Assembly: GCA_021806045.1 (NCBI GenBank)
Contig: JAJZDI010000007.1
Location: 42,803-106,802, forward strand
Source of the DNA: Actinomycetes bacterium
Lineage (GTDB): Bacteria; Actinomycetota; Acidimicrobiia; Acidimicrobiales; RAAP-2
Reading direction: 5' to 3'
DNA length: 64,000 nt
Shown here: one piece after another, positions 1 to 64,000 of the stretch
Layout of the letters: each line of letters starts with the position of its first letter
Position numbering within the stretch: position 1 is the first letter of the stretch
Made by a program: the position numbers and the translations under genes
The notes under the pieces: model-generated
What the model was told of the DNA's origin: nothing
Databases searched by the model: none
Seen by the model: only the letters and a program-made list of their open reading frames with translations

Positions 1-57
1 GGCGAGCACCTCGGCGTCCCCCGGCGGGAACACCGTTTCCTCTCGAATTGCACCCAT
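1..57 (-). CDS. 5' end of an unidentified CDS running off the left edge (MGAIREETVFPPGDAEVLA...)
   Basis: ATG at 57-55 on the minus strand with a GGAGG Shine-Dalgarno 6 nt upstream (revcomp of 61-70). Only 19 codons are visible. Confidence 0.3.
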   Translation of the reverse strand, partial: MGAIREETVFPPGDAEVLA

Positions 58-244
58 CAGCCACCTCCCCGATCTACGCCTCAGCCTACCAAGAATCGCA
101 AGAATCGCAATCACTCCCGATGGACCGGGACCCTCGAGACCCAGGATGATCAGCATCCGCGCCGAACTGACCCATCGCTGCGTGCGCCGAGGAGACCGTC
201 CGCCGCGACGGCGCCGGACGCCGGGACTCGGCCTGACCTCCGTG

Positions 245-522
245 CCCTCCACGTGCCCTAACGGATTGGAAATCGGTGCGAATCGGCGTCAGTGACGGTC
301 ACTGACGGTGAGTGCATTTCTTGCCGGCGGCCAAGGCATTCGTCGGTCCATCGAGGCCGCGAGCGATGCACCGCCAACCCCCTCCGTGCCCTGAAATGCG
401 CGAGGTCACCCGATCGACGCCGGTCCCGACCACCGAGAAGATGCAGGTCAGCGGGGGTGGGGGGCCTGATCGACGTCGGAGCGAGCGACCGACGCGCCCT
501 CCACGCACCCTAACGATTCGGA
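245..522. repeat. Two copies of a ~26-bp motif (CCCTCCACGYRCCCTAACGGATTSGGA) at 245-270 and 497-522
   Basis: Direct comparison of the two stretches gives about 21 of 26 identical. A related CTCCGTGCCCT word also occurs at 238 and 382. The motifs lie in an ORF-poor 0.8-kb region. Confidence 0.6.
287..307. repeat. Perfect palindrome CGTCAGTGAC-G-GTCACTGACG
   Basis: 10-bp arms are exact reverse complements with a 1-nt spacer. It could be a hairpin or a dimeric protein-binding site. Confidence 0.7.
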
Positions 523-800
523 GTGAGCGTTGCCTGCCCTCGATAGGTCACCGTTCGTATGTCGAGAGGGCCGACCCACCGACCCGGTCTGCGAGCTGCT
601 GCCCGACCGTTCCAGCGGGTGACGGGTGGTGCCGGAATATGCCGTTGAGCTTTCGCGTGTCGGACGGTTTCGGCTGATCCGACCAAGAACGGCCCGTGTC
701 GGGCCATGCGTCAGAGGATCCGTTAGAAGCCGAGCCGCGAGCGCCCCCAAGCTGCCTGGTCTCTGTGACCGTTGTCCGGATTGTCAACGGCGCGCTTTGG

Positions 801-841
801 GTGTACGTTGTCTGCACACGCCGGTGTACATCGGCTGTACA
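801..841 (+). promoter_or_regulatory. Candidate operator region upstream of the DUF1778 antitoxin (three TGTAC(A) boxes)
   Basis: GTGTAC at 801, and TGTACA at 825 and 836, lie immediately upstream of the AAGGAG RBS (841-846) and the ATG at 853. Confidence 0.35.
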
Positions 842-852
842 AGGAGACCATC

Positions 853-1152
853 ATGGCGATCCAGTCCACCACCGGGCGGAATCAGCGGGATGCACGTCTC
901 AATATCAGGGCATCCTCGCAACAGCAGCAGCTGATTCGCAGCGCTGCCGCCGCGGTCGACAAGAGCGTCACCGACTTCGTGCTCGAGAGCGCTACCGCCA
1001 ACGCCGAACGGGTGCTTGCCGATCGTCGGTGGTTCGTCCTCTCTGACGAAGCGTGGGCTGACTTCGAAGCTCTCCTCGACGCCCCCGCCACGCGCACCCC
1101 GAAGCTCGCTGCCCTCCTCAGCGAGCCGACCGTGTTCGATATGCAGGAGTAA
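853..1152 (+). CDS. DUF1778-family (TacA-like) type II antitoxin
   Basis: Translation MAIQSTTGRNQRDARLNIRASSQQQQLIRSAAAAVDKSVTDFVLESA... shows the ribbon-helix-helix DUF1778 pattern. AAGGAG sits 6 nt upstream of the ATG. The gene lies 10 nt upstream of its GNAT partner. Confidence 0.85.
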   Translation: MAIQSTTGRNQRDARLNIRASSQQQQLIRSAAAAVDKSVTDFVLESATANAERVLADRRWFVLSDEAWADFEALLDAPATRTPKLAALLSEPTVFDMQE

Positions 1153-1162
1153 CCGCTGTCGT

Positions 1163-1681
1163 ATGCCTGAGCAGCCGCTCGAGCCGCCGGCACCGCTCGA
1201 GAAGACCCACGTCACAGATGACTTCACGAGCGGAGCCGACGAGCTGGACGAGTGGCTCAAGGACTACGCATGGGTGAACCACCGCTCTGGCAACGCTCGC
1301 GTCTTCGTGGCCACGAGAGGCAACCGCGTCGTTGGTTACTACGCGCTGGCCACCGCCGGCGTCGAGAAAGCGGAAGCTCCCGATCAGATCACGAACGGCG
1401 GTGTGCCCAATCAGATCCCGTGCCTGCTCTTGGCCCGACTCGCAGTGGACGTGTCCGAACAGAACCGCAAGGTCGGCAAGGGCCTGCTTGTCGACGCGAT
1501 CCGAAGAGCCATACGTGTGTCGGAGGACGTTGGGGTGCGCGCTCTCCTGATCCACGCTCGCGACGAACAGGCCCGATCGTTCTACGAACATCAAGGCGAG
1601 TTCGTGCAGTCACCGACCGATCCACTCCACCTGTTCCTACACCTGAAGCACGCCGGCGCACTGATGCCCGACCAGGGCTGA
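1163..1681 (+). CDS. GNAT-family acetyltransferase toxin (TacT/AtaT-like)
   Basis: 172 aa with a Q-x-x-G-x-G acetyl-CoA motif (QNRKVGKGLL). It has the canonical position downstream of a DUF1778 antitoxin. Confidence 0.85.
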   Translation: MPEQPLEPPAPLEKTHVTDDFTSGADELDEWLKDYAWVNHRSGNARVFVATRGNRVVGYYALATAGVEKAEAPDQITNGGVPNQIPCLLLARLAVDVSEQNRKVGKGLLVDAIRRAIRVSEDVGVRALLIHARDEQARSFYEHQGEFVQSPTDPLHLFLHLKHAGALMPDQG

Positions 1682-2116
1682 GGCGTCCGCACCCGGGGGT
1701 GCGCCCACCAGCTGGGTGGCCAGCGCGCCGAGCGGGACCGGCTGCGAGGCGGCCGTGGCGGCCACGGACACCAGGTGGACGTCGCTCCGGGCGGCCAGCA
1801 GCGCTGCCACCTCGCCAATGAGCCGGGTCTTGCCGACGCCCGGTGGGCCGTCGACGGTGACGCCCCTGCCCGCGAGAAGGCATCGCACGACGCCGTCGAG
1901 CTCGCCGGCCCGACCGACGAGCGGTCCTCCGCCTCGCAAGGGCAGAGCGTAGGGGTGCCGGCGGGGCACGACAATCGGTGCCGGACCCACCGAGTGGAGG
2001 AGCTCCCGATGGCCACGGTCACCTTCGTCACCGCCGCGCGTCGGCCCGGAGCGGGGGAGGCGACCTCGCCCCCGAGGCTGCACCGCATGGTCGAGCCACC
2101 CAGCACGCTTCGACAC
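1637..2116 (-). pseudogene. N-terminal fragment of an AAA_16/LuxR-type large ATPase regulator
   Basis: LVGRAGELDGVVRCLLAGRGVTVDGPPGVGKTRL is the typical N-terminus and Walker A of ~900-aa regulators. The ORF stops after ~159 codons, and its 3' end overlaps the convergent GNAT gene. Confidence 0.6.
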
Positions 2117-2165
2117 ACCTGACGTGCATCCGGGGCCGGCCGGCGATCGCGGGCGATCAGATCTG

Positions 2166-2235
2166 GTCCTGATTTCCGGACAGCCATTTCGTGTCCGGTA
2201 ATCAGGACTGAGGTCGCTTGTCCTGAAATCCGGAC
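2166..2235 (+). promoter_or_regulatory. Three GTCC-N8-GGAC operator-like boxes upstream of hipB
   Basis: GTCCTGATTTCCGGAC (2166-2181), GTCCGGTAATCAGGAC (2193-2208) and GTCCTGAAATCCGGAC (2220-2235) are spaced 27 bp centre to centre and end 1 nt before the hipB ATG. Confidence 0.6.
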
Positions 2236-2236
2236 C

Positions 2237-2509
2237 ATGTCACTATGTCTCGATATGGAGACATCCGATCCAGCCCCGCCCTCCGACGGGTCATACCGCG
2301 TCTACACCCCGGAATCCTTGGGCACAGCCATCCGCCACTACCGGACGGAAGCGGGACTCTCCCAGGCGCAGCTCGCCGAGGTTGCCGGGCTGAACCGGAC
2401 CTACCTGTCGAATCTCGAAAGCGGCAAGGAGACGGAGCAGGTCCGCAGGATCCTGCGGGTGCTCCGGCACCTCGGCGTGCGCATGACCTTGGAACAGGCG
2501 GAGTGGTAG
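2237..2509 (+). CDS. hipB: HipB-like XRE-family HTH antitoxin
   Basis: The HTH segment is GLSQAQLAEVAGLNRTYLSNLESGK. The stop TAG overlaps the GTG of the downstream HipA kinase. The start may instead be the in-frame ATG at 2255. Confidence 0.85.
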   Translation: MSLCLDMETSDPAPPSDGSYRVYTPESLGTAIRHYRTEAGLSQAQLAEVAGLNRTYLSNLESGKETEQVRRILRVLRHLGVRMTLEQAEW

Positions 2510-3747
2510 TGGCGGATGAGCTCGCCGTCTGGCTCTACGCATCGTGCGTTGCGACGGTCGCCAGCGACAGGCGCGGGCCGCGCCTGACCTACACGGACGA
2601 GGCGCGCCGACGGTATGCACCCGGTACCCCGCTGCTGTCGTTGTCGCTGCCCGTCCGGACGGAACGCTTCCCTCAAGGCATCGCTCGACCGTTCCTCGAC
2701 GGCCTTCTCCCCGAAGGCGAATCGCGACGGATCATCGCCCGACGTGTCGGGGTTGATGCCGACGACACGCACGGGTTGATCAACGCACTCGGCCGGGACT
2801 GTGCCGGAGCGATCGTCATCCAGCCGATGGAGGAGTCCGGCCCGCCGCCGTCAACGACGACAACCGCCGAGCCCCTCTCTGACGACCAACTCGCCGACCT
2901 CGTGCGCAACCTCCGGAGTGCACCCCTCGGCGCCAGCGGCCGCGTTCGGATCTCCCTCGCCGGCGTGCAGGACAAGCTGCTCCTGACGCGGATGCCGGAC
3001 GGGACGTGGGGGCGGCCGGTGGCCGGTACGCCCTCCACGCACATCCTCAAGCCCGAGACCGCCGCCCATCCGAACACGGTCGAGAACGAAGCCTTCTGCA
3101 TGCGCGTTGCGAAGCATCTCGGCCTCCAGGTTGCGAGCGTGGAGACGACGGAGGTGGCGGGACGCAAGCTGGTTGTCGTCGAGCGCTACGACCGCATGGT
3201 GCGGCCGGATGGGACGGTGGAGCGGATCCACCAGGAGGACTTCTGCCAGGCGACCGGGACGAGGCCGGGCGACAAGTACCAGGAGGACGGTGGACCGTCG
3301 CTGGCACGGATCGCCGACATCGTCGCCACGGCGGCGGCCCGGGACTCGCTCGAACGCCTCTTGCAGGCGGCGACCCTCAACACCTTGGTCGGGAACGGCG
3401 ATGCCCATGCGAAGAACGTCTCACTCCTCCACGAACGCTCCGGCGCCCTGCACCTCGCCCCTCTCTACGACGCGATGTGCACGCTGGTCTACGGCGACGA
3501 CCGGCTGGCGATGTACGTGGACGGTGTCCGCCGCACGGACGGGGTGACAGCGCAGCGACTGGTCAACGAAGGAGCCAGCTGGGGGCTGCCGCGCCGGCGA
3601 TGCGAGGAGATCATCGAGGACATCCTCTACCGAGCGCCGGATGCCATCGAGGCCGCCCGGGACGAGACAGCCGGCGTTCCGGACACCATCGTCACCACCG
3701 TCGAGGGCCAGCTCGCGCAGCTCCGATCATCCCCGCCCAGTGGATGA
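2509..3747 (+). CDS. hipA: HipA-family serine/threonine kinase toxin
   Basis: The N-terminal coupling domain reads LAVWLY...LTYTDEA...LSLSLP. The kinase core has GVQDKLLL and the catalytic GNGDAHAKNVSLL. The GTG start is at 2509 (or 2503). Confidence 0.9.
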   Translation: MADELAVWLYASCVATVASDRRGPRLTYTDEARRRYAPGTPLLSLSLPVRTERFPQGIARPFLDGLLPEGESRRIIARRVGVDADDTHGLINALGRDCAGAIVIQPMEESGPPPSTTTTAEPLSDDQLADLVRNLRSAPLGASGRVRISLAGVQDKLLLTRMPDGTWGRPVAGTPSTHILKPETAAHPNTVENEAFCMRVAKHLGLQVASVETTEVAGRKLVVVERYDRMVRPDGTVERIHQEDFCQATGTRPGDKYQEDGGPSLARIADIVATAAARDSLERLLQAATLNTLVGNGDAHAKNVSLLHERSGALHLAPLYDAMCTLVYGDDRLAMYVDGVRRTDGVTAQRLVNEGASWGLPRRRCEEIIEDILYRAPDAIEAARDETAGVPDTIVTTVEGQLAQLRSSPPSG

Positions 3748-4270
3748 CCGACGACGCAGGCGACTGACGATCAGCGGCCGTCGCCATCGGCGATCGACAT
3801 GCTTCGCCGTCGTGATCTGATCCGGTAACACCCTCCTCGCCATCCGACTCCGTGTTCTCGTGTGGGGCAGCACCGGGTTGGTGACACCTGCGTCAGCGGG
3901 GCCACGCGTCGCCATCTGTTGTCCAGACCGAGGGCCTGACCAGCAGGCAGTTCCGGTACTCGGGGAATCCATTTCCCGGTCACGGTCGGCCCGGTGTGGG
4001 TGCACAGACGGCAGTCCTCGGATCGTGTGACCGGGGCCTCTCGGGAAGACCGCTCGCGAAGACGAGGTGCGGAACATCGAGCCCCTCTGGAACAAGCGCG
4101 CCCGCCCGTCCAATGTCGTACGCACTGAGCGCTCCCCTCGAGGACGGCGCGTCTGCGTCGAGCGAGGGCGCAACTCGACGTTCGTCGGGTGCAGGTGGGA
4201 CGGGCCGCTGCCGCCTCGGGCACGTTCATCTTCGAAGGTCCCGGCCCGCGCCATGAGGTCGGACGGCCGG

Positions 4271-5485
4271 TCAAGACGGTCCTGGGGCCTGGAGAAGCTG
4301 GCGGAGCCAGGTGTCCATCATGTCCCACTCGTGGGCCGCTGACCGGTAAGCGAACTCGATCATGCCGACGAAGAAGGCGATCATCGCCCCGGGGACCAAC
4401 ACCGCCGGCAGTGCGGTGGGCGAATGTCCCGATACCAGCTGGGACACCAGACCGATCGTCCCTCCGACGAAGAAGAGCGAAGCGAGCCCACCCCATATGG
4501 CGCTGAACACCGCTACGACCTCGAGTGGGCCCGTCGTGCCGACGAGCCAGGACCCCGGGCCGTTCACAGCGACCGCGCCCCGGAAGTTCCATCGCCACGA
4601 GTTGTTCAGACCGCTACGACAGACCAGGCGCACCTGCCACCCCGACACCTTCCCCGTGTAGATCGATCCTCCAACCCACGACATCATCCGTGTGGGCGCC
4701 AAATGCATACGCAACCGTTCAATGGCGTCAGCTGGAGGGAGAGGCGTCCACAATGCGTACTGTCGGCGCAACAGGCGGGACCTGATCCAACCCGTGACCT
4801 TTGCACCCAGCGTGCGCCTACCGGTCTGCGAGACGGCATCAGGCGGGGAGAGTGCCGTGGTGGTCGCCTTCGTGGTCAGATTGAAGCCGCCTTGCAGAGC
4901 TGCCGACTCCAGGCGATCGGGATCTGCGATGTTCACGAACGCCAGCTCGGGTCGTGCAAACCAATCGGCACCGGGCCAGCCAGTGCCTCGAAGCATGTCG
5001 GTCGGCATCGTTCCCGCACCGAGGAGTGCGCGAACCCCTCCGGGACGCTCGTGGCTCGACGGAAGCTTCCACACGGCGATTGCATGACCACCGCGCCGGC
5101 GCGTGACCGTCATCGGATCGGCCAGCGACGCCTCGCGCTTCACCCGGCGCCCAATGATCTCGACTGCACGCTGGTCAGTGAGTGCATAGCGGGTCCGGTG
5201 GAAGCGCCAGAGCTTCACGATGAACCGGCCAATGACCAGATAGGCGCCGACGACGAGGAACGGAAACGTGCTGAAATTTGGCACGGCAGATCCGCCATGA
5301 CGCGTGCTGAGCGCCACGGCCACGAAGAAGCCGGTCCAGACGATGCTCAGTGGAAGAAGGAACGCGTCCTGGGGGGCGAACACGACATGAGGATCGGGCC
5401 GACCTCGCCACGCGATCCACTCGCCGGGTCGCAGCCACGGGGCGTCGCCGGCTGATTCACCCCAGTCCCGCCAACTCCCCACCAT
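4271..5485 (-). CDS. Membrane protein with N-terminal bacterial PH-like (YdbS/YdbT-type) region
   Basis: 404-aa ORF with several hydrophobic segments and a TRYALTDQRAV motif after two TM helices. No function can be assigned. Confidence 0.6.
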   Translation of the reverse strand: MVGSWRDWGESAGDAPWLRPGEWIAWRGRPDPHVVFAPQDAFLLPLSIVWTGFFVAVALSTRHGGSAVPNFSTFPFLVVGAYLVIGRFIVKLWRFHRTRYALTDQRAVEIIGRRVKREASLADPMTVTRRRGGHAIAVWKLPSSHERPGGVRALLGAGTMPTDMLRGTGWPGADWFARPELAFVNIADPDRLESAALQGGFNLTTKATTTALSPPDAVSQTGRRTLGAKVTGWIRSRLLRRQYALWTPLPPADAIERLRMHLAPTRMMSWVGGSIYTGKVSGWQVRLVCRSGLNNSWRWNFRGAVAVNGPGSWLVGTTGPLEVVAVFSAIWGGLASLFFVGGTIGLVSQLVSGHSPTALPAVLVPGAMIAFFVGMIEFAYRSAAHEWDMMDTWLRQLLQAPGPS

Positions 5486-5613
5486 CCATCATCACGATAC
5501 CGGTCAGCCGGATCGTGTCCCAGCGCCCGGCACGCGTCGGAGCCACGTCGCGCTCCGTAGGTCGCACACCCGGTCGCCTGTGAGCAGATCGCGCCCCGAC
5601 CTAGCCTCATGGC

Positions 5614-6225
5614 ATGACGCCCGGCCACTCCCACGATCAACACGGCACCGGAGCTGACCCCTGCCCCGACCCCGGTGGCGACGATCGCGCCGGCGCCAAG
5701 ACTGGCGACCACGAGCTGAGCGTGCAGGAGCGCCTCTACCCCACGTTGACCTGCTTCGGCTGCGGCCACGCCAACCCCAAGGGGCTCAAGCTCCGCAGCT
5801 ACGAGGCCCCCACCTACAGCGCGGACGGCGCGGTCACCGGTCAGTTCATGCCGTGGCCCGAGCACGACAACGGCGTCGGGTTCCTGAACGGCGGGATCAT
5901 CGCCACCCTCCTCGACTGCCACAGCGCAGCCGCGGTGGTGCTGGAGGCGAGGCGCCAGGGGTGGGAGGCACTCGGCGGTGCACCGTTGGCCTTCGTCACG
6001 GCCGCCATCGACGTGCGCTACCTGCGCCCGTCGCCCCTCCACGAACCGGTCGAGCTGTGGGCTGCGGTGTCGCGGGCCACCGGGTCCGAGATGACCGTCG
6101 GCGTCGAGCTGCGCTTCGAGGAGAAGACGCGTGCGGCGGCCACGGCAACCTGGCGCCGGTGGCGACCGCGACCCGGACCGGGTCCGGGCGGGACGCCGCC
6201 TCCGGGAGCGCACGGCGCCGGTTGA
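5614..6225 (+). CDS. PaaI/hotdog-fold thioesterase
   Basis: CFGCG zinc-ribbon-like start is followed by GFLNGGIIATLLDCHSAAAV, typical of PaaI-family thioesterases. Confidence 0.7.
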   Translation: MTPGHSHDQHGTGADPCPDPGGDDRAGAKTGDHELSVQERLYPTLTCFGCGHANPKGLKLRSYEAPTYSADGAVTGQFMPWPEHDNGVGFLNGGIIATLLDCHSAAAVVLEARRQGWEALGGAPLAFVTAAIDVRYLRPSPLHEPVELWAAVSRATGSEMTVGVELRFEEKTRAAATATWRRWRPRPGPGPGGTPPPGAHGAG

Positions 6226-6254
6226 CCGCCTGCTCGCCCGCCGGCGGTGGCGGG

Positions 6255-6815
6255 TCACTCGCCGGTCGCTGCGCGGCCCACCTCGGCACCGGCCAGGAAC
6301 GCCTCGATCTCGGCACGGCTGCGCAGGCGCACGAAGGTGAGATGGGCGCACGACGGCGCCGCCATCGCCTCCTCCAAACGTTGCCGGCGCTCGTCGAACG
6401 TGGTCCACGCCCACCGCACGACGGACCGTTCCGGGTCCCACCGCAGCAGACCGAGGACGGGCTCCCGGTTCCCGTTCCACAGTTCCTCACGGCGAAGGGC
6501 GCGCCGGAGGGTGCGCCACACCACCTGGCGCATGACCACGGCACGCGGTAGGTCGAGCCACACCACGGTGTCGGCGCGTGCCCAGACGGGGCCCTCGCCC
6601 ACCACCGCCCGGTAGTTCCCGTCGGCGACCCAGCCGGCAACCGACGTCGCGTCGTCGACGGCGGCGAGGAACGCGTTGGCGTCGGCCGGCTGCCAGCCGG
6701 GCCCGTGGAACAGTGCGTCGAGCTCGACGTGGGGGACGCCGAGCCGCCCGGCCAGCCTGCGGGCCACCGTGGTCTTCCCGGAGCCGGAGGTGCCCACCAC
6801 CGAGATGCGCCGCAC
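6255..6815 (-). CDS. AAA/adenylate-kinase-like P-loop ATPase (topology-modulation-protein-like)
   Basis: VRRISVVGTSGSGKTTVARRLA Walker A lies at the N-terminus. I chose the GTG at 6815 because the longer ATG (6926) would overlap the divergent gene. Confidence 0.7.
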   Translation of the reverse strand: MRRISVVGTSGSGKTTVARRLAGRLGVPHVELDALFHGPGWQPADANAFLAAVDDATSVAGWVADGNYRAVVGEGPVWARADTVVWLDLPRAVVMRQVVWRTLRRALRREELWNGNREPVLGLLRWDPERSVVRWAWTTFDERRQRLEEAMAAPSCAHLTFVRLRSRAEIEAFLAGAEVGRAATGE

Positions 6816-6942
6816 GCGACCATCATGCCGTTCGGGCTGCCGGTCGGGCTGCCGGACTACCGGGTAGGCGGGTGCCGGGCGCCGCCCGTGCCGTCCGGCC
6901 ACTACGGTGCGTGGCCATGGCGCCATCTGCCGGCCGCCGCCG

Positions 6943-9507
6943 ATGACCACCCATCCCCCCGCGAGCGATTCCGAGCGCGTCGCCGAGGGTGCCCCCGGGC
7001 CCGGCCCGAACAGCCCGAACAGCTCCGAGGGCGCGAGCGACGACCGGCGGGCGCTCCTCCGGGCCGCCCTCGACGCCCCCGACGAGTACCCCGCCGACCG
7101 GTTCTCCGGGCGCGGCATCGTCATCTGCGCCGGCGGGGCCCGCCTCATCACCGGCGCCTGGGTGACGATCAACGTCTTGCGCCGCACCCTCGGGTGCACC
7201 CTCCCCATCCAGGTGTGGCACCTGGGGACCGCCGAGCTGGGGCCGTTCGAACGGACCCTCTTCGAGGACCTGGGGGTGGAGGTCGTCGACGCGGCCGAAG
7301 TACGGCGGACCCACCCGGTCCGCCTCCTCGGGGGCTGGGAGCTCAAGCCCTACGCGCTGGCCCACTGCCGCTTCGCCGAGGTCCTCCTCCTCGACGCCGA
7401 CAACGTCCCCGCAGCCGACCCGACGCCCCTCTTCGACGCCTGGCAGCTGGACGAGGGGGGCGGTGCCGCCTTCTGGCCCGACGTCGAGCGCCTCACCGAG
7501 GCCAGCCCCATCTGGGACCTGGTCGGCCTCCCCTACCGGCCCGTCACCTCGTTCGAGACGGGCCAGGTCCTCCTACGCAAGGCGGACGTGTGGCACCCGC
7601 TGATGGTGGCCCTGCACCTGAACGCCCACTCCGACCTCTACTACCGGTACCTCAACGGGGACAAGGACACCTTCCTCTTCGCCTGGCTGCTCACCGGGCG
7701 CCGCTGGGCCATGCCCGGCACGCCCCCCCAGGTCCTCTCCCACACCGTCTACCAGCACGACTTCGAGGGACGGGTGACCTTCCAGCACCGGACCGGCGCC
7801 AAGTGGGTGCTGCGCGGCGACAACCGCGCCGAGCCCGGGTTCGCCCTCGAGGCCGAGTGCCTGGCCTACGTGCGTGAGCTCCGCGCCCTGTGGTCCGGGC
7901 GCATGGTCCGCATCCCCGAACGGTCCCCGGCCGCGCAGGACGCCGAACGTGTCCTGGCCACGACCCGGTGGTTCAGCTACGAGCGCCTCGGCGCCGACAC
8001 CCGGCTCCTCGAGCTCCGCAACGGCCACCGGGTCGGCCGGGGCTTCAGCCCGCACGAGCGTGCCTGGTATGTGGAGGATGGAACGGACGCCGGACCCGAT
8101 GAGCCTGATGGACCTGCTGGCGCCGACCCTGGCGGACCGGCCGGACCGCCGGCCGCGCTCCGGCTCGTCCTCCTCGGCGACGACAGCGTCACCTGCCGCC
8201 TCACCCCCGGCGACGACGGCACCTGGCGGGGAACCTGGGAGCACACACCTGGGTTCGAGGTGGAGCTCACCCCCGTGCACGAGGAAGCTGGCGTCGCTGG
8301 CGTCAATGGCAGCGCCGTTGGCACCGGCGGCGCGGTCGACATCGCCACCGGGAACGTCCCCGGCGCCAGCGGTCCCGTCCCCGGCGCACCGATGGAGGCA
8401 CCGACCCCGGTCGGCCTCGACACCGACCAGGTCCGCGGCCTGCTGGCCCACCTGTCGGCCGGCGGGCGCACCGGGGCCGAGCGTGACGCCATGGTCACCA
8501 CACTGGCCACCCTCGCCGGCGCCTTCCCCGGGCTCACCGCCCGGCTACGCCACGAGCTCACCCTGTGGGAGGCGAGAGGCGACGAGCTGGTGTGCGACGC
8601 CATCAGGGCCGCCATCGACGAGGCGGACCGGCAGGACGCCCGGGCCGGTACCCCGTCACTGCACGGGCGGCGCAACCCGGGGGCACGGCCCGAGGGGTCC
8701 CGGCCCGAGTGGCGCTACGAGCCCCTGCCCTCGCCCCCGGCGGCCACCGATCCCCGGGTGCTGGTGCTCACCCCGGTGAAGGACGCCGAAGAACACCTCG
8801 ACCGCTACTTCGAGCTGCTCGGCCGGCTCGACTTCCCGCCGGACCGCCTGTCGCTGGGCATCCTCGAAGGTGACAGCACCGATGGCACCTGGGCCGCCCT
8901 GACCGCCCGTCAGGGCGAACTGCGCCGCCGGTACCGCCGGGTGACGCTCCTCCGGCGGGACTTCGGGTTCCGGCTGCCGCCCGGCGTCCCCCGCTGGAAC
9001 CACGCCTTCCAGCTGGCCCGCCGGACGGTCCTGGCCCGGGCCAGGAACCACCTCCTCGTCGGTGCCCTGGGCGACGAGGACTGGGTCCTGTGGCTCGACG
9101 TGGACGTGTGCGACTACCCCCCGACCGTCCTCCGCGACCTGCTCGCCGCCGGCCGCGACATCGTCCAGCCCCACTGCGTGGTGGAGTACGGCGGGCCCAC
9201 GTTCGACTGGAACGCCTGGCGGGAGCACGGTCAGGTGCGGATGGACCAGCTGCGGGGCGGCCCCGACCTGATCCGCCTGGACGCCGTGGGCGGGACCATG
9301 CTCCTGGTGCGGGCGGACGCCCACCGCAACGGGCTCGTCTTCCCCCCCATGCTCTACGGCGGTGGGAGCCGGTGGGCGCGCGACCCCCACCCCGTGTTCC
9401 GTGCTCCGGGCGAGGTCGAGACGGAGGGCCTCGGGATCATGGCCAAGGACATGGGCTACGAGTGCTGGGGCATGCCCAACCTCGAGATCGTCCACGCCGA
9501 CCGGTGA
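6943..9507 (+). CDS. Bifunctional glycosyltransferase: GT71-like (Mnn1/Mnn2-type) N-domain fused to GT62-like (Mnn9/Anp1-type) C-domain
   Basis: The N-domain (~7108-7830) has GIVICAGG...[21 protein letters not shown] and GDKDTF. The C-domain (~8754-9504) has [45 protein letters not shown] and [26 protein letters not shown]. No signal peptide or TM segment is present. Confidence 0.75.
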   Translation: [854 protein letters not shown]

Positions 9508-9520
9508 CCGCCCCGGGCGC

Positions 9521-9568
9521 CCCGTCACCGGCCCGGACCGGACCCCGGTGACCGGACCGGACCGGACC
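9521..9568 (+). repeat. 2 x 24-bp tandem repeat in the spacer before the GT4 gene
   Basis: CCCGTCACCGGCCCGGACCGGACC is followed by CCGGTGACCGGACCGGACCGGACC, with a partial third unit that contains the GTG start at 9572. Confidence 0.7.
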
Positions 9569-9571
9569 GCG

Positions 9572-11017
9572 GTGAGCGGCTCCCGCCTCCTCTTCGTCAC
9601 CCCCGAGCCGCCCTCGGCCACCGGCGGGGGCCTGGCCATGCGGGCCGGCTCCGTCCTCGGCGCCCTGGCCGGTGCCGGGTGGGAGGTGCACGTCCTCGTC
9701 GTGCCGGTCCACGGGGACCGCCCCGGCGGCGGTGGGCCCCTGGTGACCCGGTTCGCGGCCGCCTACGACGTGCTCGACCTCGACGCGCTGGCTCCGGAGA
9801 GCCGCCGGCAGGCCGCCCTCGACGTGCTCGGTGACCCGGCCCTACGCCTGGCGCTCACCGCCACCTCCCCCCGACCGGCACCGTGCCGCCAGCTCGGTGG
9901 GGCCGTGGTCCGGGCCGTGACCGACCGTGCACTGGGCATGGGGCGGGAGGCAGGCGTCTCGTTCGACGCCGTCCACGTGCTGCGCCTGTACCTGGCACCG
10001 GTGCTCGACGCCCTGCTGGCCCGGCCCGACCGGCCGCAGATCACCCTGGACGTGGACGAGGACGACGCCTCCGTGGCCGGGCAGCTCCACGCGCTCGGGC
10101 GGGCGGGCGCCCGTGGCGGCCTCGTGCCCGCCGACCTGCCGGACCCGGGTGAGGACGCCGGCGACGCTCCCGCCTACGCCCCCGCCTACGAGCGCCTGCA
10201 GCGCTGGTACCTGCCCCGGGTGGACCGGGTGGCGGTGGCCAGCGCCGACGAGGCGGGCCGTCTCGAGGCCCGGTCCGGACTGGCCACCGGCACGATCGTG
10301 GTGGTGCCGAACGAGGTGCCGGCCACGGGTACGAGCACGGGTACGAGCACGGGTACGAGCACGGGTACGAGCACGGGTACGAGCACGGGTACGAGCACGG
10401 GTACGGGCACGGGCACGGGTACGGGCACGGCACCGGTCACCACCGACCTGCTGCTGGTGGGGAACTTCTCGTGGCCACCCAATGCCGACGCGGCGGTGGT
10501 CCTGTGCGACGCCGTCCGGCCCGCCCTGGCCGATGCCCTCGGCCGGCCGGTGACGGTGGCACTGGTGGGGAAGGACCCCCCGCCGGAGGTGCGTCGGCTC
10601 GGCGGGACCGCCGGGGTGACGGTGACCGGGTTCGTGGGCGACGTCGGCCCCTACTACGCTGCCGCCGGTGTGGCAGCCGTTCCCATGCGTGCCGGCGGTG
10701 GGTCCCGCATCAAGATCCTCGAGGCCATGGACCGCGGCGTCCCGGTGGTGACCACCGAGGCCGGAGCCGCCGGCCTCGACGCCGGCTCGACGCCACCGCC
10801 CGTCGTGGTGGCCCGCTCCGTCGAGGCCTTCGTCGACGGGTGCCGGCTGGTGCTGGACGATGCCGCCTGGCGCGCCCGCACGGTCCGGGCCGCCCGGCGC
10901 TGGGTGCGGGACCACCACGGTCCGCCGGCGGTGGCCACGGCCATGGGCGCCCTCGTCGGTGCCCCCGGGCGCAGGCCCCCCCGTCCTGCGGCGCGCAGAG
11001 GCAGCGATGACGGATGA
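9572..11017 (+). CDS. GT4-family (GT-B) glycosyltransferase with low-complexity (GTST)n hinge insertion
   Basis: LLFVTPEP...GGGLAMRA N-terminus. The C-domain has LLLVGNFSWPPN ... GGSRIKILEAMDRGVPVVTT (E-x7-E region). The GTG start is at 9572. Confidence 0.8.
   Translation: MSGSRLLFVTPEPPSATGGGLAMRAGSVLGALAGAGWEVHVLVVPVHGDRPGGGGPLVTRFAAAYDVLDLDALAPESRRQAALDVLGDPALRLALTATSPRPAPCRQLGGAVVRAVTDRALGMGREAGVSFDAVHVLRLYLAPVLDALLARPDRPQITLDVDEDDASVAGQLHALGRAGARGGLVPADLPDPGEDAGDAPAYAPAYERLQRWYLPRVDRVAVASADEAGRLEARSGLATGTIVVVPNEVPATGTSTGTSTGTSTGTSTGTSTGTSTGTGTGTGTGTAPVTTDLLLVGNFSWPPNADAAVVLCDAVRPALADALGRPVTVALVGKDPPPEVRRLGGTAGVTVTGFVGDVGPYYAAAGVAAVPMRAGGGSRIKILEAMDRGVPVVTTEAGAAGLDAGSTPPPVVVARSVEAFVDGCRLVLDDAAWRARTVRAARRWVRDHHGPPAVATAMGALVGAPGRRPPRPAARRGSDDG
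10325..10432 (+). repeat. In-frame 12-bp tandem repeat (GGTACGAGCACG x6, then GGTACGGGCACG-type variants)
   Basis: Six perfect units and then degenerate units are read directly from the sequence. They encode TGTSTGTSTGTSTGTSTGTSTGTSTGTGTGTGTGT between the two Rossmann halves of the GT4. Confidence 0.95.
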
Positions 11018-11342
11018 CGCCGCCGGCCTCGAGCGCCGGCCACGCAAGGTCCCCGACCTCGAGATCAGCCAGATCGTCGACGGCTACGTCGTGTACGACC
11101 CGGCCACCGACCGCATCCACTACCTGAACCACACGGCGTCCGTGGTCCTCGAACTGTGCGACGGCGAGCTGCCGGTCGACCGCATCGTCGACCTCGTCCA
11201 GGGCGCGTGGGACCTTCCCGAGCGGCCCGTCGACGAGGTCGAGGCGTGCGTGGCCCGGTTCGAGCGGGTGGGGCTGGTGGTCGACGCGGCACCACCGGAC
11301 CATGCCGATGACGGGCAGGCGGTGCCGGGCGACCCCGGATGA
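11007..11342 (+). CDS. PqqD-family (RRE-type) peptide chaperone
   Basis: 111 aa. The segment ISQIVDGYVVYDPATDRIHYLNHTASVVLELCDGELPVDRIVDLV...DEVEACVARFERVGLV matches the PqqD pattern. The gene overlaps the GT4 stop by 11 nt. Confidence 0.75.
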   Translation: MTDDAAGLERRPRKVPDLEISQIVDGYVVYDPATDRIHYLNHTASVVLELCDGELPVDRIVDLVQGAWDLPERPVDEVEACVARFERVGLVVDAAPPDHADDGQAVPGDPG

Positions 11343-12310
11343 CGGGGGTGGGGACGGCGGACCACCAGCCGATCGAGGTGCAGGTGCTGGGGGCGGCCAC
11401 CCGGCTGACCCTCGACCCATCGGTGGCCGGCGCTCTCCATCCCACCCTCGCCCTTGCCGCCCAGCGCGCACGCCAACCCGAGGCGGACCCGGCGTGGGAG
11501 GAGCTGCGTGCTGTTGCCGCCGCTCCCGGCGGCGGGGGAACGCTCCCGCTCCCGCTGTTCGCCCTGGAGCGGGAAGACGGCACCCGTCTCGCCAGCGGCG
11601 ACTCCATGACGCTGTTGAACGGCCTCCTGGCCGACGTCGAGGCCCGGGCCGCCGCCCGGGAGGGCGCCAGCGTGGTCGTGCGGGCCGGCTGCGTCCGCAT
11701 CGGCGACCGGCGTGTCGTCCTCACCGGCTGGGGGGCGCCGGGGGTGACCACCGTGCTGCTGGCCCTCGGGCGCCGTGGCCACGTGCTCGAGACCGACAGC
11801 CAGCTGTTCCTGGCTGTGGGTGGGCTCAGTGCGGTGACGCGTCGGTTCCTGGTACGGCGCCACGCCGTCGACGTCCTCGACTGGCTGGACCCGGTGCTGG
11901 CGGCGACACCGTGGCTCCAGAACCGGGCCGGCGAGACGGTCCACACCGTGGACCCCACCGCGTTCGGCATGGACTGGGAGGCGGGGCGGGGTCCCGTCGA
12001 CGCCGTCGTCGAACTGGAGGGCAACCACGGCGGCTCCAACCGGCTCCGACCCCGGTCCCGGTGGGAGGCGGTCCGGGCCCTCGCCGACCGGGCCCGCGAT
12101 CCGGCGGGTGGGCCCGGCGGGTCCCCGGCCCAGTGGCTCGGCCAGCTGTGCTCGGTGGTCGATCGGGCCCAGTGCCTGCGGCTCACGGTGGGCGATGCCG
12201 ACGGTGCGGCGACCCTCCTGGAGGAGGCGCTCTCGCAGGATCCGGCCGCGCCGACCGGCATGCACGGGCGGATCTTCGGTAGTGTGCACCAGATCGACCA
12301 AGGGGGGTAG
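11339..12310 (+). CDS. HPr-kinase-related (HprK-like) protein with degenerate P-loop
   Basis: VVVRAGCVRIGDRRVVLTGWGAPGVTTVLLALGRRGHVLETD is colinear with the HprK-like ...hAs.v...g..vll.G.sG.GKST.al.L...G..l.sD pattern. It has an ATGA overlap with the PqqD gene. Confidence 0.6.
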   Translation: MTGVGTADHQPIEVQVLGAATRLTLDPSVAGALHPTLALAAQRARQPEADPAWEELRAVAAAPGGGGTLPLPLFALEREDGTRLASGDSMTLLNGLLADVEARAAAREGASVVVRAGCVRIGDRRVVLTGWGAPGVTTVLLALGRRGHVLETDSQLFLAVGGLSAVTRRFLVRRHAVDVLDWLDPVLAATPWLQNRAGETVHTVDPTAFGMDWEAGRGPVDAVVELEGNHGGSNRLRPRSRWEAVRALADRARDPAGGPGGSPAQWLGQLCSVVDRAQCLRLTVGDADGAATLLEEALSQDPAAPTGMHGRIFGSVHQIDQGG

Positions 12311-12586
12311 GTGTCCGACGACGAGCTCGACAGGGAACTGCTCAAGCGGGTCCCGATGGACCGGAGGGAATTCGTCCGGCGGGCGGTGATCGGGGCCGCG
12401 TTCGCCGTGCCCGTGGTGGCATCGTTCGCTGCCGGCGAGCTGGCGGGCGGCCACCGGGCGTCGGCCACCCCCGAGCCTGCGTTCGCATCGAACCAGGAGG
12501 TCCCCCCGCTCGACATGCCCATCCTCGGTCATCGGGGCTACATCCCCTACGCCTACCACCCCTACCAGGTCGGCCTGGATGACTGA
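12311..12586 (+). CDS. Small secreted protein with twin-arginine signal peptide
   Basis: The GTG start follows the upstream TAG directly, with AAGGGGGG 5 nt upstream. The Tat motif is DRREFVRRAVIGAAFAVPVVASFA. The mature part (~50 aa) ends in a His/Tyr/Pro-rich tail. Confidence 0.6.
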   Translation: MSDDELDRELLKRVPMDRREFVRRAVIGAAFAVPVVASFAAGELAGGHRASATPEPAFASNQEVPPLDMPILGHRGYIPYAYHPYQVGLDD

Positions 12587-13799
12587 TGCGGACGGCTCGG
12601 TGCTGCTCAGCGCGGCACTGATCGTCCGCGACGAGGCCGAGCACCTTCCCGGCTGCCTGGCATCGTTGCACGAGCTCGTCGACGAGATCGTCGTCGTCGA
12701 CACCGGCTCCACCGACGGGTCCGCGGGCATCGCCGCGTCGGCCGGCGCACGCGTGTCCGACGTGCCCTGGAGCGGCGACTTCTCCGCCGCCCGCAACGCG
12801 GCGCTGGACCGGTGCCGGGGCACGTGGATCCTCTACATCGACGCCGACGAGCGGGTGCGCGCCGGCACGGCCGCCGCCACCCGGCAGGTGCTCGAGACGA
12901 GCGACGCGCTGGGCCTGCTGGTCGGCTTCACCCCGGCGACCGGGTTCACCTGGTACCGGGAGTGCCGCCTGTTCCGCAACGACCCCGCCATCCGGTTCGA
13001 GCGCCCCATCCACGAGCGGGTGGTGCCGGCCATCGAACGTCTCGGCCGCGCCCGACCGGGCACCGCCGCCACCGGGCCGGGCAGCGTGCCTGGCACCGGT
13101 CTCACCGGCGGGGCCGTGTGGGGGAGGGCCCCGCTCCACCTCGACCACCTCGGCTACGACAACGACCGGCCGGCCCGGCACCGCCGTGACCTCCCCCTGC
13201 TGGAGGGCGAGCTGGCCCGCCGGCCAGGCGACGTGTCGACCTGGTACCGCCTGGGCGTGGCCCGGGCCGGGCTCGGCGACGACCGCGGCGCCGAGGAGGC
13301 ATGGCGGCAGGGCGCCCGGGCGTCGGCGGACGAGGGCGACACCCACCCGCTGGGCGGCATGTGCCTGGTCGAGCTGGTGCGCCTGTGCGTGGAGCGGGGG
13401 GAGGACCCCGCCGGCCTGCTGGCCGGCGCCACCGCCCGGTTCCCCCGCAACCGGCTGCTCGTCTGGCAACGGGCCCGCCACCAGTTGGCGACCGGCGACC
13501 CGCGGCGTGCGGCCGACCTGTTCGCCGGCCTGGCCGCCACCGATCTGGAGGCCCTTGCCGGCGAGGGACTCGCCTACGACGCCCGCCTGTTCGGGTCGTG
13601 GGCGCACGACGGAGCCGGTGCGGCCGCGTTCGCGCTGGGCGACTACGAGGCGGCTGCCGCCGCGTACGCGGCGGCGGAGGCGGCCGAGCCGGGGGTGCTC
13701 GGCTACCGGGTGAAGCGGGTGGCCGCGGCCCGCCGGGCCGGGGCGGTCCGGTCGCACCCGGGGAGTACAGCGATGGTTCCGACGAGGAGGGCAGGCTGA
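12579..13799 (+). CDS. GT2 (GT-A) glycosyltransferase fused to a C-terminal TPR-like helical domain
   Basis: LSAALIVRDEAEHLPGCLAS...VVVDTGSTDGS...ILYIDADE. The Ala/Leu-rich TPR-like C-terminal half follows. The gene overlaps the upstream gene by 8 nt and the downstream gene by 1 nt. Confidence 0.8.
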   Translation: MTDADGSVLLSAALIVRDEAEHLPGCLASLHELVDEIVVVDTGSTDGSAGIAASAGARVSDVPWSGDFSAARNAALDRCRGTWILYIDADERVRAGTAAATRQVLETSDALGLLVGFTPATGFTWYRECRLFRNDPAIRFERPIHERVVPAIERLGRARPGTAATGPGSVPGTGLTGGAVWGRAPLHLDHLGYDNDRPARHRRDLPLLEGELARRPGDVSTWYRLGVARAGLGDDRGAEEAWRQGARASADEGDTHPLGGMCLVELVRLCVERGEDPAGLLAGATARFPRNRLLVWQRARHQLATGDPRRAADLFAGLAATDLEALAGEGLAYDARLFGSWAHDGAGAAAFALGDYEAAAAAYAAAEAAEPGVLGYRVKRVAAARRAGAVRSHPGSTAMVPTRRAG

Positions 13800-16700
13800 T
13801 GGGTTGGGGTACCGGAGCAGTCCGGGAGGGCGGCACCAGGCCGCCGTTCCTGCGCCGGGTGGTGGTCGCCGCCGTGGCCGGTTCGGTCGTCGGCGCCGCC
13901 GTCTTCGCCACCGTGGCCACCACGTCACACGGTCCGTCGGCGACCTCAGCGGGGTCGGGGGCGCCGTCGGGCGCAGCCCACGCCACCACGGCGAGCGTGA
14001 CGACCAGGCTGGCCACCCTCCCGCTGGCCTTCGCCCAGGGCACCACGGCGACGCCCAGCTACGTGGCCGGGGCCCCCGGCTACGACGTACAGGTCACCCC
14101 GGACCAGGTCGACCTGGCCGTCATCCGGGGAACCGGGCAGGGTGGGACGGGCACGCCGGCGCCGCGGACGGGGACCGCCCCTTCAGCGCCCACCGGTACC
14201 GCCACCAGCCAGGTCGGCCTCGACCTGGTCGGGGCCGACCCCGCCGCCCGGTTGTCCACCCAGGGCGCCCTGCCCGGGCACGTGAACATGTTCGTGGGAC
14301 CGCGCCAGTCGTGGCGCTCCGACCTGCCCACCTACTCCACCGTGGTGGCCCACGACGCCTGGCCGGGCGTCGACGTGCGCTACGCCGGTAGCAGCGGCAA
14401 CCTCGAGTACTCCCTGACGGTGGCACCCGGAGCCGACCCGTCGATCGCCCGCATGCGGCTCACCGGGGTGACCGGCCTGCACGTCGACAGCCGGGGTGAC
14501 CTGGTCGGCCAGTCGGCCGCGGGGCCGGTGACCGAGCGGTCCCTCAGCGCCTGGCAGGTGGTCGGTGGCCACCGACATGCGGTGCCGGCCTCCTACCGCC
14601 TGCAGGGCACGACCGTCTCGTTCCAGGTGGGCTCCTACGACCGGAGCCGGCCGCTCATCATCGACCCGACGGTGGTGACGGGCTACGCCACCTACCTGTC
14701 GGGCGGCCCGCTGTCCGAGGTCCTCGGCCTGGCCACCGACCAGGCCGGGAACACCTTCGCCGTCGGGTTCATCGGTGCCCCCGGGTTGGCCCCGACCTAC
14801 GGAGGCGGGCTCACCGACGCCTTCGTCACCGAGCTCGACCCGACCGGCACCCACGCCCTCTTCTCCACCTACCTCGGCGGCATCGGCGAGGACGTGGCCA
14901 CCGCCGTCGCCCTCGGCCCATCGGGGTCGATCTACGTGGCCGGCTACACCGACTCCCCCGACTTCCCCATCGTCGGCGGCACGCGCAAAACCAACGACAA
15001 CAACACGGTCTTCGGCGCCGAGAACGACGGCTTCCTCACCGTGCTCGCCGCCGGCGGGAGCAGCATCGACGCCTCCACCCTCATCGGCGGGTCGGGTGAG
15101 GACGAGATCGAGGCCCTCGCCGTCGACGCCGCCGGCAACGCCCACATCGCCGGGCTCACCACGTGGAACGACTTCCCCGGCATGGGCGGCACGGCGGGCA
15201 CGTACCAGGACTTCAACACGGCCTACCTCTACACGAGGGGCGGTTCTTATGCCAAGAACTCGTTCGCCTTCGTGGCCACCGTGGACGACAGCGCCAGCGG
15301 GCTCGTCCTCGGCCCGGTCACCAACCTCGGCAATGAGTTGCACATCGAGGTTGACGCCCTCACCCTCGACAGTTCGGGTGACGCCTTCGTGGCTGGAGGA
15401 TCCTCCGCCACGCTGGCGACGGTCGGCGGGGCCTACTCGGGGAGCACGAACAACAACTACAACAAGGACGGCGGGTTCGTGGCCGAGGTGGCACCGACCG
15501 GCAGCGTGACCTGGCTGGCGTGGATGGGCCCGGCCATGCAGCTCTACGGCATCACCCTCGACGCGGCCGGCAACGTCGACGTGGTCGGGGCGGCCTACCC
15601 CGGCCTGGCCACCACCACGGGCGTCGTCGATCCGACGGACACCACAGGCGGGCCCCAGGCCATGGCCGCCTCGCTCTCACCGAACGGGGCCACCCTCCGG
15701 TGGGCCACCTACCTCGGTGGCACCAACGGCACCTCCGAGGCCGACGCCGTCGTCGTGGCACCGGACGGCTCCCTGCTGGTGGCGGGGGGGACGGCGTCCA
15801 CCAGCGGTGTGGCCACCGCCGGGGCGCCGCAGGTCACCTACGGCGGAGGATCCTCCGACGCGTTCCTCGTCGACCTGGCACCGGACGCCACCTCCGTCAA
15901 TTGGGGCACCTACCTCGGAGGTCCGGGCGCCGACTGGGCCATGTCGATGAGCCCCGTTCCCGGCGGGGTGGCAATCGGCGGACTGGCCTCGCCGCCGTCC
16001 TTCCCGGTCACCGCGGGGAGCCTGCAGACGACCCCCTCCGGATCCCAGTACGGCTTCGTCGCCGACGTGCTGGTGGCGCCCACGGTGACCTCGGTGTCGC
16101 CGGCCTCCGGGCCGGCCACCGGTGGCACCACCGTCACCGTGAACGGAACCGGGTTCACCGGTGCCACCGCCGTGCACGTGGGTGCGGCTGCCGCTTCCTT
16201 CACGGTGGTGTCGGACACGCAGCTGACCGCCACCGTGCCGCCCGGTTCGATCGGGACCGTGGACGTGACCGTCACCGGCCCCGGCGGCACCAGCGCCACC
16301 GCCACGGGGGACCACTTCACCTACGTGGCCAGCGGCTACCGCCTGGTCGCCGCCGACGGGGGGGTGTTCGCCTTCGGGAGCGACCGCTTCGCCGGGTCGT
16401 GCCCAGCGGCGGGCTCGGTGTGCAGTGGCGTGTCCGACATCGTCGGCACGGCCGCCACCCCCGACGGCACGGGCTACTGGCTGGTGGGGGCGGACGGCGC
16501 CGTCTACCCGTTCGGCACCGCCGCCTCCTACGGGTCGATGGCCGGGCACCACCTCGACAAGCCGATGGTCGGCATGGCCGCCACCCCGGACGGTAAGGGC
16601 TACTGGCTGGTGGCCGCCGACGGCGGGGTGTTCGCCTTCGGTGACGCCGCCTACGCCGGGTCGATGGGCGGCACCCACCTGGACGCGCCGGTGGTGGGCA

Positions 16701-17122
16701 TGGTCGCCACTCCCGGTGGCACGGGCTACTGGCTGGTGGGGGCCGACGGCGGGGTGTTCGCCTTCGGGACCGCCCGCTATGCCGGATCGTGCCCGGCGCC
16801 GGGCTCGGTGTGCAGTGGCGTGTCCGACATCGTCGGCGCGGCCGCCGCCCCCGTTGGCACGGGCTACTGGCTGGTGGGAGCGGACGGCGCCGTCTACCCG
16901 TTCGGCACCGCCGCCTCCTACGGATCGATGGCCGGGCACCACCTCGACAAGCCGATGGTCGGCATGGCCGCCACCCCCGACGGCAAGGGCTACTGGCTGG
17001 TGGCCGCCGACGGCGGGGTGTTCGCCTTCGGCGACGCCACCTTCGCCGGGTCGGAAGGCAGCACCCACCTGGACGCGCCGGTGGTGGGTGTGGCCACGCC
17101 GGCGGTCCGGCTCGCCGGCTGA
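13799..17122 (+). CDS. Large (1107-aa) cell-surface protein: signal/anchor, SBBP-type beta-propeller repeats, IPT/TIG domain, C-terminal GYWLV-DGGVF-FG repeat propeller
   Basis: N-terminal hydrophobic segment VVVAAVAGSVVGAAVFATVA. Motifs of the type DAFV(T/A)(E/K)L...STYLGG recur. The IPT-like segment is PTVTSVSPASGPATGGTTVTVNGTGF. About 9 C-terminal ~40-aa repeats follow. ATG 13799 overlaps the upstream TGA. Confidence 0.8.
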   Translation: MGWGTGAVREGGTRPPFLRRVVVAAVAGSVVGAAVFATVATTSHGPSATSAGSGAPSGAAHATTASVTTRLATLPLAFAQGTTATPSYVAGAPGYDVQVTPDQVDLAVIRGTGQGGTGTPAPRTGTAPSAPTGTATSQVGLDLVGADPAARLSTQGALPGHVNMFVGPRQSWRSDLPTYSTVVAHDAWPGVDVRYAGSSGNLEYSLTVAPGADPSIARMRLTGVTGLHVDSRGDLVGQSAAGPVTERSLSAWQVVGGHRHAVPASYRLQGTTVSFQVGSYDRSRPLIIDPTVVTGYATYLSGGPLSEVLGLATDQAGNTFAVGFIGAPGLAPTYGGGLTDAFVTELDPTGTHALFSTYLGGIGEDVATAVALGPSGSIYVAGYTDSPDFPIVGGTRKTNDNNTVFGAENDGFLTVLAAGGSSIDASTLIGGSGEDEIEALAVDAAGNAHIAGLTTWNDFPGMGGTAGTYQDFNTAYLYTRGGSYAKNSFAFVATVDDSASGLVLGPVTNLGNELHIEVDALTLDSSGDAFVAGGSSATLATVGGAYSGSTNNNYNKDGGFVAEVAPTGSVTWLAWMGPAMQLYGITLDAAGNVDVVGAAYPGLATTTGVVDPTDTTGGPQAMAASLSPNGATLRWATYLGGTNGTSEADAVVVAPDGSLLVAGGTASTSGVATAGAPQVTYGGGSSDAFLVDLAPDATSVNWGTYLGGPGADWAMSMSPVPGGVAIGGLASPPSFPVTAGSLQTTPSGSQYGFVADVLVAPTVTSVSPASGPATGGTTVTVNGTGFTGATAVHVGAAAASFTVVSDTQLTATVPPGSIGTVDVTVTGPGGTSATATGDHFTYVASGYRLVAADGGVFAFGSDRFAGSCPAAGSVCSGVSDIVGTAATPDGTGYWLVGADGAVYPFGTAASYGSMAGHHLDKPMVGMAATPDGKGYWLVAADGGVFAFGDAAYAGSMGGTHLDAPVVGMVATPGGTGYWLVGADGGVFAFGTARYAGSCPAPGSVCSGVSDIVGAAAAPVGTGYWLVGADGAVYPFGTAASYGSMAGHHLDKPMVGMAATPDGKGYWLVAADGGVFAFGDATFAGSEGSTHLDAPVVGVATPAVRLAG
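16391..17038 (+). repeat. Near-identical ~258-bp direct duplication (16391-16648 and 16781-17038) inside the surface-protein gene
   Basis: The two copies differ at only about a dozen positions by eye. The period is 390 bp, equal to 130 codons. Confidence 0.9.
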
Positions 17123-17181
17123 GCCCAGCGGGTCCGGGAACGTGCCGCCACCGACCGGACCGGCTCCCCGCCACGGGCACC

Positions 17182-18069
17182 ATGACCGCAGTGACAGGTG
17201 AACCATGGGCTGTGGACGCTGCCGCGCCCATCCGACCGTCGGACAGGACCGGTGCGCCGTTCCTCGAGCCCGTCGTCGACGTGGACACCCACGTGGGACC
17301 GCTCCTGCTCCCGGCCGGCGACGGCATCATCACCCGCGCCCTGCAGGACTACGGGCTGTGGGAGAGCCAGGAGACCGCCTACCTCATCATGACGCTCCTG
17401 CCCGGCCAGACGTTCGTGGACATCGGGGCCCACGTCGGCTACTTCAGCGTCCTCGCCTCCAAGCGGGTCGGCCCCACCGGGAGGGTGATCGCCTTCGAGC
17501 CCGAGGCACGCAACCTGGACCTGTTGGAGCGGAACCTCTGGCGCAACGGGTGCGACAACGCGGCGGTCGTGCCGTACGCGTGCTCCGACCGCCCGCAGGA
17601 CCTGTCCCTCGTCCTCATCGAGGAGAACCGAGGGGCACACCACCTGGTGCCGGCGGGGCAGGGGGACGTGCCCGTCCGGTGCGTCCGTCCCGACGACGTC
17701 CTGTCCGGAACCGTCGACGTGGTGAAGATCGACGCCCAGGGCTACGACCACGAGGTGGTCGCCGGGCTGCGTCGGACGTGGACCGCCTGCCCGGACCTGG
17801 AGATGCTGGTGGAGCTGTCGTACACCGAGCTCGACCGGCGAGGCATCGAACCCCTGGACGTGCTCACCGGCTACGAGGAGCTCGGGTTCGAGCTGGCCAT
17901 CTTCGACGCCGGCGGCAACCTCACGGTCATGCCGGCCGAGGCGGTCGACGTCGTGTGCCGTGCCCGCAAGCAGTCGGACTTCACGGTCATCCTGCGTCGG
18001 CGGGAGCGCGAGGTCCGTGGGGAGGATGACGTACGGCACGCGCCCTCGCCCGCTGGGGGCGACCGGTGA
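17182..18069 (+). CDS. FkbM-family SAM-dependent methyltransferase
   Basis: FVDIGAHVGYFS SAM-binding motif, then VIAFEPEARN and VDVVKIDAQGYDHEV, typical of FkbM-family enzymes. Confidence 0.8.
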   Translation: MTAVTGEPWAVDAAAPIRPSDRTGAPFLEPVVDVDTHVGPLLLPAGDGIITRALQDYGLWESQETAYLIMTLLPGQTFVDIGAHVGYFSVLASKRVGPTGRVIAFEPEARNLDLLERNLWRNGCDNAAVVPYACSDRPQDLSLVLIEENRGAHHLVPAGQGDVPVRCVRPDDVLSGTVDVVKIDAQGYDHEVVAGLRRTWTACPDLEMLVELSYTELDRRGIEPLDVLTGYEELGFELAIFDAGGNLTVMPAEAVDVVCRARKQSDFTVILRRREREVRGEDDVRHAPSPAGGDR

Positions 18070-19007
18070 CCGGAGCCACCGGGGCCGGGCCGGGAGACCA
18101 CACCCAGCTGGCGTCGTACCGGCGATGCGTCGAGCGCATCGAGCGCGCCTGGGACGGGTTCGCCCTCCGGCGCAGGGAACGCCTCCGCCAGGGCCTCTTC
18201 GACGCCCCGGTCGAGAAGGTGGCCGAGAACATCCTGGAGGACCTCCTCACCGGGGTGCTCGACTGGGAGCTGGCCGACGTCAACCTCCAGGTGGGACGGG
18301 CCGACATCGTCCTGTCCGAACTGGGGATCAAGCGACTGGTGCTCGAGGTCAAGCGACCAGGCGCGCTGGCGTGGCACCGGGCGGCCGTCGACAAGGCGCT
18401 GGATCAGGCGCTCAGGTACGCGGCGGCGCAGAAGGTGGGGGCGGTGGCGGTGAGCGACGGGCGGATGCTGTACGCGGCGGACGTGGCCAACGGCGGGCTC
18501 CGGGACCGGCTCTTCGTGTCGCTCGATGATGCCGATCCGCCCCACGAGCTGTGGTGGCTGTCCGTGCACGGCATCTACCGCCCGTGCCCGGGACCGTCCA
18601 CACCGCTGCCGTCGGCGGCGCCGGAGCGACCGGTCGAGGAAGCTGGCGCCGAGGTCGCGGGCGAGCTCCTCCACACCACGTACCACCTGCCGGCCCGGTG
18701 CTTCGCCTACGTGGGGCGGGCCGACGCGCCGAGCACGTGGAAGCTCCCCTACCGCACCGCCGACGGCGCACCCGACGTGAAGCGGCTTCCCAAGGCCATC
18801 CAGGCCATCCTCAGCAACTACCGGGGCGCCAAGGTGAGCATCCCCCGCGAGGCGGTGCCCGACGTCCTCGTGCGCCTGTGCCAGACGGCGGCGTCGCTCG
18901 GGAAGCTCCCCTGCCAGGATGCGGCCACCGCTCCCGCCTATACCGAGGCCCACCAGGCTCTCGACCAGCTCGGGCGCCTGGCCTCGGTCGGCTGCTGCCG
19001 TTCCTGA
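18066..19007 (+). CDS. Hypothetical protein with N-terminal PD-(D/E)XK-like motif and conserved C-terminal W-K-L-P domain
   Basis: GRADIVLSE...KRLVLEVKRPG fits D...E-x-K nuclease-fold spacing. The C-terminus reads STWKLPYRTADGAPDVKRLPKAIQAILSNYRG. It has a GTGA overlap with the FkbM gene. Confidence 0.5.
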   Translation: MTGATGAGPGDHTQLASYRRCVERIERAWDGFALRRRERLRQGLFDAPVEKVAENILEDLLTGVLDWELADVNLQVGRADIVLSELGIKRLVLEVKRPGALAWHRAAVDKALDQALRYAAAQKVGAVAVSDGRMLYAADVANGGLRDRLFVSLDDADPPHELWWLSVHGIYRPCPGPSTPLPSAAPERPVEEAGAEVAGELLHTTYHLPARCFAYVGRADAPSTWKLPYRTADGAPDVKRLPKAIQAILSNYRGAKVSIPREAVPDVLVRLCQTAASLGKLPCQDAATAPAYTEAHQALDQLGRLASVGCCRS

Positions 19008-19108
19008 CCGGCGCGGCCGTCACGAGGGCCGGCCGGCGACATGCCGGTGGAGCCACCGTGCTGTCAGTACCATCTCGGCCAGGTGGAATCGACGGGAGGG
19101 GCGGGATC

Positions 19109-20908
19109 GTGAGCGACCAATCGCAGGGCGCCGGGTGGTGGCAGGCGTCTGACGGCAAGTGGTACCCGCCCGAGCTGCACCCAGGGGCCGCGGCGGTTCC
19201 CCCTCAGGTGCAGGCACCGGCGCCCACACAGGCACCAGCACAGACACCACCACCCTTGCAGACGCCAGGGCCTGTGGCCGCGCCGCCATCGCCAGGGTGG
19301 TGGCAGGCGTCTGACGGCAACTGGTACCCGCCCGAGCTGCACCCGAGTGCGCCGGCCGGGCTGCAGGTGCCCTCGACACCCCCGTCCGGATTCGCCACCG
19401 GTCCTGCCGGACCCGCCGGTCCGTTCGGGTCCGGTCCGTTCGCTCCGTTCGGGTCCGGTCCGGCCGGCACGATGCTTCCCCCGGCCGTTGCAGACGCCGG
19501 ACGGTCACGTGGCCGCCGGAACCGGACGATCCTCGTCGCGGCGATCGTCGTCCTCCTGATCGCAGGAGGTGCGGGGGTGGCGGTCGCCGACCACTCGTCA
19601 CCCACGTCGGCGCCGACGACGACGGCGGCGTCGGCGCCGACGGCGGCGGGGCCCGCCATGGGGACGCTCGACGTCCTCGGCGGCCCCGTGGCCGGCGGCG
19701 GGCACGCCATCGTGATCGACGTGACATCCGACCTCCACATGGAGCTGAGTGCCGTCGACCCCAGGAGCTCGCGGGTCGCGTGGCAGCAGCCGTTCTCCGC
19801 GTCGGAGATCACCCCCGGCGAGCCGTTCACCCCGACCGTCATCGGCAACGTCGTGATCGACCTCGCCCCGACGGGCGCGCTCACCGATCCGGCGGTGTCG
19901 ATCGAAGGGATCGACGCCACCACCGGTGTCGTACGCTGGACCTACGCAACGCCGGGCATCGCACTGGACGCACCCGTTCCCTGTGCCGGCGCCGGGACCT
20001 TCTGTCTCTCGTGGGTGACAGCTGCATCGACGTCGAGCAGCCTCATCGAGGTGAGCGCCACCACCGGGTCGTTGGTCCGCACGATCCCGAACATCGAACG
20101 CCAGCTCGGCACCGACGTCTACCAGACGGGGTCCACCACGCCCACGGTCATCCAGCTCGGCTCTCAGGGCCAGGTCGTCTGGCAGAAGGGGACGGCGTCC
20201 ATCTTCGGCTCCACCAACGACGTCCCCGACCAGGGGTGGAACATCGACCGCTTCGGGAGCATGAACGTCGGAAGCCTCGGTTCCGCACCGACGGGCAACG
20301 TGGAGGACCTCGGGTCGTCGACGACGACGGGGTTCTCCATCGCCACCGGAACGCCACGGTGGACGGACCCGGGGCTCTACAACTGCATGGGGCCGCTCGA
20401 GTTCCTGTCGACGCCGGTGATCTGCCGCCTGTCCGGCACGGTGACGGCGCCGTCCACCCCCAACGGCACACCGACGTTCTCCGGGCTCGCCCTGCAGATC
20501 GAGGGGTTCGACACGCAGACGGGGACGATCACCTGGAGCCAGCCCGACACGAACATCCAACCCATGGTGGGCTCCGGCGCCATCCCGTTCCTCGACGGCG
20601 ACCACATCGTCGTGCAACAGCACGGTGGCTTCGTGGTCCTCGACACGCAGACCGGCACGGTCGCCCCGGTACGCACCGGCGAGGTCTTCTGGTGCGCGAC
20701 CACGCCTACGGTCAACGTGGCCGTGCCGGCCGGCTCGGGCTATCCGGGCAACCGGACCGCCACTGATCGCTTCTCCGGCTGCACGGCCGACGGCACGCCC
20801 AGCACGGCTACCCACCCGGCCAACCAGCCGAGCGCCGTCGGGGTCACCATCAACGGGATCTTCCTCTGGCCGGGCCAGCACGGCCTGAGCTCCGAACGCG
20901 CGTCCTGA
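19109..20908 (+). CDS. Membrane-anchored protein: 2 x DUF2510-like (GWWQASDGxWYPPE) N-terminal repeats, one TM segment, extracytoplasmic beta-propeller-like domain
   Basis: GTG at 19109 with GGGAGGG 9 nt upstream. The TM segment is ILVAAIVVLLIAGGAGVAV. The C-terminal ~420 aa are Thr/Gly/Val-rich and propeller-like. Confidence 0.65.
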   Translation: MSDQSQGAGWWQASDGKWYPPELHPGAAAVPPQVQAPAPTQAPAQTPPPLQTPGPVAAPPSPGWWQASDGNWYPPELHPSAPAGLQVPSTPPSGFATGPAGPAGPFGSGPFAPFGSGPAGTMLPPAVADAGRSRGRRNRTILVAAIVVLLIAGGAGVAVADHSSPTSAPTTTAASAPTAAGPAMGTLDVLGGPVAGGGHAIVIDVTSDLHMELSAVDPRSSRVAWQQPFSASEITPGEPFTPTVIGNVVIDLAPTGALTDPAVSIEGIDATTGVVRWTYATPGIALDAPVPCAGAGTFCLSWVTAASTSSSLIEVSATTGSLVRTIPNIERQLGTDVYQTGSTTPTVIQLGSQGQVVWQKGTASIFGSTNDVPDQGWNIDRFGSMNVGSLGSAPTGNVEDLGSSTTTGFSIATGTPRWTDPGLYNCMGPLEFLSTPVICRLSGTVTAPSTPNGTPTFSGLALQIEGFDTQTGTITWSQPDTNIQPMVGSGAIPFLDGDHIVVQQHGGFVVLDTQTGTVAPVRTGEVFWCATTPTVNVAVPAGSGYPGNRTATDRFSGCTADGTPSTATHPANQPSAVGVTINGIFLWPGQHGLSSERAS

Positions 20909-20956
20909 TCGGCCCTTCGGTCCTGACCGGGCCGGCGGTCACGACCGCCCCGACCC

Positions 20957-21595
20957 TCAGCGCACCCCAGGCTGGCGGAACTGCACGCTGATCCTCGGCC
21001 CGACCGACCGGCGGGTCTTCGGCACCGCGTGCTCCCACGTCCGCTGGCAGCTGCCCCCCATCACGATCAGGTCCCCGTGCCCCAGCTCGAACCGGCGGCC
21101 CTGGCCGCCGCCCTGCGAGCCGCCCACAGGGCGCAGCAGGAACCGCCGTGGCTCGCCGAAGGAGACGATGGCCACCACCGTGTCGTGGGTGGCGCCGCGG
21201 CCGATGGTGTCACCGTGCCAGGCCACGCTGTCCCCACCCCCCCGGTAGAGGCACAGGCCGGCCGTACGCACCGGTCCACCCTCTTCGCCGCCGTAGCGGT
21301 CGGCCAGCGCACGACGGACCTCGTCGAGGAACGGGTGGGGCAGCCGCTCGGCCTCGCCGTAGAAGGCGACGAGGCGGGGGACGTCCACGATCCGGTCGTA
21401 CATCTTCCGGCGTTCGGCCCGCCACGGCACCTCCGTGAGCAGGTGTTCGAAGACGGCGTCGGCGTCGGTCGCCCAGCCGGGCCGGTGCTCCACCCAGGCG
21501 CCATCCCCCAGGTCCTCACGGACCAGCCCGTCGGCGAGCACGCCCAGGCCAGGACCGCCCCCGGTGTCGAACAGGCTCCTCTGGATGACCACCAC
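20957..21595 (-). CDS. alkB: Alpha-ketoglutarate/Fe(II)-dependent dioxygenase AlkB
   Basis: WHGD iron motif, LIVMGG...QRTWEHAVP and RISVQFR (R-x-S-x-x-x-R). The GTG start lies 11 nt after the marR stop. Confidence 0.85.
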   Translation of the reverse strand: MVVIQRSLFDTGGGPGLGVLADGLVREDLGDGAWVEHRPGWATDADAVFEHLLTEVPWRAERRKMYDRIVDVPRLVAFYGEAERLPHPFLDEVRRALADRYGGEEGGPVRTAGLCLYRGGGDSVAWHGDTIGRGATHDTVVAIVSFGEPRRFLLRPVGGSQGGGQGRRFELGHGDLIVMGGSCQRTWEHAVPKTRRSVGPRISVQFRQPGVR

Positions 21596-21606
21596 GGCCC
21601 GCCATG

Positions 21607-22059
21607 CTACCCGAACATACGTTCGGCATGGCCGAGGAGCGTGGCAAGCATGCTCCGGAGCTCCTGGAGGCGCTCCCGACCGAGCAACTCGGCCCACTCC
21701 TCCTCGAGGGCCCGGCTGCCGTCCCACAGCACCCGGACGGCGGCACGACCCCGGGCCGTCAGGCAGATCAGCTTGGCCCGGGCGTCGCCCGGGTCGTCGA
21801 CCCGCTCCACGTACCCGCCCCGCTCCAGGTTGGCCACCATCTGGGCCACGGCCTGACGGGACACCCGCAGCGTCGTCGCCAGCTCCGACGCATGGCGACC
21901 GCCACCGAGCAGGGGGACGAGGGCCTGGGCCGTCATGGGGCGCAGGTCGGCCATGCCCGCGTCGGCCAGGACCCCCCGCGCCCGAACCGTCCCCATTCTG
22001 GCAAGGACCTGGACAAGTGTGGGGACCGTCAGGTTCGGTCGGGCACCAGATTCGGCCAT
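21607..22059 (-). CDS. MarR-family transcriptional regulator
   Basis: 150 aa. The winged-HTH segment is ASELATTLRVSRQAVAQMVANLERGGYVERVDDPGDARAKLICLTARG. Confidence 0.85.
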   Translation of the reverse strand: MAESGARPNLTVPTLVQVLARMGTVRARGVLADAGMADLRPMTAQALVPLLGGGRHASELATTLRVSRQAVAQMVANLERGGYVERVDDPGDARAKLICLTARGRAAVRVLWDGSRALEEEWAELLGRERLQELRSMLATLLGHAERMFG

Positions 22060-22077
22060 CGCCGTGCAATCCTAGCA

Positions 22078-22107
22078 TTGACAGTTGACAAGGTACTTGC
22101 CTAGTCT
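22078..22107 (+). promoter_or_regulatory. Candidate sigma-70-type promoter (TTGACA-18 nt-TAGTCT) for the lipoprotein esterase, implying a leaderless mRNA
   Basis: TTGACA at 22078-22083 and TAGTCT at 22102-22107. The ATG at 22113 is only 5 nt downstream and has no SD. Confidence 0.4.
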
Positions 22108-22112
22108 GCCGT

Positions 22113-23048
22113 ATGCGCCGCTCCACGCTCACCGCGTGCACCACCACCGCCCTGGCCTGCCTGCTCGCCGCCTGCGGATCGCAGACGGTTGTGCAACCGG
22201 GGCCGTCCACGCCCGCCGCACTCCCTGTCGGCTCGTCGAGCCACGCCATCGTGGTCGGCGGGCGGACCCGCACCTACCTCGCCTACCGGCCGGCCTCCCT
22301 CTCCGGTCCCGCGCCGCTGGTCGTGATGCTGCACGGCGGTTTCGGCACCGCCGCCCTGGCCGAGCGCTACTACGGCTGGGACGCAGAGGCCGACCGCGGC
22401 CACTTCGTCGTCGCCTACCCGGACGGTCTGAACCGGGCGTGGAACACCGGGGGCGGGTGCTGCGGCACCCCGGCGAAGGAGAACGTCGACGACGTCGGCT
22501 TCATCACCGCGGTCGTCTCGGCCGTCGGGCGCTCGGTCCCCATCGACCCAAGGCGCGTCTACGTCACCGGCATCTCCAACGGCGGGATCATGGCCTACAC
22601 GCTCGCCTGCCTGACCCGGGGCGTCTTCGCCGCCATCGGCCCGGTGGCCGCCACCCAGCTCGGACCGTGCAGCACCCCCGAGCCGATCTCGGTGCTCCAC
22701 ATCCACGGCACCGCCGACACGAACATCCCCTACGACGGCAGCCAGGGTCAGGGCTACGCCCACATCCACGGCCCGTCCGTGCCGTCGGTCAACGCCACCT
22801 GGCGCTCGATCGACGGGTGCGACCCACCGGCCGTCTCCACTCAGGGGGTGGTGACCACGTCGACCGCCACCTGCCCCCAGGGCCGGGCCGTGGAGCTCAT
22901 CACCGTGGCCGGGGCCGGCCACCAGTGGCCCGGCAGCGCATCGAGGCCGGGGATCCAGCGCCTGCTCCACATCGACCCGCCGTCGACGGCGTTCGACGCC
23001 ACCGCCGTTCTCTGGGCGTTCTTCGCCGCCCACCCCCGGCCGGCCTGA
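22113..23048 (+). CDS. Secreted lipoprotein esterase (PHB-depolymerase/LpqC-type alpha/beta hydrolase)
   Basis: Lipobox LLAAC, PLVVMLHGG, and the nucleophile elbow GISNGGIM. Confidence 0.75.
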   Translation: MRRSTLTACTTTALACLLAACGSQTVVQPGPSTPAALPVGSSSHAIVVGGRTRTYLAYRPASLSGPAPLVVMLHGGFGTAALAERYYGWDAEADRGHFVVAYPDGLNRAWNTGGGCCGTPAKENVDDVGFITAVVSAVGRSVPIDPRRVYVTGISNGGIMAYTLACLTRGVFAAIGPVAATQLGPCSTPEPISVLHIHGTADTNIPYDGSQGQGYAHIHGPSVPSVNATWRSIDGCDPPAVSTQGVVTTSTATCPQGRAVELITVAGAGHQWPGSASRPGIQRLLHIDPPSTAFDATAVLWAFFAAHPRPA

Positions 23049-23076
23049 CGGACCACGGCCCGGGGCGCGAACCCCC

Positions 23077-23112
23077 GTGGCCCCGTGGCCCGTGGCCCGT
23101 GGCCCGTGCCCC
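23077..23112. repeat. Five tandem heptamers (GTGGCCC-type) between convergent genes
   Basis: GTGGCCCC GTGGCCC GTGGCCC GTGGCCC GTGCCCC, read directly from the sequence. Confidence 0.8.
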
Positions 23113-23137
23113 GGGCTTCAGAGGAACCGGTGGACGC

Positions 23138-23962
23138 TCAGACCTTCCGGTAGAGGCACTGGCCGCCGCCCGAGGCGTGCAGGGCCCCGCCGGCCGACCA
23201 CACCCGGGCCGTCCAGCCGAACAGCCCCCGGGTCGAGACCGGCGCGGTGCCGTCGACCAGCAGCCAGTCGGCGCCGGACGCCGGGCGGTGGAAGGCCACG
23301 TTGAGGTCGAGCGTGGGTGCGATGAAGGGCGGCCGCCGCCACGCGTGCGGCCGGTGGGCCGCCGGCCAGCTGGGCAGGTCGGCCAGCACCACCATGCGTG
23401 CGGCGTCGACCCACGGGTCGTCGAGGTCGGGCGTGGGGTCGAAGCGGACCCACTGGCGCCAGACGGCCGGGCGGGGGGAGTCGGGCGGCCACTCGGGCTC
23501 GACCTCGACCGGCCGGGCCCGGAGGTTCATCCAGAACGGCGGGACGTCCGCCTGGGGGATCCCGCCCGGGCCACCGAACTCGGCCAGGTCGTCAGGTCCC
23601 GGCACGTCGGGGGGCACGCTCTCATCGTGCTCGAGGCCCTCCACCTCGGCCGTGCTCCACACCATGGCGTCGAGGACGGGGCGCCCTCCCTGGGTGATCT
23701 CCACCCGCTGGGAGGTGGCGTTGCGACCCTGCTTCCGCGTCTCCACCGAGATGTCGACGTCGGTGAACGCGGCCACACCGAGGTAGTGGCACGAGAAGGC
23801 GGCCGGGAACGGGTGCGACCCTGCGGCGCCGGCGGCCCGGAGCGCCACCGAGGCGATGTACCCGCCCATCGGCCCCCAGATCTCCCAGTCGCTGGACAGC
23901 GTGGCCCGGAACCGCCCGTCACCGAGCGGTTCGACGGCGGTCTCCTTGCCGAGGTCTCCCAT
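23138..23962 (-). CDS. Acyl-CoA thioesterase (TesB-like double hotdog)
   Basis: 274 aa starting at MGDLGKE. It contains GPMGGYIASVALRAA and a C-terminal LDLNVAFHRP...STRGLFGWTARVW pattern. Confidence 0.65.
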   Translation of the reverse strand: MGDLGKETAVEPLGDGRFRATLSSDWEIWGPMGGYIASVALRAAGAAGSHPFPAAFSCHYLGVAAFTDVDISVETRKQGRNATSQRVEITQGGRPVLDAMVWSTAEVEGLEHDESVPPDVPGPDDLAEFGGPGGIPQADVPPFWMNLRARPVEVEPEWPPDSPRPAVWRQWVRFDPTPDLDDPWVDAARMVVLADLPSWPAAHRPHAWRRPPFIAPTLDLNVAFHRPASGADWLLVDGTAPVSTRGLFGWTARVWSAGGALHASGGGQCLYRKV

Positions 23963-24192
23963 CGGTTCATGGTGGCACGCCGGCACACCCGCCACGGCAC
24001 GGGCCGGCCGGCACCTCGGCGCGCCCTCGTGCCGTGACCGGAACGTCTGCGCTGTTTGACCGTCACGTTCCGTGCCACCAAGAGGAGGGCGCCGAATGCC
24101 GAATCCACGTTCACGGAAGTTGCGCGGCGCTCCTGGTGACGGCGCCGTCCCGTGGTGTGTGTTCGCCTCGCCTGCTGGTCCGCCGTCCCGGT

Positions 24193-24747
24193 TCAGCGAG
24201 GCTTTGTCGTCCACGCCGTCCACGCATCGACCGCCTCCTTCAGGGTCATGCCCTCAACGATCTCGCGGCGCAGCCCGGCGGTGTGCACGAGCTGGTCGAC
24301 AAGCCAACTCGGGAGCTTCTCGTGCGCCGGCGGGCTGGCCGGCGTGATCCCGGTCCGGAGCGTGCCAAACCGTTCGATGACCTCGGCGAGGGCAACCGTC
24401 CGGGGGTTCTTCGGCATGGCGGCCACCCTGGCCGCCATCTCTTCGTACACCTCGCTGTCGGAGCGGGCCCCGACCGCCCAGACCTCGGCGACCTCGATGA
24501 TCGGAGTCGAGTCCGGGTCGGTCGTCGACCGCCAGACGACGCGCCAATCACGGTCGCCGACAGTGAGCTTGCGCCAGCCGATCAGCCCCCCGAGGAGCGG
24601 TTCCCCGGCATTGGGATTCTCCTCGAGGAGGAGCATCTTCTTCAACGCCCACCTGAGCGCTTGCGGGTTGTGGCTGGCGAGCCGGTGGAGATCCTCGACC
24701 GCCGGGTCGGTCAGCCGGATGTATGCAGCCGGTTCAGCCTCGTTCAC
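24193..24747 (-). CDS. RelE/ParE-family toxin with ~85-aa C-terminal extension
   Basis: The N-terminal ~100 aa fit RelE/ParE (AVEDLHRL...NPNAGEPLLGGLIGWRKLTVGDRDWRVVW...IIEVAEVWAVGARSDSEVY). The gene has an ATGA overlap with the upstream antitoxin. Confidence 0.75.
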   Translation of the reverse strand: MNEAEPAAYIRLTDPAVEDLHRLASHNPQALRWALKKMLLLEENPNAGEPLLGGLIGWRKLTVGDRDWRVVWRSTTDPDSTPIIEVAEVWAVGARSDSEVYEEMAARVAAMPKNPRTVALAEVIERFGTLRTGITPASPPAHEKLPSWLVDQLVHTAGLRREIVEGMTLKEAVDAWTAWTTKPR

Positions 24748-25076
24748 TCGCGGGCGGCAGCCTCGTCGTCAAACCGTTCCTGCTGCAGTTCTTCCCGGCT
24801 GAACCCGAAGGTGGCGATGACGTCATCGAGGTCCGTCCGATGCCCACTATCGGTGGCAGCCCGGCTGAGCACCAGTGCTGCTGAACGGAGGTCGTGCTCC
24901 AGCTCGCGGAGTTCGCTGAAGTGCTCGATGCTCACCACCGCCGCGACGGGGCGGCCGTGACGCTCCACGACGGTGTCGGTACCGTGTTCGCTGTCCTTGA
25001 GCAGCCCAGCCACGCCCCGCGAGGAGGCTTCGGTCACCGAGAGGACCCGGGTGGGCGCAGTGGGCACTGTCATCAC
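24744..25076 (-). CDS. Phd/YefM-family antitoxin
   Basis: VLSVTEASSRGVAGLLKDSEHGTDTVVERHGRPVAAVVSIEHF is the Phd/YefM N-domain. The exact start (25076, 25073 or 25067) is uncertain. Confidence 0.8.
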   Translation of the reverse strand: MMTVPTAPTRVLSVTEASSRGVAGLLKDSEHGTDTVVERHGRPVAAVVSIEHFSELRELEHDLRSAALVLSRAATDSGHRTDLDDVIATFGFSREELQQERFDDEAAARE

Positions 25077-25080
25077 TCCA

Positions 25081-25102
25081 ACTATACAGAAATCTGTATA
25101 GT
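25081..25102. promoter_or_regulatory. Perfect palindromic operator ACTATACAGA-AA-TCTGTATAGT upstream of the Phd/RelE operon
   Basis: 10-bp arms are exact reverse complements in a locally AT-rich stretch directly 5' of the antitoxin start. Confidence 0.65.
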
Positions 25103-25263
25103 TTGCAGAGGGCTCGTGCGGTCCTTCCCAAGGCGGCGTCCAGACCGCCTCACTTCTCCCAGACGCGCTGGCATGGGAGCGGGCCGCCGGGGGGCACAGG
25201 ACGACGGCTATGGAGCGGTCCGGAGTCCAAGGGCGTCGGGGCGAACGTTACCGGTCACGACCT

Positions 25264-26070
25264 CTAGGCGTCGGTGGCCGCCAGCCGGGGGGACACGCCG
25301 AGCCCCCCGTCCACGTGGAGCACCTGGCCGTTCACGAAGGCGGCGTCGTCGGACAGGAGGAACCCGACCACCCGGGCGATGTCCTCCGGCGCGCCCAGGC
25401 GCCCGAGCGGGTTCTGGGCGGCCAGGAGGGCCTGGCCCTCGGGGGAGATGGCCCGGGCCGCCGACCGGGTGAGGACGAACCCGGGGGCGACCGCGTTGGC
25501 CCGGATCCCGTCGCGTCCGTAGCGGGTGGCGACGTGGCGGGTGAGCTGCTCGAGCGCGGCCTTCGACACGCCGTAGGCGACCCGCCGGTGCTCACCGATC
25601 GACGCCGAGCCCGACGAGATGAAGACGATGGCGCCCCCGCCCCGTTCCCGCATGACCGGCAGGACGGCGCGCACCAGGAGGAGACCGGCCGTCGCGTTGG
25701 TGGCGACGACCCGGTCCCACGTGGCCAGGTCGACGTCCTCGGCGGCCAGGTCGGTGGCGGCGTCCGTCCAGGCAGCGTTGTGGTCGAGGAGGTCGACGCC
25801 GCCGAACCGGTCGACCACGGCGTCCATCATGGCGGTGACGTCGGCCGGGCGCGAGACGTCGCAGGCAAGCCCGGCGGCGTCGGCCCCGCTTGCGACCAGC
25901 CCGTCGGCCACCGAGCGGGCGCGGTCCCCGTCGATGTCCACCACGGCCACCCGCGCCCCCAGCCGGCACAGGTGCCCGGCCGTCGCCCGCCCGATGCCGC
26001 GGGCCGCGCCCGTCACCACCGCCACCTTGCCCTCGAGGGGGCGTTCGGACGGAGCGAGCCCGCCGGCCAT
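25264..26070 (-). CDS. SDR-family oxidoreductase
   Basis: TGAARGIG cofactor motif, the YGVSKAAL catalytic Y-x-x-x-K, and a C-terminal NGQVLHVDGG. Confidence 0.85.
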   Translation of the reverse strand: MAGGLAPSERPLEGKVAVVTGAARGIGRATAGHLCRLGARVAVVDIDGDRARSVADGLVASGADAAGLACDVSRPADVTAMMDAVVDRFGGVDLLDHNAAWTDAATDLAAEDVDLATWDRVVATNATAGLLLVRAVLPVMRERGGGAIVFISSGSASIGEHRRVAYGVSKAALEQLTRHVATRYGRDGIRANAVAPGFVLTRSAARAISPEGQALLAAQNPLGRLGAPEDIARVVGFLLSDDAAFVNGQVLHVDGGLGVSPRLAATDA

Positions 26071-26114
26071 CTCCGGTGCGGGGCCGTCAATCCCCGGATC
26101 AGGCCCGGCCACCG

Positions 26115-27140
26115 TCACCCCTCGTGGAGCGAGGCGACCACCCGGGCCAGCTCGACGTCGTGGGACGGCTCCGGTGGGGGCGTGAACAGCACGCCGGCGG
26201 CCAGCCCGCCGAACCGCTCGAGCAGCACACCGGCCAGCTCGCCGTAGAGAGCGGTGGGCACCAGCGTCCGCATCACCTCGTCGGTCACCAGTCCCCCGAG
26301 CTCGTCCCACCGTTCGTCGCGGATGAGCTCCCGGAGGCGACCGGCCAGGTCGCCCCAGCCGTAGAGCTCGAGGGTCCGGCGGTAGGCGGGGGTCGAGTAC
26401 AGGAAGGCGAGCAGGCGCCGCTGGCGCTCGCGCTCCTCGTCGAGCTCGTCCCGGGTGGCGCCGGTGATCACCTGGGTGCCCGCCACCACCTCCACGGCCG
26501 AGACGTCCCGGCCGGCTTCGGCCGCCCCGGCACGCAGGTTGGGGAGGCACTGGTCCTCCAGGTAGCGGGGGTTCGAGTTGGTCGGGTGGGTGACGAAGCC
26601 GTCGGCCACCGCCCCGGCCAGCCGGCACACCCGCGGGTTGACGCCCCCCAGCCAGATCGGCGGCGGGACCACCGACGGATCGGGGCCCGGGTTGAAGTAC
26701 GGCTGGAGCCGGGTCAGCTCGTAGTGGGGGCCGCGGTGGTCGAGGGGGGCGCCGGTGGCGAAGCTGGCGAACAGGTCGCCGAGCGCGCCGACGTAGTCGG
26801 CCAGGCGCTCCACCGGCTCGCTCCACGGCATGCCGTAGCGCTGCTCCACGTTCTGGCGGATCTGGGTGCCCAGGCCGAGCTGGAACCGCCCGCCCGACAT
26901 GGCCGACAGGTCCCACGCCGCGTAGGCCACCAGAGTCGGGCTGCGGACGAAGGCCAGGGTCACCGCCGTGCGCACGGTGAGGTGGGAGGTGTGCTCCAGG
27001 GCCAGCAGGGCCACGGCCAGCGAGTCGTGGACCGTCTCGGCCACGTGGAGCCCGTCGTAGCCGAGCGACTCGACCCGCCGGGCGTGGGCGGCCACGTCGC
27101 CGAGGGGCAGCCGTGGATCCATGCCCGCATAGACCTTCAT
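26115..27140 (-). CDS. LLM-class (luciferase-like) F420-dependent oxidoreductase
   Basis: 341 aa with GYDGLHVAE...GGRFQLGLGTQ...PIWLGGVNPR, the pattern of luciferase-like monooxygenase-family proteins. Confidence 0.75.
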   Translation of the reverse strand: MKVYAGMDPRLPLGDVAAHARRVESLGYDGLHVAETVHDSLAVALLALEHTSHLTVRTAVTLAFVRSPTLVAYAAWDLSAMSGGRFQLGLGTQIRQNVEQRYGMPWSEPVERLADYVGALGDLFASFATGAPLDHRGPHYELTRLQPYFNPGPDPSVVPPPIWLGGVNPRVCRLAGAVADGFVTHPTNSNPRYLEDQCLPNLRAGAAEAGRDVSAVEVVAGTQVITGATRDELDEERERQRRLLAFLYSTPAYRRTLELYGWGDLAGRLRELIRDERWDELGGLVTDEVMRTLVPTALYGELAGVLLERFGGLAAGVLFTPPPEPSHDVELARVVASLHEG

Positions 27141-28000
27141 GGCCGACCTCCCGTCGCTCCACCGCCCGCGGGCGGATCCTCCTCCCGGCCACCGCCCGCC
27201 CGACCGGCCACTGGTGACGGCGCGCTCCCCCGGGCGACGATGGCACCGCGCTCGCCCGCGAGCCGGCTCTCGTCGAACCGCTCGGCCAGCCACCGCTTGG
27301 CCCACGCCTGCTCGTCGGCGAAGGCATCGAGGCCGCATCGACCGGCCATCGCCGCGTACATCCGCCGCACCTCGGCCAGGTTGGCCGCGGGGATCTGCGC
27401 CATGGTGGCCGCCACCTCCAGGGCCCGCTCCACCAGCCGCTCGTGGGGCACGACCTCGTCGACCAGGCCCCAGGCGAGGGCCCGGTCGGCATCGACGAAG
27501 TCACCGGTCAGGCTCATGAGCCGGGAGCGGCCCGGTCCGATGCGCTGGGGCAGCAGCACGGTCAGGCCTCCGCCCGGCATCGCCCCCACCCGGGCGTGGG
27601 TGTCGGCGAACCGGGCCCGCTCGGAGGCGACGAGGACGTCGCACGCCAGGGCCAGCTCCAGGCCCCCGGTGACGGCCGGGCCGTTGACGGCGCCCACCAC
27701 CGGGGTGTCGTGGGGAGGGAGCATGCCGAGGAACGGGCTCGGCTCGGCCATACGGGCCCGCCGGGCGGCCGGGTCCTCGCCGGCCAGGCCCCGCAGGTCG
27801 AAGCCGGCGCAGAAGGCGGGGTCCTCGCCGGTGAGCACCAGCGCGCACACGCCCGGATCGGCGTCGAGCGTGGTCACCGTGCCGGCCAGCGCCGCCCACA
27901 CGTCGGGCGTGAGGGCGTTGCGCACCTCGGGGCGGGCGAGGGTGACGAGCGCCACCGGTCCGTGGCGCACCACCGTGTGCCCGCCGGCCGGCCCGGTCAT
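27137..28000 (-). CDS. Enoyl-CoA hydratase/isomerase family protein
   Basis: LTGEDPAFCAGFDL and VNGPAVTGGLELALACD crotonase motifs. It has a 4-nt overlap with the LLM gene. Confidence 0.85.
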   Translation of the reverse strand: MTGPAGGHTVVRHGPVALVTLARPEVRNALTPDVWAALAGTVTTLDADPGVCALVLTGEDPAFCAGFDLRGLAGEDPAARRARMAEPSPFLGMLPPHDTPVVGAVNGPAVTGGLELALACDVLVASERARFADTHARVGAMPGGGLTVLLPQRIGPGRSRLMSLTGDFVDADRALAWGLVDEVVPHERLVERALEVAATMAQIPAANLAEVRRMYAAMAGRCGLDAFADEQAWAKRWLAERFDESRLAGERGAIVARGSAPSPVAGRAGGGREEDPPAGGGATGGRP

Positions 28001-28848
28001 GCCGGCTGGCGCCAGTCCGGGTGCAGCCCGTGGACGAGTGCCGCCTTCTGGGCCCGCACGGTGGCACCGTTCTCCACGGCGTCGGGGTGGCCGGCCAGCC
28101 ACGCCACCACCGAGGCGGGGACCGACGGCGGCGCACCGGCGTAGCGGCCGGACAGACCGAGAGCGGTGGCGTTGGCCTGTTGGCGTTCGGTCTCGACATA
28201 GCCGGGGTCGACGTTGTAGGCCCGGATCCCCCGGTGGCCGAGCTCGATGGCCAGCATCGGGGCGAAGCGGTGGAAGGCCGCCTTCGACGCCGCGTAGGCG
28301 AGGCCCCACCCGCCCTCACCCACCGGACCGGGCGGATCGGCCGTCGCCGTGTGGGACGTCACGTCGACGATGGTGCCGCCGCCCTGGGACAGCATCGACG
28401 GGAGCACCTCGGCGATGAGGACGAACTGGGCCACCACGTTGGCCTCGAGCTTGGTCGCCAACCGGTCGGCCGACAGCTCGGAGATGGGGACCATGCTGCC
28501 CGGACCGGTGTCGACGGCGTTGTTCACCAACAGGTCGACCCCGCCCCACCGGTCGACCACCGTCCCCACCGCGGCGATCAGCGAGATCCGGTCGTGCAGG
28601 TCGGCGACCAGGCTGAGAGGGGTGCGCCCGGCGTCGCGGACGAGACCGGCGGTCGTCTCCAGGCTGCCGGGCACCGGGCGACCGCCCCCCGTGTCGGAGT
28701 CGTCCCGGCCGTCACCCTCACGGGCCGTGCGGGCGGTGATGGCGACGTCCCACCCGGCACGTGCGAGGGCGACCGCCGTCGCCTTGCCGATGCCACGGGA
28801 CGCCCCCGTGACCAAGGCACGTCTGACCCCCCGGTCGGCCGTCACCAC
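27997..28848 (-). CDS. SDR-family oxidoreductase
   Basis: TGASRGIGKA and YAASKAAF motifs. It has a 4-nt overlap with the downstream hydratase gene. Confidence 0.85.
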   Translation of the reverse strand: MVTADRGVRRALVTGASRGIGKATAVALARAGWDVAITARTAREGDGRDDSDTGGGRPVPGSLETTAGLVRDAGRTPLSLVADLHDRISLIAAVGTVVDRWGGVDLLVNNAVDTGPGSMVPISELSADRLATKLEANVVAQFVLIAEVLPSMLSQGGGTIVDVTSHTATADPPGPVGEGGWGLAYAASKAAFHRFAPMLAIELGHRGIRAYNVDPGYVETERQQANATALGLSGRYAGAPPSVPASVVAWLAGHPDAVENGATVRAQKAALVHGLHPDWRQPA

Positions 28849-28959
28849 GCCGTGTCTAGCAGAGCCGGTCCCACGGAGCCCGGTCGGCCGGGCGCTCGCC
28901 CGGCACTCCCCGGCGCTCCCCGGGCGGGGTCGGGCACGGGCCCACCCCGGATGGGGAGG

Positions 28960-29724
28960 TCAGGCAGCAGGCCGCACCCGCCCGGACCTCCCGGCGATGG
29001 CTCGCAGCTCGGCACCCGCCGCCTCCTCCGGGGTGGGGGCGGTGCCGCCGGCGACAGCGGGCATCCACCAGGCTCCCTGGCCCGCGCCGCGGTCCGGGTA
29101 CCGGGCGATCACGCTGTCCACCATCGACGCCAGCCTCACGGCCAACCTCCCGGTCACGGCGGCGGGATCCTCCCGTGTGCCGGCGATGATCGGCGGGTCG
29201 ACCCGCACGCTGACCGGCACGCGGCGGGCGAAGCGGGGTCGGCGGCCGGCCGTCCACAGGCGCTGCCCGCCCCATGTGACCACGGGGACGAGCGGGACAC
29301 CCGCCTCGGCCGCCATGCGTGCCGCGCCCGACGCCAGCGGGCGGGGCACGAACGACCGCGAGATGGTCGCCTCGGGGAAGACGGCGACGACCTCGCCGGC
29401 ACGGAGCGCGTCCACCGCTGCCCGGTAGGCGCCGGCACCGGCGGCACGGTCGACGGGGATGTGGCCCATGGAGCGCATGAGCGGCCCGACGAGTCGGTGG
29501 TCGAAGACGGACCGCTTGGCCAGGAAGCGGACGAGTCGCCGGCCGCGGCGGTGGTAGGCGAGGCCGACGAAGACGAAGTCGAGGAAGCTCACGTGGTTGA
29601 CGGCGAGTACGACGCCTCCCGTGGCCGGCAGGTTCTCGAGCCCGTCGATGTCGAGCCGGATCCCGGCCAGGTGGACGGCAGCCTGCGCCACCCGCACGAC
29701 GGGACGGTAGACGTAGTCACGCAC
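28960..29724 (-). CDS. 1-acyl-sn-glycerol-3-phosphate acyltransferase family (PlsC-like)
   Basis: NHVSFLDF (H-x4-D) and VFPEAT motifs. The GTG start is at 29724. Confidence 0.8.
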   Translation of the reverse strand: MRDYVYRPVVRVAQAAVHLAGIRLDIDGLENLPATGGVVLAVNHVSFLDFVFVGLAYHRRGRRLVRFLAKRSVFDHRLVGPLMRSMGHIPVDRAAGAGAYRAAVDALRAGEVVAVFPEATISRSFVPRPLASGAARMAAEAGVPLVPVVTWGGQRLWTAGRRPRFARRVPVSVRVDPPIIAGTREDPAAVTGRLAVRLASMVDSVIARYPDRGAGQGAWWMPAVAGGTAPTPEEAAGAELRAIAGRSGRVRPAA

Positions 29725-30014
29725 GGGCCACCTCCTGGCTGCTTCGGTGGACAGGATGGTCGTCGTCGGGCGGGCACGATCCGCGCTCGGCCACCCGGTG
29801 CCCGCCGTCCGGGGTGCCGTGCCGGGGAGTCGGCCCTGCTTGGTGTTCGGAGCCGATCCGGGCGTGGATGGGGCCCGGACGCCGGCCGGGCGGGGACGGG
29901 GCGGTCCCCGCCCACGTGCACCGGCGATTGCCACCTACCATCTGGCCGGTGGGGCGCCAGTCGCGGAAGGCTCGGGGGACGACAGGGGAACAGCCGGATC
30001 CGGTAGATGGCGAC

Positions 30015-31031
30015 ATGGCCCCGGTCGACATGGCGCCGGTCGACGTGGTGCCGGCGGGCATAGCGCCGGCGGACATAGCGCCGGCGGGCGCCGCCCCTGT
30101 CGACGGGGAGCCCGAGGAACCGGGCCGATCCCGCCGCCTGTTCCTGGCCAGCGTGCTCGCTGGCGCGGTGGTCATCGTCGGCGGCGGCGCGCTGGGCGTC
30201 GAGCTCGTGGCCCGGGGCGTGCTCCCCGGAAAGGCGGTCCTGGACCGGATCGACGGCGCCTGCTCGATCCCGGCCCCGACGCTCGACCTGTCGACGCCGG
30301 GGCCCTCGACGTCGTCGACCTTCCACTCGGCCGCCCGGAACCGCCAGGTCGGCTACACGATCGCCTACCCGCCCGGCCACTCGTACGGCGACCGGCTCCC
30401 GCTGGTGGTCATGCTGCACGGCTTCGGCGGCAACCACACCGACGCGCTGGCCGGCCTCTCCCCGGCCCAGGCGCTGGCGCTCCGCGTCAGCGGGCGGCCG
30501 TTGCCGCCGATGGCCATGGTGACCGTGGACGGTGGTGGCGGCTACTGGACGCCCCACCCGGGCGACGACCCCATGGCCATGGTCGTGGACGAGCTCGTCC
30601 CCCTGTGCCAGGGTCTCGGCCTCGGCCGCCCACCCCTCACGATCGGGGTGATGGGGATCTCGATGGGTGGGTTCGGAGCACTCGCCTTCGGCGAGCAGCA
30701 CCCCGCCCTCTTCCGGGCGGTCGCCGCCATCAGCCCCGCCGTCTGGACCTCCTACGCCCAGGCCCGTGCGGCCAACTCCGGTTCCTACGCGTCGGCCGCT
30801 GCCTTCGCCCGCTACGACGCCGTCACCCACGCCGGTGCACTGGCCGGCACGCCGGTGCGGGTGGCGGCCGGCTACGACGATCCCTTCGCTCCGGGCGTGC
30901 GCGCCCTGGCGCGGGCCCTGCCCCGGGGAGCGGTCGTCGACCTGTCCAAGGGGTGCCACGACGGCACCTTCTTCCTGTCGCAGGAGCCCGCGTCGCTGGC
31001 GTTCCTCGGAGCACATCTCACCGGCGCGTGA
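30015..31031 (+). CDS. Secreted alpha/beta-hydrolase esterase (Esterase-D/mycolyltransferase-like fold) with Tat-type signal
   Basis: RSRRLFLASVLAGA signal, VVMLHGFGG, and the nucleophile elbow GISMGGFGA. The N-terminus carries pentapeptide repeats, so the start is uncertain. Confidence 0.7.
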   Translation: MAPVDMAPVDVVPAGIAPADIAPAGAAPVDGEPEEPGRSRRLFLASVLAGAVVIVGGGALGVELVARGVLPGKAVLDRIDGACSIPAPTLDLSTPGPSTSSTFHSAARNRQVGYTIAYPPGHSYGDRLPLVVMLHGFGGNHTDALAGLSPAQALALRVSGRPLPPMAMVTVDGGGGYWTPHPGDDPMAMVVDELVPLCQGLGLGRPPLTIGVMGISMGGFGALAFGEQHPALFRAVAAISPAVWTSYAQARAANSGSYASAAAFARYDAVTHAGALAGTPVRVAAGYDDPFAPGVRALARALPRGAVVDLSKGCHDGTFFLSQEPASLAFLGAHLTGA

Positions 31032-31079
31032 CGGCCCGGATCCGGGCACGGAGGGTGGTGCGCCGGTAGCCTCGCCTCC

Positions 31080-32339
31080 GTGGGACGGCGGTGGGTCATG
31101 GCAGCGGGGGCGGTGGTGCTCGCCGCAGGACTGGCAGTGGCGGTGGTCGGCTTCGTCCTGTCCCGCCAGTCGTCCGCGCTGAGCACGCTGGCGGTGGCCA
31201 GTCCAGGGGCCGGCATGGTGGCGACCGCCGAAGGCGCCGGCACGGGGACCCCGACCCACATCGACGCTGCGGCCGGCTCCCTCGGCGGGGCCGGGGCGGG
31301 GGGCGCCGTGCCCGTGCGTCCTGACCTCTACCTGGAGCAGCAGAGCGTGACGGGCCCGTCCGGCAACGTGATCAGCAAGGAAGCAGCCTGGTGGCGGGTG
31401 TGGTGGGACCCGGCGACCGCGACCGAGGACGTGGTGTCGCTCCAGGCACACCTGAACGCATCCGACGCCTCGAGAGCGGTGGCGGAACTCGATGCACGGA
31501 ACCGTGACCCGGCTGGACTCAACTCGGGCAATCCGCTCAACGCCACGCTGTCCTCGACGTTCCCGGTTCCAGGCATCCCCGGTTCGGATGGCTACACCTG
31601 GATCATCTCGCCGCCCGCAGGGATCGCCCATGACTTCTACTTCGCCGTGTTCGCACGGGGCTCGGTCACGGCGCTCGTGTCGGTGGACGGGCTCGAGGGC
31701 TCCAGCACGAACTCGGTCTCCACGCTCGACTCCTTCGCCCGGGCCCAGTACGCGGCGATGAGCTCCCACAAGTCCGGATCGGCGCTCATGATCCTCGGGA
31801 TCGTCCTTGCCATCGCCGGGACGCTCGCCCTGGCACTGGCGGCACGGCGGTCGACGGCAACCGCGTTGGCTCCGGGATACGCGGGCATGGCGGGCGGCTG
31901 GGCCGGTGGGCCGCCGTCGCCGTACGGCACGATGGGCGCCGCCCCGTACGGGACGGGTGGACCGCCCCCCTACGGGGGGCCGCCACCGTACGCTCCCGGT
32001 TCGGCATCGTCTCCCTACGGTGTGCCGTCCCCCTACGCATCCGCCGGTCCTCCCGGAGCGGCGACCGGTCCCGCTCCCGGCGGGTTCGGTCCCGGCCCCG
32101 TGCAGATCGAACCTCCCCCGCCACCCCCACTGCACGCCGTGATCGGCGGCGGCGCCCGTGCAGGTGGCGCCGGTACGGTACCCGTCGCCCCCGTGCCACC
32201 ACTGGTGCCGCCGACCACGATGCCAGCACCGGCCACCCCGGCCGGCTGGTACCCGGAGCAGGGATCCCACCCTCCGATGCTCCGCTACTGGGACGGCTCG
32301 GCGTGGACCGAGCACCGGGCGCCGGCGACGGGTGGGTGA
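31080..32339 (+). CDS. Membrane protein with Pro/Gly/Tyr-rich cytoplasmic tail and C-terminal DUF2510-like motif
   Basis: Two TM segments, a PPYGGPPPYAP low-complexity stretch, and the C-terminal GWYPEQGSHPPMLRYWDGSAWTEH. Confidence 0.6.
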   Translation: MGRRWVMAAGAVVLAAGLAVAVVGFVLSRQSSALSTLAVASPGAGMVATAEGAGTGTPTHIDAAAGSLGGAGAGGAVPVRPDLYLEQQSVTGPSGNVISKEAAWWRVWWDPATATEDVVSLQAHLNASDASRAVAELDARNRDPAGLNSGNPLNATLSSTFPVPGIPGSDGYTWIISPPAGIAHDFYFAVFARGSVTALVSVDGLEGSSTNSVSTLDSFARAQYAAMSSHKSGSALMILGIVLAIAGTLALALAARRSTATALAPGYAGMAGGWAGGPPSPYGTMGAAPYGTGGPPPYGGPPPYAPGSASSPYGVPSPYASAGPPGAATGPAPGGFGPGPVQIEPPPPPPLHAVIGGGARAGGAGTVPVAPVPPLVPPTTMPAPATPAGWYPEQGSHPPMLRYWDGSAWTEHRAPATGG

Positions 32340-32390
32340 CCGGGGCGACCTCCCGGACCGGGGACCGCGCACGCCGCCGGCCGGCGGCAC

Positions 32391-32774
32391 TCAGTGCCTG
32401 GCGCCCCGCTCGACCGGGGGCAGGCCGGCCACCTCGTCGTCGGTGAACAGGCGGGACCGGATGATGAAGCGGACCCCCTCGGGGGCCTCGACCGAGAACC
32501 CGCTGCCCCGGCCCGGCACCACGTCGACCGTCAGGTGGGTGTGGGACCAGTAGCGGAACTGCTCGCCGCCCATGTAGAAGGGCACGCCCCCCACCTCGCC
32601 CAGGAACACGTCGCCCTCGCCGATCCGGAGCTCGCCGAGCGGGAAGCACATGGGGCTCGAGCCGTCGCAGCACCCTCCCGACTGGTGGAACAGCAGCGGT
32701 CCGTGCTGCTCCACCAGCCGTGCCAGGAGGGCGGCCGCGTCGGGGGTGATGTCGACGCGACGGGCCGTCGTCAC
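32391..32774 (-). CDS. DUF779-domain protein
   Basis: 127 aa with LLFHQSGGCCDGSSPMCF. It sits in the usual position immediately downstream of an aldehyde dehydrogenase. Confidence 0.8.
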   Translation of the reverse strand: MTTARRVDITPDAAALLARLVEQHGPLLFHQSGGCCDGSSPMCFPLGELRIGEGDVFLGEVGGVPFYMGGEQFRYWSHTHLTVDVVPGRGSGFSVEAPEGVRFIIRSRLFTDDEVAGLPPVERGARH

Positions 32775-32778
32775 CGGC

Positions 32779-34296
<1,518 letters not shown>

Positions 34297-34604
34297 GGTG
34301 GGCTCCCCCTTGTCGTGCGTGTGCGTTGCCATGAAGACGGATCCGGTCCGGAGGCCGGAGTTGCCGCCGGACGGATCGTGCGCCCGCCGAGGTTGGGAAA
34401 AGGTTGGTCACCGCCGGAGGGTCGCCGGTTGCCGGTCTCCGGTCGACGGCAGGCCTGTCCCCCCGGCCACCGCAGGGCTACCCTGGGCCGAGGACACACC
34501 CGGCACGCACCGGGCGCTCGGATGATCGGGGCCCGCCACCCGGATCCGCGTCGGCCCCTGGTGATCGGGTGGGTGCTGGTAGGCCCCGGAGAACGGGGAG
34601 GGGG

Positions 34605-35861
34605 ATGGACGACGAACTGCGCAGCCGGCGGGGCGAGCTCGAGATCGCTTGGCAGGCCGGCGTCGTCGAGCACACCGGCTCCCATGCCCGCCCGGTCGTG
34701 GCCGACTCGTGGCAGCGCTCTGCGAGGACGGTCGCTCCCGAGCTCGCCGCCGCGCCGGTGGCGCCCCCCGAGGAGATCGCCCGCCGGTGGGCGGCGTCCC
34801 GGCTGGGCCGGGCGAGCAGGGCCATCCTCGACGACCTGACCGACCTGGCATCGGGCGGCGACATGATGGCGGCGATCACCGACGAGGACGTCACCATCGC
34901 CTGGCTGGCCGGCGGGCGCACGATGAGCCGGCTTGCCGAGCGCGTCCACTTCACCGTCGGGGGTCGGTGGTCCGAGGACGCGGTGGGCACCAACGCCCTG
35001 GCCGTCGCCGAGCGGACCAGACGGGCGTCGTCCGTCTTCTCCGCTGAGCACTACGCCTCCATGGTCCACGACTGGGTGTGCTACTCGGCCCCCATCCTGG
35101 ACCCCTCCACGGGACGGTTCCTCGGCGTGATCGACCTGTCCACCGTGTGGCACCAGGCCCACCCCACCCTGCTCACCACGGTCGGTGCCCTCGCCCGGTG
35201 CGTCGAGTACGAGCTGACCGTGTCGGCACCGACCGCGTCTGCCGTGCCCCTCCTCGGCCCACCCGCAGCCAGCGCGGTGTGGGACCCGCCGGTGGTGGAC
35301 GGGGTGCTCCTTCGGACGCTGGGCACGACCGGGGTCTGCGTGGACGGGCAGCTCGTCCCGGCCAGCCCCCGCCAGCTGGAGCTCCTGGCCGTCCTCTCCC
35401 TCCACCCGGCCGGCCTCACCCTCGACGAGCTGGCCGGCCGTGTGTACGGCGACCGGGAGGTGCGCCCGTCGACGGTGAAGGCCGAGCTCTCCCACCTGCG
35501 CCACCAGCTCGGCGGGCGCATCGGGTCCCGCCCCTACCGGCTGGTGGGACCGGTGTTCGCCGACCACCACCTGGTCCTCGACGCGGTCGCCGCCGGCGAC
35601 CTGGCCACCGCCGTCCAGCTCTACCGTGGCCCGATGCTGCCGGCGTCGGAGAGCCCCGACGTCGTCGCCTGGCGCCACCACGTCGACGTGGCCGTCCGCG
35701 ACGCCGTGCTGCGGTCGGGCCAACCCGAACTGCTGTGGGAGCTCAGCGGCCGCTGCACCCACGACGTCGCCGTCCACGAAGCCGCCCTGGAGGCGCTGGC
35801 CGCCACCGACGGGCGGCGCAGCATCGTGGCCGGCCGGATCGCCGGGGCCACGGAGGACTGA
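34605..35861 (+). CDS. GAF-domain transcriptional regulator with C-terminal winged-helix (OmpR/SARP-like) region
   Basis: The N-terminal sensor region (VADSWQRS..., GTNALAVA, ...VIDLST) has the shape of AcoR-type GAF regulators. The C-terminus reads SPRQLELLAVLSLHPAGLTLDELAGRVYG. It is divergent from the aldehyde dehydrogenase. Confidence 0.65.
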   Translation: MDDELRSRRGELEIAWQAGVVEHTGSHARPVVADSWQRSARTVAPELAAAPVAPPEEIARRWAASRLGRASRAILDDLTDLASGGDMMAAITDEDVTIAWLAGGRTMSRLAERVHFTVGGRWSEDAVGTNALAVAERTRRASSVFSAEHYASMVHDWVCYSAPILDPSTGRFLGVIDLSTVWHQAHPTLLTTVGALARCVEYELTVSAPTASAVPLLGPPAASAVWDPPVVDGVLLRTLGTTGVCVDGQLVPASPRQLELLAVLSLHPAGLTLDELAGRVYGDREVRPSTVKAELSHLRHQLGGRIGSRPYRLVGPVFADHHLVLDAVAAGDLATAVQLYRGPMLPASESPDVVAWRHHVDVAVRDAVLRSGQPELLWELSGRCTHDVAVHEAALEALAATDGRRSIVAGRIAGATED

Positions 35862-36102
35862 ATCCGGTCGTATCCGGGCGGGCACGGGACGGCGTCACGC
35901 CCCCGTCGTATCCTCGAAATCGATGAACTGGTCCACCGGAGACATGCCACCGGCACGGCGGGATGCGCCCGCCCGCGTCCCGTGGAGCTACGAGGACGAG
36001 GCCCTGTATTAGACCGCTGTCGCACTCGACAGCCGCAGGCGGGGCATCGCGCTGGAGCCGGCCCTCCACACCTTTCCCCTCGGCGATCCGGACGAGTTCG
36101 TC

Positions 36103-36585
36103 GTGGCCAGCGGCCCCTACCGGCGCGACTACTTCGGCCCGGCTGGCGACGGGACCTACTCGACTCACGCCTTTCACCACCGCGACACCGTCCTCACCCT
36201 CAGCGCGAAGGCGGTGGCGAACTCCCGGCGTCGCCACCGGGCCCGTGAGGAGGCGGCGGACCGGTGGCGGCCGCTCGACAGCGGCACCTTCTACGTCTCG
36301 ACCCGGGCCCTCTTCTTCGAGAGCTGGACCGGCGTGCGCAGATGGAGCCTCGGGGGCATTGATGCCGCCTACATGACCGCCCGCAGCCAGTTCCGCTTCA
36401 CCGGGGTATCCGACCAGGGCTACGAGGTGCACTGGCTCGTGACCTCCGCGTGGGCGGAGCTCGCGTTCGCCCTTTGGGCCCTCACCTGCCGGGTGCCCCA
36501 TCCCCACCTCCTCACGTTGTTCCCCGAGGAATGGCGGGCCCGGGCACGTGCCCGTGGGCTCGCCCTGCCCCGGCTCGACCCCTGA
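36103..36585 (+). CDS. Hypothetical protein (possibly the distal part of a 35923-36585 ORF interrupted by TAG at 36010)
   Basis: 160-codon ORF from a GTG with strong third-position G/C bias, and the opposite strand looks like a shadow ORF. The same frame stays coding-like upstream through an in-frame TAG. Confidence 0.45.
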   Translation: MASGPYRRDYFGPAGDGTYSTHAFHHRDTVLTLSAKAVANSRRRHRAREEAADRWRPLDSGTFYVSTRALFFESWTGVRRWSLGGIDAAYMTARSQFRFTGVSDQGYEVHWLVTSAWAELAFALWALTCRVPHPHLLTLFPEEWRARARARGLALPRLDP

Positions 36586-36668
36586 CCGGAGGCCCGATCG
36601 GGGCATCCCAGGCCCGGCGGGCCAGCCCGGTGTCCGGCCCCTCGTCCCGGCACGGCAGACTCGGGGAC

Positions 36669-37208
36669 ATGCAGGCGACCACCCCGGGCACCATCCGCCG
36701 CCACGCTCGTTCCCTGGTCACGGTGGTGGCCGTCGTCGCCCTGGCTGCCACAGCCGCCGCCTGCTCCCGGACCCCGACCGGCGGCACGCCGCCGCCCAAC
36801 TTCGGCGGGCCGACCAAGCCGCTGCTCGACGGCTCCCCCCACCAGGTGATCACCGGCGAGGTCCACGGGCTCGGCACCGTCCTCACCACCGGCCAGGGGC
36901 TCACCCTCTACGTGTACGCGCCCGACCAGGGGCGTGGCACGTCCATCTGCTACGACATCTGCGCCGCCGAGTGGCCGCCCATGCTTCTCGCCGCCGGCAC
37001 CACCACGCCTCAGGCGGGACCGGGGGTGGAGGCCGGCCTTCTCGGAACCACCCGGCGGACCGACGGCACCCTCCAGGTCACCTACGCCGGCTGGCCGCTC
37101 TACCGGTGGGTGGGCGACGTCGAGCCCGGCCAGGCGACCGGCCAGGGCATCACCAACTCGGGCGGGCTGTGGTGGGTGATCACGCCGGCGGGCAAGGTCG
37201 TCCGCTGA
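36669..37208 (+). CDS. Secreted lipoprotein with two COG4315-type repeats (Lipoprotein_15-like)
   Basis: Lipobox AAAACS. The repeats are GLTLYVYAPD...CYDICAAEWPP and GWPLYRWVGD...GQG....GGLWWVI. Confidence 0.75.
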   Translation: MQATTPGTIRRHARSLVTVVAVVALAATAAACSRTPTGGTPPPNFGGPTKPLLDGSPHQVITGEVHGLGTVLTTGQGLTLYVYAPDQGRGTSICYDICAAEWPPMLLAAGTTTPQAGPGVEAGLLGTTRRTDGTLQVTYAGWPLYRWVGDVEPGQATGQGITNSGGLWWVITPAGKVVR

Positions 37209-37250
37209 CCCCTGGGCGCAGCTCTCCCCTGGGCGCCGCTGACCTGCCCC

Positions 37251-37835
37251 TCAGGCTCCCTCGTAGTCGAACCCGAGGTCGGGCGCGGTGAGGAGGGCAT
37301 GGAAGGCCAGCCCCTCGGCCGCCGCCATGGCCTCGCACGTCCCGCCCCGGTCGACCACGGCCAGGAGCAGCACGGGCTCGGCCCCCACCTCGCGCACCAC
37401 CCGGGCCGCCTCGAGCAGCGAGGTCCCCCGGGTCACCGCGTCCTCGGTGACGACGACCCGGTCGCCGGGATCGAGGGCGCCGGCGATCCGGCCGCCGGCA
37501 CCGTGGTCCTTCTCCTCCTTGCGGACGCTGAACGCCTTGAGGGCCCGCCCCCTGGTGGCCGCCACCCCGGCGGCGATGAACGCCACCGGGTCCGCGCCCA
37601 TGGTCAGCCCGCCGATGGCGGTGGCGTCGTCGGGCAGGGCGTCGAGCACGGCTTCGGCCACCAGCAGCATGCCGTCCGGGCGGCACACGGTCTGCTTGGC
37701 GTCGATGAACCAGCTGCTGCGGCGGCCCGACTTCAACACGAAGTCGCCCCGCCGGACGGCGTGGGTGAGGAGGTGGTCACGCAGCGCCTCCAGCCCCCCG
37801 TCCCCGGCCCCGGCGCCGGCCGCCGCCCCCGTCAC
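37251..37835 (-). CDS. pyrE: Orotate phosphoribosyltransferase
   Basis: GDFVLKSGRRSSWFIDAK and the PRPP-binding motif VVVTEDAVTRGTS. Confidence 0.85.
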   Translation of the reverse strand: MTGAAAGAGAGDGGLEALRDHLLTHAVRRGDFVLKSGRRSSWFIDAKQTVCRPDGMLLVAEAVLDALPDDATAIGGLTMGADPVAFIAAGVAATRGRALKAFSVRKEEKDHGAGGRIAGALDPGDRVVVTEDAVTRGTSLLEAARVVREVGAEPVLLLAVVDRGGTCEAMAAAEGLAFHALLTAPDLGFDYEGA

Positions 37836-38923
37836 TCGCCCTCCCAGCGGAACGATCCCTCGAGCACCACGCCGCCGTCACCCGCCTCGACCCGGCCCAC
37901 CACCGAGGCGGCGGCGCCCGAGCCGGCGAACGACGCCAGGGCCGCCTCCTCCGATCCGGCTGCCACCACCACCACCATGCCGATCCCCAGGTTGAAGACC
38001 CGAACCATCTCGGCGTCCTCCACCGGCCCCAGCCGGCGGATCTCGCCGAAGATCCTCGGCACCGTCCACGACCCGGGGTCGACGACGGCCGTGACCCCCT
38101 CGGGCAGGACCCGGGTCAGGTTGCCGGGCAACCCGCCCCCGGTGACGTGGGCGGCCGCGTGGACCTCGACGCCCGGGTCGGCCAGGGCACCCAGCACGGC
38201 CGGCGTGTAGAGGACCGAAGGCCGCAGGAGCTCGTCGGCGACGGTCACGTCCGCCCCCTCCCACGCGGGGGCGTCGTAGGCCAGGCCGGCCCGGCCGAGC
38301 AGGACGTGGCGGGCCAGCGTGTAGCCGTTGCTGCGCAGCCCGGGGGAGGCCAGCCCGATGAGCACGTCGCCCGCCACCACCCGGTGGGAGCCCAGGATGG
38401 CGTCGCGCTCGACGACGCCCACGGCGAAGCCGGCGACGTCGAACTCGTCGGGCTCCATCACCCCCGCGTGCTCGGCCATCTCCCCGCCCAGGAGGGCGGC
38501 GCCCACCTGCCGGCAGCCCTCGGCCACCCCACCCACCAGGGCGGCCATGTGTGCGGGGTCGACCGAGCCGGTGGCCACGTAGTCCAGGACGAACAGCGGC
38601 TCGGCCCCCTGGCACACCAGGTCGTCCACGCACATGGCGACCAGGTCGATGCCGACGGTGGCGAACCGGCCCGTCTCCCGGGCCACCACCACCTTCGTTC
38701 CCACCCCGTCGGTCGCGGCCACCAGCACCGGCGCCCGGTAGCGGCCCGGCTCCAGCGCGAACAGCCCACCGAAGTCGCCGATCCCGCCCAGCACCTCGGG
38801 CCGGCGGGTGGACTCCACCACGGACCGGATTCGGTCGACGGCCGCCTCGCCGGCGTCGATGTCCACGCCCGAGGCCGCATAGGTGGCGGCGGGCGCGCCG
38901 GGGTGCTGCGCGTCAGGGGGCAT
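37832..38923 (-). CDS. purM: Phosphoribosylformylglycinamidine cyclo-ligase (AIR synthetase)
   Basis: GIGDFGGLF, ATDGVGTK, DDLVCQGAEPLFVLDY and GLASPGLRSNGY. Confidence 0.95.
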   Translation of the reverse strand: MPPDAQHPGAPAATYAASGVDIDAGEAAVDRIRSVVESTRRPEVLGGIGDFGGLFALEPGRYRAPVLVAATDGVGTKVVVARETGRFATVGIDLVAMCVDDLVCQGAEPLFVLDYVATGSVDPAHMAALVGGVAEGCRQVGAALLGGEMAEHAGVMEPDEFDVAGFAVGVVERDAILGSHRVVAGDVLIGLASPGLRSNGYTLARHVLLGRAGLAYDAPAWEGADVTVADELLRPSVLYTPAVLGALADPGVEVHAAAHVTGGGLPGNLTRVLPEGVTAVVDPGSWTVPRIFGEIRRLGPVEDAEMVRVFNLGIGMVVVVAAGSEEAALASFAGSGAAASVVGRVEAGDGGVVLEGSFRWEGE

Positions 38924-38931
38924 GGGGCCGG

Positions 38932-40395
38932 TCAGCCCCCGGCGGTGGTCGACGCGCCGGCCAGCACGGCGGTGGCACCGGACCGGGTCTGCAGCTCCAC
39001 CCGCACCGGGTACTCGCCCGTCAGGCAGGCGGAGCAGAACCCGGCACCCGGTGCGCCGATGGCGGTCACCAGGTGGTCCAGGGTGAGGTACTCCAGCGAG
39101 TCCACCCCGAGGAAGGCGACGATCTCGTCGATCGACTTGACCGCGGCCAGCAGCTCGTCCTGGTCGGGGGTGTCGATCCCATAGAAGCAGGGCCAGCGGA
39201 ACGGCGGCGACGAGATGCGCAGGTGGACCTGGGCGGCGCCCGCCTCGCGCAGCATCCGAACCATCGCCCTCGTCGTGGTGCCGCGGACGATGGAGTCGTC
39301 CACCACCACCAACCGCTTGCCGGCGATGTTCTCCCGCAGCGGGTTGAGCTTGCGCCGCACGCCGTTCGCCCGCTCGGTCTGGGTGGGAGCGATGAAGGTC
39401 CGGCCGATGTAGCGGTTCTTCACCAGCCCCTGGCCGTAGGGGATGCCGCTGGAGCGGGCGTACCCCTCGGCGGCGGGCACACCCGAGTCGGGCACGCCCA
39501 TGACCATGTCCGCGTCGACGGGCGCCTGGTCGGCCAGCAGCTCGCCCATACGCCGGCGGGCCCCGTGGACCTCGACCCCGTAGAGGCGGGTGTCGGGCCG
39601 GGCGAAGTAGACGAACTCGAAGATGCACAGGCGGGGGTCGATCCGCGCCTCGGGGAAGGGGCGTTCGGAGCGCACACCGTCCGCGTCGATCACCACCAGC
39701 TCGCCGGGCTCCAGCTCACGCACGAAGGTGGCGCCGACCACGTCGAGGGCCGGGGACTCCGAGGCCAGCACCCACCCCTCGGGGATGCCGGTCCCGGCGA
39801 CGGGGTCGAGGCGGCCCAGGCACAGGGGGCGGAACCCGTTGGGGTCCCGCACGCCGATGATCCGATCGGTGTCGAGGAGCACGAACGAGAAGGCGCCCTC
39901 GATCTCGGGCAACACGGCGCACAGGGCGGCCTCGAGCTCGCCCACGTGGTCGTCGGGTCGGGTGTGGGCGGCGCCCAGCAGGTCGGCCACCAGGTCGCTG
40001 TCCGAGGCCACCAGGCCGGGGAGCATGCCGGCCCGCTCGGCCAGCTCGGCCGTGTTGGTCAGGTTGCCGTTGTGGGCCAGGCCGAAGCCGGCCTGGCCGA
40101 CGCTCCGGTACACGGGCTGGGCGTTGCTCCACGAGCTGGAGCCGGCGGTGGAGTAGCGGGTGTGGCCGATGGCCAGGTGGCCGCCGAGGCCGGAGAGCTT
40201 GCGCTCGTCAAAGACGGTGGTGACGAGGCCCATGTCCTTCATCACCGTGAGGTTCTCGCCGTCGCTCACGGCCATGCCCGCCGACTCCTGGCCGCGGTGC
40301 TGGAGGGCGTAGAGGCCGTCGAACGTGAGGTGTGCGACGTCACGCCCCGGGGCGTACACCCCGAAGACGCCACACGCTTCCTTGGCCTCCATCAT
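38932..40395 (-). CDS. purF: Amidophosphoribosyltransferase
   Basis: N-terminal CGVFGV nucleophile, GHTRYSTAG, and the PRPP loop VVVDDSIVRGTT. Confidence 0.95.
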   Translation of the reverse strand: MMEAKEACGVFGVYAPGRDVAHLTFDGLYALQHRGQESAGMAVSDGENLTVMKDMGLVTTVFDERKLSGLGGHLAIGHTRYSTAGSSSWSNAQPVYRSVGQAGFGLAHNGNLTNTAELAERAGMLPGLVASDSDLVADLLGAAHTRPDDHVGELEAALCAVLPEIEGAFSFVLLDTDRIIGVRDPNGFRPLCLGRLDPVAGTGIPEGWVLASESPALDVVGATFVRELEPGELVVIDADGVRSERPFPEARIDPRLCIFEFVYFARPDTRLYGVEVHGARRRMGELLADQAPVDADMVMGVPDSGVPAAEGYARSSGIPYGQGLVKNRYIGRTFIAPTQTERANGVRRKLNPLRENIAGKRLVVVDDSIVRGTTTRAMVRMLREAGAAQVHLRISSPPFRWPCFYGIDTPDQDELLAAVKSIDEIVAFLGVDSLEYLTLDHLVTAIGAPGAGFCSACLTGEYPVRVELQTRSGATAVLAGASTTAGG

Positions 40396-40641
40396 CGGTT
40401 GGTCACCGTGTTCACCGAGGGTCGTCGGACGAACGTTGCCCGGGTGATCGCCGATGCATCCGGGACGCGCCACAACCGGCGCGCCCCTCGTGACCCTCTG
40501 CCATCGCCCGGGGACCAGCCTAGCTTGCCGGCGTGGGGACCGGCTCCGACCGCCGCTCCGGGGTCCGCAATCACCACGGCTCCCCACCTCATCCCGGGTC
40601 GTCGAGCGCGACGCCCCACGTCACGGATAGGTTCGGAGGCG

Positions 40642-41490
40642 GTGATCGACCTCCACACCCACTCCACCGTGTCCGATGGGAGCGACCCGCCCGCCCGGGT
40701 GGTGGAGCTGGCCGCCGAGGCCGGTTGCCGGGCCGTCGCCCTCACCGACCACGACTCCCTGGCCGGCCTGGCCGCCGCCGAGGTGCGTGCCGGACAGCTG
40801 GGCATCGAGCTGGTGCCGGGGTGCGAGGTGTCGGTCAAGCCGCCCGCCACCGGGGGGATGCACGTCCTCGTCTACTTCGTCGACGACCCCATGAGCCCCC
40901 TCGGGGTCGAGCTGGACCGCCTGCGGGACGACCGGGCCCGGCGCAACCGGGCGCTGGTGATCCGCCTGGCCGACCTCGGCTTCCCCATCGCCTACGAGGA
41001 CGTGGTGGCCGAGGCCGGGTCCGAGGCGGGTGTGGGCCGCCCCCACTTCGCCCGGGTGCTGGTGGCTTCGGGTGCCGTCTCCTCCGTCCAGGAGGCGTTC
41101 GACCGGCTGCTCGGCAACGGTGCCCCGGCCTACGTGCCCAAGGCCCGGATCGAGGCGCCCCGGGTGGCCGAGCTGGCCACCGCCTCGGGCGGGGTGGCTG
41201 TGCTCGCCCACCCCCTCAGCCTGGGGCTCGCACCCGACGAGCTCGATGCCACCGTCGCCGGCCTGGCCGCCGCCGGGTTCGGGGGCCTCGAGGCCGTCTA
41301 CTCCCGCTACACCCCCGACGAGCGGCGGACGCTCACCGCGCTGGCCCGCAACCACGGCCTGGTGGCGACGGGCGGTTCCGACCACCACGGCACGTTCAAG
41401 CCCGACCTGACGGTGGGCACCGGCGCCGGCGACCTGCGGGTATCTGACAGCGTGCTCGACGAGCTACGGGAGCGCCGGCCGGCAGCCTGA
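40642..41490 (+). CDS. PHP-domain phosphoesterase (TrpH/YciV-like)
   Basis: VIDLHTHSTVSDGS, ALTDHDS and GGSDHHG metal-binding motifs. The GTG has GGAGG 6 nt upstream. Confidence 0.85.
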   Translation: MIDLHTHSTVSDGSDPPARVVELAAEAGCRAVALTDHDSLAGLAAAEVRAGQLGIELVPGCEVSVKPPATGGMHVLVYFVDDPMSPLGVELDRLRDDRARRNRALVIRLADLGFPIAYEDVVAEAGSEAGVGRPHFARVLVASGAVSSVQEAFDRLLGNGAPAYVPKARIEAPRVAELATASGGVAVLAHPLSLGLAPDELDATVAGLAAAGFGGLEAVYSRYTPDERRTLTALARNHGLVATGGSDHHGTFKPDLTVGTGAGDLRVSDSVLDELRERRPAA

Positions 41491-41518
41491 GCAGGCGGGG
41501 ACCAGGCTGATCGATCCG

Positions 41519-41952
41519 ATGCGGACCCACTGGCGCGTCCACGTCCTGCAAGGAGCGGTGCGATCCGGCCGTGCCACAGGCACATGACCGTCACCTCCGG
41601 ATTCGGACGCGCCCGGCGCGGCAGCGGACGCCCTGACGTTCCTGGGCACCCGGCAACACAACAACACGTCCATCGAGATCGCGGTCCGCTGGGAAGACAT
41701 TGCGCTCTCCCGAGACCCCCAGGCCGCCCTGACCCTGCAGCAGCTGGCGCTCGACGAGAGCCTCCTCGGCAACCTGCCGGCAGCCGGAACGGCTCTCAAC
41801 CGCGCGCTCGCCTACGGTCCCGACTTCGAGCCCGTATACGCCGACCAGATCTCGTTGGCGCTGCGAGGGGGACGACCCGGCCTCGCCCGCAGCGGAAGAC
41901 CGTGCCTCCGGCCGAGTGGGAGCGCTGGCACACACGTCCCGGATCTCAGCGG
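41519..41952 (+). pseudogene. TPR-like ORF remnant: 22 codons from ATG, in-frame TGA (41585-41587), then 121 coding-like codons without any start codon
   Basis: The frame after the TGA reads ...AADALTFLGTRQHNNTSIEIAVRWEDIALSRDPQAALTLQQLALDESLLGNLPAAGTALNRALAYGPDFEP... with very high third-position G/C. It is absent from the ORF track because there is no ATG/GTG/TTG. Confidence 0.45.
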
Positions 41953-43001
41953 ATGAGGTCCGACACCCAACTCCTCCAGCCGTTCGAGTAGAGGCGGTAG
42001 TCGCCCCTGCGCACCCGTTCGAAGACCTGGGGAACCCGCCTCCAGCGCCTGCGGGGCAGGTCCTGCCGGAATCGCAGCATTTCCGAAAGGCGCTCGAGAG
42101 TTGCTCGGAACGCCGGGCCGGCCCGTGGACTCGGCATCCGCTCGAGGAGTTCGGATACGTACCGGTACATGGCCGCTTCCGCCACCATCTCGTTCGAGGT
42201 GATCTCGGGATCCGTCAGCCTCCGTGCGTAGAAGCGCACGATGCGCCCGTACCGACGCAACCCCGAGCCCGAGTGGCGGAAGTGCGGGAAGCCGACCGCG
42301 TTCCCGCCGTGGAGACGGTAGGCGATGAGGAGCTCGTCGATGGGCTGGAGCTGCGCCTGCATCGCGATCGCGATCGAGATCCAGATGTCATGGGTGATCG
42401 GGGGCCACGGGTCCATACCCGGGAGCAGGCTCGCCCGGAAGGTCAGCGTCGCGCCGGTCACGACCGGGTGCCGCAGGAGGACGTCCAGTGCCCGACCTGA
42501 CCGGACATCCTCCCGATCGGCGGTGGAGAAGCCCGCCGCGTCCCACAGGTGGACCCCGGTCGGTTCGCCGTCACCGTCGATGCACCAGCCGTTGGTGAAC
42601 ACCGCGCCGACCGCAGGATCAGCGTCGAGGGCGGCAACGGCTCGCTCCAGCTTGGCGGGTGCCCAGATGTCGTCCTGGTCGCACAGCGCGATGAGCTCGC
42701 CCGTCGCGTCGCTGATGGCAGCCCAGAAATTGTCGGGGATGCCCAGTCGCCGCCGGTTCTCGTTCACCACCACCGGGAACGGCGCCGACCGGACGAAGTC
42801 CGCCAGGATCGCCAGGGTGTCGTCAGTCGACCCGTCGTCACGCACGACGAGCTCGTCCGGCAGCCGTGTCTGGATCGCGAGGCTCTCCAGCTGGTAGGGG
42901 AGGAAGGCGGCACCGTTGAAGGTGCACATGACGACGGAGACCGTGCTGCCGCCCGGGTCTCCGGCCTGCCGGGGTGATGCGGGAGGAGGCACCGGGGACA
43001 C
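41946..43001 (-). CDS. GT2-family glycosyltransferase (paralog of 53496-54470)
   Basis: VSVVMCTFNG, VVRDDGSTDDT and ALCDQDDIW. The start is uncertain (GTG at 43001 or 42992). Confidence 0.8.
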   Translation of the reverse strand: MSPVPPPASPRQAGDPGGSTVSVVMCTFNGAAFLPYQLESLAIQTRLPDELVVRDDGSTDDTLAILADFVRSAPFPVVVNENRRRLGIPDNFWAAISDATGELIALCDQDDIWAPAKLERAVAALDADPAVGAVFTNGWCIDGDGEPTGVHLWDAAGFSTADREDVRSGRALDVLLRHPVVTGATLTFRASLLPGMDPWPPITHDIWISIAIAMQAQLQPIDELLIAYRLHGGNAVGFPHFRHSGSGLRRYGRIVRFYARRLTDPEITSNEMVAEAAMYRYVSELLERMPSPRAGPAFRATLERLSEMLRFRQDLPRRRWRRVPQVFERVRRGDYRLYSNGWRSWVSDLIR

Positions 43002-43098
43002 TGTACCGGTCAGGCCCGCAGCCGATTCACGGCCGGACCGCCCGGTCGATGACCGACCGGCGATCCGCACGGACTGGAGGGAGCGCTTTCCCGAAGCG

Positions 43099-45003
43099 CT
43101 ACGACAGCACGCCCATGGCCCGCAACTGGTCCACCACCATGTCGGCGGCGGCGGAAGCGGAGACGTGGACGGTGTCGATCCGGATCTCCGGGTGCTCCGG
43201 GACCTCGTAGGGGGAGTCGACCCCGGTGAGGTTGACCAGCTCACCCCTCCGGCCCTTCCGGTAGAGGCCCTTCGGGTCACGGGTTTCGACCACCTCCAGG
43301 GGCGCGTCCACGAACACCTCGCAGAACTCGCCCACCTCCAGCAGCTCACGGGCGAACCGGCGCTCGGCGGCGAACGGAGAGATGAACGACACCAGGACGA
43401 TCAGCCCCGCGTCGACCATCAGCTTGGTCACTTCGGCCACCCGCCGGATGTTCTCCACGCGATCGACCGCGGTGAACCCGAGATCGCGGTTCAACCCCAG
43501 CCGGACGTTGTCCCCGTCGAGGAGGTACGTGTGCGCACCGAGCGCGTGGAGCTGCTTCTCCACCAGGTTGGAGATCGTGGACTTCCCCGCCCCCGGCAGC
43601 CCGGTGAACCAGACGGCGCATGGCCTGTGGCCGCTCAGGACGGCCCGGGCCGCCTTGTCCACGTCCACCGACTGCCATTGCACGCTGTCGGCTCGCCGCA
43701 GGGCGAAATTGAGCAGTCCTGCCCCCAGCGTGGCGTTGGTGAACCTGTCGATGATGATGAAACCGCCCATGTCGCGGTTCTCGCTGTAGGGATCGAAGGG
43801 GACCGCCTGGTTCAGGCGCAGCGAGCAGACCCCGATTTCGTTGAGGGCGAGGGTCGTTGCCGCCAGGTGCTCCATCGTGTTGACGTTCACCTTGAACTTC
43901 GGCCGGCTCAGGGTCACGCCGACGGTCATCGGGCCGACCTTCATGAGGTAGGGGCGCCCGGGGAACATCTCCCGCTCGTGCATCCAGATGACGTGGGCCT
44001 CGAACTGATCAGCCACCTGGGGCGCACGGCCCTCTTCGCAGACGACGTCCCCGCGGCTGACGTCGATCTCGTCCTCGAGGACGAGGGTGACGGCCTGGCC
44101 GACGACGGCTTCGTCCAGGTCGCCGTCGTAGGTCGTGATGCGGGCGATCCGGCTGCGACGCCCGGAAGGGAGCACCTGGATCGGCTGCCCGGTCCGGACG
44201 GTTCCCCCGACGATGGTTCCGCAATAGCCCCGGAAGTCGTGGTCGGGCCGGTTGACCCACTGCACCGGCATCCGGAACGGGCGGTCCCGGGCCTCGTCCT
44301 CGACGTCCACCAGCTCGAGATGACCGAGCAATGTCGGTCCGTGGTACCACGGAGTGTTCGGGCTGGACGCGATGACGTTGTCGCCGCGCAGGGCCGACAC
44401 CGGGATGCAGGCGATCTCGGTGAGGCCGATCCCGGCAGCGAAGGCCCGGTACTCCGACTCGATCCGGTCGAACACGTCTTCGGAGTAGCCGACCAGGTCC
44501 AGCTTGTTGACGGCCACCACCACCCTGCGGATCCCGAGGAGCGAGACCAGGTAGCTGTGTCGCCGGGTCTGGGTGAGGACACCCTTGCGGGCATCGACCA
44601 GGATCACCGCGAGGTCGGCCGTCGACGCCCCCGTGACCATGTTGCGGGTGTACTGCTCGTGGCCGGGGGTGTCGGCCACGATGAACTTCCGCTTCTCGGT
44701 GGCGAAGAACCGGTAAGCGACGTCGATGGTGATCCCCTGCTCCCGCTCGGCCGCCAAACCGTCGACCAGGAGCGCGAAGTCGAGGTCTCCCCCCTGAGTC
44801 CCGATCCGCCTGGAGTCGGCCTCGAGGGCGGCCAGATGGTCCTCGAACACCTGCTGGGATTCGTAGAGGAGGCGACCGATCAAGGTGCTCTTTCCGTCGT
44901 CGACGCTCCCACAGGTGATGAAGCGGAGAAGTGAGGTGCGCTCGTGGGCGTCGAAGTAGGCGTCGATGTCGCTGGTGATGCGCTCGTCACGGGGGAGCGC
45001 CAT
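43099..45003 (-). CDS. cysNC: Bifunctional sulfate adenylyltransferase subunit 1 / adenylylsulfate kinase (CysNC, NodQ-like)
   Basis: GTPase G1 [14 protein letters not shown] and NKLD. The C-terminal APS-kinase P-loop is GLPGAGKST, with LDGDNVR. Confidence 0.95.
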
Positions 45004-45962
45004 CAGAAGTACCCCTCCTGCTTCTTCTTCTCCATCGAGCCCGAGGCTTCGAAGTCGATCACCCGCCCCTGCCGCTCGGACGTGGTGGCGAGCAGCATCT
45101 CCTGGATGATCTTCTGCACCGTGTCGGCTTCGCTCTCGATGGCGCCGGTAAGCGGGTAACAGCCCAGCGTCCGGAAGCGGACACGTCTCTCCACCGGTCG
45201 CTCCCCCGGCTCGAGGGGCATGCGCTCATCATCGACCATGATCAGCGCGCCGTCGCGCTCGACGACCGGCCGCACGGCGGCGTAGTACAGCGGGACGACC
45301 GGGATCTGCTCAAGGTAGATGTACTGCCAGACATCGAGCTCGGTCCAGTTCGAAAGGGGGAACACCCGGATGGTCTCCCCCTGGTTCCGGCGGACGTTGT
45401 AGACCCGCCACAACTCGGGGCGTTGCTGCTTCGGATCCCAACGGTGCTGCGCCGACCGCAGGGAGAAGATCCGCTCCTTGGCCCGCGACTTCTCCTCGTC
45501 CCGGCGAGCGCCCCCGAACGCGACATCGAACCCGTGGAGGTCGAGGGCCTGCTTCAATCCTTCGGTCTTCCACATGTGCGTATGGACGGCGGACCCGTGG
45601 GTGAACGGGTTGATCGCCTGCTCGAGGCAGTCCGGGTTCTGGTGGACGAGCAACTCCATCCCCAGTTCGGCCACCGTCCAGTCCCGGAACTCGTACATGG
45701 CCCGGAACTTCCAGGTGGTGTCCACGTGGAGGAGGGGGAAAGGCGGGACCGAGGGATGAAAGGCCTTCCGGGCCAGGTGGACCATGACCGAACTGTCCTT
45801 CCCGACGGAGTAGAGCATCACCGGGTTCTCGCTCTCGGCGACCGCCTCCCGCAGGATGTGGATGCTCTCGGCCTCGAGGCGCCGGAGATGGGTCAACCGG
45901 CGGGGCGCGACGGCGCCGGCACGAGGAGTGGCCCGCCCGTCGTTCCCATCATCCACAAGCAT
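45003..45962 (-). CDS. cysD: Sulfate adenylyltransferase subunit 2
   Basis: PP-loop SVGKDS and WNQ-type motifs. The C-terminus ends KKKQEGYF. The stop overlaps the cysNC ATG (TGATG). Confidence 0.95.
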
Positions 45963-46262
45963 CCCCCGGCTCCTTCCCAGCTCGCTCGCCCCCAGGATCG
46001 AACAAGCGGGTCGTCAGCGCCCAGGCCCAAGAACATAGCCCTGGCGGGGCGGTCCGATTCTGTTGGGCCCGGGCTGCGCCCGGAGGGCACGGGGGCACAT
46101 TCCGCCTGGACGTGAACCGCCGAAGCACGCCGTACGCCGCTGCCGGCGAGCCTCGGGCTGGCCTTCGACCACGTGACCCGGTGCGGCCGGGACGGGTCGT
46201 CTCGCACGTGCGGGCGCGCTTCCGGCGGCCCGGGGCCAGCCGGGAGACTGCTGTAGAGTCCC

Positions 46263-47267
46263 GTGCTGGTGCAGTCCACCCGATCCCCCGATCTCGTGCG
46301 AGCGGCCTGCCGGCACCTCCGCGAAGCCGCTGGATCCGCTCGCCGGCGCATCGCCGACGAACGTGGGCGCCTGCGGGCGGCAGCGCGGCGCTCCGCCGGG
46401 CTCCCATGGAGCGAGGGTGACATCGCTCCTCTCTTCGTCCACCCGATCGAGGGACGCTCGGGGACCACGTTGATGATGAAGCTCCTCGACGTTCCCGAGA
46501 TCGCCTTCGACCGGATCTACCCGTTCGAGAACCGCTACTTCGGCTACCTTGCCCACCTCGTCACGCCGATGTCGGCATCGTTTGATCCCGAGGGCCCGTG
46601 GACGACCTCGGAGATGCTGAGGGGCGACCCGACCCGTTACGGCCCGATCCCGTTCCATGCGTCCTCGCTCGACCCGACCGACTTCCGCATACGGTCCGTC
46701 AGGCACCTGTGGCAGGCCCTCGCCGAGTCGCTCGCCGGGTACAGCCGTACCCCGCTCCGCTACTACGCGGAAAAGGCCTGGGGGAACTCGCTCGAGCTCC
46801 TCGCCGAGGCAGGGATCAAGGCCAAGGTGATCAATCTCGTGCGCGATCCGCGTGACGTCGTCTCGTCCATCCGGGCGATGGACGAGAAGCGGGGCTACTT
46901 CGGCTTCGGCCGGACCGACGATATGAGCGAAGACGATTACCTGCAGTTCGTCGTCGCCACCATGCGTCGCAACCTCGACGCGATGTCATCGGCCGAAGCG
47001 GCGCACGACTGCCGTCTCGTCCGCTACGAGGACATCGTGCGCGACCCGGAGCTCGTCACTCGAGACCTGGGGTCATGGCTCGGTGTCGAGCTCGATGCGG
47101 ACAGGTCGGTGCTGGCAGGCCCCATCTTCGATCGTCATGCCACTTCTTCCAGCGCTGAGCAGTCCATCGGGAAGTGGAAGGTGCGCCTTACCGAGCGAGA
47201 AGTCACCGAGATCTCTCGGGTGCTCGGCGCCAGCATGCAGCGGTTCGGCTACGAAGCATCCGGATGA
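46263..47267 (+). CDS. PAPS-dependent sulfotransferase family protein
   Basis: 5'-phosphosulfate-binding-loop-like GRSGTTLMMKLL and 3'-phosphate motif LVRDPRDVVSS. It is divergent from cysD-cysNC. The GTG start is at 46263 or 46269. Confidence 0.75.
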   Translation: MLVQSTRSPDLVRAACRHLREAAGSARRRIADERGRLRAAARRSAGLPWSEGDIAPLFVHPIEGRSGTTLMMKLLDVPEIAFDRIYPFENRYFGYLAHLVTPMSASFDPEGPWTTSEMLRGDPTRYGPIPFHASSLDPTDFRIRSVRHLWQALAESLAGYSRTPLRYYAEKAWGNSLELLAEAGIKAKVINLVRDPRDVVSSIRAMDEKRGYFGFGRTDDMSEDDYLQFVVATMRRNLDAMSSAEAAHDCRLVRYEDIVRDPELVTRDLGSWLGVELDADRSVLAGPIFDRHATSSSAEQSIGKWKVRLTEREVTEISRVLGASMQRFGYEASG

Positions 47268-48790
47268 ACGCCGGTGGGCACCGGGACCGCGTCGCAGCCG
47301 GCGCCGCGTGGAGCCTCGTCTCGTGGGTGGTCGCCCTCGTCGCCGGACCGGTCGTCGCCGTCCTCGTCGTGCACTCGATCTCGCACCGCCAGTACGGCTC
47401 GTTCTCGGAGGCGACATCGCTCGTTGCGATCCTCGCCGGATTGACCAGCCTCGGGCTCTCGACTGCGGTCATCCAGGTCGCAGTGACCGAGCGCTCCCGT
47501 CGTGGCGATGCCGGGGAGGCCGGCGCCATCAACAGTGCGGTGCGCATCGCCGCGGTGACCACCCTCGCAGGCGTAGTGGTCTCGGCAATGGGGGCAGTCC
47601 TCTTGTACTCGGTGCCGTCGCTCAGGCCCTCGGCTTCCCCGTTCATCGCGCTCATCCCGATCGTCCTGCTCGCTCCGTTCGCCGGCGTCGTGAGCGCCGT
47701 CGCTCGGATTCTCTACCGGCCGCGCCACGTCGCCACGGCCGCGATCGCCGCCCCGATATCGGGAGCGGCGATCATGTTCGCGATCATCGTCAGCGGCCAC
47801 GCGAACGACGTCACCATCGCGGCTGCGACGAGCGCGGCGGCCGTCATCGGCTTCGTCACGCTGGCGGCGACACTGCGGCGGTGGTACCGCGGGATCGACC
47901 GTACGGTGAGGCTCGATGGCGGCTCGGCCCGCCTCCTCGCGTTCGGCATCCCGGCCCTGGTGGGTCACGGATTCGTCTTGACCACCTCGGAGCTCACCGT
48001 CCTGTTGCTCGGATCCTCCCATGGCAGCCGGATCGCGGGCCTGTACACGCCGGCGGCGGCCATGGCGCTCACGGTGGTTGCGATCCCGGCAGCCACCAGC
48101 AGCTTCTACCTACCAGCAGCCACGGACCTCGCCGCACATCGCGACCTCGCCGGGCTTGCCGGGCTCTACCACTGGATCACGCGGTGGAACATCACCCTCG
48201 CGTCGCCGGCGATCGCCGTCCTCCTGGTTGCCCCGAAAGCCATACTCACTGTCGTGTTCGGCCCGGCCTTCGCTTCCATGTGCGGGGTGCTGCGCCTCTT
48301 GATGGTCGGTGTCACGGTGCAGGTTGCGAGCGGGTACAACGGCCTCACGCTCGATGCGTTCGGCCTCCCCAAGGTCGTCGCGGCACGCCAAGGGACCGCC
48401 CTGGCTCTGAGCGTCGTGGCGTGCGTCGTCCTGATCCCGACCTTCGGGGCTGCCGGGGCAGCGATCGCGTGCAGCTTCGCTCTGGTCGCGGCCAACATCC
48501 TCACCTCGGCGGTCCTGGCCCTCCGGTTCCGGATCTGGCCATGGGACCGGGCGACGGGCGGTACGTTTGCCGTCCTCGCCGCAGCAATGGCCATCTCGGC
48601 CGGGATGATCGCCACCATCCACAGCACCTTCTGGCAATGTGTGGTCGTGGCTGCCACGAGCGGCACGGCCACCGGCGTGGCCGCCCTGATCTTCGGGGGC
48701 CGTGCCGAGCGCAGTGCCATCGCCAACCGCCTGCGCCGGCGCTTGTCCCGCAACGGCCTCGTACCGGGCACCGTGGAGGAGGGGAGATGA
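47264..48790 (+). CDS. Polysaccharide flippase (Wzx / MOP-superfamily PST type)
   Basis: 508 aa with about 12-14 hydrophobic helices. It has ATGA overlaps with both flanking genes. Confidence 0.75.
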   Translation: MNAGGHRDRVAAGAAWSLVSWVVALVAGPVVAVLVVHSISHRQYGSFSEATSLVAILAGLTSLGLSTAVIQVAVTERSRRGDAGEAGAINSAVRIAAVTTLAGVVVSAMGAVLLYSVPSLRPSASPFIALIPIVLLAPFAGVVSAVARILYRPRHVATAAIAAPISGAAIMFAIIVSGHANDVTIAAATSAAAVIGFVTLAATLRRWYRGIDRTVRLDGGSARLLAFGIPALVGHGFVLTTSELTVLLLGSSHGSRIAGLYTPAAAMALTVVAIPAATSSFYLPAATDLAAHRDLAGLAGLYHWITRWNITLASPAIAVLLVAPKAILTVVFGPAFASMCGVLRLLMVGVTVQVASGYNGLTLDAFGLPKVVAARQGTALALSVVACVVLIPTFGAAGAAIACSFALVAANILTSAVLALRFRIWPWDRATGGTFAVLAAAMAISAGMIATIHSTFWQCVVVAATSGTATGVAALIFGGRAERSAIANRLRRRLSRNGLVPGTVEEGR

Positions 48791-49707
48791 CCGCACGCAG
48801 CGCGGCTGGATCGGTGATGCGGATCGCGCGCCCCGTCGGCCGACGTGCCCCCCGGATCATCCGGCACCCGGGTAGCGCCATGGCGGAGCTTGCCCTCGCC
48901 GCGCTGGAGGCTTCGCACCCGTTCACCCCGGGGGTCTCCACGTTGACCGGGTTTCCCGTGCGATTCACGCACCCCCACTCGTTTCTCGCCCAGTACGAGG
49001 CCATTTTCAGGAACGAGGCCTACGCCTGCCGGCCCGGCCGGCCCGACCCCGTGATCTTCGACTGCGGAGCGAACATCGGCCTCGCCAGCATCTACTGGCT
49101 GAGTAGGTATCCGGGTGCCCGTATCACCTGTTTCGAACCCGATCCATCGATTGCGGCAGTGCTGCGGGACAACCTCGAGGCAGCACGGGCCCACTTCGGC
49201 CTGGAACGGGTCGGGGAGATGCCGGATACGACGACACCCGAACACGTGCCGTCGACGTCGATCGGTTCGGTCAGGGTCGTCGAGGCAGCCCTGTGGATCG
49301 AGACGGGCTCGAAGTCGTTCACCGAACAGGGTGCTGGCGCCGGCCATCTCGGCGGTGGTGGGCGCGTCGTACCGACCGTCCGTCTTTCGGACTACCTCGA
49401 GGCCCATGTGACCACCGCCGGCGGGCGTGTGGACCTCCTCAAGGTCGACATCGAGGGGGCTGAGGTGGACGTGCTCACCGACTGCGAGCCCTGGCTCGGG
49501 TTCGTCGACGCGCTGTTCGTCGAGTTCCATTCGAGCGCCGGCCGACCCCAGCGCTTCGATGAGCTGGTCGGCATCCTCACCAGAGCGGGGTTCCGGCTCG
49601 CTCTCGAGACGGAATTCGCCCCCCGACACCCCTTCGTGGCTCGAGAGGTGCACGAGGGCTTCGACCTGCAACTCAACGTGTACGCCTACCGGGAGCCGTC
49701 GTCGTGA
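48787..49707 (+). CDS. FkbM-family methyltransferase
   Basis: FDCGANIGLAS SAM motif, ITCFEPDP and VDLLKVDIEGAE. Confidence 0.8.
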   Translation: MTARSAAGSVMRIARPVGRRAPRIIRHPGSAMAELALAALEASHPFTPGVSTLTGFPVRFTHPHSFLAQYEAIFRNEAYACRPGRPDPVIFDCGANIGLASIYWLSRYPGARITCFEPDPSIAAVLRDNLEAARAHFGLERVGEMPDTTTPEHVPSTSIGSVRVVEAALWIETGSKSFTEQGAGAGHLGGGGRVVPTVRLSDYLEAHVTTAGGRVDLLKVDIEGAEVDVLTDCEPWLGFVDALFVEFHSSAGRPQRFDELVGILTRAGFRLALETEFAPRHPFVAREVHEGFDLQLNVYAYREPSS

Positions 49708-49915
49708 TGCCTGCTCCTGCCATCTCACACCACGGCATCCCCCTGCTCACGCCACCCACGGCGCGGGTCCGGACCGGTCGCCGGCACCGGCGGTCGGACA
49801 TCGGCGGCGACACCTCCCGGCCCTCCTCCCGGTGGGACCCAGTTCACACCGTCCACGGCTGCTCGGACGCCGAGCGCATCGGGCACGCCGCGTGCACCGG
49901 CAGTCGGGGGGCACG

Positions 49916-51097
49916 GTGAGCCCGGTCCGCGTGCTCTTCGTCGGCCACACCGCTGAACCCACGGGCGCACCGATCGCGTTGCTCGGCCTAGTCCGCCAGC
50001 TCGTCGCTGACGGGGAGGTCGAGCCGGTCTTCCTACTACGTCGCGGTGGGCCCCTCGTCGAGCGCTACCGGGAGCTCGGCGAGGTCACGATCCTCGACGC
50101 CGGCTACAAGCACAAGCTCCGCCGGGCCTCCGAGATGGTGAAGGCCGGCCCGGCCTTCGACGCAGCGTACCGGCACGGGCTCGGGGCCTGGTTCCGGGCC
50201 CGCTGCAGAGCCTGGCGCGTCGACGCCATCTACCTCAACACCATCACCCACGGCGACATCGCGGGGCTGCTCTCGACCGTCGGCGTACCCATCATCTGCC
50301 ACGTCCACGAGATGGGCCGGTTCGTCGCCCGCGAAGTGAGCCCTGCACAGTTCCGGTCCCTCATCGACACCGTCAGCCGCTGGGTCGCCGTCTCCACTCC
50401 GGTCGAGGAGATGTTGGTGGAACACGGTGTCGACCGCCGGAAGATCACCCTCGTGTCCGCGAGTGTGGAGATGCCCAAGCCGCTCCCGGACGACGAACGC
50501 GCCGAGTTGCGGAAGCACTCGTTCGGCGTGCCCAGGTCGACACGGGTGCTGGCGACGTGCGGAACACCTTCGTGGACCAAGGGCCCGGAGCTCTTCCTGC
50601 AGCTCGCGCTGCGCCTCAGGCACCTCCGCGCCGACAAGCCCGACCCGTTCCTCGCGGTGTGGATCGGAGCGGATCGCCAGTACCCGGGCACGCTGACCAT
50701 GGAAGAGGACGCGCGCCAGATGGACCTCGCCGGCCATGTGAAGCTCATCGGGTTCCGCCAGGATGCGTCCACACTCCTCGGAGCGGCCGACGTCGTGGCG
50801 AGCACCTCCCGTGAGGACCCGAAACCGCTGGTGATCCTCGAGGCGGCTGCGGCCGGCGTACCGGTCGTCTGTTTCGAAGGCTCCGGGGGCGCCACCGATG
50901 TGGTGCGGGCCGGGGGCGGGCTCATGGTCCCCTACCTCGACGTCGACGCGATGAGCGTCGCCGTCTCCGAGCTGTTCGACGACGCAGACCGCTCAGCCGC
51001 GCTGGGACAGGCGGGGCGTGACTACGTCGCCAACCACGCCACCCACGAGGTCACCACCCCCGAGATCGCGCGGTTGATCCGAGACGCCCTCATGTGA
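49916..51097 (+). CDS. GT4-family glycosyltransferase
   Basis: RVLFVGHTAEPTGAP N-terminus. The C-terminus reads VVASTSREDPKPLVILEAAAAGVPVVCF (E-x7-E). Confidence 0.8.
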   Translation: MSPVRVLFVGHTAEPTGAPIALLGLVRQLVADGEVEPVFLLRRGGPLVERYRELGEVTILDAGYKHKLRRASEMVKAGPAFDAAYRHGLGAWFRARCRAWRVDAIYLNTITHGDIAGLLSTVGVPIICHVHEMGRFVAREVSPAQFRSLIDTVSRWVAVSTPVEEMLVEHGVDRRKITLVSASVEMPKPLPDDERAELRKHSFGVPRSTRVLATCGTPSWTKGPELFLQLALRLRHLRADKPDPFLAVWIGADRQYPGTLTMEEDARQMDLAGHVKLIGFRQDASTLLGAADVVASTSREDPKPLVILEAAAAGVPVVCFEGSGGATDVVRAGGGLMVPYLDVDAMSVAVSELFDDADRSAALGQAGRDYVANHATHEVTTPEIARLIRDALM

Positions 51098-51151
51098 CCG
51101 CCGGCGCCGATCCTCCCGGCACCGGCGCCTGCGTTCACGTGGCAGGACCGC

Positions 51152-51352
51152 TCACCTGTAGGAGGTCGACGCTGAACTGCCCAGGCAGGCGTTCACGATC
51201 TGGCTGCGCGACCAGTGCATCGAGTCGTGCAGTCGGAGACAGCTGACGAGTGCCGAGAACCTGGCGGTCTGGAACAGTCCCCGTGCCCGCTCGGCCCAGT
51301 GGAGGGCGCCCTGCCGATCGTTGCGGGCCAGAGCCGTCTCGACCAGGTTCGA
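51152..51352 (-). pseudogene. Coding-like 66-codon continuation of the wzy-like ORF beyond its in-frame TAG
   Basis: It is in frame with 51353-52852 and reads SNLVETALARNDRQGALHWAERARGLFQTARF... By hand count about 85% of third positions are G/C, versus under 60% at first and second positions. Confidence 0.5.
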
Positions 51353-52852
51353 CTAGGTGAGCTGGATGGCGGGATCCCGCGTGGCCGACCGGAGGACCAG
51401 CGAGGCGTACCCGGCCGAGAGATCGCCGGCTGCCGCCTGGTTGAACCCGAGCCGCCGCCGGGCCGTCGCATCGAGCGGGTCCCGCGACACCGCCAACTGG
51501 TCCCAAGGGAGCGCGAGCCGGTAGTACCCGGCGTTCCTCTGGGCTTCGACGTCGAGGAAGTCGGACAGCGCGTTGGCGGCGTCGTTCCACATGGGAAGCC
51601 GGCTGTTGGCTGACGCCAACGTCGCCAGGTCGTGGTTGGTGATGCCGGAATTCAGCTGGGTGTTCCCGATCATCACCATCAGGCCAGCGAAGAGGGCCAG
51701 GGCGACGAGCACCACCTGCGCGGCGATCCTCGGCGTGGACGGCCGGTCGGTGACACCCTGCGATGACCGGGAACCCGGCGGAAGGTCGCGCTCGAATGCA
51801 CCGACGGCTGCCGCACCCAGGGCGAGAAAGGCGAGGCCGGTGGCCGTGAGGTCGAGGGGCTCGAGCAGCCCGCCGGCGAAGAGCGCGATCGAGTAGAGCA
51901 GGAGCGCATCCCGGGCCCGACGGAACGCGGGGACCAACCAGGCCACGAACAGGGCCAGGCCGAGGAGTCCCGTCGTGACGGCGATCTCGACCAGGATGTT
52001 GTGGGTGTCGGGGAACACACCGTCGTGCAGGACCGTCGTGACCGACCGGTAGGGAAGTGTCGCGGACTCGGACTGACCGGGCCCCGACCCGAAGACCGGA
52101 TGGGCCTCCACGGCGTGCGGGCTGGCGGTCCAGATCCGCATCCGGGGCCCGAATGCCCCACTTGCACCCTCGGACGTGACCGTCCGGAAGGGGACGGAGG
52201 TCCCCAGGCGCACCAGGGACTGGATGGCCAGGCCCACCAGGAGCCCGCCGCCGGCGGCGACGGCGAAGGCCACGGCCGCCTTGCCTCGACGCGCCACCAC
52301 CACCCAGATGAACAGCCCCTCGATGAACAACAGGCTGTAGCGCTCCCCCGTCAGGTACGTCTCCACGCCGAGCCCGCCGACCATGACCCACCAGCTCCAG
52401 ACGAAGGACCCGAGCAACGACCAGCCCTGCCCGCCCACCTCGAGAAGGGTCACCCCCGCGTTGAGTAGCTCGAGGACGAGCAGGCCCTTGCCGAGGAGCG
52501 ACGCGCCCGATGTCCCGACACCGGTTCCGAGGGCCCAGAGCGCGGCCAGCCCCACCAGGGAGAGCCAGCCCGTACCGACCTCGTTGGCGCCGAAGAACCC
52601 GATCAGCGGTGCGGTCGACAGGGCGGCGGAGACCGAGGCCACCACCAGGAAGGCGACGGCTGCTCGGGCTGACCACGAGACCGCCGAGCGCCAGGTGCGC
52701 AGCGCCAGGATCGGCAGACCGAGCGCCGCCAGCACGAGGAAGACGGTGGCTCTCGGCCCGAAGTACACCGTCCGCTCGTTCGGACGGGCGGCGACCTGGC
52801 CGGCCAGGACGGCACCGACGGCGACCACCCACGCCAACACGCTCGGCGGCAA
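51353..52852 (-). CDS. O-antigen polymerase/ligase-family (Wzy-like) membrane protein with C-terminal TPR-like tail; possibly disrupted
   Basis: About 10 TM helices and a periplasmic-loop motif HAVEAHPVFGSGPGQ...DTHNILVE. The only start is a TTG without an SD. See the flanking features. Confidence 0.65.
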   Translation of the reverse strand: MPPSVLAWVVAVGAVLAGQVAARPNERTVYFGPRATVFLVLAALGLPILALRTWRSAVSWSARAAVAFLVVASVSAALSTAPLIGFFGANEVGTGWLSLVGLAALWALGTGVGTSGASLLGKGLLVLELLNAGVTLLEVGGQGWSLLGSFVWSWWVMVGGLGVETYLTGERYSLLFIEGLFIWVVVARRGKAAVAFAVAAGGGLLVGLAIQSLVRLGTSVPFRTVTSEGASGAFGPRMRIWTASPHAVEAHPVFGSGPGQSESATLPYRSVTTVLHDGVFPDTHNILVEIAVTTGLLGLALFVAWLVPAFRRARDALLLYSIALFAGGLLEPLDLTATGLAFLALGAAAVGAFERDLPPGSRSSQGVTDRPSTPRIAAQVVLVALALFAGLMVMIGNTQLNSGITNHDLATLASANSRLPMWNDAANALSDFLDVEAQRNAGYYRLALPWDQLAVSRDPLDATARRRLGFNQAAAGDLSAGYASLVLRSATRDPAIQLT

Positions 52853-53166
52853 CTCGACGGCCGGCCCGTGCGCGGCCTGGTCGCCCCTGCCGGTGCATCT
52901 GGGCCGGTCGGCTCGGACGTCGGGTGTTTCGCTCGAGCGGCACGACCGGTCTTCACCGGCGGATCGTCGGTCGGCACCTTCGTGGCCACCGACTTCCGAG
53001 CAGCCGACGGGGTCGCCGCATCCGCCGCGGCCAGGGTGGTGGCCGGTTCCGTTGCCTGCTCGGCACCGGTCGGGGACGCCGGCTGCTCCGCCCTATTTGC
53101 ACGCTGGCGAGCAGCCGCCTGCCGGTTCTTCGCCTGCTTCTTCTTGCAATCGTTAGCCGTCGCCAT
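52853..53166 (-). other. Lys/Ala/Pro-rich ORF start (MATANDCKKKQAKNRQAAARQRANR...) that runs out of frame into the wzy-like gene
   Basis: ATG at 53166 with GAGGGGA 7 nt upstream. The frame is +1/-1 relative to the wzy-like ORF, whose own frame is open but start-less for 80 codons over the same interval. Confidence 0.4.
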
Positions 53167-53495
53167 CAGCCGGTCCCCTCGCGAAGCCCATGCAGAGCCG
53201 GCAACGCACGCGCATCAACCCCCGACATCCCTGTTCATGGCCAGCAGTTCTCCATCGTGTCGCCGACCAGACATCCGTCCGGGCCTCCGGTGCTGACATC
53301 GACTCCGGTCACCTCGCACTGATTCCCCACACGATCAGCCGGACCCCCGACGAGCCACCGGCTCGACAGCCCACTTGGGCCCCGTACCCCCGGTGGCCCG
53401 GCGGCGCACCGCTGAACGGGACGTGTGCCCTCCGGACGTCCCATTCCGGCGCCACCAGGGGCTCGCCGACGCCGTAGGCAGGCGGTGTGCGCGGG

Positions 53496-54470
53496 TCAGA
53501 GCAGGAAGAGATCCCGCTCCCACGCGAACCTCCCGATCGCGCCCGATGCGTAGGCGCCACTACGGACCCGTCCCAGCACGAGGGGCAGGCGGCGGATGAA
53601 CCGGTCGGGAAGCGCGAGCTGGAATCGGAGCAGATCCAGCTCACGGTCGATGCGCTGGCGGGTGGCCGGTGCGAGCAGTGGGTCGGCCGCCTGGTCCGCA
53701 CGTTCCAGGAGCGCCTGCCGCAGGTGGAACTGATGTGCCAGCGTCTCCTGGCGCAGCCCCCGGTCGCGCAGGTGGCGGGCGAGGGCCGGCAAGGCGGCGG
53801 TCGGATGCAGGCCGATGGCGTTGGAGGCGTGCAACCGGTAGAAGATCAAGGGCTCGTCGATCGGCTTCACCCGAGCCTTCGACGCGATCGCCGCCGAGAT
53901 CCAGTAGTCGTGGGTGATCGGCGGCGCCGGTCGGAGGAAGGTGAGCAAGGACGAGCGGAAGGTCACCGTGGCCCCCGTCACCACCGGGCGCCTCAGCAGC
54001 ACATCGAGCTCGTGTCCCGAACGGAACTGCGCCAGCACGTCCTCGGTGAGGCCGGCGAGCTCCCACAGCGTCTGCCCCGTCGAGGCGCCTCGCTCGTCGA
54101 TGCAGCGCCCGTTGCTGAACGTCGCGCCAACGTGCGGATCGTCGTCGAGAACGTCGATCGCTCGCTGCAGCCGGGACGGGTGCCAAACATCGTCCTGATC
54201 GCAGAGTGCGATGAGGTCGCCCCGGGCGTCGCCGATGGCGGCCCAGAAGTTCGCCGGGATGCCCAGTCTCTGCTGATTGACGGAGATCCGCACCGGCACC
54301 GCTGATCGATGGGCGAAGTCGTCGAGGACCTCCCGGGTGGCATCGTGGGATGCGTCGTCACGAACCACGATTTCGTCCGGCGGGCAGGTCTGGCCGGCGA
54401 GACTGTCGAGCTGGGTCGCCAAGAAGTCGGCTCCGTCGAACGTGCAGAGGACCACGGAGACCGAGCTCAC
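53496..54470 (-). CDS. GT2-family glycosyltransferase (paralog of 41946-43001)
   Basis: VSVVLCTFDG, VVRDDASHDAT and ALCDQDDVW. It is colinear with the other copy over the full length (roughly 55-60% identical by eye). The GTG start is at 54470. Confidence 0.8.
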   Translation of the reverse strand: MSSVSVVLCTFDGADFLATQLDSLAGQTCPPDEIVVRDDASHDATREVLDDFAHRSAVPVRISVNQQRLGIPANFWAAIGDARGDLIALCDQDDVWHPSRLQRAIDVLDDDPHVGATFSNGRCIDERGASTGQTLWELAGLTEDVLAQFRSGHELDVLLRRPVVTGATVTFRSSLLTFLRPAPPITHDYWISAAIASKARVKPIDEPLIFYRLHASNAIGLHPTAALPALARHLRDRGLRQETLAHQFHLRQALLERADQAADPLLAPATRQRIDRELDLLRFQLALPDRFIRRLPLVLGRVRSGAYASGAIGRFAWERDLFLL

Positions 54471-54994
54471 ACCGGTTCCATCCGTTCCGGGTGGTGCGAC
54501 ATCCCTGAGCCGGTCACGACCGCAGGTGCCGTGCCCTCGTCGCCCCCGTGCACACCGGCCGTCACCGGTAGGCGCAGCCGGCAGCCGACACGACGACGAG
54601 AGAGGAGACGCCGACCCCATCCGCGGGGCGCATGCGCATGCTCGGTCCCGCAGCCGACGACGACCTGGCCTTCTGCCCGGCACGGCGTGCGACACCGGCG
54701 CCCGGACGGCGGGATCCGTCACGTCCCCGCATGGGTTCGCGACTACCTCCCACGGCCTCGTGGGTGCCGCCGACCCGGGGGCCGAACACCGAACAGCCGG
54801 CCTGCCGCACAACGGTCGTGGCAACGACGGCCGGACACTGGCACAGAGATCCTCTCGGTCGTTTGGGCGATCATACTGCCGGCGAGAGCTCGGTCGCTTC
54901 TCGCTGGGCAGCGCATCGCCCGCACGCGGGCTCCCCGGTTGGCCCGCGCGTCGCCCGCGCCCCCTGCATCTGCGACAGGAGCAGTCCGTCGCCG

Positions 54995-55933
54995 TCAGGT
55001 TCCGGCGCGGCGAGCCGAGCCCCGCGCTCCGACCGGGCCCGTGACCATCGCCCGCCACGCCGACAGCGCGCGTGACGGCCGGCGGGCGCTCAGCGTGGCC
55101 GCCCGCACCGCGGCGGCACCGACCGCCATCACCCACTGGCTGGCTCTGAACCACGTCGCCGCGAACGTCATCGTCCCCCGCCACCATTCGATCTCCCGGT
55201 CCCACGACGACGTGCTCGAGCCCCCGGCATGGTGCACGGCCCACGGAACCGGCAGGGCCACCAGGCGCCATCCGGCCTCGGTCCAGCGTTTTGACAGGTC
55301 CGTGTCCTCCCCGTAGAGGAAGAAGCGCTGGTCGAACCCGCCGACCTCGTCAAAGGCCGCCCGCCGAACCAGGAGCGCAGTGGCTCCGAGCGCGGCGGTG
55401 TCCGCCGGACCGTCCGGCACCCGCTCGACGTGGTCGGCGACACCGGGGAAACGCAGGGCCATCGACCGCACGGGGCGCCACCTGAGCAGGCTCCGCAGGC
55501 GGAGTGCCCGGCCCCAGAGATGGACCGGACCCAGCAGGATCCCCTGGCTCCGCTCGGGCAGCCCGGTCGCCTCGTCGATGATCACGCCCTGGCAGGCAGC
55601 GATCCGTGGCTGGGCGTCGAGCAGCGCCATGCCCTCCTCGACCGCGCCAGGCACCAGCGCCGCGTCGGGGTTCATCAGGAGCACGTAGGCGGCACCGGTC
55701 AGCGCCATACCCCGGTTGTGCCCGGCACCGAAGCCCGGGTTGGACGGGTCGCGGACCACGACGGCACCCATCGACGACGCCACCTCATCGGAGCCGTCGT
55801 CCCCGTGGTCGACCACCACCACCGTTCCCATCCCCCGGACCGCCCGCAACGAGGCGAGGCAGCGACCCACGTCGTCACGGCTGGCGTAGGTCACGACCAC
55901 GGCATCCACCAGAGGATAGGGCTCCCCGGTCAC
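54995..55933 (-). CDS. GT2-family glycosyltransferase (WbbL/rhamnosyltransferase-like)
   Basis: DAVVVTYASRDD, VVVDHGDDGSD, GFGAGHN, and FFLYGEDTDL (the ED motif). Confidence 0.8.
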   Translation of the reverse strand: MTGEPYPLVDAVVVTYASRDDVGRCLASLRAVRGMGTVVVVDHGDDGSDEVASSMGAVVVRDPSNPGFGAGHNRGMALTGAAYVLLMNPDAALVPGAVEEGMALLDAQPRIAACQGVIIDEATGLPERSQGILLGPVHLWGRALRLRSLLRWRPVRSMALRFPGVADHVERVPDGPADTAALGATALLVRRAAFDEVGGFDQRFFLYGEDTDLSKRWTEAGWRLVALPVPWAVHHAGGSSTSSWDREIEWWRGTMTFAATWFRASQWVMAVGAAAVRAATLSARRPSRALSAWRAMVTGPVGARGSARRAGT

Positions 55934-57111
55934 GGGCTCCCACCGGCCAGGTCCGGCGGACCAGGTGAGCTCGTTCCGACATCCGGCGGACCGGACGACC
56001 GGGCCCCGAGCTCGGGTGGATCGAACAGGGCGCGGACCCGTACGGCCATGTGCTCGTGCGTGTACCGGAGACGGACCTCGTCCTGCGCTTGGCAGCCCAG
56101 ATCCCGCGCGCCGGCGGGGTCATCGAGCAGCGCGACGATCTGGCGGGCGAACGGGCGGCCTACCTCCGCGACCCGGACCGGCAATCCGGGAGCGAAGCCG
56201 GCGGCAGCGGCCGGGGAGATCACCTGCGGCCGGCCGGCGGCAGCGGCTTCGAGCACCTTGATCTGCATACCGGTGGCGAAGGGCAGGGGAGCTATGGAGA
56301 GGGTGGCGCGGACGACCAGGCGGCCGAACCCTGCGAAGTCGGGCACCAGCTCCGCCCCCATCGCCCGCACCAGGTCGCGCACCTCCCGTGTCGGTCGCCG
56401 GCCCGCCACACACAGGGACGACCCCGGTCGGAGCCGCAACACTTCCGGCCAGATGGAGGTGGCCAGTTCCCGGATCGCGGCGACGTTCGGGCCGTAGTCG
56501 AGGGTGCCGGTGAACAACACGTCGACCGGGGACTCCCCCTCGACCAGACGTGGAAGCTCCCGGCCGACACGAGCAACCGGCAGGGTGATGGGGAACCAGG
56601 CTGCCCCGAGCACGCCGGCATCGCGGTAGCCGGCTGCGACGGTCGACACGCCGACGGCTCTCGCCGCCGATTCGGCCCGGGCCATCGTCCGCGCCAGCAC
56701 ATGCCAGCCGGCCCGGTACAGGCGGCGTTGCTCGATGAAGGCCCGCTGGCCGTAGCTCTCGCTCAACCGGTCGACGTAGTCGAGCACCACCGGCACGCCT
56801 CCGGGGAGGGTGGTGGGGTCGAATGCCCGGAGCGAGATCACCACCACGCCGTCGGGCGCGATCACGTCGAGACGGCGGCGCAGTGCGGGACCGGACCACG
56901 CCAACGACTCCAGTGAGACGGCACCGGTGAGCGCGGCACCGGCGCGCCCGAGACCGCGGGGGAGGAGTCGTTGGCCGTCGGGAACCAGGGGCACGGCGAC
57001 CACCTCGACACCCGAGAGGGCGAGCACGTCCTGCCACCATTCCAGGCGCGTCGTCGCTCCCCCACCGCGCGTGACGGCGTGGACGACCGCGACCCGTTGC
57101 ATGGTGGCCAT
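55930..57111 (-). CDS. GT4-like (GT-B) glycosyltransferase
   Basis: The C-terminal half reads VLFTGTLDYGPN...GMQIKVLEAAAAGRPQVISP. It has a 4-nt overlap with the downstream GT2. Confidence 0.7.
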   Translation of the reverse strand: MATMQRVAVVHAVTRGGGATTRLEWWQDVLALSGVEVVAVPLVPDGQRLLPRGLGRAGAALTGAVSLESLAWSGPALRRRLDVIAPDGVVVISLRAFDPTTLPGGVPVVLDYVDRLSESYGQRAFIEQRRLYRAGWHVLARTMARAESAARAVGVSTVAAGYRDAGVLGAAWFPITLPVARVGRELPRLVEGESPVDVLFTGTLDYGPNVAAIRELATSIWPEVLRLRPGSSLCVAGRRPTREVRDLVRAMGAELVPDFAGFGRLVVRATLSIAPLPFATGMQIKVLEAAAAGRPQVISPAAAAGFAPGLPVRVAEVGRPFARQIVALLDDPAGARDLGCQAQDEVRLRYTHEHMAVRVRALFDPPELGARSSGPPDVGTSSPGPPDLAGGSP

Positions 57112-57342
57112 CCTCGCAGAGCAGTGTCACGACCGCCTCGAATCGCCCCGATGGGCACCGGGCTGAACGTCCCGAGAACGCGGTCCCGAACCCGGGATCG
57201 GCGGCCGGATCGGCGGCATGAGCCCCAGATCGCACCTCGCTGGTGCGGATGTGCAACCACCGGACCACCCAGACGCCGCCATCAGGCCCGCCATGCCGCC
57301 CCGCGACCACCGGAGGCCCCACGAGGAGGACGCCGCCGCCCC

Positions 57343-57371
57343 TCGACCTGCCCGGACGTCGGCCGTATAAT
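57343..57371 (+). promoter_or_regulatory. Candidate promoter TCGACC-17 nt-TATAAT for the priming sugar transferase
   Basis: A perfect TATAAT at 57366-57371 lies inside the only AT-rich patch (GTATAATTTTTCAGG) of this intergenic region. A -35-like TCGACC lies at 57343-57348. Confidence 0.45.
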
Positions 57372-57417
57372 TTTTCAGGCCGGAGGGGAAGCAGGAACGA
57401 GGGCGAGGGGGAAGGAC

Positions 57418-57513
57418 ATGACGACGCGGCCTACAGCCAGGTCGTCACGCGGCCCGGTGTCTCCCGTCCTCGGGCGTCCGGCGCCCAACGGGGTCCACGA
57501 GGTCAACCGATGA
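57418..57513 (+). CDS. Candidate 31-codon upstream ORF (MTTRPTARSSRGPVSPVLGRPAPNGVHEVNR) coupled to the sugar transferase
   Basis: The ATG is preceded by the purine tract GGAGGGGAAGCAGGAACGAGGGCGAGGGGGAAGGAC. Its TGA overlaps the transferase ATG (ATGA at 57510-57513). Confidence 0.3.
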   Translation: MTTRPTARSSRGPVSPVLGRPAPNGVHEVNR

Positions 57514-58841
57514 GGCGCCTCCGGCACCTGGGGGTCGCTCTCGCCCCGATCGTGGTGGTGCTGGTGCTCGCCGAGCTCCACGCCCACCTGATCGGCCATT
57601 ACCGCTTCACCGGGACCCCGCGGTTCGCATGGACGGCTGCCTACACCGTGCTGATCGAGCTGTCTGCCTACCTGGCGGGGATGTTCGATGACCAGCGGTC
57701 CGCGATGTCCGCCATCCGGTCCGCGCTCGGAGCGGCACTGGGCGGGGGCATCGCCATCTCCCTCTTCCAGCTGATCCTGGGCTCGCTGCTCTTGCCCCGG
57801 GCGGTGATCTTCGGCTCGGCACTGCTCCTGTTCGGCTTCGACCTCGCCGTGGGGCTCTCCGCAAACCGGGACCTCCGCGACGGGGGTGGCGACCGGGTGC
57901 TCGGGGTGCTCAGCCCCGACGAGGCCATGCCGCTTGAGGCCGACTTCGAGCGCGTTCTCGAACGGCCGGCCCACGTCGTGGGGGTGCTCGAACCGAGCGA
58001 GGTGGCGACCACCAGTGGGGCCGGCGCGGAGTCGCCCGGACTGCTCCTGCTCGACGCGGGCATCCGGATGCGGGCGACCGTGGTGGTGCTCGGCCGCAAA
58101 GCGCTCGCCGACGAGTCCATCGTCGCCCAGGCGGCCCTGCTGCACGGCCGAGGCGTGCGGGTGCGGACCCTCGGCCTCTTCTACGACGAATGGTTCGGAA
58201 AGCTGCCCATTGCCGACCTCGAGCGGGTGTCGCTCATGTTCGACATCCAGGAGCTCCACGCTCTCGGCTACGCCCGGCTGAAGCGGATCGTCGACTTGAC
58301 GGCCGCCTCGGTCGGGTTGGTGGTCCTGGCGGTGGTCGCCCCGCTGGTGTGGGTCCTCGACCAGTTCGGCAATCGGGGGCCGCTGTTCTTCCGCCAGACC
58401 CGGGTGGGCAAGGGAGGGGAACCGTTCTCCATCGTGAAGTTCCGCACCATGCCGCCCACGACGGAGCCCACCGAGTGGACCCGGGAGTCGGACCCCCGCA
58501 TCGGCGTGCTCGGAAAGTGGATGCGCAGGTTCCACATCGACGAGCTCCCGCAGTCGATCAACGTCCTGAAGGGTGAGTTGTCGTTGGTGGGTCCCCGGCC
58601 CGAGCAGCCGCGCTACGTCGAGGAGCTGCTCCAGAAGATCCCCTTCTACGACGTCCGTCACCTGGTGTTGCCGGGGATCACCGGTTGGGCTCAGGTCAAG
58701 TTCCCCTACGGTGCCAGCGTGGAGGACGCCTTGGAGAAGCTCCAGTACGAGTTCTTCTACCTCCGCCACCAGGGTCCGATGCTCGATGCCCGCATCCTCG
58801 CCCGCACCGTCCGCACGGTGCTGCGGGCCGGGGGGAGATGA
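57510..58841 (+). CDS. Undecaprenyl-phosphate sugar-1-phosphate transferase (WbaP/EpsB-type bacterial sugar transferase)
   Basis: Four N-terminal TM helices. The C-terminal catalytic domain has KRIVDL, GPLFFRQTRVG, FRTM, DELPQ and LVGPRPE. Confidence 0.9.
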   Translation: MRRLRHLGVALAPIVVVLVLAELHAHLIGHYRFTGTPRFAWTAAYTVLIELSAYLAGMFDDQRSAMSAIRSALGAALGGGIAISLFQLILGSLLLPRAVIFGSALLLFGFDLAVGLSANRDLRDGGGDRVLGVLSPDEAMPLEADFERVLERPAHVVGVLEPSEVATTSGAGAESPGLLLLDAGIRMRATVVVLGRKALADESIVAQAALLHGRGVRVRTLGLFYDEWFGKLPIADLERVSLMFDIQELHALGYARLKRIVDLTAASVGLVVLAVVAPLVWVLDQFGNRGPLFFRQTRVGKGGEPFSIVKFRTMPPTTEPTEWTRESDPRIGVLGKWMRRFHIDELPQSINVLKGELSLVGPRPEQPRYVEELLQKIPFYDVRHLVLPGITGWAQVKFPYGASVEDALEKLQYEFFYLRHQGPMLDARILARTVRTVLRAGGR

Positions 58842-59018
58842 GCGCGGCCCGGCCATGCCTCCCGGAGCCGCGCCGTGGCAGAGGCCCGGGCGGCAAGGCC
58901 TAGGACGCTGCCGGAGTAGGGCGCCTCAGACTGGGGATCGGTCGGGCACTTCGCTCCGGCCGTGGCGTCGCCGCTGCCGAGCTCGCTGCGGTCGTGACGA
59001 GGATCGGTCACCGGTCAT

Positions 59019-59048
59019 GCACGTGGGGCGCTATCGCCCCCCACGTGC
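59019..59048. repeat. Perfect 10-bp-stem hairpin GCACGTGGGG-N10-CCCCACGTGC
   Basis: The arms are exact reverse complements. The hairpin lies 40 nt beyond the stop of the transposase remnant, so it could be a terminator or an IS-end structure. Confidence 0.6.
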
Positions 59049-59086
59049 GGCCATCAGGTCTCCTGGGCGTTGCGGTGATCGCCTGG

Positions 59087-59780
59087 TCAGGCGCTCGTGA
59101 GGTTCCAGGCGCCCAGGTGGCGGTCGAGACCGAGCGCGGCCAGCCGGGCCCAGTTGAGGGCGCCGGCGCGGGTGTCGAGGTCAGTGGCGATCCGTTCCTT
59201 GCCCCGGGTCCGGGCATGGCGTCCGCCCCAGCTCTGCCTGACGAAGTGGGAGATCTTGCCCTCGACGACGGGCCGGTTGGCCCGGTAGCGCTCTTTCCAG
59301 CCGGGGTCTTGCTGGTCGGCCCGGGCCTGGGCCAGGAGGCCCTCGTGGGGGTGGACCGAGATGCTGCGTCCGGCCCTCGACTTGGTGCAGGCCTGGCGCA
59401 TCGGACAGGTTCGGCAGTGGATCTTGAACGAGGCCGTCCCACGTTTGTCGCGTGTCGCGTTGATGGTCACGGCCTGTCCGGCCGGGCACGTCACGGTGTT
59501 GTGCCCGGTGTCGACCCGGAACTGGTCCTTGGTGAACAGTCCGGTCGAGTTGCGCACCGGCGGGACCGGCGGGACCTTGGCCGTGACGGTGAAGCCCCGT
59601 GCTCCAAGGGCGTGGCGGGTGGCACCGTCCGCGTGGGCGGAGTCGCCGAACACCTCGGGCTCGTCTTGTGCGTCGGCCAACGAGGCCACCAGGTCATCTC
59701 TGGAGGAGCGCAGCACGTCAAGGGGGGCTACAGGCCGGTTCGGCTTGTCTCCGGTGACGGTGCCGGGTGCATGACCGCAT
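59087..59780 (-). mobile_element. 3' remnant of an IS1182-family DDE transposase gene
   Basis: ...EVFGDSAHADG...TVTCPAGQAV...CRTCPMRQACTKSRAGRSISVHPHEGLL...WKERYRANRPVVEGKISHF...GGRHARTRG...NWARL matches the C-terminal half of IS1182-type transposases. The N-terminal ~300 aa are absent. Confidence 0.7.
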
Positions 59781-60030
59781 CATGGGCGCGCTGACAGAGC
59801 TGTCCGACCAGGTCGGAGCTCGAGGGGGCAGGCAAGGCCGGCCGGAGGCCGCCCGCAGGGGCAGCCTTGGCGGCACGGTCAGTGACGCCTCACATCATGA
59901 TGTCCGAAGCCGGGCCGCAACCAGGTGGACTCGATCAGATGCGCGGTCTCGCCGCAGAGCGGGGACCATGACCTCGAACGAGCTCGCACCGGGTCGCGTC
60001 CGGTCCGTCCGCTGGATCCGGGGTGACCGA

Positions 60031-62301
60031 TCAGTCGGGGGCGACCGACAGGTCGTCGAGGTGGGACGGGAGGCGGTCCCGCCACGCGGCTGTGGCCTCG
60101 GCCACCGTCACGTCGACCAGTCCCTCCACCACGATGCGTTCGCCGCCGGCCCGGCCCAGCACGCGGGCCTCGATGCCGGCCGCCCCGGCCAGGGCGGCCA
60201 CCTCGTCGGGGTGCGCCGTGCAGGCCACCACCACCGAGGGGTTCTCGCCGAACAGCTCGGCGTGGCCGGCGACCCCCGACACCTGGAGACCGACCCCCGA
60301 GCGCACGGCCATCTCGGCCAGTGCCACCCCGAGGCCGCCGCCCGAGACGTCGTGGACCCCCGACAGGAGCGGTTCCCCACCGCCCACCCCCCGGGCCACC
60401 AGGTCGCCGACCAGCTCGACCATCCGCCGGTGGCCGTCGAGGTCGACCGGCGTGGGGGTGCCGTCACGGTGGTCGTGGAGCTCGACGGCCCAGCGCGACG
60501 CGGCCAGCGACGGGGCCGGTGCCCCCGGGACGGTGAGGACAATGACGGTGCCGCCCTCCGCCAGCCCGACGCCGGGAGGCCGGCGCTCGAGGACGTCCAC
60601 CAGCCCCAGCATCCCCACCACCGGGGTGGGGTCGATGTCGCGGCCGCCGCTCTCGTTGTAGAGGCTGACGTTGCCGCCGACCACCGGGATCCCGAGTGCC
60701 AGGCACGCCTCGGCCATGCCGTCGATCGCCTCCGAGAGCTGCCACATCACCTCGGGGTGCTCCGGGTTGCCGAAGTTGAGGCAGTTGACCACGGCAGCCG
60801 GGCGGGCGCCCACGCAGGCCACGTTGAGGGCGGCCTCGGCCACCACCGCGGCCGTCCCCCCGCGGGGGTCGAGGGCGCACCGGCGCGGGTCGGAGTCGGT
60901 GGCGAGGGCCAGGCCCCGCCGGCTGGGTGGCAGCCCGGGGCCGGCCAGGCGCAGCAGGGCGGCGTCGCCGCCGGGGCCCTCGACCGTGTTGCGGAAGAGC
61001 TGGTGGTCGTACTGGCGGTAGACCCACGACGGGTCGCACAGCAGGGCGAGCAGGTCGGCCCCGCAGTCGGGCGGGGCGGGCAGGCGGGCGGGGTCGTCGG
61101 CCAGCCGCCGGTCCAGGTCGGCCGGGCGGGCCAGGGGGCGCCGGTAGCGGGGGGCGTCGTCGGAGAGGGAGGCGGCGGGCACGTCGCCCACCACCGGGCC
61201 ACCCGCCGACTCCCGGACCACCAGGTGGCCGGGCTCCTCCCCGGTCGGGTCGGTGACCGTCCCCACCACCGCGGCCCGCACCTCCCACCGGCGGCACACG
61301 TCGAGGACGGCGTCGAGGTCGTCCGGACGCACGATGGCCAGCATCCGCTCCTGGCTCTCGGACGTCATCACCTCGGCCGGGACCATGCCGGGCTCCCGGC
61401 GGGGCACGGCGGAGACGTCGACGTCCATCCCCATGCCCCCGCGGGCCGCCGTCTCGCTGGTGGCGCACACCAGGCCGGCGCCACCCAGGTCCTGGATGCC
61501 GACCACCAGGCCGGCGTCGAGCAGGTCGAGGCACGCCTCGATCAGCCGCTTCTCCTCGTAGGGGTCGCCCACCTGGACGCTGGGCCGCTTGTCCTCGTCG
61601 GGCGCCCCGCCGCCGTCGAAGCCGGCCGAGGCCAGCACGCTGACCCCGCCGATCCCGTCCCGGCCGGTGGACGAGCCGAGGAGGACGGCCAGGTTGCCGC
61701 TGCCGGTGGCCCGGCCGAGCACCAGGCGCTCGACCGGCAGCACGCCCAGGCAGAGCACGTTGACCAGTGGGTTCTGGGCGTAGCACTCGTCGAAGGTGAG
61801 CTCGCCCCCCACGGTGGGCACACCCACCGAGTTGCCGTAGCCGCTGATGCCGGCGACCACGCCCTCGATCAGCCACCGCTGGCGTGCGTCGTCGGGTGGG
61901 CCGAAGAAGAGCGGGTCCATCACGGCGATGGGGCGGGCCCCCATGGTGAAGATGTCACGCAGGATCCCCCCCACCCCGGTGGCCGCCCCCTGGGTGGGCT
62001 CGATGGCGGAGGGGTGGTTGTGGCTCTCGATGCGGATGGCCACGGCGATGCCGTCGCCGGCGTCGATCACCCCGGCGTTCTCCCCCGGGCCGACGAGCAC
62101 GTGCGGCCCCTCGGTGGGCAGGCGGCCCAGGTGGATGCGGGACGACTTGTAGGAGCAGTGCTCGCTCCACATGACCGAGTAGAGGGAGGTCTCGAGGTCG
62201 TTGGGGGGCCGCCCCAGGATCTCCTCGATGCGGTCCCGTTCCTCGTCGGTGAGCCCCAGGGCGCGGTGCAGGGGCTCGTTGCTCTGGGTGGGATCGGGCA
62301 T
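60031..62301 (-). CDS. purL: Phosphoribosylformylglycinamidine synthase subunit PurL
   Basis: [26 protein letters not shown] and further FGAM-synthase II motifs. The ATG at 62301 was chosen because the upstream in-frame extension is low-complexity. Confidence 0.95.
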
Positions 62302-62380
62302 CGTCCGCAGCGTACCCGGCGCACCGACCCGGGCCCGGCGGCAACTGCACCACCTGCCGCACCTGCCATCGCCCCGTGCG

Positions 62381-62404
62381 CCCTCCCCCTGGGCGCCCTC
62401 CCCC
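62381..62404 (-). other. G-quadruplex-type motif / 15-bp direct repeat in the purL leader
   Basis: The minus strand reads GGGGGAGGG-CGCCCA-GGGGGAGGG: four G-runs of 3 or more with loops of 1, 6 and 1 nt, about 80-100 nt upstream of the purL ATG. Confidence 0.4.
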
Positions 62405-62569
62405 ACTTCCATACAACCTGATGCCCCGGTCAGCATCCGATTCGATGGCGAAAAATCAACATCAGATCATGTGCGAAAAGCGCCCAGGGATGGGGTATTG
62501 CGTTGTCATTGCAGTATTGGCCATTTCCCGTATTGCGCCCCACCGATCATGTGGGAGATACTTGATTTC

Positions 62570-62989
62570 ATGCCCAAAACACCCACCAAAAAGACCCCCA
62601 TGTCCGACGCCCATAAGGCGGCGCTCGCCCAGGGCCGCGAGGAAGGGCGCGTCGTGCGCCGCTACCTCGAGGCCCTCGAGTCGTCCAAGCCCAAGCGTGG
62701 GCGCAAGCGCACCGCCGACTCGATCCAGAAGCGCCTCGGTGCCATCGAGGACCGCCTGCTCGACGCCGACCAGCTCACCCGGCTGAACCTCATCGAAGAG
62801 CGCCGGCGCCTCGAGGAGGAATTGAGCCAGGCCGACGACACGACCGACCTGGCCGCGCTGGAGAAGGACTTCGTCAAGGTCGCCCGCAGCTACGGCGAGC
62901 GCAAGGGCATCACCTACTCGTCGTGGCGCGCGGTGGGCGTGAGCGCTGCGACCCTCCAGCAGGCGAAGATCGCCCGCACCCGGGGCTGA
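62570..62989 (+). CDS. Small basic conserved hypothetical protein
   Basis: 139 aa: MPKTPTKKTPMSDAHKAALAQGREEGRVVRRYLEALESSKPKRGRKR... with a coiled-coil-like middle. GGGAGA lies 11 nt upstream of the ATG. Confidence 0.6.
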   Translation: MPKTPTKKTPMSDAHKAALAQGREEGRVVRRYLEALESSKPKRGRKRTADSIQKRLGAIEDRLLDADQLTRLNLIEERRRLEEELSQADDTTDLAALEKDFVKVARSYGERKGITYSSWRAVGVSAATLQQAKIARTRG

Positions 62990-63099
62990 AGTCCCCGGCC
63001 AGCCGGCGGCAACACCGCCGGCAGTGACTCGGCCGGCGGCAACACCGCCGGCAGCAGGACCGTCGACGCGGTCGGGGGACCCGGGGTGGGCCGGGTCCC

Positions 63100-63786
63100 T
63101 CAGGCCGTGACGGCGGCGGAGGCGGCAGAGGCGGCGACGAACGACGTGAGCACGGGCAGCCCGTCGGCGGAACCGAGGAGCTCCTCCGTGGCCCGCTCCG
63201 GATGGGGCATCAGCCCCACCACGTTGCCGGCCTCGTTGCACACACCGGCGATGTCGCCGGTCGACCCGTTGGGGTTGTCGACGTAGCGCAGCACCACCCG
63301 GTCCTCGGCCACCAGCCGGGTCAGGGTCTCGTCGTCGCAGGTGTAGTTCCCCTCGAAGTGGTTGATGGGGAGGCGCAGGACCGTCCCCGGCGCCACGTCC
63401 CGGGTGAGGACGGAGCGGGAGCTCACCACCTCCACCTCCACCGTGTCGCAGATGAAGCGCAGTCCCCGGTTCTTCTGCAGGGCACCGGGCAGCAGCCCGG
63501 CCTCGGTCAGCACCTGGAAGCCGTTGCAGATCCCCAGCACCGGCCGGCCCGACCGGGCCAGCTCGCCCACCGCCGCCATGACCGGGGAGAAGCGGGCGAT
63601 GGCCCCGGGGCGCAGGTAGTCACCGTGGGCGAACCCACCGGGGACGACCACCCCGTCGAAGCCCGACAGGTCGGTGGCGCCGTGCCACACCAGCTCGGCC
63701 CGGGCACCTGCCTGGTCGAGGGCGCTCACCACGTCGTGCTCGCAGTTGGAGCCGGGGAACACGACGACACCGATGCGGGGAGCCAT
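63100..63786 (-). CDS. purQ: Phosphoribosylformylglycinamidine synthase subunit PurQ (glutaminase)
   Basis: VVVFPGSNCEHD, the catalytic GICNGFQ, and the MPHPER His/Glu region. Confidence 0.95.
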   Translation of the reverse strand: MAPRIGVVVFPGSNCEHDVVSALDQAGARAELVWHGATDLSGFDGVVVPGGFAHGDYLRPGAIARFSPVMAAVGELARSGRPVLGICNGFQVLTEAGLLPGALQKNRGLRFICDTVEVEVVSSRSVLTRDVAPGTVLRLPINHFEGNYTCDDETLTRLVAEDRVVLRYVDNPNGSTGDIAGVCNEAGNVVGLMPHPERATEELLGSADGLPVLTSFVAASAASAAVTA

Positions 63787-64000
63787 CAGCCGAGCACCGT
63801 GACGGTCGACTCCTCGATCACCGGGTTGGCCAGCAGCCGGTGGGCCAGCTCCCCCGCCCGTGCCGCGGCGGCCTCGGCCGAGTCGGCCTCGACCTCCAGG
63901 CGGAATGCCTTGCCCGAGCGCACGGCCCGCACCCCGTCGAAGCCCAGTGCGGGAAGGGCCCGCTCGATGGTGGCACCCTGGGGGTCGGCGATGCCCGGCC
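63786..64000 (-). CDS. purS: Phosphoribosylformylglycinamidine synthase subunit PurS (partial, runs off the right edge)
   Basis: The minus-strand translation reads ...GIADPQGATIERALPALGFDGVRAVRSGKAFRLEVEADSAEAA...LLANPVIEESTVTVLG. The stop overlaps the purQ ATG. Confidence 0.85.
   Translation of the reverse strand, partial: PGIADPQGATIERALPALGFDGVRAVRSGKAFRLEVEADSAEAAAARAGELAHRLLANPVIEESTVTVLG

Follow-up and report, generated by a model that had tools for sequence, protein, structure and literature searches.

GT62 and GT71 glycosyltransferases have been studied as fungal Golgi enzymes. The present locus raises the question of whether a bacterium makes relatives of both as one soluble polypeptide and, if so, what such a protein would act on. 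The window analyzed was a 64,000-nucleotide stretch of contig JAJZDI010000007.1 from a soil Actinomycetes bacterium, and a sequence-only reading had proposed that one of its genes encodes an unusual mannan synthase. Related loci are cited below by the letter L and a number.

Reading frame and solubility of the fusion protein

The fusion glycosyltransferase gene was located at 6943..9507 on the plus strand of the window, whose DNA is 75% GC. It is the first gene of a co-directional, translationally coupled plus-strand array, as expected from the proposal that it opens an operon; the upstream gene, encoding a P-loop kinase-like protein (6258-6830), lies on the opposite strand. The open reading frame (6907..9507, +) would give 866 residues from its first GTG or 854 residues from the ATG at 6943; the public protein P0242 corresponds to the 854-residue form with 100% identity, and P0001 has the same length. 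A search of the fusion protein against NCBIfam returned no family. The GC3 of the reading frame was 0.74-1.0 in each 50-codon block, indicating a single coding frame throughout.

A fusion created by mis-assembly or frameshift, or one in which a domain has decayed to a non-catalytic remnant, is extremely improbable. Although the usual arrangement is two separate genes and the linker includes stretches that are of low complexity and poorly conserved, the identical GT71-GT62 architecture recurs in many assemblies made independently of one another and across four divergent groups, the high GC3 runs unbroken through the linker, and the linker includes a conserved helical element. An assembly artefact was therefore rejected from the independent assemblies, the four groups, and the continuous GC3. 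Both DxD motifs and the C-terminal histidine, described below, are intact as well, with conservation of at least 95%.

In a 19-residue Kyte-Doolittle scan the mean peaked at 1.56, where the N-terminal glycosyltransferase fold has its first beta-strand. By this measure there was no hydrophobic segment for type II Golgi topology, and the AlphaFold model of the fusion contained no membrane helix, in agreement with the earlier description of a protein lacking transmembrane and signal sequences; the protein is bacterial and cytoplasmic. Type II Golgi topology and M-Pol assembly are traits of the fungal members and lie outside the CAZy definition of GT62. The AlphaFold model (pTM 0.60) was uninformative on the relative placement of the two active sites.

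The GT71-like and GT62-like modules

Both domains of the chain scored above their Pfam thresholds, had intact DxD motifs, and matched the folds of Mnt2 and Mnn9, and the motifs quoted in the sequence-only reading (GIVICAGG, FWPD, ETGQVLL, GDKDTF, and WVLWLDVDV among them) were all present in the translation. The N-terminal module matched PF11051 (Mannosyl_trans3; E 3.5e-23, 82.8 bits, cutoff 22) in two stretches from aa 56, and the scores of its homologs reach 250 bits. Its GT-A catalytic domain, aa 45-320 (7075..7902, +), was covered by 105 standalone bacterial homologs and was modeled with pLDDT >90. In its DxD motif, D151-A-D153(-N154) at 7393-7404 (+), the residues D151, A152, D153, and N154 were at least 95% conserved among 106 sequences. 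A PDB sequence search with the N-terminal module alone gave no match, and yeast Mnt2 was reached only by fold: Foldseek aligned the domain with Mnt2 (7xjv) at E ~1e-10 over ~298 columns with 16-17% identity.

The catalytic domain is followed by a conserved helix plus beta-rich extension, aa 321-445 (7903..8277, +), containing a low-complexity insert at aa 381-405. This extension was covered by 88-100% of the standalone ~500-residue homologs and had pLDDT >90 except in the insert. When aa 318-570 were folded separately and compared with the PDB, the best match had E 0.025, to small beta-barrels, and none was significant. A linker of ~280 residues had been proposed, but aa 321-445 belong to the conserved bacterial GT71-like module, and the linker private to the fusion is only ~155 residues long (aa 446-602; 8278..8748, +); standalone GT71-like or GT62-like homologs cover almost none of it. 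It consists of a disordered part (446-493), a four-helix segment (494-567; 8422-8643), and a second disordered part (568-602); pLDDT is 75-93 across the helices and falls below 50 at 449-490 and 568-600. In three orthologs the helical part was 64% invariant and free of gaps, and aa 446-493 were just 28% invariant, with indels.

The C-terminal GT-A catalytic domain, aa 603-854 (8749..9504, +), matched PF03452 (Anp1) with E 3e-43 and 148.6 bits (cutoff 28.8) in two stretches over aa 600-854. In a PDB sequence search with the fusion protein, the sole meaningful match was yeast Mnn9 (3zf8, E 3.4e-17), and the fold comparison matched the same structure with a TM score of 0.67 (E 2e-16). Colinearity with Mnn9 was upheld by the alignment to 3zf8, which pairs WVLWLDVDV with wvlwlNadi of Mnn9 and the other quoted stretches with those running from gvgggctl to gamfp and from etegfakm to nylvyh. 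The DxD motif D719-V-D721 (9097-9105, +) and His851 (9493-9495, +) were at least 95% conserved at D719, D721, and H851 in 118 bacterial homologs and align with N236(D), D238, and H389 of Mnn9; D236, D238, and H389 of Mnn9 are Mn2+ ligands (PMC9769593). Both active sites of the fusion look functional.

Distribution and origin of the fusion

The earlier view of these families as largely eukaryotic did not hold. An exhaustive search yielded 4,874 representatives at 50% identity, 1,076 of them at E<=1e-30, and word-indexed searches found >1,000 GT71-like and >2,000 GT62-like bacterial clusters at 90% identity. Most bacterial homologs are encoded by separate genes, GT71-like proteins having ~500 residues and GT62-like proteins ~250. 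The fusion itself is rare (three clusters at 50% identity), and no source gives it a functional name. GT71-GT62 fusions formed four groups, and each group was more closely related to unfused proteins than to any of the other three. The fusion appears to have arisen several times. PF03452 was found only in fungi in a 153-genome survey (PMC5225481), and a bacterial homolog has served as the outgroup of a tree (PMC9769593), the sole mention found in the literature; searches on bacterial GT62 and GT71 otherwise returned nothing relevant. Recent transfer from fungi was considered unlikely, since identity with Mnn9 is only ~23%, the GC3 of 0.93 is as in the host genome, and thousands of divergent homologs occur in several bacterial phyla.

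Genes downstream of the fusion

The fusion gene is followed by genes that, from 9548 to 13799, are joined by stop/start overlaps. The GT4 glycosyltransferase gene (9548..11017, +; start GTG 9548 or 9572) matched PF13692 (2.6e-21) and scored 99.6 bits, under the cutoff, with the stp1-like family TIGR03087. It holds an internal (TGTS)n repeat, a 12-nt unit present 9.6 times at 10324-10437, and is conserved beside the fusion or a GT62 gene in L001, L002, L004, L005, and L007-L010. A PqqD-family protein of the peptide-binding RRE type is encoded at 11007..11342 (+; PF05402, 30.5 bits, cutoff 23.4), and the start of its gene shares 11 nt with the end of the GT4 gene. The following gene (11339..12310, +), which has an ATGA overlap with the PqqD gene, encodes a protein that we assign only weakly, from its sequence, as HprK-related-kinase-like. 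A Pfam scan of this protein found nothing, and in the PDB a profile search picked up a mixture of P-loop proteins, including four HPr kinase entries (E 0.025-0.07). With TIGR04352 (cutoff 200) it scored 11.9 bits (E 0.09), and its L005 ortholog 31 bits (1.3e-7). Its P-loop is degenerate (GWGAPGVTT), with loss of the Walker A lysine; in the alignment the GxxxxGKTT motif is intact in the proteins of L005, L009, and L010. The PqqD protein scored 22.5 bits with TIGR04353 (HPr-rel-A PqqD; cutoff 35), so that neither neighbor reached its HPr-rel-A equivalog cutoff, and the pair would be at best a distant relative of that system.

The next reading frame, at 12311..12586 (+), encodes an unnamed protein of 91 residues, in which a leader of twin-arginine type precedes a variable tail. 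Its leader contains the conserved DRREFVRR and AVIGAAFAVPVVASF, and its tail contains AFASN. Orthologs were found in L001, L002, L003, L005, L007, L009, and L010, and the family comprises at least 125 unnamed clusters with a conserved N-terminal part and a hypervariable tail. An asparagine follows the AxA site in 113 of 120 tails. N-x-S/T sequons numbered 84 in the tails, compared with 45.6 +/- 6.0 in shuffles, a test that overstates significance because the tail sequences are related; a true sequon occurs in just about half of the tails. All four look-ups that took the peptide as their starting point led to the cassette, in one case next to TatC. A RiPP-type layout, namely a conserved leader and variable core beside PqqD/RRE and tailoring enzymes, was found at 12 loci, which include the four reached from the peptide side.

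The glycosyltransferase encoded at 12579..13799 (+) combines a GT2 domain (PF00535, 8.5e-15) with a TPR match. Its nearest PDB sequences were GmaR (8.5e-25), SunS (1.3e-10), and the ThuS-type 7msk (3.1e-7), solved relatives that act directly on proteins or peptides, and the GT2-TPR protein is a candidate initiating protein or peptide glycosyltransferase. It is followed by a large protein with DUF7948, SBBP, and TIG domains by Pfam (13799..17122, +), which has an N-terminal hydrophobic anchor or signal and a Ser/Thr-rich stretch; GAGGAGGG precedes its ATG at 13799, which overlaps the stop of the GT2-TPR gene. An FkbM-family methyltransferase gene (17150..18069, +, start approximate; PF05050, 3.5e-14) comes next, and both of these genes are kept in L001 and L002.

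With the cassette chemistry unchanged, the large secreted surface protein at 13799-17122 might itself be the acceptor, with the small ORF a membrane-anchored or regulatory accessory, a reading that we judge quite improbable. In the window, L001, and L002, the gene after that of the GT2-TPR enzyme encodes a large protein of secreted type and overlaps the GT2-TPR stop with its start, and L007 and L008 likewise have such proteins behind the cassette; in L003 the small-ORF leader heads a ~340-residue Ig-repeat protein; and GmaR, the nearest solved relative of the GT2-TPR enzyme, glycosylates flagellin, a full-size protein. However, these large proteins come from unrelated families and are missing in L005, L009, L010, L012, and L015, in all of which the small leader ORF is present, and the large protein of the window lacks the conserved leader.

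Conservation and composition of the cassette

The cassette was found across phyla with 43-53% protein identity, also in unfused form. Its invariant core consists of the PqqD protein, the HprK-like protein, the leader peptide, and the GmaR/SunS-like GT2-TPR enzyme, the last present in all cassettes examined, and an NTP_transf_5 gene occurs in many related loci. Modules are joined in varied ways: L003 has a PqqD-GT62 fusion and a GT4-GT2TPR fusion, in L007 GT4 is fused to PqqD, and in L014 GT62 is fused to FkbM. Together with the GT71-GT62 fusions, this recurrent joining supports functional coupling of the cassette modules. A GT10 takes the place of GT71 in L010, and neither GT62 nor GT71 accompanies the core in L012 and L015; these two families are swappable accessories of the core. 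Two ABC exporters and TatC lie upstream of the cassette in L012. Literature searches on the HprK-related kinase, on PF14907 with PqqD, and on RRE with glycosyltransferase and TPR found nothing relevant.

These loci bear on the proposal of a soluble mannan synthase, in which GT62 would polymerize an alpha-1,6 backbone, GT71 would add alpha-1,2/1,3 branches to a free or envelope-bound polysaccharide, and the GT4, GT2, and methyltransferase would be further polysaccharide enzymes. The family assignments equal those of the yeast backbone and branching enzymes (PMC5225481), and L004 encodes a GH38 alpha-mannosidase close to the fusion gene. Exopolysaccharide loci, too, commonly and typically carry a stp1-like GT4 and an FkbM methyltransferase, and this counts against a peptide-directed system. 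Other bacterial proteins join GT62, GT71, GT34, and GT32 without a PqqD context, such as a GT32-GT2-GT62 protein of Azospirillum with no PqqD nearby; GT62 thus occurs outside the cassette, and the module is therefore not exclusive to peptide glycosylation. The two-GT-A polymerases K4CP, LARGE1, and the chondroitin synthases were among the distant fold matches, but with rmsd >16 A, so that the resemblance goes no further than having two GT-A domains. Against a mannan synthase, moreover, the ORFs scanned at 1-31 kb of the window included no family of initiating polyprenyl-phosphate glycosyltransferases, of Wzx/Wzy (flippase or polymerase), or of ABC exporters, and the genes listed for the cassettes in L005, L007-L010, and L013-L015 include none for a polysaccharide lipid carrier or export. 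The invariant partners are instead a peptide binder, a leader peptide, and a GmaR/SunS-like enzyme, and the cassette can drop or replace GT62 and GT71. We consider this mannan synthase rather unlikely.

Proposed function

The conserved neighbors suggest that the fusion decorates a small exported peptide and not free cell-wall mannan. We give about equal weight to belief and to doubt in the proposal that it is a bifunctional, metal-dependent accessory enzyme that extends glycans in a cytoplasmic, peptide- or protein-directed glycosylation system and not a stand-alone polysaccharide synthase. The order of action, peptide acceptor, Tat route, sugar, and linkage would then be as follows. The PqqD-type protein would bind the conserved leader of the small ribosomal peptide or, in some genomes, of a larger protein with the same leader, and the GmaR/SunS-like GT2-TPR enzyme would put the first sugar on the variable tail. 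The HprK-like protein, and the NTP_transf_5 protein where present, may prime or modify the site; as a precedent, PsmK and PsmN of pseudomycoidin, a kinase and a nucleotidyltransferase homolog, make a phospho-glycan on a ribosomal peptide (PMC9266682). GT4, GT62, and GT71 would extend the glycan in sequence, the GT62 and GT71 additions being, by analogy with yeast, alpha-linked mannose from GDP-mannose. The twin-arginine-type leader, from whose motif a Tat route is inferred, would send the finished glycopeptide to export.

A more specific proposal, which we offer tentatively and think doubtful, is that the cassette represents an undescribed leader-directed class of ribosomally encoded glycopeptides or glycoproteins. 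A glycan placed in the cytoplasm at or next to the conserved Asn, frequently within N-x-S/T, would be extended before Tat export by bacterial relatives of GT62 and GT71 and, in other genomes, of GT32 and GT34, families that make the outer chain of yeast N-glycans. If this were true, a great store of the "fungal" mannan toolkit, and perhaps its source, would lie in bacteria, whose mannan-type enzymes would already act on polypeptide-linked glycans. If the enzymes instead add ordinary sugars to an exopolysaccharide, the locus would be a modest extension of known glycosyltransferase diversity. Soluble bacterial GT62 and GT71 proteins are abundant, are repeatedly fused together and to PqqD, and belong to a conserved operon that also encodes a candidate peptide substrate. 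They offer a membrane-free, tractable system for GT62/GT71 chemistry, what may be a new family of ribosomal peptides bearing glycans, and a data set on the origin of the yeast outer-chain mannan machinery.

Comparison with known systems

The GT62-like domain shares with yeast Mnn9, Van1, and Anp1, the subunits of M-Pol I and II, the GT-A fold, the Mn2+-site DxD and His, and a colinear catalytic domain. Mnn9 is its nearest PDB match by both sequence and fold, yet identity is only ~23%. In contrast to the yeast GT62 enzymes, it has no N-terminal anchor or Golgi stem, is a soluble module of ~250 residues that is cytoplasmic and not lumenal, and is fused to or lies beside GT71-like, GT4, and PqqD partners. 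With yeast Mnn1, Mnn2, Mnn5, and Mnt2-4 (GT71), the N-terminal module has in common the Pfam match, the invariant DADN, and the Mnt2-like GT-A fold, but the fusion is soluble and has a bacterial-specific beta-rich extension of ~125 residues without a structural relative. E. coli K4 chondroitin polymerase, LARGE1, and CHSY/CHPF share only the generic layout of two GT-A domains and two linkages; their families differ, the rmsd is as given above, and the long, partly disordered linker of the fusion gives no sign of a fixed tandem active-site geometry.

The catalogued HPr-rel-A system (TIGR04352 and TIGR04353) likewise has a PqqD protein followed by an HprK-related protein. However, the P-loop in the window is degenerate and both proteins score below the cutoffs, and the cassette adds four glycosyltransferase modules and a leader peptide, a combination not found in the literature. 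Putative leader recognition of the PqqD type is shared with the glycocin and flagellin-type cytoplasmic glycosyltransferases and the pseudomycoidin lasso peptide system, whereas the cassette has no lasso cyclase, protease, or glycocin-type Cys-rich core, and its leader resembles a twin-arginine signal. SunS, ThuS, and GmaR share a GT2 plus helical-repeat enzyme acting directly on a polypeptide, and PsmK/PsmN of pseudomycoidin share a kinase and nucleotidyltransferase homolog that tailor a ribosomal peptide. Unlike these SunS- and PsmK-type systems, the cassette has up to four more glycosyltransferase domains, which would make an oligosaccharide and not a single sugar.

Family assignment and active sites of the GT71-GT62 fusion protein

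The fusion ORF (6907..9507, +) was open for 866 codons, and translation from the ATG at 6943 gave a product of 854 aa; the public homolog P0001 also has this length, and P0242 is 100% identical to the product. The GC content around the locus was ~75%, with a strong third-position GC bias. In the Pfam search, the N-terminal part of the protein matched PF11051 (Mannosyl_trans3; E 3.5e-23, 82.8 bits, cutoff 22) and the C-terminal part matched PF03452 (Anp1; E 3e-43, 148.6 bits, cutoff 28.8), and a GT2 match within the Anp1 region was secondary only (26.6 bits); no NCBIfam model matched. The presence of GT71-like and GT62-like domains in one polypeptide, proposed in the sequence-only reading, was therefore confirmed. 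All motifs quoted in that reading were found in the translation, and their correspondences to yeast Mnn9 were recovered in the alignment with 3zf8 (E 3.4e-17), the sole meaningful solved relative by sequence in the PDB.

The D151-A-D153-N154 motif of the GT71-like domain was at least 95% conserved among 106 sequences, as were D719-V-D721 and H851 of the GT62-like domain among 118 sequences, and the active sites of both domains are intact. D719, D721, and H851 aligned to three Mn2+ ligands of Mnn9 (PMC9769593), namely position 236 (wild-type Asp, replaced by Asn in the crystal), D238, and H389. An AlphaFold model built from an 88-sequence alignment (mean pLDDT 83.7) contained two confident GT-A domains and a helix plus beta-rich extension. 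In a Foldseek search of the PDB, the Mnn9 structure 3zf8 ranked first (E 2e-16, target-normalised TM 0.67); the model also matched yeast Mnt2 (7xjv, ~1e-10), an alpha-1,3-mannosyltransferase encoded by one of the PF11051 genes of S. cerevisiae. Six genes of this yeast carry PF11051 (PMC5225481).

Domain boundaries, linker, and solubility

To define the domain boundaries, bacterial homologs that occur as standalone proteins (105 GT71-like, 117 GT62-like) were mapped onto the fusion protein. The GT71-like module consisted of a catalytic domain (aa 45–320) and a conserved extension (aa 321–445) interrupted by a low-complexity insert, so that aa 45–445 represented an entire widespread bacterial protein of ~500 aa, and aa 603–854 represented another of ~250 aa. 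Because the standalone homologs span these two regions, the linker private to the fusion is aa 446–602, or ~155 aa rather than the ~280 aa proposed earlier. In the model, the linker was disordered at 449–490, formed a four-helix segment at 494–567, and was again disordered at 568–600. Among three Actinomycetes orthologs the helical segment was gap-free and 64% invariant, and aa 446–493 were variable with indels; GC3 was 0.74–1.0 throughout the linker. The middle region, folded separately, had no significant structural relative in the PDB. The hydrophobicity maximum of the protein (Kyte-Doolittle mean 1.56 in 19-residue windows) was located at the first beta-strand of the N-domain. Since no window exceeded this value and the peak lay in a beta-strand, the protein was judged to be soluble, in agreement with the earlier statement that it lacks a transmembrane or signal sequence.

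Distribution of the fusion among bacterial homologs

A word-indexed search with the full protein gave 1,033 matches, and among the best 120 of these both Pfam families occurred in twelve 90% clusters (P0001–P0011 and P0048), the remainder of the 120 being PF11051-only proteins of about 500 aa. With the C-domain alone there were 2,033 matches, the best 120 of which were nearly all PF03452-only proteins of ~250 aa with 63–72% identity to the window's domain. An exhaustive search covering 1.84 billion representatives (50% identity) yielded 4,874 proteins at a threshold of E<=1e-3, of which 1,076 reached E<=1e-30. Named sources of homologs included Solirubrobacteraceae, Chthoniobacteraceae, Saprospiraceae, and Actinomycetota. 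PF03452 was restricted to fungi in a 153-genome survey (PMC5225481); despite that survey, the large search counts refuted, in sequence space, the view that GT62 and GT71 are largely eukaryotic families. The fusion itself was rare: GT71-GT62 fusions in the exhaustive search were only P0007, P0269, and P0270, whereas P0266 and P0267 were GT71-GT71 and other proteins had one module joined to GT8, methyltransferase, or HEAT repeats. No functional name for the GT71-GT62 fusion was present in any source examined.

The fused proteins fell into four groups. The window's GT62 domain showed 70–72% identity to unfused proteins, compared with 62–68% to fusion groups B and C and 52–54% to group D, and the nearest neighbour of group C outside the group was an unfused protein, P0156. 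Because fused proteins were closer to unfused relatives than to other fusion groups, these distances suggest that the fusion may have arisen several times independently. Families of the yeast outer-chain pathway are repeatedly combined in bacterial multi-GT proteins; P0268 was GT9 + GT71 + GT34, and GT62 modules also occurred outside the cassette described below, as in WP_014189957.1 (789 aa; PF04488 (GT32) + GT2 + GT62) on plasmid AZO_p6 of Azospirillum lipoferum 4B, a cultured organism (locus L011, 7381–9750), with no PqqD cassette nearby. PF04488 is the Och1/Hoc1 family, GT32 (PMC5225481).

Gene organization of the cassette

Upstream of the fusion gene was a divergent P-loop kinase-like gene (6258–6830). 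The downstream genes shared the strand (+) of the fusion gene, most of them overlapping at their stop and start codons, and encoded a GT4 (PF13692), a PqqD-family protein (PF05402, above cutoff), a 323-aa protein weakly related to HprK-related kinase A (11339–12310), a small ORF of 91 aa (12311–12586), a GT2 + TPR protein, a 1,107-aa DUF7948/SBBP/TIG protein (13799–17122) whose start codon overlapped the GT2-TPR stop, and an FkbM methyltransferase. The N-terminus of the DUF7948/SBBP/TIG protein was MGWGTGAVREGGTRPPFLRRVVVAAVAGSVVGAAVFATVA, followed by a Ser/Thr/Ala/Gly-rich stretch. A 24-nt tandem repeat (9501–9580, 3.5 copies) covered the fusion stop codon and the likely GT4 start (GTG 9548 or 9572), and a 12-nt repeat in the GT4 gene (10324–10437, 9.6 copies, 93% matches) encoded (TGTS)n, which may be a length-variable inter-domain linker. 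The distant flanks held a HipA-family toxin kinase gene (2245–3747, +) and a ParE-family toxin gene (24196–24768, -); GC was about 67% at 1–6000 and 74–76% over the cassette.

When related loci in other genomes (L-numbers) were compared, the gene order was kept in two Actinomycetes MAGs and also around fusion homologs of just 46–53% identity (L005 and L007). GT62 and GT71 were separate genes in the cassettes of L008 and L009, and a GT10 gene stood in for GT71 in L010. Module fusions recur across cassettes: in L003, a Solirubrobacterales MAG, a PqqD-GT62 fusion (9551–10759, +) followed by a GT4 + GT2-TPR fusion (10752–13079, +) joined the window's modules in another way, and GT4-PqqD and GT62-FkbM fusions occurred in L007 and L014, respectively. 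The match of the 323-aa protein to HprK-related kinase A had an E-value of 0.09, compared with 1.3e-7 for its L005 ortholog, and HPr-kinase matches in the PDB were weak. The Walker A lysine was lost in the window, L001, L002, L007, and L008 (GWGAPGVTT), and GxxxxGKTT was kept in L005, L009, and L010; the protein of the window lineage may be a pseudo-kinase or scaffold. No published description of the conserved cassette was found in the searchable literature.

The small leader ORF as a candidate substrate

The small ORF of the window encoded VSDDELDRELLKRVPMDRREFVRRAVIGAAFAVPVVASF..., followed by a tail with AFASN and GHRGY. Orthologs occupied the equivalent position in L001 (15346–15618), L002 (15356–15628), L005 (5879–6061), L007 (5089–5364), L009 (13265–13465), and L010 (13468–13644). 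In L003, the shared N-terminal element headed a ~340-aa Ig-repeat protein (8647–9672, -), whose gene lay upstream of the PqqD-GT62 gene and was oriented the other way. A profile search placed at least 125 unnamed clusters in the family, mostly of 57–100 aa. In 88 of 120 members, RR/KR-x-[FW..]-[ILV]-[RKQ] preceded a mildly hydrophobic AF..P.V.SF segment, and in many an AxA site came next and led into a short tail of variable sequence; at the motif level, this pattern would correspond to a twin-arginine signal. An Asn followed the AxA site in 113 of 120 tails, in the context A-[Y/F]-[G/A/V]-[S/P]-N. The tails contained 84 N-x-S/T sequons, whereas 2,000 shuffles that preserved composition gave 45.6 +/- 6.0 and at most 66, and four control tripeptide classes were not enriched relative to shuffles. 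Because the small-ORF sequences are related, this excess is a lead and no proof. Two members, P0527 and P0528, had tandem PNQ[ST] repeats.

Four family members on long contigs were used as starting points, and each lay with a PqqD gene on one side and a GT2(-TPR) gene on the other. The invariant core therefore has four components: PqqD, the HprK-like protein of ~290 aa, the leader peptide, and GT2-TPR. NTP_transf_5 often accompanied this core, with GT4, GT62, GT71, GT10, and GT32 as variable additions. L012 (1527–5943), one of the four loci reached in this way, contained a minimal cassette of PqqD, a ~290-aa protein, the peptide, GT2-TPR, and NTP_transf_5 without GT62 or GT71, and TatC and two ABC exporters lay a few genes upstream, a single case that agrees with peptide export. 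The small-ORF family is a candidate substrate of the cassette.

Proposed role of the fusion protein

The sequence-only reading took the fusion for a backbone-plus-branch mannan synthase. The window ORFs scanned included no member of the Wzx/Wzy, polyprenyl-phosphate transferase, or ABC exporter families, and the absence of these lipid-carrier and export families makes synthesis of a free mannan less likely. The earlier observation of the fusion was confirmed and its interpretation partly supported. The most plausible role of the fusion protein is that of a bifunctional enzyme that extends glycans within a peptide- or protein-directed cytoplasmic glycosylation cassette. The sugar donated, the linkage formed, the residue that accepts it, and the route of export are all inferences. 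The DUF7948/SBBP/TIG protein is a possible alternative target of glycosylation. A GH38 alpha-mannosidase gene (L004, 4364–6490, -) lay near the Chthoniobacteraceae fusion gene, a weak hint at mannose as the sugar handled there.

The GT2-TPR protein had its closest relatives of solved structure in GmaR (8.5e-25), followed by the S-glycosyltransferases SunS and ThuS, all of which are cytoplasmic enzymes that act directly on protein or peptide. Tailoring of a ribosomal peptide has a precedent in pseudomycoidin, in which a kinase and a nucleotidyltransferase homolog make a phospho-hexose decoration on the peptide (PMC9266682).

Follow-up and report, generated by a model that had tools for sequence, protein, structure and literature searches.

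The analysed window of 64,000 nucleotides contains a cassette of four consecutive genes on the + strand. The first (11007..11342, 111 aa) encodes a PqqD-type RRE protein assigned by Pfam (PF05402). It is followed by ORF2 (11339..12310, 323 aa), whose HprK/PEPCK fold was assigned by means of remote relatives and AF2/Foldseek, by a small ORF (12311-12586, 91 aa) consisting of a leader (12311..12466) and a core (12467..12586), and by a GT2-TPR glycosyltransferase gene (12579..13799, 406 aa) characterized by Pfam, PDB and AF2/Foldseek comparisons. Upstream on the same strand, a two-domain glycosyltransferase (6907..9507, 866 aa; Pfam Anp1 3.1e-43, Mannosyl_trans3 3.7e-23) and a GT4 glycosyltransferase (9548..11017; Pfam Glyco_trans_1_4 2.6e-21) are encoded. 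According to the gene calls of relatives, the GTG at 9548 is the most likely start of the GT4 gene, whereas the longest ORF starts at 9362. Downstream, also on the + strand, a membrane-anchored or secreted protein of 1107 aa (13799..17122) shows Pfam matches to DUF7948, SBBP beta-propeller repeats and TIG.

Translational coupling of the four cassette genes had been claimed in the original prediction, and all junctions named there were reproduced. The GT4 gene, with its stop at 11017, extends 11 nt into the PqqD gene (ATG at 11007), PqqD and ORF2 are joined by a stop/start ATGA at 11339-11342, the TAG of ORF2 ends at 12310 and the GTG of the small ORF, preceded by AAGGGGGG, begins at 12311, and the small-ORF stop (12584-12586) overlaps the GT2-TPR gene with its ATG at 12579 by 8 nt. 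A further overlap had been missed: the GT2-TPR stop overlaps the next gene in a TGATG at 13797-13801.

Since many spurious ORFs are typical of GC-rich genomes, the gene order could be due to chance and the small ORF a non-functional frame, but the probability of this is negligible. The four cassette genes have GC3 values of 0.89-0.93 and GC2 values of 0.47-0.59 (0.89 and 0.47 for the small ORF alone), and dN/dS against relatives ranges from 0.09 to 0.41 across the cassette, with the lowest values (0.09-0.26) found for the small ORF. As predicted, the small ORF is kept in syntenic loci: all syntenic relatives possess it, their copies being 87-92% identical to the peptide of the window, with a mean column identity of 85%. 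Its leader is kept far beyond them, across phyla and always with the same partner genes. Clade conservation, dN/dS and the leader-anchored loci thus already refute a chance juxtaposition.

The 11007 ORF reached 31.8 bits with PF05402 (cut-off 23.4), in agreement with its earlier designation as PqqD/RRE protein, and 23.7 bits with the NCBIfam model TIGR04353, which is under the cut-off of 35; its dN/dS is 0.17-0.33. For ORF2, the Pfam search gave no match at all, and TIGR04352 was matched only at E=0.09 (11.9 bits, cut-off 200). A whole-library profile search yielded 269 remote relatives, and 29 of the 39 relatives scanned matched TIGR04352 at E<1e-3. The AF2 model (pLDDT 89.4) was assigned by Foldseek to PEPCK (1e-5) and HprK/P (1kkl, 4e-5), so that the proposed HprK/PEPCK fold was recovered, with relatives in its family matching HprK_rel_A. 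The P-loop is degenerate (G130-W-G-A-P-G-V136-T-T): Val takes the place of the Walker-A Lys, and Ala that of one Gly, both in the window and in each of the five close relatives, and the Lys is also lost in two neighbouring clades (L008 and L009), whereas most relatives keep GxGK[ST]T where the window has GAPGVTT. Due to their missing HprK-like gene, the Solirubrobacterales loci indicate that this protein is dispensable for the core process. In most lineages it is a candidate for an active Ser kinase; judged by its sequence, ORF2 of the window clade is probably a non-catalytic, structural partner.

The GT2-TPR enzyme matches PF00535 (6.5e-15) plus TPR in Pfam. Among the PDB sequences, the closest was the GT domain of GmaR (8.5e-25), a flagellin GlcNAc transferase domain (PMC9638930), and SunS was found at 1.3e-10. 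The AF2 model (pLDDT 90.6) gave SunS (7msn, 7.4e-17) and ThuS (7msk, 7e-15) as by far the best structural matches in Foldseek, followed at a distance of nine orders of magnitude by TarP as the next family (7e-8), which upholds the resemblance to glycocin peptide glycosyltransferases noted in the original prediction. D88-A-D90-E91 and H145-E146 are invariant with an intact DxD motif, and a search for membrane segments found none in this protein. Related clusters are numerous, with 987 at E<=1e-10 among 8000 candidates scored. The enzyme is a soluble one of the SunS/ThuS/GmaR type and is proposed to be the initiating peptide glycosyltransferase.

The leader of the small ORF, a Tat-type signal by its features, comprises residues 1-52. 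An acidic n-region, SDDELDRELLKRV, precedes the twin-arginine motif D17-RREFVRR-24 (12362-12382), the h-region holds F31-AVPVV-36 (12401-12418) and the c-region R49 and A50-S-A52 (12458-12466). A Pfam scan at E<=1, with HMMER filters dropping most matches above about 0.1, gave no TAT_signal match, so that the predicted twin-arginine signal is assigned by inspection of the motif only. FAVPVV fits the leader motif [Y/W]xxPx[LVIFA] bound by discrete RREs (PMC13381572), with Phe as aromatic residue.

A search with the leader pattern only yielded 91 loci (23 genome, 68 metagenome) from Actinomycetota, Thermodesulfobacteriota and one gammaproteobacterial MAG. The conserved N-terminal ~45 residues contain RRxF[VIL][RK][RK] and then G.AFAVPV[VI].SF, and this leader is found on unrelated C-termini in L008, L009, L011-L030 and L033-L103. 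In 87 of 98 unique leaders [RK]R.[FL][VILM].[RK] is present, and 95 carry an AxA-type site behind the hydrophobic region (loose pattern). Because the search pattern itself included FAVP, finding it constant among the retrieved loci is partly circular, and only L033 (FVVP), L102 (YAAP) and L103 (FVTP) are independent cases at this position. About a hundred loci, spread over several phyla of bacteria, contain the same set of genes.

Partner genes were counted over those 25 leader-anchored loci that are flanked by 2.5 kb or more in both directions. All 25 contain at least one (PqqD 23, GT2-TPR 22, HprK-like 17), which exceeds chance, and PqqD and GT occur together in 20, while five have no PqqD or no GT within 6 kb. 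The co-occurrence is reciprocal: from the GT side, a leader-bearing ORF lies directly upstream of the GT in each of L033, L102 and L103. The identities of the genes and the folds of their products, the conservation of the cassette and the architecture of conserved leader and variable core are shown in silico.

The window core (residues 53-91, TPEPAFASNQEVPPLDMPILGHRGYIPYAYHPYQVGLDD, plus stop) contains S60-N-Q-E63 (12488-12499) and no Cys. Its tail is rich in Tyr, His and Pro and invariant in the clade from G73 to D91, except for I/V at 78. Across loci, the C-termini behind the conserved N-terminus are hypervariable and either Thr/Ser-rich or equipped with NQ[ST] motifs, some of them in tandem copies, with an overall composition of 16% Thr and 10% Ser and poly-Thr tracts. 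In 76 non-redundant cores, NQ was counted 54 times against 12.0 +/- 3.1 in shuffled sequences (4.5-fold enriched) and NQ[ST] 23 times against 2.2, and neither count was reached in any of 2000 shuffles. Tandem precursor genes occur, three of them in L041/L042, as do duplicated HprK-leader pairs (L056, L082, L085). The conserved leader, hypervariable cores and tandem copies look like RiPP precursors, and the core composition and NQ enrichment look like glycosylation substrates. Together with the reciprocal co-occurrence with PqqD and GT, they lend strong comparative support to the predicted role of the Tat-signal ORF as precursor. At some loci the cargo is a whole domain, He_PIG and DUF11 passing their Pfam cut-offs and the Ig-like matches of L008 being weaker and below cut-off; the system may lie nearer protein glycosylation than a peptide natural product.

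The cassette had been described as embedded in a glycan operon, but the flanking glycosyltransferases are probably not separate from it. GT4 homologues adjoin PqqD in L011, L013, L014, L015, L024, L025, L027, L030 and L033. The 866-aa enzyme, with an N-terminal Mannosyl_trans3 and a C-terminal Anp1 domain and no TM segment, is kept upstream in L001, L002, L004, L006 and L010, an Anp1-type homologue adjoins the cassette in L009, L011, L013 and L014, and HprK-like domains are fused to Mannosyl_trans3 (P0065) and to Anp1 (P0128). Due to this co-occurrence and these fusions, the GT4 and Anp1-type enzymes probably belong to the system, the 866-aa protein probably as a glycan-extending enzyme. In a hydropathy scan, the GTs, PqqD and ORF2 showed no clear membrane-spanning segment; the sole window above threshold (GT4 residues 98-116, 1.66) was read as a buried Rossmann-fold strand. 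The 1107-aa protein has an N-terminal hydrophobic segment (residues 17-35), gave no match to the leader HMM and is clade-specific, being conserved only in L001-L005 and L010.

Overall, the observation behind the original prediction was confirmed and its interpretation is supported, with three corrections concerning the kinase, the HPr-rel-A system and the glycan operon. The explanation that we consider probable, with considerable reservation, is an RRE-guided cytoplasmic glycosylation of a ribosomal peptide or protein followed by Tat export, in which the leader doubles as Tat signal. The substrate would be the 91-aa product, its first ~52 residues acting as RiPP-type leader and twin-arginine signal peptide at once. 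PqqD is proposed to bind this leader, most likely at FAVPVV (aromatic-x-x-Pro-x-Val) within the hydrophobic core, and would thereby also keep the signal from the translocase, as TorD and DmsD do. The SunS-like GT2-TPR enzyme, itself soluble, would receive the C-terminal core from PqqD and add the first sugar, the likeliest acceptor being Ser or Thr, possibly in S-N-Q context, and the soluble GT4 and the upstream Mannosyl_trans3/Anp1 enzyme would lengthen the glycan. The modified peptide, folded or bulky, might then leave via Tat, and signal peptidase I would cut after A50-S-A52. Leader binding by PqqD, acceptor, sugar, Tat dependence, cleavage and the role of the product are thus what we infer. 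The window core itself counts against a glycosylated peptide, as it has few Ser/Thr (T53, S60) and NQE instead of NQ[ST], and glycosylation does not account for its invariant Tyr/His-rich tail. If true, the cassette would represent an undescribed way of glycosylating peptides before export.

The original prediction referred to the phosphorylation of precursor peptides by HPr-kinase-like proteins in some lasso-peptide clusters. In a fuller version of it, the HprK-like protein would be active here and phosphorylate the precursor, as in paeninodin-type lasso peptides and LPPs, with glycosylation on or beside the phosphate. Such an activity is suggested by the HprK-related fold and family of ORF2, its purifying selection (dN/dS 0.31-0.40), relatives with intact GxGK[TS]T inside the same cassette type, an NTP_transf_5 gene in L033 as in lasso and LPP clusters, and the polyphosphorylation of a core Ser by LppK (PMC13381572). 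It is nevertheless improbable in the window, because the Walker-A lysine is missing here and in the nearest clades and the P-loop Gly is changed to Ala, the gene is dispensable, and the window contains no NTP transferase gene.

Two other readings concern the small ORF. It could be a single-pass membrane anchor or adaptor that, through its conserved cytoplasmic N-terminus and its transmembrane segment, docks PqqD and the soluble GTs at the membrane, which appears unlikely, as does the associated notion that the true acceptor is a lipid-linked glycan or another protein, e.g., the downstream 1107-aa surface protein. The conserved stretch is exactly the N-terminus plus hydrophobic segment, with a low-complexity, variable outer part, the cassette is coupled to the large surface protein in the window clade, and a TAT_signal match is missing from the Pfam scan, all of which would suit an anchor. 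Tandem paralogues with differing C-termini (L041/L042, L049, L059), however, suit substrates, and so do the significantly enriched core motifs, the strong purifying selection within the clade and the AxA-type sites; the GT is of the peptide/protein type and not a polyprenol-phosphate GT, and the 1107-aa protein is missing from all other lineages. Alternatively, the cassette could perform general Tat-linked O-/N-glycosylation of surface proteins, like that of serine-rich-repeat adhesins, and would then be no RiPP-like natural-product pathway, with the 91-aa product as a small surface glycoprotein. Cargoes from 7-aa tails to folded domains, poly-Thr, mucin-like cores and several conserved extending GTs fit this, whereas the discrete RRE, the several short precursors and the radical-SAM partners that turn up occasionally are features typical of RiPP pathways. 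This reading is given a low probability. It largely overlaps the preferred explanation of RRE-guided glycosylation and Tat export, and differs mainly in the purpose of the product.

The module had been called undescribed. No literature description of this cassette was found, but part of its logic is no longer new, as the LPP class combining RRE, HprK and NTP transferase was published in 2026 (Popov et al., Nat Commun 2026, PMC13381572, which also covers paeninodin-type lasso tailoring). In LPP clusters as in the cassette, an HprK-like protein is accompanied by a discrete PqqD-type RRE, and there are one to three precursors, 35-200 aa long, whose N-terminus is conserved while their C-termini vary strongly. 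Both also have an aromatic-xx-P-x-hydrophobic leader motif and a location among glycosyltransferase genes, and NTP_transf_5 occurs in some cassette relatives (L033). In contrast to the LPP clusters of Bacillota, the cassette is found in Actinomycetota and Thermodesulfobacteriota and has neither a SipW-like leader peptidase nor an MsbA-like exporter. Its leader has a twin-arginine signal and AxA site, its conserved enzyme is a SunS-like GT2-TPR from outside the LPP core set, and its kinase-like protein, degenerate in the window, is missing altogether from some lineages.

The cassette is likewise no member of the HPr-rel-A families or the glycocins. Adjacent PqqD and HprK-like genes also characterize the TIGRFAMs HPr-rel-A system (TIGR04352 HprK-related kinase A and TIGR04353 PqqD chaperone), to which the genes had been tentatively linked, and its models are among the best NCBIfam matches of PqqD and ORF2. 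Both proteins fall well below the curated cut-offs, and even the ORF2 relatives with intact Walker-A reach only about 40 bits, although remote relatives do match TIGR04352. By sequence, the cassette is a sibling family of this system, for which we know of no described substrate or Tat partner. With the glycocin enzymes (SunS, ThuS, GccA-type), the GT2-TPR protein shares the GT-A plus helical/TPR architecture; it, too, is soluble and cytoplasmic, and its expected substrate is a ribosomal peptide. It differs in reaching only 42.5 bits with TIGR04195, its best NCBIfam match (cut-off 350). In the cassette, with its Cys-free window core, nothing points to a helix-loop-helix disulfide core or double-glycine leader, and an ABC transporter/peptidase and a thiol-disulfide oxidoreductase are missing. 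Glycocin GTs are not known to require an RRE.

Tat chaperones (REMPs) such as TorD, DmsD and NapD bind the hydrophobic core of Tat signals and are small cytoplasmic proteins sitting on the signal peptide until maturation in the cytoplasm is complete (PMC3316669, PMC3712460), as is hypothesized here for PqqD. Unlike PqqD, they have no homology to wHTH/PqqD proteins, and their maturation step is cofactor insertion and not glycosylation. Serine-rich-repeat adhesins are glycosylated in the cytoplasm by GtfA/B before dedicated export via the accessory Sec system. Flagellin is likewise glycosylated in the cytoplasm before export, by GmaR, whose GT domain is the closest PDB sequence to the GT2-TPR enzyme (PMC9638930). 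As proposed for the cassette, Ser/Thr-rich substrates are modified there by a soluble GT with a TPR or helical part that binds the substrate. The cassette differs from both by its predicted route, Tat instead of the flagellar T3SS or aSec, by its RRE partner and by its peptide-sized, hypervariable substrates.

The region has a G + C content of about 75%, and codon-position G + C delineates a single series of genes on the forward strand. It comprises a 4HBT thioesterase (5614-6225), an 866-aa glycosyltransferase composed of the domains Mannosyl_trans3 and Anp1 (6907-9507), a GT4 glycosyltransferase ending at 11017, the four cassette genes, i.e., PqqD (11007-11342), the HprK-like ORF2 (11339-12310), a small ORF encoding 91 aa (12311-12586) and GT2-TPR (12579-13799), and downstream a 1107-aa DUF7948/SBBP/TIG protein (13799-17122), an FkbM methyltransferase, a 313-aa protein and a PQQ_2 propeller. 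The original prediction of a RiPP-like cassette of four coupled genes was confirmed, and its junctions proved to be exact: the GT4 stop and the PqqD start overlap by 11 nt, an ATGA is common to the end of PqqD and the start of ORF2, the GTG of the small ORF lies directly 3′ of the ORF2 TAG and is preceded by AAGGGGGG, and the small ORF overlaps the GT2-TPR start by 8 nt. A TGATG, in which the GT2-TPR stop overlaps the start of the 1107-aa gene, was added to these. The longest ORF for GT4 begins at GTG 9362 and would overlap the upstream glycosyltransferase gene by 146 nt; judging from gene calls in relatives and from the conserved beginning LLFVTPEPP, GTG 9548 or 9572 is the probable start codon. 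No second copy of the leader, PqqD or the HprK-like gene was found elsewhere in the 64-kb window. In comparison with relatives, all four cassette genes are under purifying selection, with the lowest dN/dS for the small ORF (0.09-0.26), which is the most constrained of the four.

The small ORF is present in every locus of the clade (L001-L007 and L010, with ORF2 73-100% identical), always encodes 91 aa and shares 87-92% identity with the window peptide (mean column identity 85%), which makes it better conserved within the clade than ORF2. Conservation and selection together rule out a chance ORF. Two distant ORF2 relatives (27-32% identity) have an ORF in their locus with homologous first ~45 residues and an unrelated remainder. 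The conserved leader has an acidic n-region followed by [RK]R-x-F-[VIL]-[RK]-[RK], an h-region with G-[TAS]-A-F-A-V-P-[VI]-[VI]-x-S-F, and a short c-region, in many cases containing a basic residue, after which an AxA-type site follows. The corresponding elements of the window leader are D17-RREFVRR-24, an uncharged stretch of 18 residues (A25-G42) containing F31-AVPVV-36, R49 and A50-S-A52. As judged by inspection, the layout of this predicted leader is that of a textbook twin-arginine signal, and the pattern [RK]R.[FL][VILM].[RK] fits 87 of 98 leaders. A Pfam scan of ten leaders gave no TAT_signal match at E ≤ 1, with a short model for which the HMMER filters drop most matches above ~0.1.

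One genome per GTDB species was searched with the pattern [ILV]G[TAS][AG]FAVP[VI][VI] and tblastn confirmation, resulting in 23 loci from Actinomycetes, Solirubrobacterales, Acidimicrobiia, Thermodesulfobacteriota/Deltaproteobacteria and one gammaproteobacterial MAG. The leader-pattern approach on metagenomes added 68 loci. Two loci (L031 and L032) look like false positives. All six-frame ORFs of the loci were searched with HMMs for PqqD, the HprK-like family and full-length GT2-TPR. Where the leader ORF has at least 2.5 kb of flank on both sides, at least one partner was located within 6 kb in 25 of 25 loci: PqqD in 23, GT2-TPR in 22, an HprK-like gene in 17, PqqD together with the glycosyltransferase in 20, and all three in 14. 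The commonest gene order is that of the window (PqqD, HprK-like, leader ORF, GT2-TPR), and the Solirubrobacterales loci contain PqqD, GT2-TPR and the leader protein without an HprK-like gene. The reverse test, starting from GT2-TPR homologues, yielded one locus from the cultured Actinospongicola halichondriae (L033) and two from MAGs (L102 and L103); in all three, a leader-bearing ORF lies immediately 5′ of the glycosyltransferase gene with PqqD nearby, and their variants FVVP, YAAP and FVTP are outside the search pattern. The locus of A. halichondriae, an acidimicrobial isolate (CP171622.1, 7340-13421), contains in series GT4, PqqD, an HprK-like protein with intact Walker A, a leader peptide of 102 aa ending in TTTTQPNQTSTTLQTNQ, GT2-TPR, NTP_transf_5 and a methyltransferase. 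A search of the protein database with the leader profile returned six short proteins only and revealed a radical-SAM/SPASM context.

The PqqD protein passes the PF05402 model (31.8 bits vs. a cut-off of 23.4; residues 27-91, profile positions 2-67 of 67) and remains under the cut-offs of all the specialised PqqD models of NCBIfam, among them TIGR04353 (23.7 vs. 35 bits), for which the homologue in locus L023 reaches 27.1 bits. A PDB search with the PqqD profile gave noise only. Discrete RREs of lasso peptides and of linear polyphosphorylated peptides (LPPs) hold a motif [Y/W]xxPx[L/V/I/F/A] in a hydrophobic cleft (PMC13381572). The leader motif FAVPVV has Phe at the aromatic position and YAAPFV of L102 has Tyr, and the other parts of the LPP consensus are absent. 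It is the FAVPVV motif and the co-occurrence of the genes that suggest binding of the leader by PqqD.

ORF2 has no Pfam match, a single-sequence PDB search gave nothing at E ≤ 10, and its match to TIGR04352 is marginal (11.9 bits, E = 0.09, cut-off 200 bits), the L023 homologue reaching 40.2 bits with this model. A word-indexed homologue search found five close relatives only, and their profile retrieved 269 proteins, mostly of 270-295 aa, from 1.84 billion representatives. Among 39 scanned relatives, 29 match HprK_rel_A at E < 1e-3 and others match HprK_rel_B, ScmC or HPr(Ser) kinase. An AlphaFold model of ORF2 calculated on the relatives' alignment (pLDDT 89.4, pTM 0.86) has as best Foldseek matches in the PDB the ATP-dependent PEPCK (1e-5) and HprK/P 1kkl (4e-5), with target-normalised TM-scores of ~0.5; since these two share a common fold, ORF2 has the HprK fold. 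The P-loop of the family follows the consensus GxxGxGKT[TS], whereas window ORF2 has GWGAPGVTT (G130...V136-TT) and does not fit Walker A, GxxGxGK[ST], with Val136 in place of Lys. All five close relatives likewise have Val at this position, and the two clades that follow have lost the Lys too (HSGVTT and GSGTTT); it is intact in deltaproteobacterial, acidimicrobial and other homologues. Due to the loss of the Walker-A Lys, ORF2 is probably non-catalytic in this clade; with a dN/dS of ~0.35 it is still under selection.

In GT2-TPR, the DxD motif (D88-A-D90-E91) is intact and invariant in 30 homologues. The nearest PDB sequences are the GmaR domain (8.5e-25), a flagellin GlcNAc transferase (PMC9638930), and SunS (1.3e-10), and the best NCBIfam match is the SunS peptide S-glycosyltransferase model TIGR04195 with 42.5 bits, under its cut-off of 350 bits. 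The structural model (pLDDT 90.6) aligns over its full length (~405 columns) to SunS (7.4e-17) and ThuS (7e-15), followed by TarP as the next family (7e-8). The family is large, with 987 clusters at E ≤ 1e-10 among 8000 candidates examined. Hydropathy windows revealed no clear transmembrane segment in the glycosyltransferases, PqqD or ORF2; the sole window above the threshold (GT4 residues 98-116, 1.66) is read as a buried Rossmann-fold strand. A polyprenol-phosphate glycosyltransferase was rejected, GT2-TPR being soluble and SunS-like.

The cores that follow the leader (residues 53-91 in the window peptide) differ widely among the 98 distinct leader ORFs. They comprise poly-Thr/Ser tracts, e.g., TTTTTTTTTTTED, arrays of NQ[ST], N-x-[ST] and CN[QS] motifs that often terminate in the amphipathic sequence GFLGFLEEIF...HKPI, very short tails with NQTSP as the last residues, deltaproteobacterial cores that end in PP[VIA]SP.R or are Gly/Ser-rich, and a Tyr/His-rich type that includes the window, L034 and L035. 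About nine PNQT-like repeats are found in L025. This locus belongs to an NQ/N-x-S/T/Cys-rich subfamily with a conserved amphipathic end (further members L058, L067, L069, L077, L081, L092 and L093; examples of the tail are GFLGFLEEIFSLLTGHPHKPI and GLLGLLEEIFELFTHSHKPI). Some leaders precede whole domains, with He_PIG and DUF11 at the Pfam cut-off, weaker Ig-like matches under the cut-off in L008, and a beta-helix-like cargo, by eye and without Pfam match, in L103. Composition and motif counts were taken from 76 non-redundant cores and compared with 2000 within-sequence shuffles. Thr accounts for 16% and Ser for 10% of the residues; NQ was observed 54 times vs. 12.0 ± 3.1 in shuffles, a number reached by 0 of 2000, and NQ[ST] 23 times vs. 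2.2. The window core contains one S-N-Q-E, with S-N-Q-S as the counterpart in L001, and the 91-aa product has no Cys. Several loci carry two or three tandem precursor genes or repeated HprK-leader pairs. Tandem leader ORFs, two or three with differing poly-Thr cores, are located in L041 (847-1952), L042 (1415-2472), L038, L049 and L059, and the unit of HprK-like gene and leader ORF is repeated ahead of a single GT2-TPR in L056, L082 and L085. A conserved leader combined with variable cores and several gene copies is the hallmark pattern of RiPP precursors.

GT4 homologues directly adjoin PqqD in Solirubrobacterales, Acidimicrobiia and other actinobacterial loci, and Anp1-type glycosyltransferases recur in L009, L011, L013, L014 and L102. 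Furthermore, fusion proteins exist among the remote ORF2 relatives, one of Mannosyl_trans3 and an HprK-like domain (P0065, 766 aa) and one of Anp1 and an HprK-like domain (P0128, 541 aa), the partners being the two domains of the 866-aa protein. Because of this recurrence and these fusions, the flanking glycosyltransferases are assigned to the system, and the predicted 'glycan operon' is more likely its glycan-extension part than an independent polysaccharide pathway.

Taken together, RRE-guided glycosylation followed by Tat export appears the rather probable mechanism, as far as sequences and models allow. The precursor would be made in the cytoplasm and its leader bound by PqqD; GT2-TPR, recruited via PqqD and its own TPR part, would glycosylate the core, and GT4 and the 866-aa enzyme would extend the glycan. 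The bulky product would be exported through Tat and cleaved by signal peptidase I after ASA52. Tat rather than Sec suits substrates that are glycosylated before export, and its use here would be sensible. As FAVPVV lies inside the hydrophobic core of the signal, an RRE bound there would at the same time cover the export signal, comparable to the REMP chaperones with their binding to the hydrophobic part of Tat signals (PMC3316669, PMC3712460). For the enzyme type of GT2-TPR, O-glycosylation of Ser/Thr is the default; the NQ enrichment leaves Asn open as acceptor, and a modification in an N-Q-T context is possible. To our knowledge, no N-glycosylating enzyme is known in the SunS-like GT2-TPR family. 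The view of the cassette as a peptide modification module linked to glycan synthesis is supported, with three corrections: the HprK-like protein is degenerate here, the pair is a sibling of the HPr-rel-A system and not a member, and the neighbouring glycosyltransferases are probably part of the system.

The cassette was compared with known systems that share some of its components. The HPr-rel-A system pairs TIGR04352 with TIGR04353, and the two window proteins, which are under both cut-offs (11.9 vs. 200 and 23.7 vs. 35 bits), are accordingly siblings of this pair. With the glycocins, GT2-TPR shares the SunS-type GT-A and helical architecture with DxD; a glycocin pathway, which would entail a Cys-containing, disulfide-stapled core, a double-glycine leader and an ABC transporter/peptidase, was rejected since the core lacks Cys, the scanned flanking genes include no ABC transporter, and the glycosyltransferase score is under the TIGR04195 cut-off. 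A lasso peptide cluster was rejected as well, as neither a B2 leader peptidase nor an Asn-synthetase-like cyclase, both expected next to the RRE, is among the genes scanned (5614-23048). [quoted passage not shown] The window cassette has in common with this class the RRE, the HprK-like partner and the organisation of the precursors, but differs by a Tat signal with AxA site for export and leader removal and by the conserved SunS-like glycosyltransferase. Between 5614 and 23048, the only components of the LPP set are the RRE and a degenerate HprK-like protein, and among the relatives NTP_transf_5 was found in L033 only.

The cassette is widespread, has a cultured representative and probably encodes a new form of RRE-dependent peptide modification. 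A literature search found no description of it and no paper linking twin-arginine signal, RRE and leader peptide; most subscription journals are outside its coverage, which is incomplete, so that absence is unproven. In a broader and more tentative reading, the loci represent a wide, unrecognised class of ribosomal glycopeptides and glycoproteins, in which the Tat signal may serve as RiPP leader and the PqqD-type RRE as presenter and export gatekeeper, gripping an aromatic-xx-Pro motif in the hydrophobic core of the signal. A SunS-like GT2-TPR would begin glycosylation on Thr/Ser-rich or NQ[ST] cores, GT4 and Anp1-type enzymes, in some lineages joined by HprK kinases, NTP transferases or radical SAM enzymes, would elaborate the product, and Tat would export it. 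If correct, this would be the first link found between RRE-dependent peptide modification and Tat export, would explain the strong conservation of a signal peptide beside cytoplasmic enzymes, and would provide a searchable precursor signature, RRxF[VIL][RK][RK]...G.AF.VPV[VI].SF. The range of SunS-type glycosyltransferases, a few bacteriocins of Bacillota, would also widen to about 1000 protein clusters from bacteria of soil, peat and sediment. The targets of orphan pairs of PqqD and HprK-like proteins, of the HPr-rel-A and the ScmC/ScmD type, and the exit route of bulky cytoplasmically glycosylated peptides would become testable, and A. halichondriae (CP171622.1) offers a practical experimental entry. 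Hypervariable and in part mucin-like cores may, together with a leader-directed glycosyltransferase, be of interest for glyco-engineering.

Accessory genes differ between lineages, with NTP_transf_5 and a methyltransferase in L033 and a B12-binding radical SAM gene in L023, where it lies directly 5′ of PqqD (7230-8756). On a JGI metagenome contig (3300041967, carrying P0156), radical SAM and SPASM genes are located beside a 57-aa leader peptide, a 687-aa GT2-TPR, PqqD and DUF6311. The 1107-aa protein TGATG-coupled to GT2-TPR (13797-17122) is restricted to the window clade; its N-terminus (PPFLRRVVVAAVAGSVV) is loosely leader-like, without F-x-x-P motif and without a match to the leader HMM. 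The 313-aa protein (18066-19007), whose gene overlaps the FkbM methyltransferase stop, has no Pfam match and is conserved in L010 (8e-174). Sulfotransfer_1 genes are found near the cassette in L001/L002 (L001 3301-4443) and L102 (3970-4767). Sulfation of the Tyr-rich acidic core tail was dropped as a candidate since the window contains no sulfotransferase homologue. A CysN/CysC fusion (sulfate adenylyltransferase GTPase and APS kinase) followed by a 317-aa ORF is located at 43099-45956. Near the start of the window, a HipA-family toxin kinase gene was annotated (2509-3747; HipA_C 6.9e-53 and Couple_hipA), and the 84-aa ORF directly 5′ of it (2255-2509) probably encodes the antitoxin.

Follow-up and report, generated by a model that had tools for sequence, protein, structure and literature searches.

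Glycosyltransferase genes such as lgtA/C, lic2A and pglE are contingency loci. The simple-sequence-repeat contingency loci found in glycosyltransferase genes of Haemophilus, Neisseria and Campylobacter have been reviewed (e.g. PMC5953494). Their tracts consist of units of 1, 4, 5 or 7 nt, and a change by a single unit shifts the reading frame and turns the gene on or off. In M. tuberculosis, the copy number of tandem repeats changes at 1e-2 to 1e-3 per chromosome, and these changes are hidden by short reads (PMC12817950). Among retaining GT4 glycosyltransferases, structures have been solved for MshA (3c48/3c4q), PimA (2gej), PimB' (3oka), BshA (5d00), the sucrose-phosphate synthase (SPS) Tll1590 (6kih) and WaaG (2iv7). 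Here we describe a 12-nt tandem array within a GT4-like glycosyltransferase gene, found in a 64-kb stretch of DNA that was analysed as a whole (hereafter, the window). We consider it likely that the array is an in-frame VNTR generated by slippage in a permissive linker, and that it is real, length-polymorphic and of little functional consequence.

A 12-nt coding repeat at the domain junction of a GT-B enzyme

The array lies on the + strand in a 489-aa open reading frame (9548-11017, stop codon included). The GTG start codon at 9548 was taken from gene calls on identical contigs (gene 3001-4422 of contig L001 maps to 9548). Six exact copies of the 12-nt unit GGTACGAGCACG, phased ACG GGT ACG AGC, follow each other head to tail at 10328-10399 (+ strand) and encode (TGTS)6. 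Downstream of these units lies a degenerate, probably older part of the array (10400-10429, + strand), made of ACG GGY hexamers that encode (TG)n and differ by synonymous GGT/GGC changes, as read codon by codon across the alleles; it is composed of GGTACGGGCACG (10400-10411), GGCACG (10412-10417) and a second GGTACGGGCACG (10418-10429). The perfectly periodic run measures 82 nt (10324-10405, or C1:53126-53207 in genome coordinates), and the tandem array in its entirety was delimited by TRF at 10324-10437 on the + strand (period 12, 9.6 copies, 93% matches, score 179). When up to one mismatch is allowed, the 12-mer occurs eight times in the window, always inside the array; shuffled sequences contain it 0.52 times on average, and none of 100 shuffles reaches eight. 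With units of at least 6 nt arranged head to tail far beyond chance, the array is a coding VNTR, or minisatellite. The original prediction had located it at 10325-10432, which is correct within 3 nt (six units followed by the degenerate tail to 10429). In the coding frame, the region reads A-(TGTS)6-TGTGTGTGT-APVTTD, flanked by VVVPNEVPA and LLLVGNFSWPPN, and the TGTS units supply 12 Thr and 6 Ser to the linker loop. A TGTS unit differs from two ACG GGY hexamers by a single G-to-A change (GGC to AGC).

The array is bordered by two Pfam matches: a weak Glyco_transf_4 match ends just before it and Glyco_trans_1_4 (PF13692) is found just after it (2.6e-21; 76.8 bits versus a cut-off of 27). PF00534 (Glycos_transf_1) also matches the protein, with 28.0 bits versus a cut-off of 26.4. 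The AlphaFold2 model of the window protein, computed from a 19-sequence alignment (mean pLDDT 82.3, pTM 0.83), displays the two Rossmann-like halves of a GT-B enzyme. In this model, the last strand of the N-domain comprises residues 250-252 (VVV) and the first strand of the C-domain residues 299-306 (DLLLVGNF); residues 253-298 are devoid of secondary structure, and pLDDT drops below 50 for residues 262-292. These two strands flank the array, which is therefore situated, as had been proposed, at the joint of the two Rossmann halves. The top 50 Foldseek matches are GT-B enzymes, mostly GT4 (MshA, BshA, SPS, PimB', WaaG), with a probability of 1.00, and a profile search of PDB sequences also placed MshA, PimA/PimB', BshA, sucrose-phosphate synthase and WaaG on top. 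These data show that the array-bearing protein has a GT-B fold and is GT4-like, with a C-terminal nucleotide-sugar-binding domain above the Pfam threshold. The window protein shares with the solved GT4 enzymes the two-Rossmann GT-B fold, the C-terminal nucleotide-sugar domain and the PN...(V/F)G connector, with profile E-values of 6e-14 to 4e-4 and Foldseek TM scores (target) of 0.65-0.73. However, it is only 13-18% identical to them and has a connector roughly double the usual length.

The strict family placement of the enzyme is less clear than its fold. The best NCBIfam match, TIGR03087 (PEP-CTERM/XrtA-system glycosyltransferase), covers residues 301-471 only, and membership of this family was rejected since the score, 99.9 bits, is far under the curated cut-off of 316.65. 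As for E-x7-E, the catalytic/donor-binding motif of retaining GT4 enzymes, every sequence of the family alignment has the second Glu (E392); when aligned with PimA, the window segment GGGSRIKILEA faces GGESFGIVLVEA, and the position of the first Glu is occupied by a Gly.

The gene belongs to a co-directional cluster. Upstream is a double glycosyltransferase in which Mannosyl_trans3 and Anp1 domains are fused (6943-9507, + strand; Pfam and L001 gene calls). Downstream on the + strand are found a 111-aa PqqD-family gene (11007-11342; Pfam PqqD, 4.5e-07; L001 4412-4747) that overlaps the stop codon of the GT4-like gene by 11 nt and matches NCBIfam TIGR04353 under its cut-off, a 323-aa protein with no Pfam or NCBIfam match (11339-12310), a 91-aa small protein (12311-12586) and a GT2 enzyme (12579-13799), these last two completing a conserved cassette, and then a large DUF7948/TIG protein. 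The order Mannosyl_trans3(-Anp1), GT4-like, PqqD and ~300-aa protein recurs in a locus of one Pseudomonadota MAG (L021 2466-7718), whose glycosyltransferase is ~30% identical and in which the positional counterpart of the 323-aa protein bears faint P-loop and HPr-kinase-C similarity. The order GT4-like, PqqD, P-loop/HprK-like and GT2-TPR recurs in a second Pseudomonadota MAG locus (L022 3782-7614), and one homologue (P0015) is a fusion of the glycosyltransferase with PqqD. Judging from these gene arrangements, the context suggests a peptide- or protein-directed glycosylation cassette and not a generic surface-polysaccharide pathway. The initial description of the gene product as a surface-glycan enzyme is thus doubtful, the PqqD, HprK-like, small Tat-type peptide and GT2-TPR neighbours being kept in the Pseudomonadota relatives as well.

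Two other features of the window were recorded. A 390-bp direct near-duplication (copies 92% identical; window 16334-17088) is present within the 1107-aa DUF7948/TIG gene and is the same in two independent assemblies. A ParE-toxin/PhdYeFM-antitoxin pair was identified from precomputed Pfam matches on the identical contig L027 (13128-14002, which corresponds approximately to window positions 24193-25067, - strand).

Variation of the array among related assemblies

Most of the differences between the window protein and its nearest database matches (89-99% identical) fall within the linker. The alleles compared below, and the copy numbers six and two, are drawn from short-read metagenome assemblies only. 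Contig L001 (73.5 kb, sample ERZ27237206) aligns with window positions 6548-14017 with no mismatch and one 48-nt gap, and contig L002 (50 kb, ERZ27237193) aligns with positions 6548-11206, again with no mismatch and one 48-nt gap. In both cases the gap corresponds to exactly four 12-nt units (two copies, versus six in the window). Two further contigs, L027 (window 11066-27122) and L028 (window 12283-19100), show no difference whatever, and this identity takes in the other tandem repeats of the window and the 390-bp near-duplication. Over the ~20.6 kb compared with independent assemblies, the copy number of the array is the only difference from the window. A whole-unit difference in copy number between close genomes, which characterizes coding VNTRs, is therefore observed in the assemblies. 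The recent expansion suggested at the outset agrees with these data: the units are perfectly identical and the ~20.6 kb of flanking sequence carries no substitution relative to the two-copy contigs.

When compared among strains, copy number is variable between assemblies and between strains, with five linker alleles in all and spacers of 23, 33, 39, 44 or 49 residues. The allele with six TGTS units was found only in the MAG to which the window belongs. The allele with two TGTS units is carried by six contigs from six samples, one of them an NCBI MAG (GCA_027396455.1), with in-gene flanks 94.6-100% identical to those of the window. The three others are an allele that has no TGTS unit and reads (ACG GGT)3 ... 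TAPAP (contig L015; in-gene flanks 99.6-100% identical), an 88-nt TA/TG allele (L018 and L025; 92.7-98.5%) and a 103-nt allele, whose linker is likewise of TA/TG type (L023; 94.2-96.0%). All 11 related alleles examined are in frame and full length. The locus had been proposed as a candidate contingency or length-variable locus; the second description holds, whereas the first does not. The array is not a classical contingency locus, because a 12-nt unit in the middle of an open reading frame cannot shift the frame, which is intact in all the alleles seen.

Each allele has repeated hexamers of its own, for instance (ACG GGA)3 or (ACG GCC)2, and the Thr codon is always ACG. Since selection at the protein level is not expected to yield such patterns, they point to slippage at the DNA level. 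In the most plausible scenario, the starting point would be a tract of ACG GGY hexamers, older than the 12-nt unit and translated as (Thr-Gly)n, in which one G-to-A change would have created the 12-nt TGTS unit ACG GGT ACG AGC. This unit, present in two copies in most sampled relatives, would have expanded to six copies in the lineage of the window. Growth would proceed by replication slippage within the intrinsically disordered first connector of the two Rossmann-like domains, and the enzyme fold, and probably its activity, would be preserved across changes in copy number. As the unit length is divisible by three and conserved ends (PNEVPA ... APVTTDLLLVGN) anchor the loop, gains and losses would alter only the length of an unstructured segment, and would probably be close to neutral.

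It could be argued that the array is real but that the difference between six and two copies is an artefact, caused either by collapse during MEGAHIT assembly or by mis-expansion or truncation in the scaffolded MAG of the window. All the ENA contigs indeed come from one assembler (k141_... names), and the window's MAG contains 100-N gaps, one of which falls inside a 9-nt array (C42:40656-40893), indicating that arrays trouble its assembly. In addition, the 70-nt two-copy linker is identical on six contigs although their flanks diverge by up to ~5%, a situation that could result from recombination or from assembly behaviour and not from common descent. However, at 82 nt the run falls below both the final k (141) of the MEGAHIT contigs and the length of typical reads, and a de Bruijn assembler should by this reasoning resolve or break such a run, not collapse it. 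The two-copy allele is moreover embedded in contigs of 50 and 73.5 kb and is also present in an independent NCBI MAG, GCA_027396455.1, and the other alleles differ in sequence as well as in length, which makes the linker truly variable regardless of the comparison between six and two copies. An assembly artefact is thus unlikely, and we infer that the copy numbers read in the assemblies are those of the DNA itself.

A recombination breakpoint at the array was suspected since contig L015 is 99.5% identical to the window upstream and 93.9% identical downstream. This was ruled out: both in-gene flanks of L015 are 99.6-100% identical and divergence begins downstream of the gene. Independently of the array, identity to the window shifts abruptly along the short contigs L015, L016, L017, L018, L024 and L025 (compared with window 9548-11538); L015, for example, shows 100% identity over the 3' half of the glycosyltransferase gene against ~89% over the adjoining PqqD gene. 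Such shifts are consistent either with a recombining population or with chimeric metagenome contigs.

JGI metagenome contigs were also scanned. A protein-pattern scan of these contigs found no relative, and an exact scan for 2.5 repeat units retrieved three non-orthologous loci, two Ser/Thr/Gly-rich high-GC stretches and one low-GC sequence. As these loci have nothing but the letters of the repeat in common with the array, the repeat unit does not behave as a mobile element, and the scan added no allele to the series.

Relatives at 65-69% identity possess a non-repetitive, Pro/Gly/Ala-rich linker with few Ser/Thr and no TG/TGTS tract. This composition bears on the possibility that the Thr/Ser-rich loop is a site of post-translational modification, by Ser/Thr phosphorylation or by O-glycosylation by the transferases of the operon, with copy number setting the number of sites. 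The loop is exposed and disordered, it receives 12 Thr and 6 Ser from the TGTS units, and a kinase-like protein and several glycosyltransferases are among the products of the operon; but the linkers of these relatives offer few acceptor residues, and the repeat tract of P0025, a near-identical allele, is TGTGTGT, with only four Thr and no Ser. Furthermore, the protein has no signal peptide, and the extracytoplasmic O-mannosylation typical of actinobacterial Thr-rich linkers would therefore not apply. We regard a modification site as highly improbable.

Linker length and the GT-B fold

The length of the linker was surveyed across the family in 136 representatives, clustered at 50% identity, by counting the residues of the spacer from N255 (the invariant Asn of 'PN') to G305 (the invariant Gly of 'VGN'). 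The spacer has a median of 22 residues and a range of 19-40, and ~95% of the representatives fall within 19-27. With 49 residues, the window protein has the longest spacer when set against these 136 representatives. Calculated from the linker lengths of the alleles, the spacer measures 33 residues in the two-unit allele and 23 (49 minus 26) in the TGTS-free allele, a canonical value for the family.

The natural short allele P0025, which has no TGTS units, was modelled with AlphaFold2. The model (pLDDT 83.1, pTM 0.85) has the same secondary-structure elements as that of the window protein, and only residues 262-266 are under pLDDT 50. According to these models, the repeat would add a looped-out, disordered segment between conserved anchors and leave the arrangement of the domains unchanged. 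The original prediction that copy-number changes would alter the inter-domain geometry is not supported, as the models with and without TGTS share their elements (pTM 0.83 versus 0.85) and the extra residues are disordered.

Linker length might nonetheless be a selected and rapidly mutable trait, tuning how the GT-B enzyme moves from open to closed, or how it docks to its operon partners (PqqD and the kinase-like protein), and hence yielding graded glycosylation. GT-B catalysis requires a movement of the domains from open to closed, as described in PMC8124905, the family spacer is tightly distributed (19-27 residues in most of the 136 representatives), which means that length may matter, and no fewer than five length alleles occur side by side among closely related strains. 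However, the extra residues are modelled as a disordered loop-out that leaves the domain arrangement unchanged, the C-terminal helices that cross back also join the two domains, and the occurrence of 46 similar arrays in unrelated open reading frames makes a special mechanism or selection unnecessary. Adaptive tuning of this kind is accordingly quite unlikely, and so is a selected, hypermutable length 'dial' (23, 33, 39, 44 or 49 residues) by which variants with different closure dynamics or partner docking would be kept. Were such a dial to exist in this free-living actinobacterium, it would be the graded equivalent of frameshift phase variation, working without any shift of frame, with variants of a peptide-glycosylation enzyme being maintained. 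Within the preferred reading, a slippage-generated VNTR in a permissive linker, the narrow 19-27 spacer in ~95% of the family hints at a constraint on length, and the 49-residue linker may not be wholly neutral.

Tandem repeats across the genome and comparison with known systems

The window comes from a MAG of 3.10 Mb (72% GC, 43 contigs, 97.5% complete). Counting arrays of at least four copies and at least 40 nt, this MAG holds 46 perfect tandem arrays, 38 of which have a period divisible by three; the linker array is the eleventh longest, and similar arrays lie in unrelated open reading frames. Array lengths are distributed smoothly from 40 to 165 nt. The idea that 82 nt could be a k-mer collapse length found no support by this reasoning, as no pile-up is visible in the distribution. 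Examples of arrays are found at C43:34149-34450, C31:182416-182558, C36:64123-64241 and C33:144493-144622, and several are clustered on C10, C31, C36 and C37; one 9-nt array (C42:40656-40893) is broken by a 100-N scaffold gap.

The glycosyltransferase gene itself contains further repeats on the + strand. A second 12-nt in-frame repeat, GDAPAY/APAY (APAY APAY), was detected at 10164-10190 by TRF and in alignments; 12-nt indels distinguish relatives at this site, which adjoins the other disordered loop of the protein (residues 193-205, pLDDT). A third short repeat, AGLD (10768-10794; TRF, alignment columns 434-445), is present in one, two or three copies in relatives and overlaps the family-invariant G409-L410 motif. 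A 24-nt tandem repeat of 3.5 copies, with PVTGPDRT units (9501-9580, + strand; TRF and translation), covers the stop codon of the upstream gene, the 40 nt that separate the two genes and the opening codons of the GT4-like gene, and is identical in the other assemblies compared. Taken together, these results indicate that short tandem duplications that keep the frame are common throughout this genome and are no special device of the glycosyltransferase gene.

Another conceivable reading is an action of the repeat at the nucleic-acid level, in which a sense-strand (GGGYAC)n G-quadruplex would pause replication, or translation at the domain boundary. The (ACGGGY)n part contains a G3-N3-G3-N3-G3-N3-G3 motif on the sense strand, which was identified by a regular expression as a potential G-quadruplex and possible promoter of slippage (10399-10419, + strand); with G-quadruplexes enabled, ViennaRNA places a quadruplex at this very position (-67.8 versus -61.2 kcal/mol without). 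The motif is not unusual, however, because the 72% GC genome contains 1019 of them, including 198 with loops of at most 3 nt. Moreover, the expanded TGTS units widen the spacing of the G-tracts to 9 nt, which weakens the quadruplex potential, and the TG/TGTS tract is absent from the relatives at 65-69% identity. We therefore hold an action of this type to be extremely improbable.

The locus reveals no new mechanism, since in-frame coding VNTRs are well known and dozens are present in this genome. It is a clean example of a permissive GT-B inter-domain loop that absorbs a slippage-driven repeat expansion. The natural allelic series, with 23 to 49 residues between the same anchors in one environmental population, constitutes a ready-made test of the tolerance of the GT-B hinge to changes in length, and the array could be used as a VNTR strain marker for this uncultured lineage.

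The array resembles the coding VNTRs of M. tuberculosis (PMC12817950) in its head-to-tail units of more than 6 nt, in whole-unit changes between near-identical genomes, in the in-frame bias, in the high-GC actinobacterial genome in which it resides, and in being easily missed or misjudged by short reads. However, the best-studied cases in M. tuberculosis are promoter repeats with effects on expression or concern PE/PPE surface proteins (PMC12817950), whereas the array described here occupies an inter-domain loop of a cytoplasmic enzyme. With the contingency loci of Haemophilus, Neisseria and Campylobacter, it has in common a hypermutable repeat in a glycosyltransferase gene and slipped-strand mispairing as the probable mechanism. 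In contrast to the tracts of these loci, its unit is 12 nt long, the reading frame is kept in all alleles and the gene remains on.

Follow-up and report, generated by a model that had tools for sequence, protein, structure and literature searches.

A likely acquired and partly eroded glycan island with sulfation genes in the PHP/purL spacer of an Acidimicrobiales genome

The window analysed here, a 64,000-nt stretch of DNA from an uncultured member of the Acidimicrobiales, contains an inserted island of 18,534 bp (41495-60028, no strand assigned), whose limits were defined by blastn against two empty-site contigs, L104 and L103. The island is bounded by the stop codon of a gene for a PHP-family phosphoesterase on the left and by the stop codon of purL on the right. 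An initial annotation had placed it between purF-purM and purL; the insertion is indeed there, but a resident gene separates purF from the island. This PHP gene (40642-41490, +; Pfam PHP) encodes a product resembling TrpH or 3',5'-nucleoside bisphosphate phosphatase (NCBIfam NF041577, 184 bits, under the model cutoff; PDB matches 3E0F, 7UG9 and 2YB1). It forms a conserved left flank that is convergent with purL in relatives and neighbours purF in 36 of them. To its left lies a conserved minus-strand block (37251-40395) of pyrE (37251-37835), purM (37832-38923) and purF (38932-40395), all assigned by Pfam, NCBIfam and synteny in relatives. The conserved right flank is purL (60031-62301, -; Pfam AIRS, AIRS_C and FGAR-AT_linker), followed by purQ (63100-63786, -) and a partial purS (63786-64000, -). 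The named pur genes and pyrE are thus all on the minus strand, as first described, but the purL-purQ block is not uniformly so, for a conserved 146-aa gene lies on the opposite strand between purL and purQ (62549-62989).

Gene assignments based on a GC3 frame plot, Pfam and NCBIfam essentially reproduced the gene content and coordinates first proposed: a priming transferase, three GT2 and two GT4 glycosyltransferases, a flippase, a polymerase-like gene, an FkbM methyltransferase, a sulfotransferase and cysD/cysNC. The priming polyprenyl-phosphate hexose-1-phosphate transferase (57510-58841, +; Bac_transf E 1e-53, TIGR03025 E 3e-73) has 4+1 hydrophobic segments. The GT2 enzymes are GT2a (41946-42929, -; Glycos_transf_2 E 1e-24), GT2b (53496-54470, -; Pfam E 1e-23) and GT2c (54995-55933, -; Pfam), and the GT4 enzymes are GT4a (49931-51097, +; Glycos_transf_1 E 1e-18) and GT4b (55930-57102, -; Glyco_trans_1_4). 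GT2a is a paralogue of GT2b, the two forming in-register repeats spaced 11,520 bp apart with 73% nucleotide identity; GT2b shares 85% amino acid identity with contig L093, and GT2c 81% in L106. A Wzx-like MOP flippase (47264-48790, +), with about 12-14 hydrophobic segments, matches the NCBIfam MOP flippase model over its full length at a weak E of 3e-4. This copy has no Pfam match and its assignment as Wzx is weak, while PF01943 (Polysacc_synt) is found in an 82%-identical orthologue and in syntenic homologues of 36-38% identity. No chain-length regulator, tyrosine-kinase or nucleotide-sugar genes were found in the island.

The genes for making PAPS are a CysN-CysC fusion of the ATP sulfurylase GTPase subunit and APS kinase (43099-45003, -; Pfam GTP_EFTU and APS_kinase; NCBIfam NF004035, 1017 bits against a cutoff of 715) and cysD for the small ATP sulfurylase subunit (45003-45962, -; PAPS_reduct E 2e-54). 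CysD is 88% identical in amino acid sequence to that of a sister lineage, with a dN/dS of 0.17. Divergent from cysD and 300 bp away is a gene for a PAPS-dependent sulfotransferase (46263-47267, +; Sulfotransfer_3 E 4e-15), in which a family alignment reveals the conserved PAPS-binding motifs G64-R65-x-G67-x-T69 and V193-RDPRD198. The ATG at 46473 is downstream of the first motif, so translation must start near 46263. The sulfotransferase gene overlaps wzx by 4 bp, and the FkbM-family methyltransferase gene (48787-49707, +; Methyltransf_21 E 1e-15) and then GT4a follow. This four-gene order is kept in polysaccharide clusters and other actinobacterial-type contigs at 36-52% amino acid identity, and the homologous clusters of other genomes are located elsewhere on the chromosome.

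Two Wzy-family genes are damaged. The first, wzy1 (51158-53166, -; open ORF 51353-52852; Pfam Wzy_C), is polymerase- or ligase-like, and tblastn and alignment against the 710-aa protein of the sister lineage located a 1-nt deletion near 52902/3 that causes a frameshift, a TAC>TAG nonsense codon at 51353-51355 and a 129-nt in-frame deletion at 52400. In other contigs of the population, this gene has a further frameshift (at 52453) and an elevated density of SNPs. The second, wzy2, is a pseudogene without a start codon (41588-41956, +), whose segment 41603-41872 has 87% nucleotide identity to positions 11276-11545 of the sister contig L097, and which is 81% identical in amino acids to residues 554-646 of that lineage's intact 701-aa Wzy_C protein. 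The DNA at 41519-41952 had been described as a start-less TPR remnant; it is real and lacks a start, but the TPR identity was rejected in favour of a 3' stub of a second Wzy-family gene, as TPR matches are sub-threshold (E 0.02-0.1) and the sister's intact gene matches. Most of the island's genes, by contrast, remain intact and have been kept so by purifying selection (dN/dS 0.15-0.39 between the window and L097), so decay is partial and centred on the polymerase genes.

Comparison with 80 related species representatives of the Acidimicrobiales, of which 60 loci contain purL, places the insertion within an otherwise compact junction. In 51 of the 60, the end of purL lies less than 300 bp from PHP (or from purF where PHP is absent), and none of these 51 species has island genes there; the spacer measures 14-137 bp in the 14 closest relatives. 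The near-conspecific L104, with 96.0% and 96.9% nucleotide identity in the two flanks, has an 82-bp spacer and no island, and L103, from an independent sample, has an identical spacer. Homology of both to the window stops at 41494 and restarts at 60029, and some 57 bp of the spacer at the empty site are missing from the window, so the insertion did not proceed by clean cut-and-paste. Assembly artefacts do not account for the junctions, because separate assemblies span them at 99.2-100% identity (L001-L003 on the right; L007-L009 and L012 on the left). Neither an integrase or tRNA gene at the island nor the direct repeats or att-like duplications envisaged for its edges were found. Unrelated genes occupy the PHP/purL junction in L025 (an NHL-repeat protein), L078 (an acyl-CoA dehydrogenase), and L048 and L052 (Dus).

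The island also differs in composition from its surroundings. Its GC content is ~0.692-0.698 against ~0.738-0.743 in the core (p=1.6e-4 for 0.692 vs 0.743), its GC3 is 0.874 against 0.935 (p=2.6e-4), and its tetranucleotide profile deviates over ~41.5-60 kb; in the sister lineage, the island has a GC content of 0.692 against 0.732 in its own core. The ORF-free gaps reported earlier are present (643, 524, 407 and 300 bp), but the AT-richer patches are not: no 100 bp within the island falls below 58% GC, the whole island being 4-5 points lower, and the sole AT-rich patch (62381-62630) is outside it.

A homologous variant island is found at the same site in L097, which represents the sister lineage of 87% nucleotide identity and whose right junction was not recovered. 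Segments shared with the window are 84-87% identical, as compared with 86.8% for the core, and dS is 0.30-0.39 in the island and 0.29-0.61 in the core. Because the L097 island is as diverged as the core genes, these distances date acquisition to before the split from this lineage; the phylogeny ((window, L104), L097) needs one gain and one loss, or two gains. Between conserved breakpoints at 41872 and 42930, GT2a of the window is swapped for orf108 and a 280-aa GT2 in the sister. The sister lineage has also lost the 3' half of the sulfotransferase gene together with wzx, FkbM and GT4, and a third lineage has lost FkbM and wzy, so that truncated remnants occur across lineages (the wzy2 stub, the sulfotransferase 5' half and the 5' 98 codons of FkbM). 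In total, the window, L097, L093 and L106 contain different gene mixes from a shared pool, giving three to four lineages. A remnant of a Mutator-family transposase was also seen at a cassette junction of the sister island.

We consider it likely that this is a horizontally acquired, strain-variable accessory glycan locus that was inserted into the PHP/purL spacer and then eroded. An ancestor of the present lineage would have received it in the short spacer between the convergent PHP and purL genes, splitting a compact purine supercluster, purA-D-B-C-S-Q-x-L / PHP-purF-M-pyrE. From then on the locus would have changed and decayed along separate paths in its descendant lineages, leaving the present genome with one wzy truncated to a stub and a second that bears a frameshift and a nonsense mutation. 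Relatives, composition and lesions all support the acquired, decaying glycan island originally proposed, and the segments lost in sister lineages and a truncated IS1182 element add to the signs of decay. The island is of an ordinary, strain-variable kind, but it is well documented.

It might instead be that PHP/purL is a fixed glycotype locus where homologous recombination in the pur flanks exchanges different cassettes between co-existing strains, the window version and the empty allele being recent imports, as in the replacement flexible genomic islands described for aquatic bacteria (PMC4033161). We regard this as possible, though on the unlikely side. The differing gene mixes, the clean GT2a swap and the empty allele in a strain as close as 96-97% would all suit it, as would a mosaic in purL of L103, where identity drops from ~95% to 70-80% near 60830. 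However, this mosaic could be an assembly chimera, and the same site is established for L097 only, the flanks of L093 and L106 being unknown or rearranged. Moreover, the equal divergence of island and core argues against recent transfer between the sampled lineages, and the truncated remnants point to deletions rather than whole-cassette replacement. The aquatic islands resemble this locus as surface-glycan clusters fixed between core genes, with lower GC and with gene content varying among close lineages (PMC4033161), but here shared segments co-diverge with the core, deletions leave remnants and there is an empty allele. The pattern resembles the wearing away of a single acquired locus more than a free exchange of intact variants.

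The presence of genes for PAPS synthesis and a sulfotransferase in one polysaccharide cluster has been described as the hallmark of sulfated polysaccharide synthesis (PMC11641403), and the gene set is a recognised signature of such a locus. The predicted product is a sulfated and methylated surface polysaccharide, made by steps whose order we infer. Sulfate would be converted to PAPS by CysD and CysN-CysC, polyprenyl phosphate would be primed by the membrane phosphoglycosyl transferase, and the three GT2 and two GT4 enzymes would extend this into a repeat unit with a maximum of roughly six sugars. The Sulfotransfer_3 enzyme would then add sulfate from PAPS and the FkbM enzyme methyl groups, after which Wzx would flip the unit across the membrane and a Wzy-family protein with a TPR-like tail would polymerise or ligate it (a Wzx/Wzy-dependent route). 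Judging from the lesions, polymer production by the present copy is probably impaired. An improbable alternative is that cysD/cysNC belong to general sulfate assimilation and that the substrate of the sulfotransferase is a lipid or a small molecule. It is true that the sulfotransferase has no close characterised relative, its best PDB match being the CurM polyketide sulfotransferase domain (E 0.002). However, the 4-bp overlap with wzx and the conserved four-gene order tie it to polysaccharide clusters, cysD lies divergently beside it and also accompanies the island of the sister lineage, and Pfam detected no cysH, sulfite reductase or sulfate transporter genes in the island. Furthermore, actinobacteria commonly assimilate sulfate via APS reductase (as with CysH and CysNC of M. 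tuberculosis), a route that would leave PAPS for sulfation.

A truncated IS1182-type transposase had been noted at the purL edge, and it belongs to a defective IS1182-family element (59002-60032, -). The transposase fragment (59087-59779) shares the C-terminal DDE_Tnp_1_6 region of the family, matching only positions 302-488 of the 488 of NF033551, but lacks the N-terminal 300. A strong hairpin lies at 59019-59048 (z = -4.5), and the reverse complement of an inverted-repeat-like 21-mer at 59002-22 is split between 59767-77 and 60022-32, 244 bp apart, unlike in the family. It is very improbable that this element carried the island as a composite or one-ended transposon in a recent insertion, although the fragment lies within the last 1 kb, its repeat-like end abuts the purL stop codon and the sister island has its Mutator-family remnant. 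The IS copy is single and defective, the left edge has neither a second copy nor a matching inverted repeat, and the 18.5 kb is not bordered by direct repeats; L106 has the priming-transferase end without the IS, and the island is older than the lineage split. GATC occurs at either end of the IS-like unit (59002-05 and 60029-32), consistent with the IS having entered an existing junction later by simple insertion. No intact copy was found in any of the loci compared. The element probably arrived after the island, inserting at the purL edge and later, we suggest, becoming internally deleted. The idea that the pur region originally included the glycan locus and that almost all relatives have since lost it, to which the unrelated extra genes at the junction in a few more distant relatives might lend some colour, is effectively refuted by the tight junction without island genes in 51 of 60 species across the order, the atypical composition in both carrier lineages and the homologous clusters at a different chromosomal site elsewhere.

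Among known systems, the capsule cluster of Vibrio sp. KMM 8419 (PMC11641403) likewise combines extra cysD, cysN and cysC functions with sulfotransferase genes and has traces of mobile elements in the locus. That Gram-negative system uses ABC-transporter (Kps) export and three sulfotransferases (PMC11641403), whereas the present locus, from an uncultured actinobacterium, is of the Wzx/Wzy type, encodes a single sulfotransferase and has CysN and CysC fused. The megaplasmid-borne xss cluster of Synechocystis PCC 6803, which makes the sulfated exopolysaccharide synechan (PMC8205485), is also Wzx/Wzy-dependent, with glycosyltransferases and sulfotransferases on accessory DNA. It has PCP, OPX and dedicated regulators (PMC8205485), all absent here, whereas PAPS-synthesis genes are not indicated by its published gene list and the term 'PAPS' is absent from that text (PMC8205485); the present island adds cysD/cysNC and the FkbM methyltransferase. 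A further system is wps-1 of Actinoplanes missouriensis (PMC13390465), compared here by description: it too is an actinobacterial Wzx/Wzy cluster with sulfotransferases and a methyltransferase, and a sulfated product is predicted in both, but wps-1 encodes two sulfotransferases from other families as well as Wzz and a kinase-like protein, and sporangium formation depends on it (PMC13390465).

The purine genes of the window are interrupted by an 18,534-bp glycan gene cluster, the island (41495-60028; positions are those of the window unless otherwise labelled). At about 73% GC, shadow frames dominate the ORF lists; genes were called from the third-position GC signal and then typed with Pfam and NCBIfam. 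On the left of the island lie pyrE (37251-37835), purM (37832-38923) and purF (38932-40395), all on the minus strand, and a PHP-family phosphoesterase gene (40642-41490, plus); on its right lie purL (60031-62301, minus), a conserved 146-aa gene, orf146 (62549-62989, plus), purQ (63100-63786, minus) and a partial purS (63786-64000, minus). Since purC, purB, purD and purA continue upstream of purS in contigs of the same population, the island splits a large purine cluster. The genes listed in the initial annotation, which had placed a glycan island between two purine blocks, are correct, but the PHP gene and orf146 had been left out.

Comparison with relatives shows the junction to be otherwise tight. 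Exact-protein look-ups place the window in an Acidimicrobiales population that has been assembled many times; contigs L001-L012 of this population are 99.2-100% identical to the window, and independent assemblies span each island junction. A PurF scan with one genome per GTDB species gave 80 related loci, onto which the window proteins were mapped. Sixty of these contain purL, which in 51 cases ends less than 300 bp from the PHP gene (or from purF where PHP is absent), and none of the 80 carries island genes at the purL junction. The stop-to-stop spacer between PHP and purL measures 14-137 bp in the 14 closest relatives, compared with 18.5 kb in the window. It would be tempting to regard the junction as a polysaccharide hotspot in other relatives as well, a reading that we rejected because the fillers found there are unrelated: a 1235-aa NHL/fn3 protein, an acyl-CoA dehydrogenase and a dihydrouridine synthase (Dus) in L025, L078, L048 and L052. 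These unrelated fillers in some more distant relatives indicate that the convergent purL/PHP spacer tolerates insertions repeatedly. The K/R/E-rich product of orf146, encoded between purQ and purL on the opposite strand, has no match in Pfam or NCBIfam; the gene is kept at this position in most of the 80 loci (40-71% aa identity).

A PHP protein search recovered the empty site itself in L104 and L103, contigs of independent samples that share an identical 82-bp PHP/purL spacer. Against the window, L104 shows 96.0% identity in its PHP flank and 96.9% in its purL flank, and thus represents a strain at about species level. Homology to both contigs ends at 41494 and restarts at 60029, which delimits the island to 41495-60028; for about 57 bp of the 82-bp spacer there is no matching sequence in the window. 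Comparison with the empty site revealed no target-site duplication, and a search of the island for spacer remnants, covering also the sequence immediately left of the insertion sequence (IS), gave nothing above shuffled controls. Direct or att-like repeats, which the initial annotation had considered for the two edges, were not found there. The 64 kb contain no tRNA gene and no Rfam match to structured RNAs, and there is no integrase or recombinase gene among the island ORFs. The purL of L103 (1714-3955 of that contig) is about 95% identical to the window over its last 800 bp and 70-80% thereafter; either recombination broke the gene at this point or the metagenome contig is chimeric.

As had been anticipated from sequence inspection, the composition of the island deviates from that of the core. 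Its GC content is 0.698 against 0.738 in the neighbouring core, the per-gene medians of GC3 (0.874 versus 0.935; Mann-Whitney p=2.6e-4) and GC (0.692 versus 0.743; p=1.6e-4) are lowered, and the tetranucleotide profile is shifted across 42-58 kb. The AT-richer patches reported within the island could not be recovered as discrete features; the only strongly AT-rich stretch nearby (62381-62630, down to 49% GC) is the divergent promoter region of purL and orf146.

Related lineages allow the history of the island to be traced. In a sister lineage (L097-L100; PHP 89% identical at the aa level, core 86.8% nt over 9.2 kb), a homologous but different island begins at the same point, directly after the PHP stop. 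It comprises, in order, an intact 701-aa Wzy gene, a 108-aa ORF (orf108), a different 280-aa GT2 gene, cysNC, cysD, only the 5' part of the sulfotransferase gene, and a 710-aa Wzy gene. Segments common to the two islands are 84-87% identical, the same as the core, and dS between window and sister is 0.30-0.39 for the island and 0.29-0.61 for the core. This equality of island and core divergence shows that the two lineages split only after the island had been acquired, an old gain, and dN/dS values of 0.15-0.39 point to purifying selection on most island genes. In the next relative, L101 (PHP 71% aa), the site is empty. If the phylogeny is taken as ((window, L104), L097), the simplest account of the empty allele in L104 is that the island was lost secondarily or that an empty allele was imported. 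That the island was gained twice independently, instead of gained once and lost, strictly retains some probability.

GT2a (41946-42929, minus) in the window and orf108 plus the 280-aa GT2 gene in the sister lie between conserved breakpoints, which is a cassette replacement. At this swap junction, orf108 (L097 11762-12088) weakly matches the C-terminus of a Mutator-family transposase (E 4e-4) and is a putative second IS trace in the locus family. A third lineage, L093 (82-87% nt to the window), contains the sulfotransferase, wzx, GT4a and GT2b genes and only the first 98 codons of the FkbM gene, then an rfbF-like gene, with no wzy. Truncated remnants in each lineage show deletion to be the main source of these differences. 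A metagenome scan with the priming enzyme recovered a fourth lineage (L106/L107), which is rearranged; short fragments of the purM, pyrE and Lipoprotein_15 genes (75-88% nt) occur among its glycan genes (L106 3873-4482), implying either extensive rearrangement or that the pur flank was duplicated and the copy has decayed. For the sister, a purL homologue search gave no full-length protein near the expected ~88% identity, and the best candidate contig for its right junction, L102, stops 95 bp past purL.

Decay in the window is concentrated in the two wzy genes. The start-less ORF at 41588-41956 (plus) aligns with residues 554-646 of the 701-aa sister Wzy at 87% nt and 81% aa identity and is the 3' stub of a second wzy gene (wzy2). 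It replaces the TPR remnant that had been proposed at 41519-41952: a free-standing TPR gene there has no Pfam match at E 0.01 or better and is interrupted by an in-frame TGA at 41585, and TPR similarity in the Wzy C-terminal extension is sub-threshold only. The other copy, wzy1 (51353-52852, minus), retains its Wzy_C domain; what is left open corresponds to residues 105-645 of 710. Scored against the 710-aa sister protein, it carries a 1-nt deletion near 52902/3 that shifts the N-terminal ~100 codons out of frame, an in-frame 129-nt deletion at 52400, and a TAC>TAG nonsense codon at 51353-51355 (IQLT* in the window versus IQLTYTNLVET in the sister), past which the homologous tail is still readable to 51158. 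Three other population contigs have a further 1-nt deletion at 52453, and SNP density among population contigs reaches 8-18 per kb in 52-54 kb, compared with 0-5 in the rest of the island. There is no intact Wzy polymerase in the island, and with both genes damaged the polymerisation step is probably compromised in this genome. The other island genes, apart from the IS transposase, are full length relative to their orthologues; erosion is thus partial, and it is lineage-specific. The initial proposal of horizontal acquisition followed by decay is therefore borne out by the tight junction in relatives, the shifted composition and the lesions, namely the wzy2 stub, the damage to wzy1 and the truncated IS1182 transposase.

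That transposase, a DDE_Tnp_1_6 fragment (59087-59779, minus), scores 120 bits against the IS1182 model (cutoff 270) and covers only model positions 302-488 of 488, short of a full-length DDE transposase. The 21-mer GATCGGTCACCGGTCATGCAC at 59002-59022 recurs as its reverse complement in two perfect 11-mers (59767-59777 and 60022-60032) separated by 244 bp, the outer of which overlaps the purL stop codon. GATC stands at both outer ends of this IS-like unit, the right-hand one being core sequence beside the purL stop. An imperfect inverted repeat of 18 nt (59805-22/59979-96) lies within the 244-bp filler, which may thus be a small element that entered the end of the IS. The transposase stop is followed, 40 bp downstream, by a strong GC-rich hairpin (59019-59048; z = -4.5, with -51 kcal/mol for a context of 101 nt), and in the population variant L003 this hairpin bears a 1-nt insertion. 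Among the window and 185 loci searched, the IS end sequence was matched only in the same population. We tentatively regard the IS as an internally deleted element that reached the junction later than the island. It would then be a passenger, and nothing suggests that it moved the island.

A priming enzyme (Bac_transf, E 1e-53; TIGR03025, E 3e-73; 57510-58841, plus) is accompanied by three GT2 and two GT4 glycosyltransferases: GT2a, GT2b (53496-54470, minus), GT2c (54995-55933, minus), GT4a (49931-51097, plus) and GT4b (55930-57102, minus). An FkbM methyltransferase gene (48787-49707, plus) follows that of a multi-pass membrane protein with ~12-14 hydrophobic segments (47264-48790, plus), the Wzx candidate; its match to the NCBIfam MOP flippase model is full-length but weak (E 3e-4) and this copy has no Pfam match; PF01943 is detected in its orthologue (82%) and in syntenic homologues. 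No chain-length regulator (PCP/Wzz) or tyrosine kinase was found among the island ORFs scanned; the genome may encode one at another locus. The cluster itself includes genes for both ATP sulfurylase and APS kinase, as cysD (45003-45962, minus; PAPS_reduct, E 2e-54) and a cysN-cysC fusion (43099-45003, minus; NF004035, 1017 bits, above cutoff). The sulfotransferase (46263-47267, plus; Sulfotransfer_3, E 4e-15) belongs to a small, uncharacterised family of 37 matches, with the CurM sulfotransferase domain as its best PDB match (E 0.002). Conserved in the family alignment are a GRxGxT loop and an RDPRD motif, read here as the 5'-PSB and 3'-PB motifs that bind PAPS. A shorter, 264-aa call from the ATG at 46473 was discarded since it would remove the conserved GRxGxT loop, which lies upstream and places the true start near 46263.

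The product of the PHP gene at the left border is homologous to RNase AM and to 3',5'-nucleoside bisphosphate (pAp) phosphatases (NF041577, 184 bits, below cutoff; PDB 2YB1 and 7UG9). PAPS-dependent sulfation yields pAp as a by-product, so that a PAPS-consuming island adjoins a possible pAp-clearing enzyme, an adjacency that may be coincidental as the PHP gene is ancestral at its position.

Other high-GC contigs have the same gene order, sulfotransferase-Wzx-FkbM-GT4, with 36-52% aa identity; there it adjoins His_Phos_1-DUF3090-GGDEF genes, at a different chromosomal site, with no cysDNC nearby. PAPS-synthesis genes together with sulfotransferases in a polysaccharide cluster have been described as the hallmark of sulfated polysaccharide synthesis (PMC11641403). 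Taken with the PAPS genes, the sulfotransferase motifs and the recurring module, this leads us to infer a pathway of the Wzx/Wzy type whose product would be a heteropolysaccharide bearing sulfate and methyl groups. Bacterial sulfated polysaccharides have been described as essentially confined to cyanobacteria (PMC8205485, PMC13390465), their best-established bacterial source, for example of synechan (PMC8205485); there are reports of sulfated capsules in marine Gram-negatives as well (PMC11641403, PMC11766843), and sulfated polysaccharides of actinomycetes are only predicted (PMC13390465).

The island shares a priming transferase and several glycosyltransferases with Wzx/Wzy-dependent loci, and PAPS genes and a sulfotransferase with PAPS motifs with sulfated-polysaccharide clusters (PMC11641403). 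It resembles classical integrative genomic islands in its atypical composition and sporadic distribution, but the integrase, tRNA target and flanking repeats of such islands were not found. Like replacement flexible genomic islands, it shows different glycan content at the same position (window versus L097 at the PHP junction); the signal of flank exchange is limited to the mosaic purL of L103, and island divergence equals that of the core. It is an accessory glycan island, or predicted sulfated-polysaccharide cluster, and reveals no new kind of element or mechanism. Its value lies in a single site with clear borders that occurs in filled, variant and empty form, so that the arrival, diversification and erosion of a surface-glycan locus can be followed in nature, in actinobacteria that have not been cultured. 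A further contribution is a candidate pathway to a sulfated polysaccharide that includes its own PAPS supply and an uncharacterised, divergent sulfotransferase family; sulfated polymers have so far only been predicted in this phylum. We speculate, with more doubt than confidence, that a cassette family built on the sulfotransferase-Wzx-FkbM-GT4 module, here joined by its own PAPS factory, might give uncultured Acidimicrobiales and related Actinomycetota sulfated, O-methylated surface polysaccharides, and that strong diversifying and loss pressure, for example from phage, might let filled, variant and empty alleles coexist in one population.

Two further regions of the window may be mentioned. 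Positions 1-6000 form a second low-GC stretch (0.67) with a tetranucleotide profile resembling that of the island; a GNAT acetyltransferase (935-1681) and a HipA-like toxin kinase (2227-3747) are encoded there, and this stretch, too, is probably accessory. Within a very long ORF (13190-17122), positions 16334-17088 hold tandem repeats with units of 126 nt (4.8 copies) and of 390 nt (1.9 copies, 92% identical), and similar repeats are carried at the end of L106.
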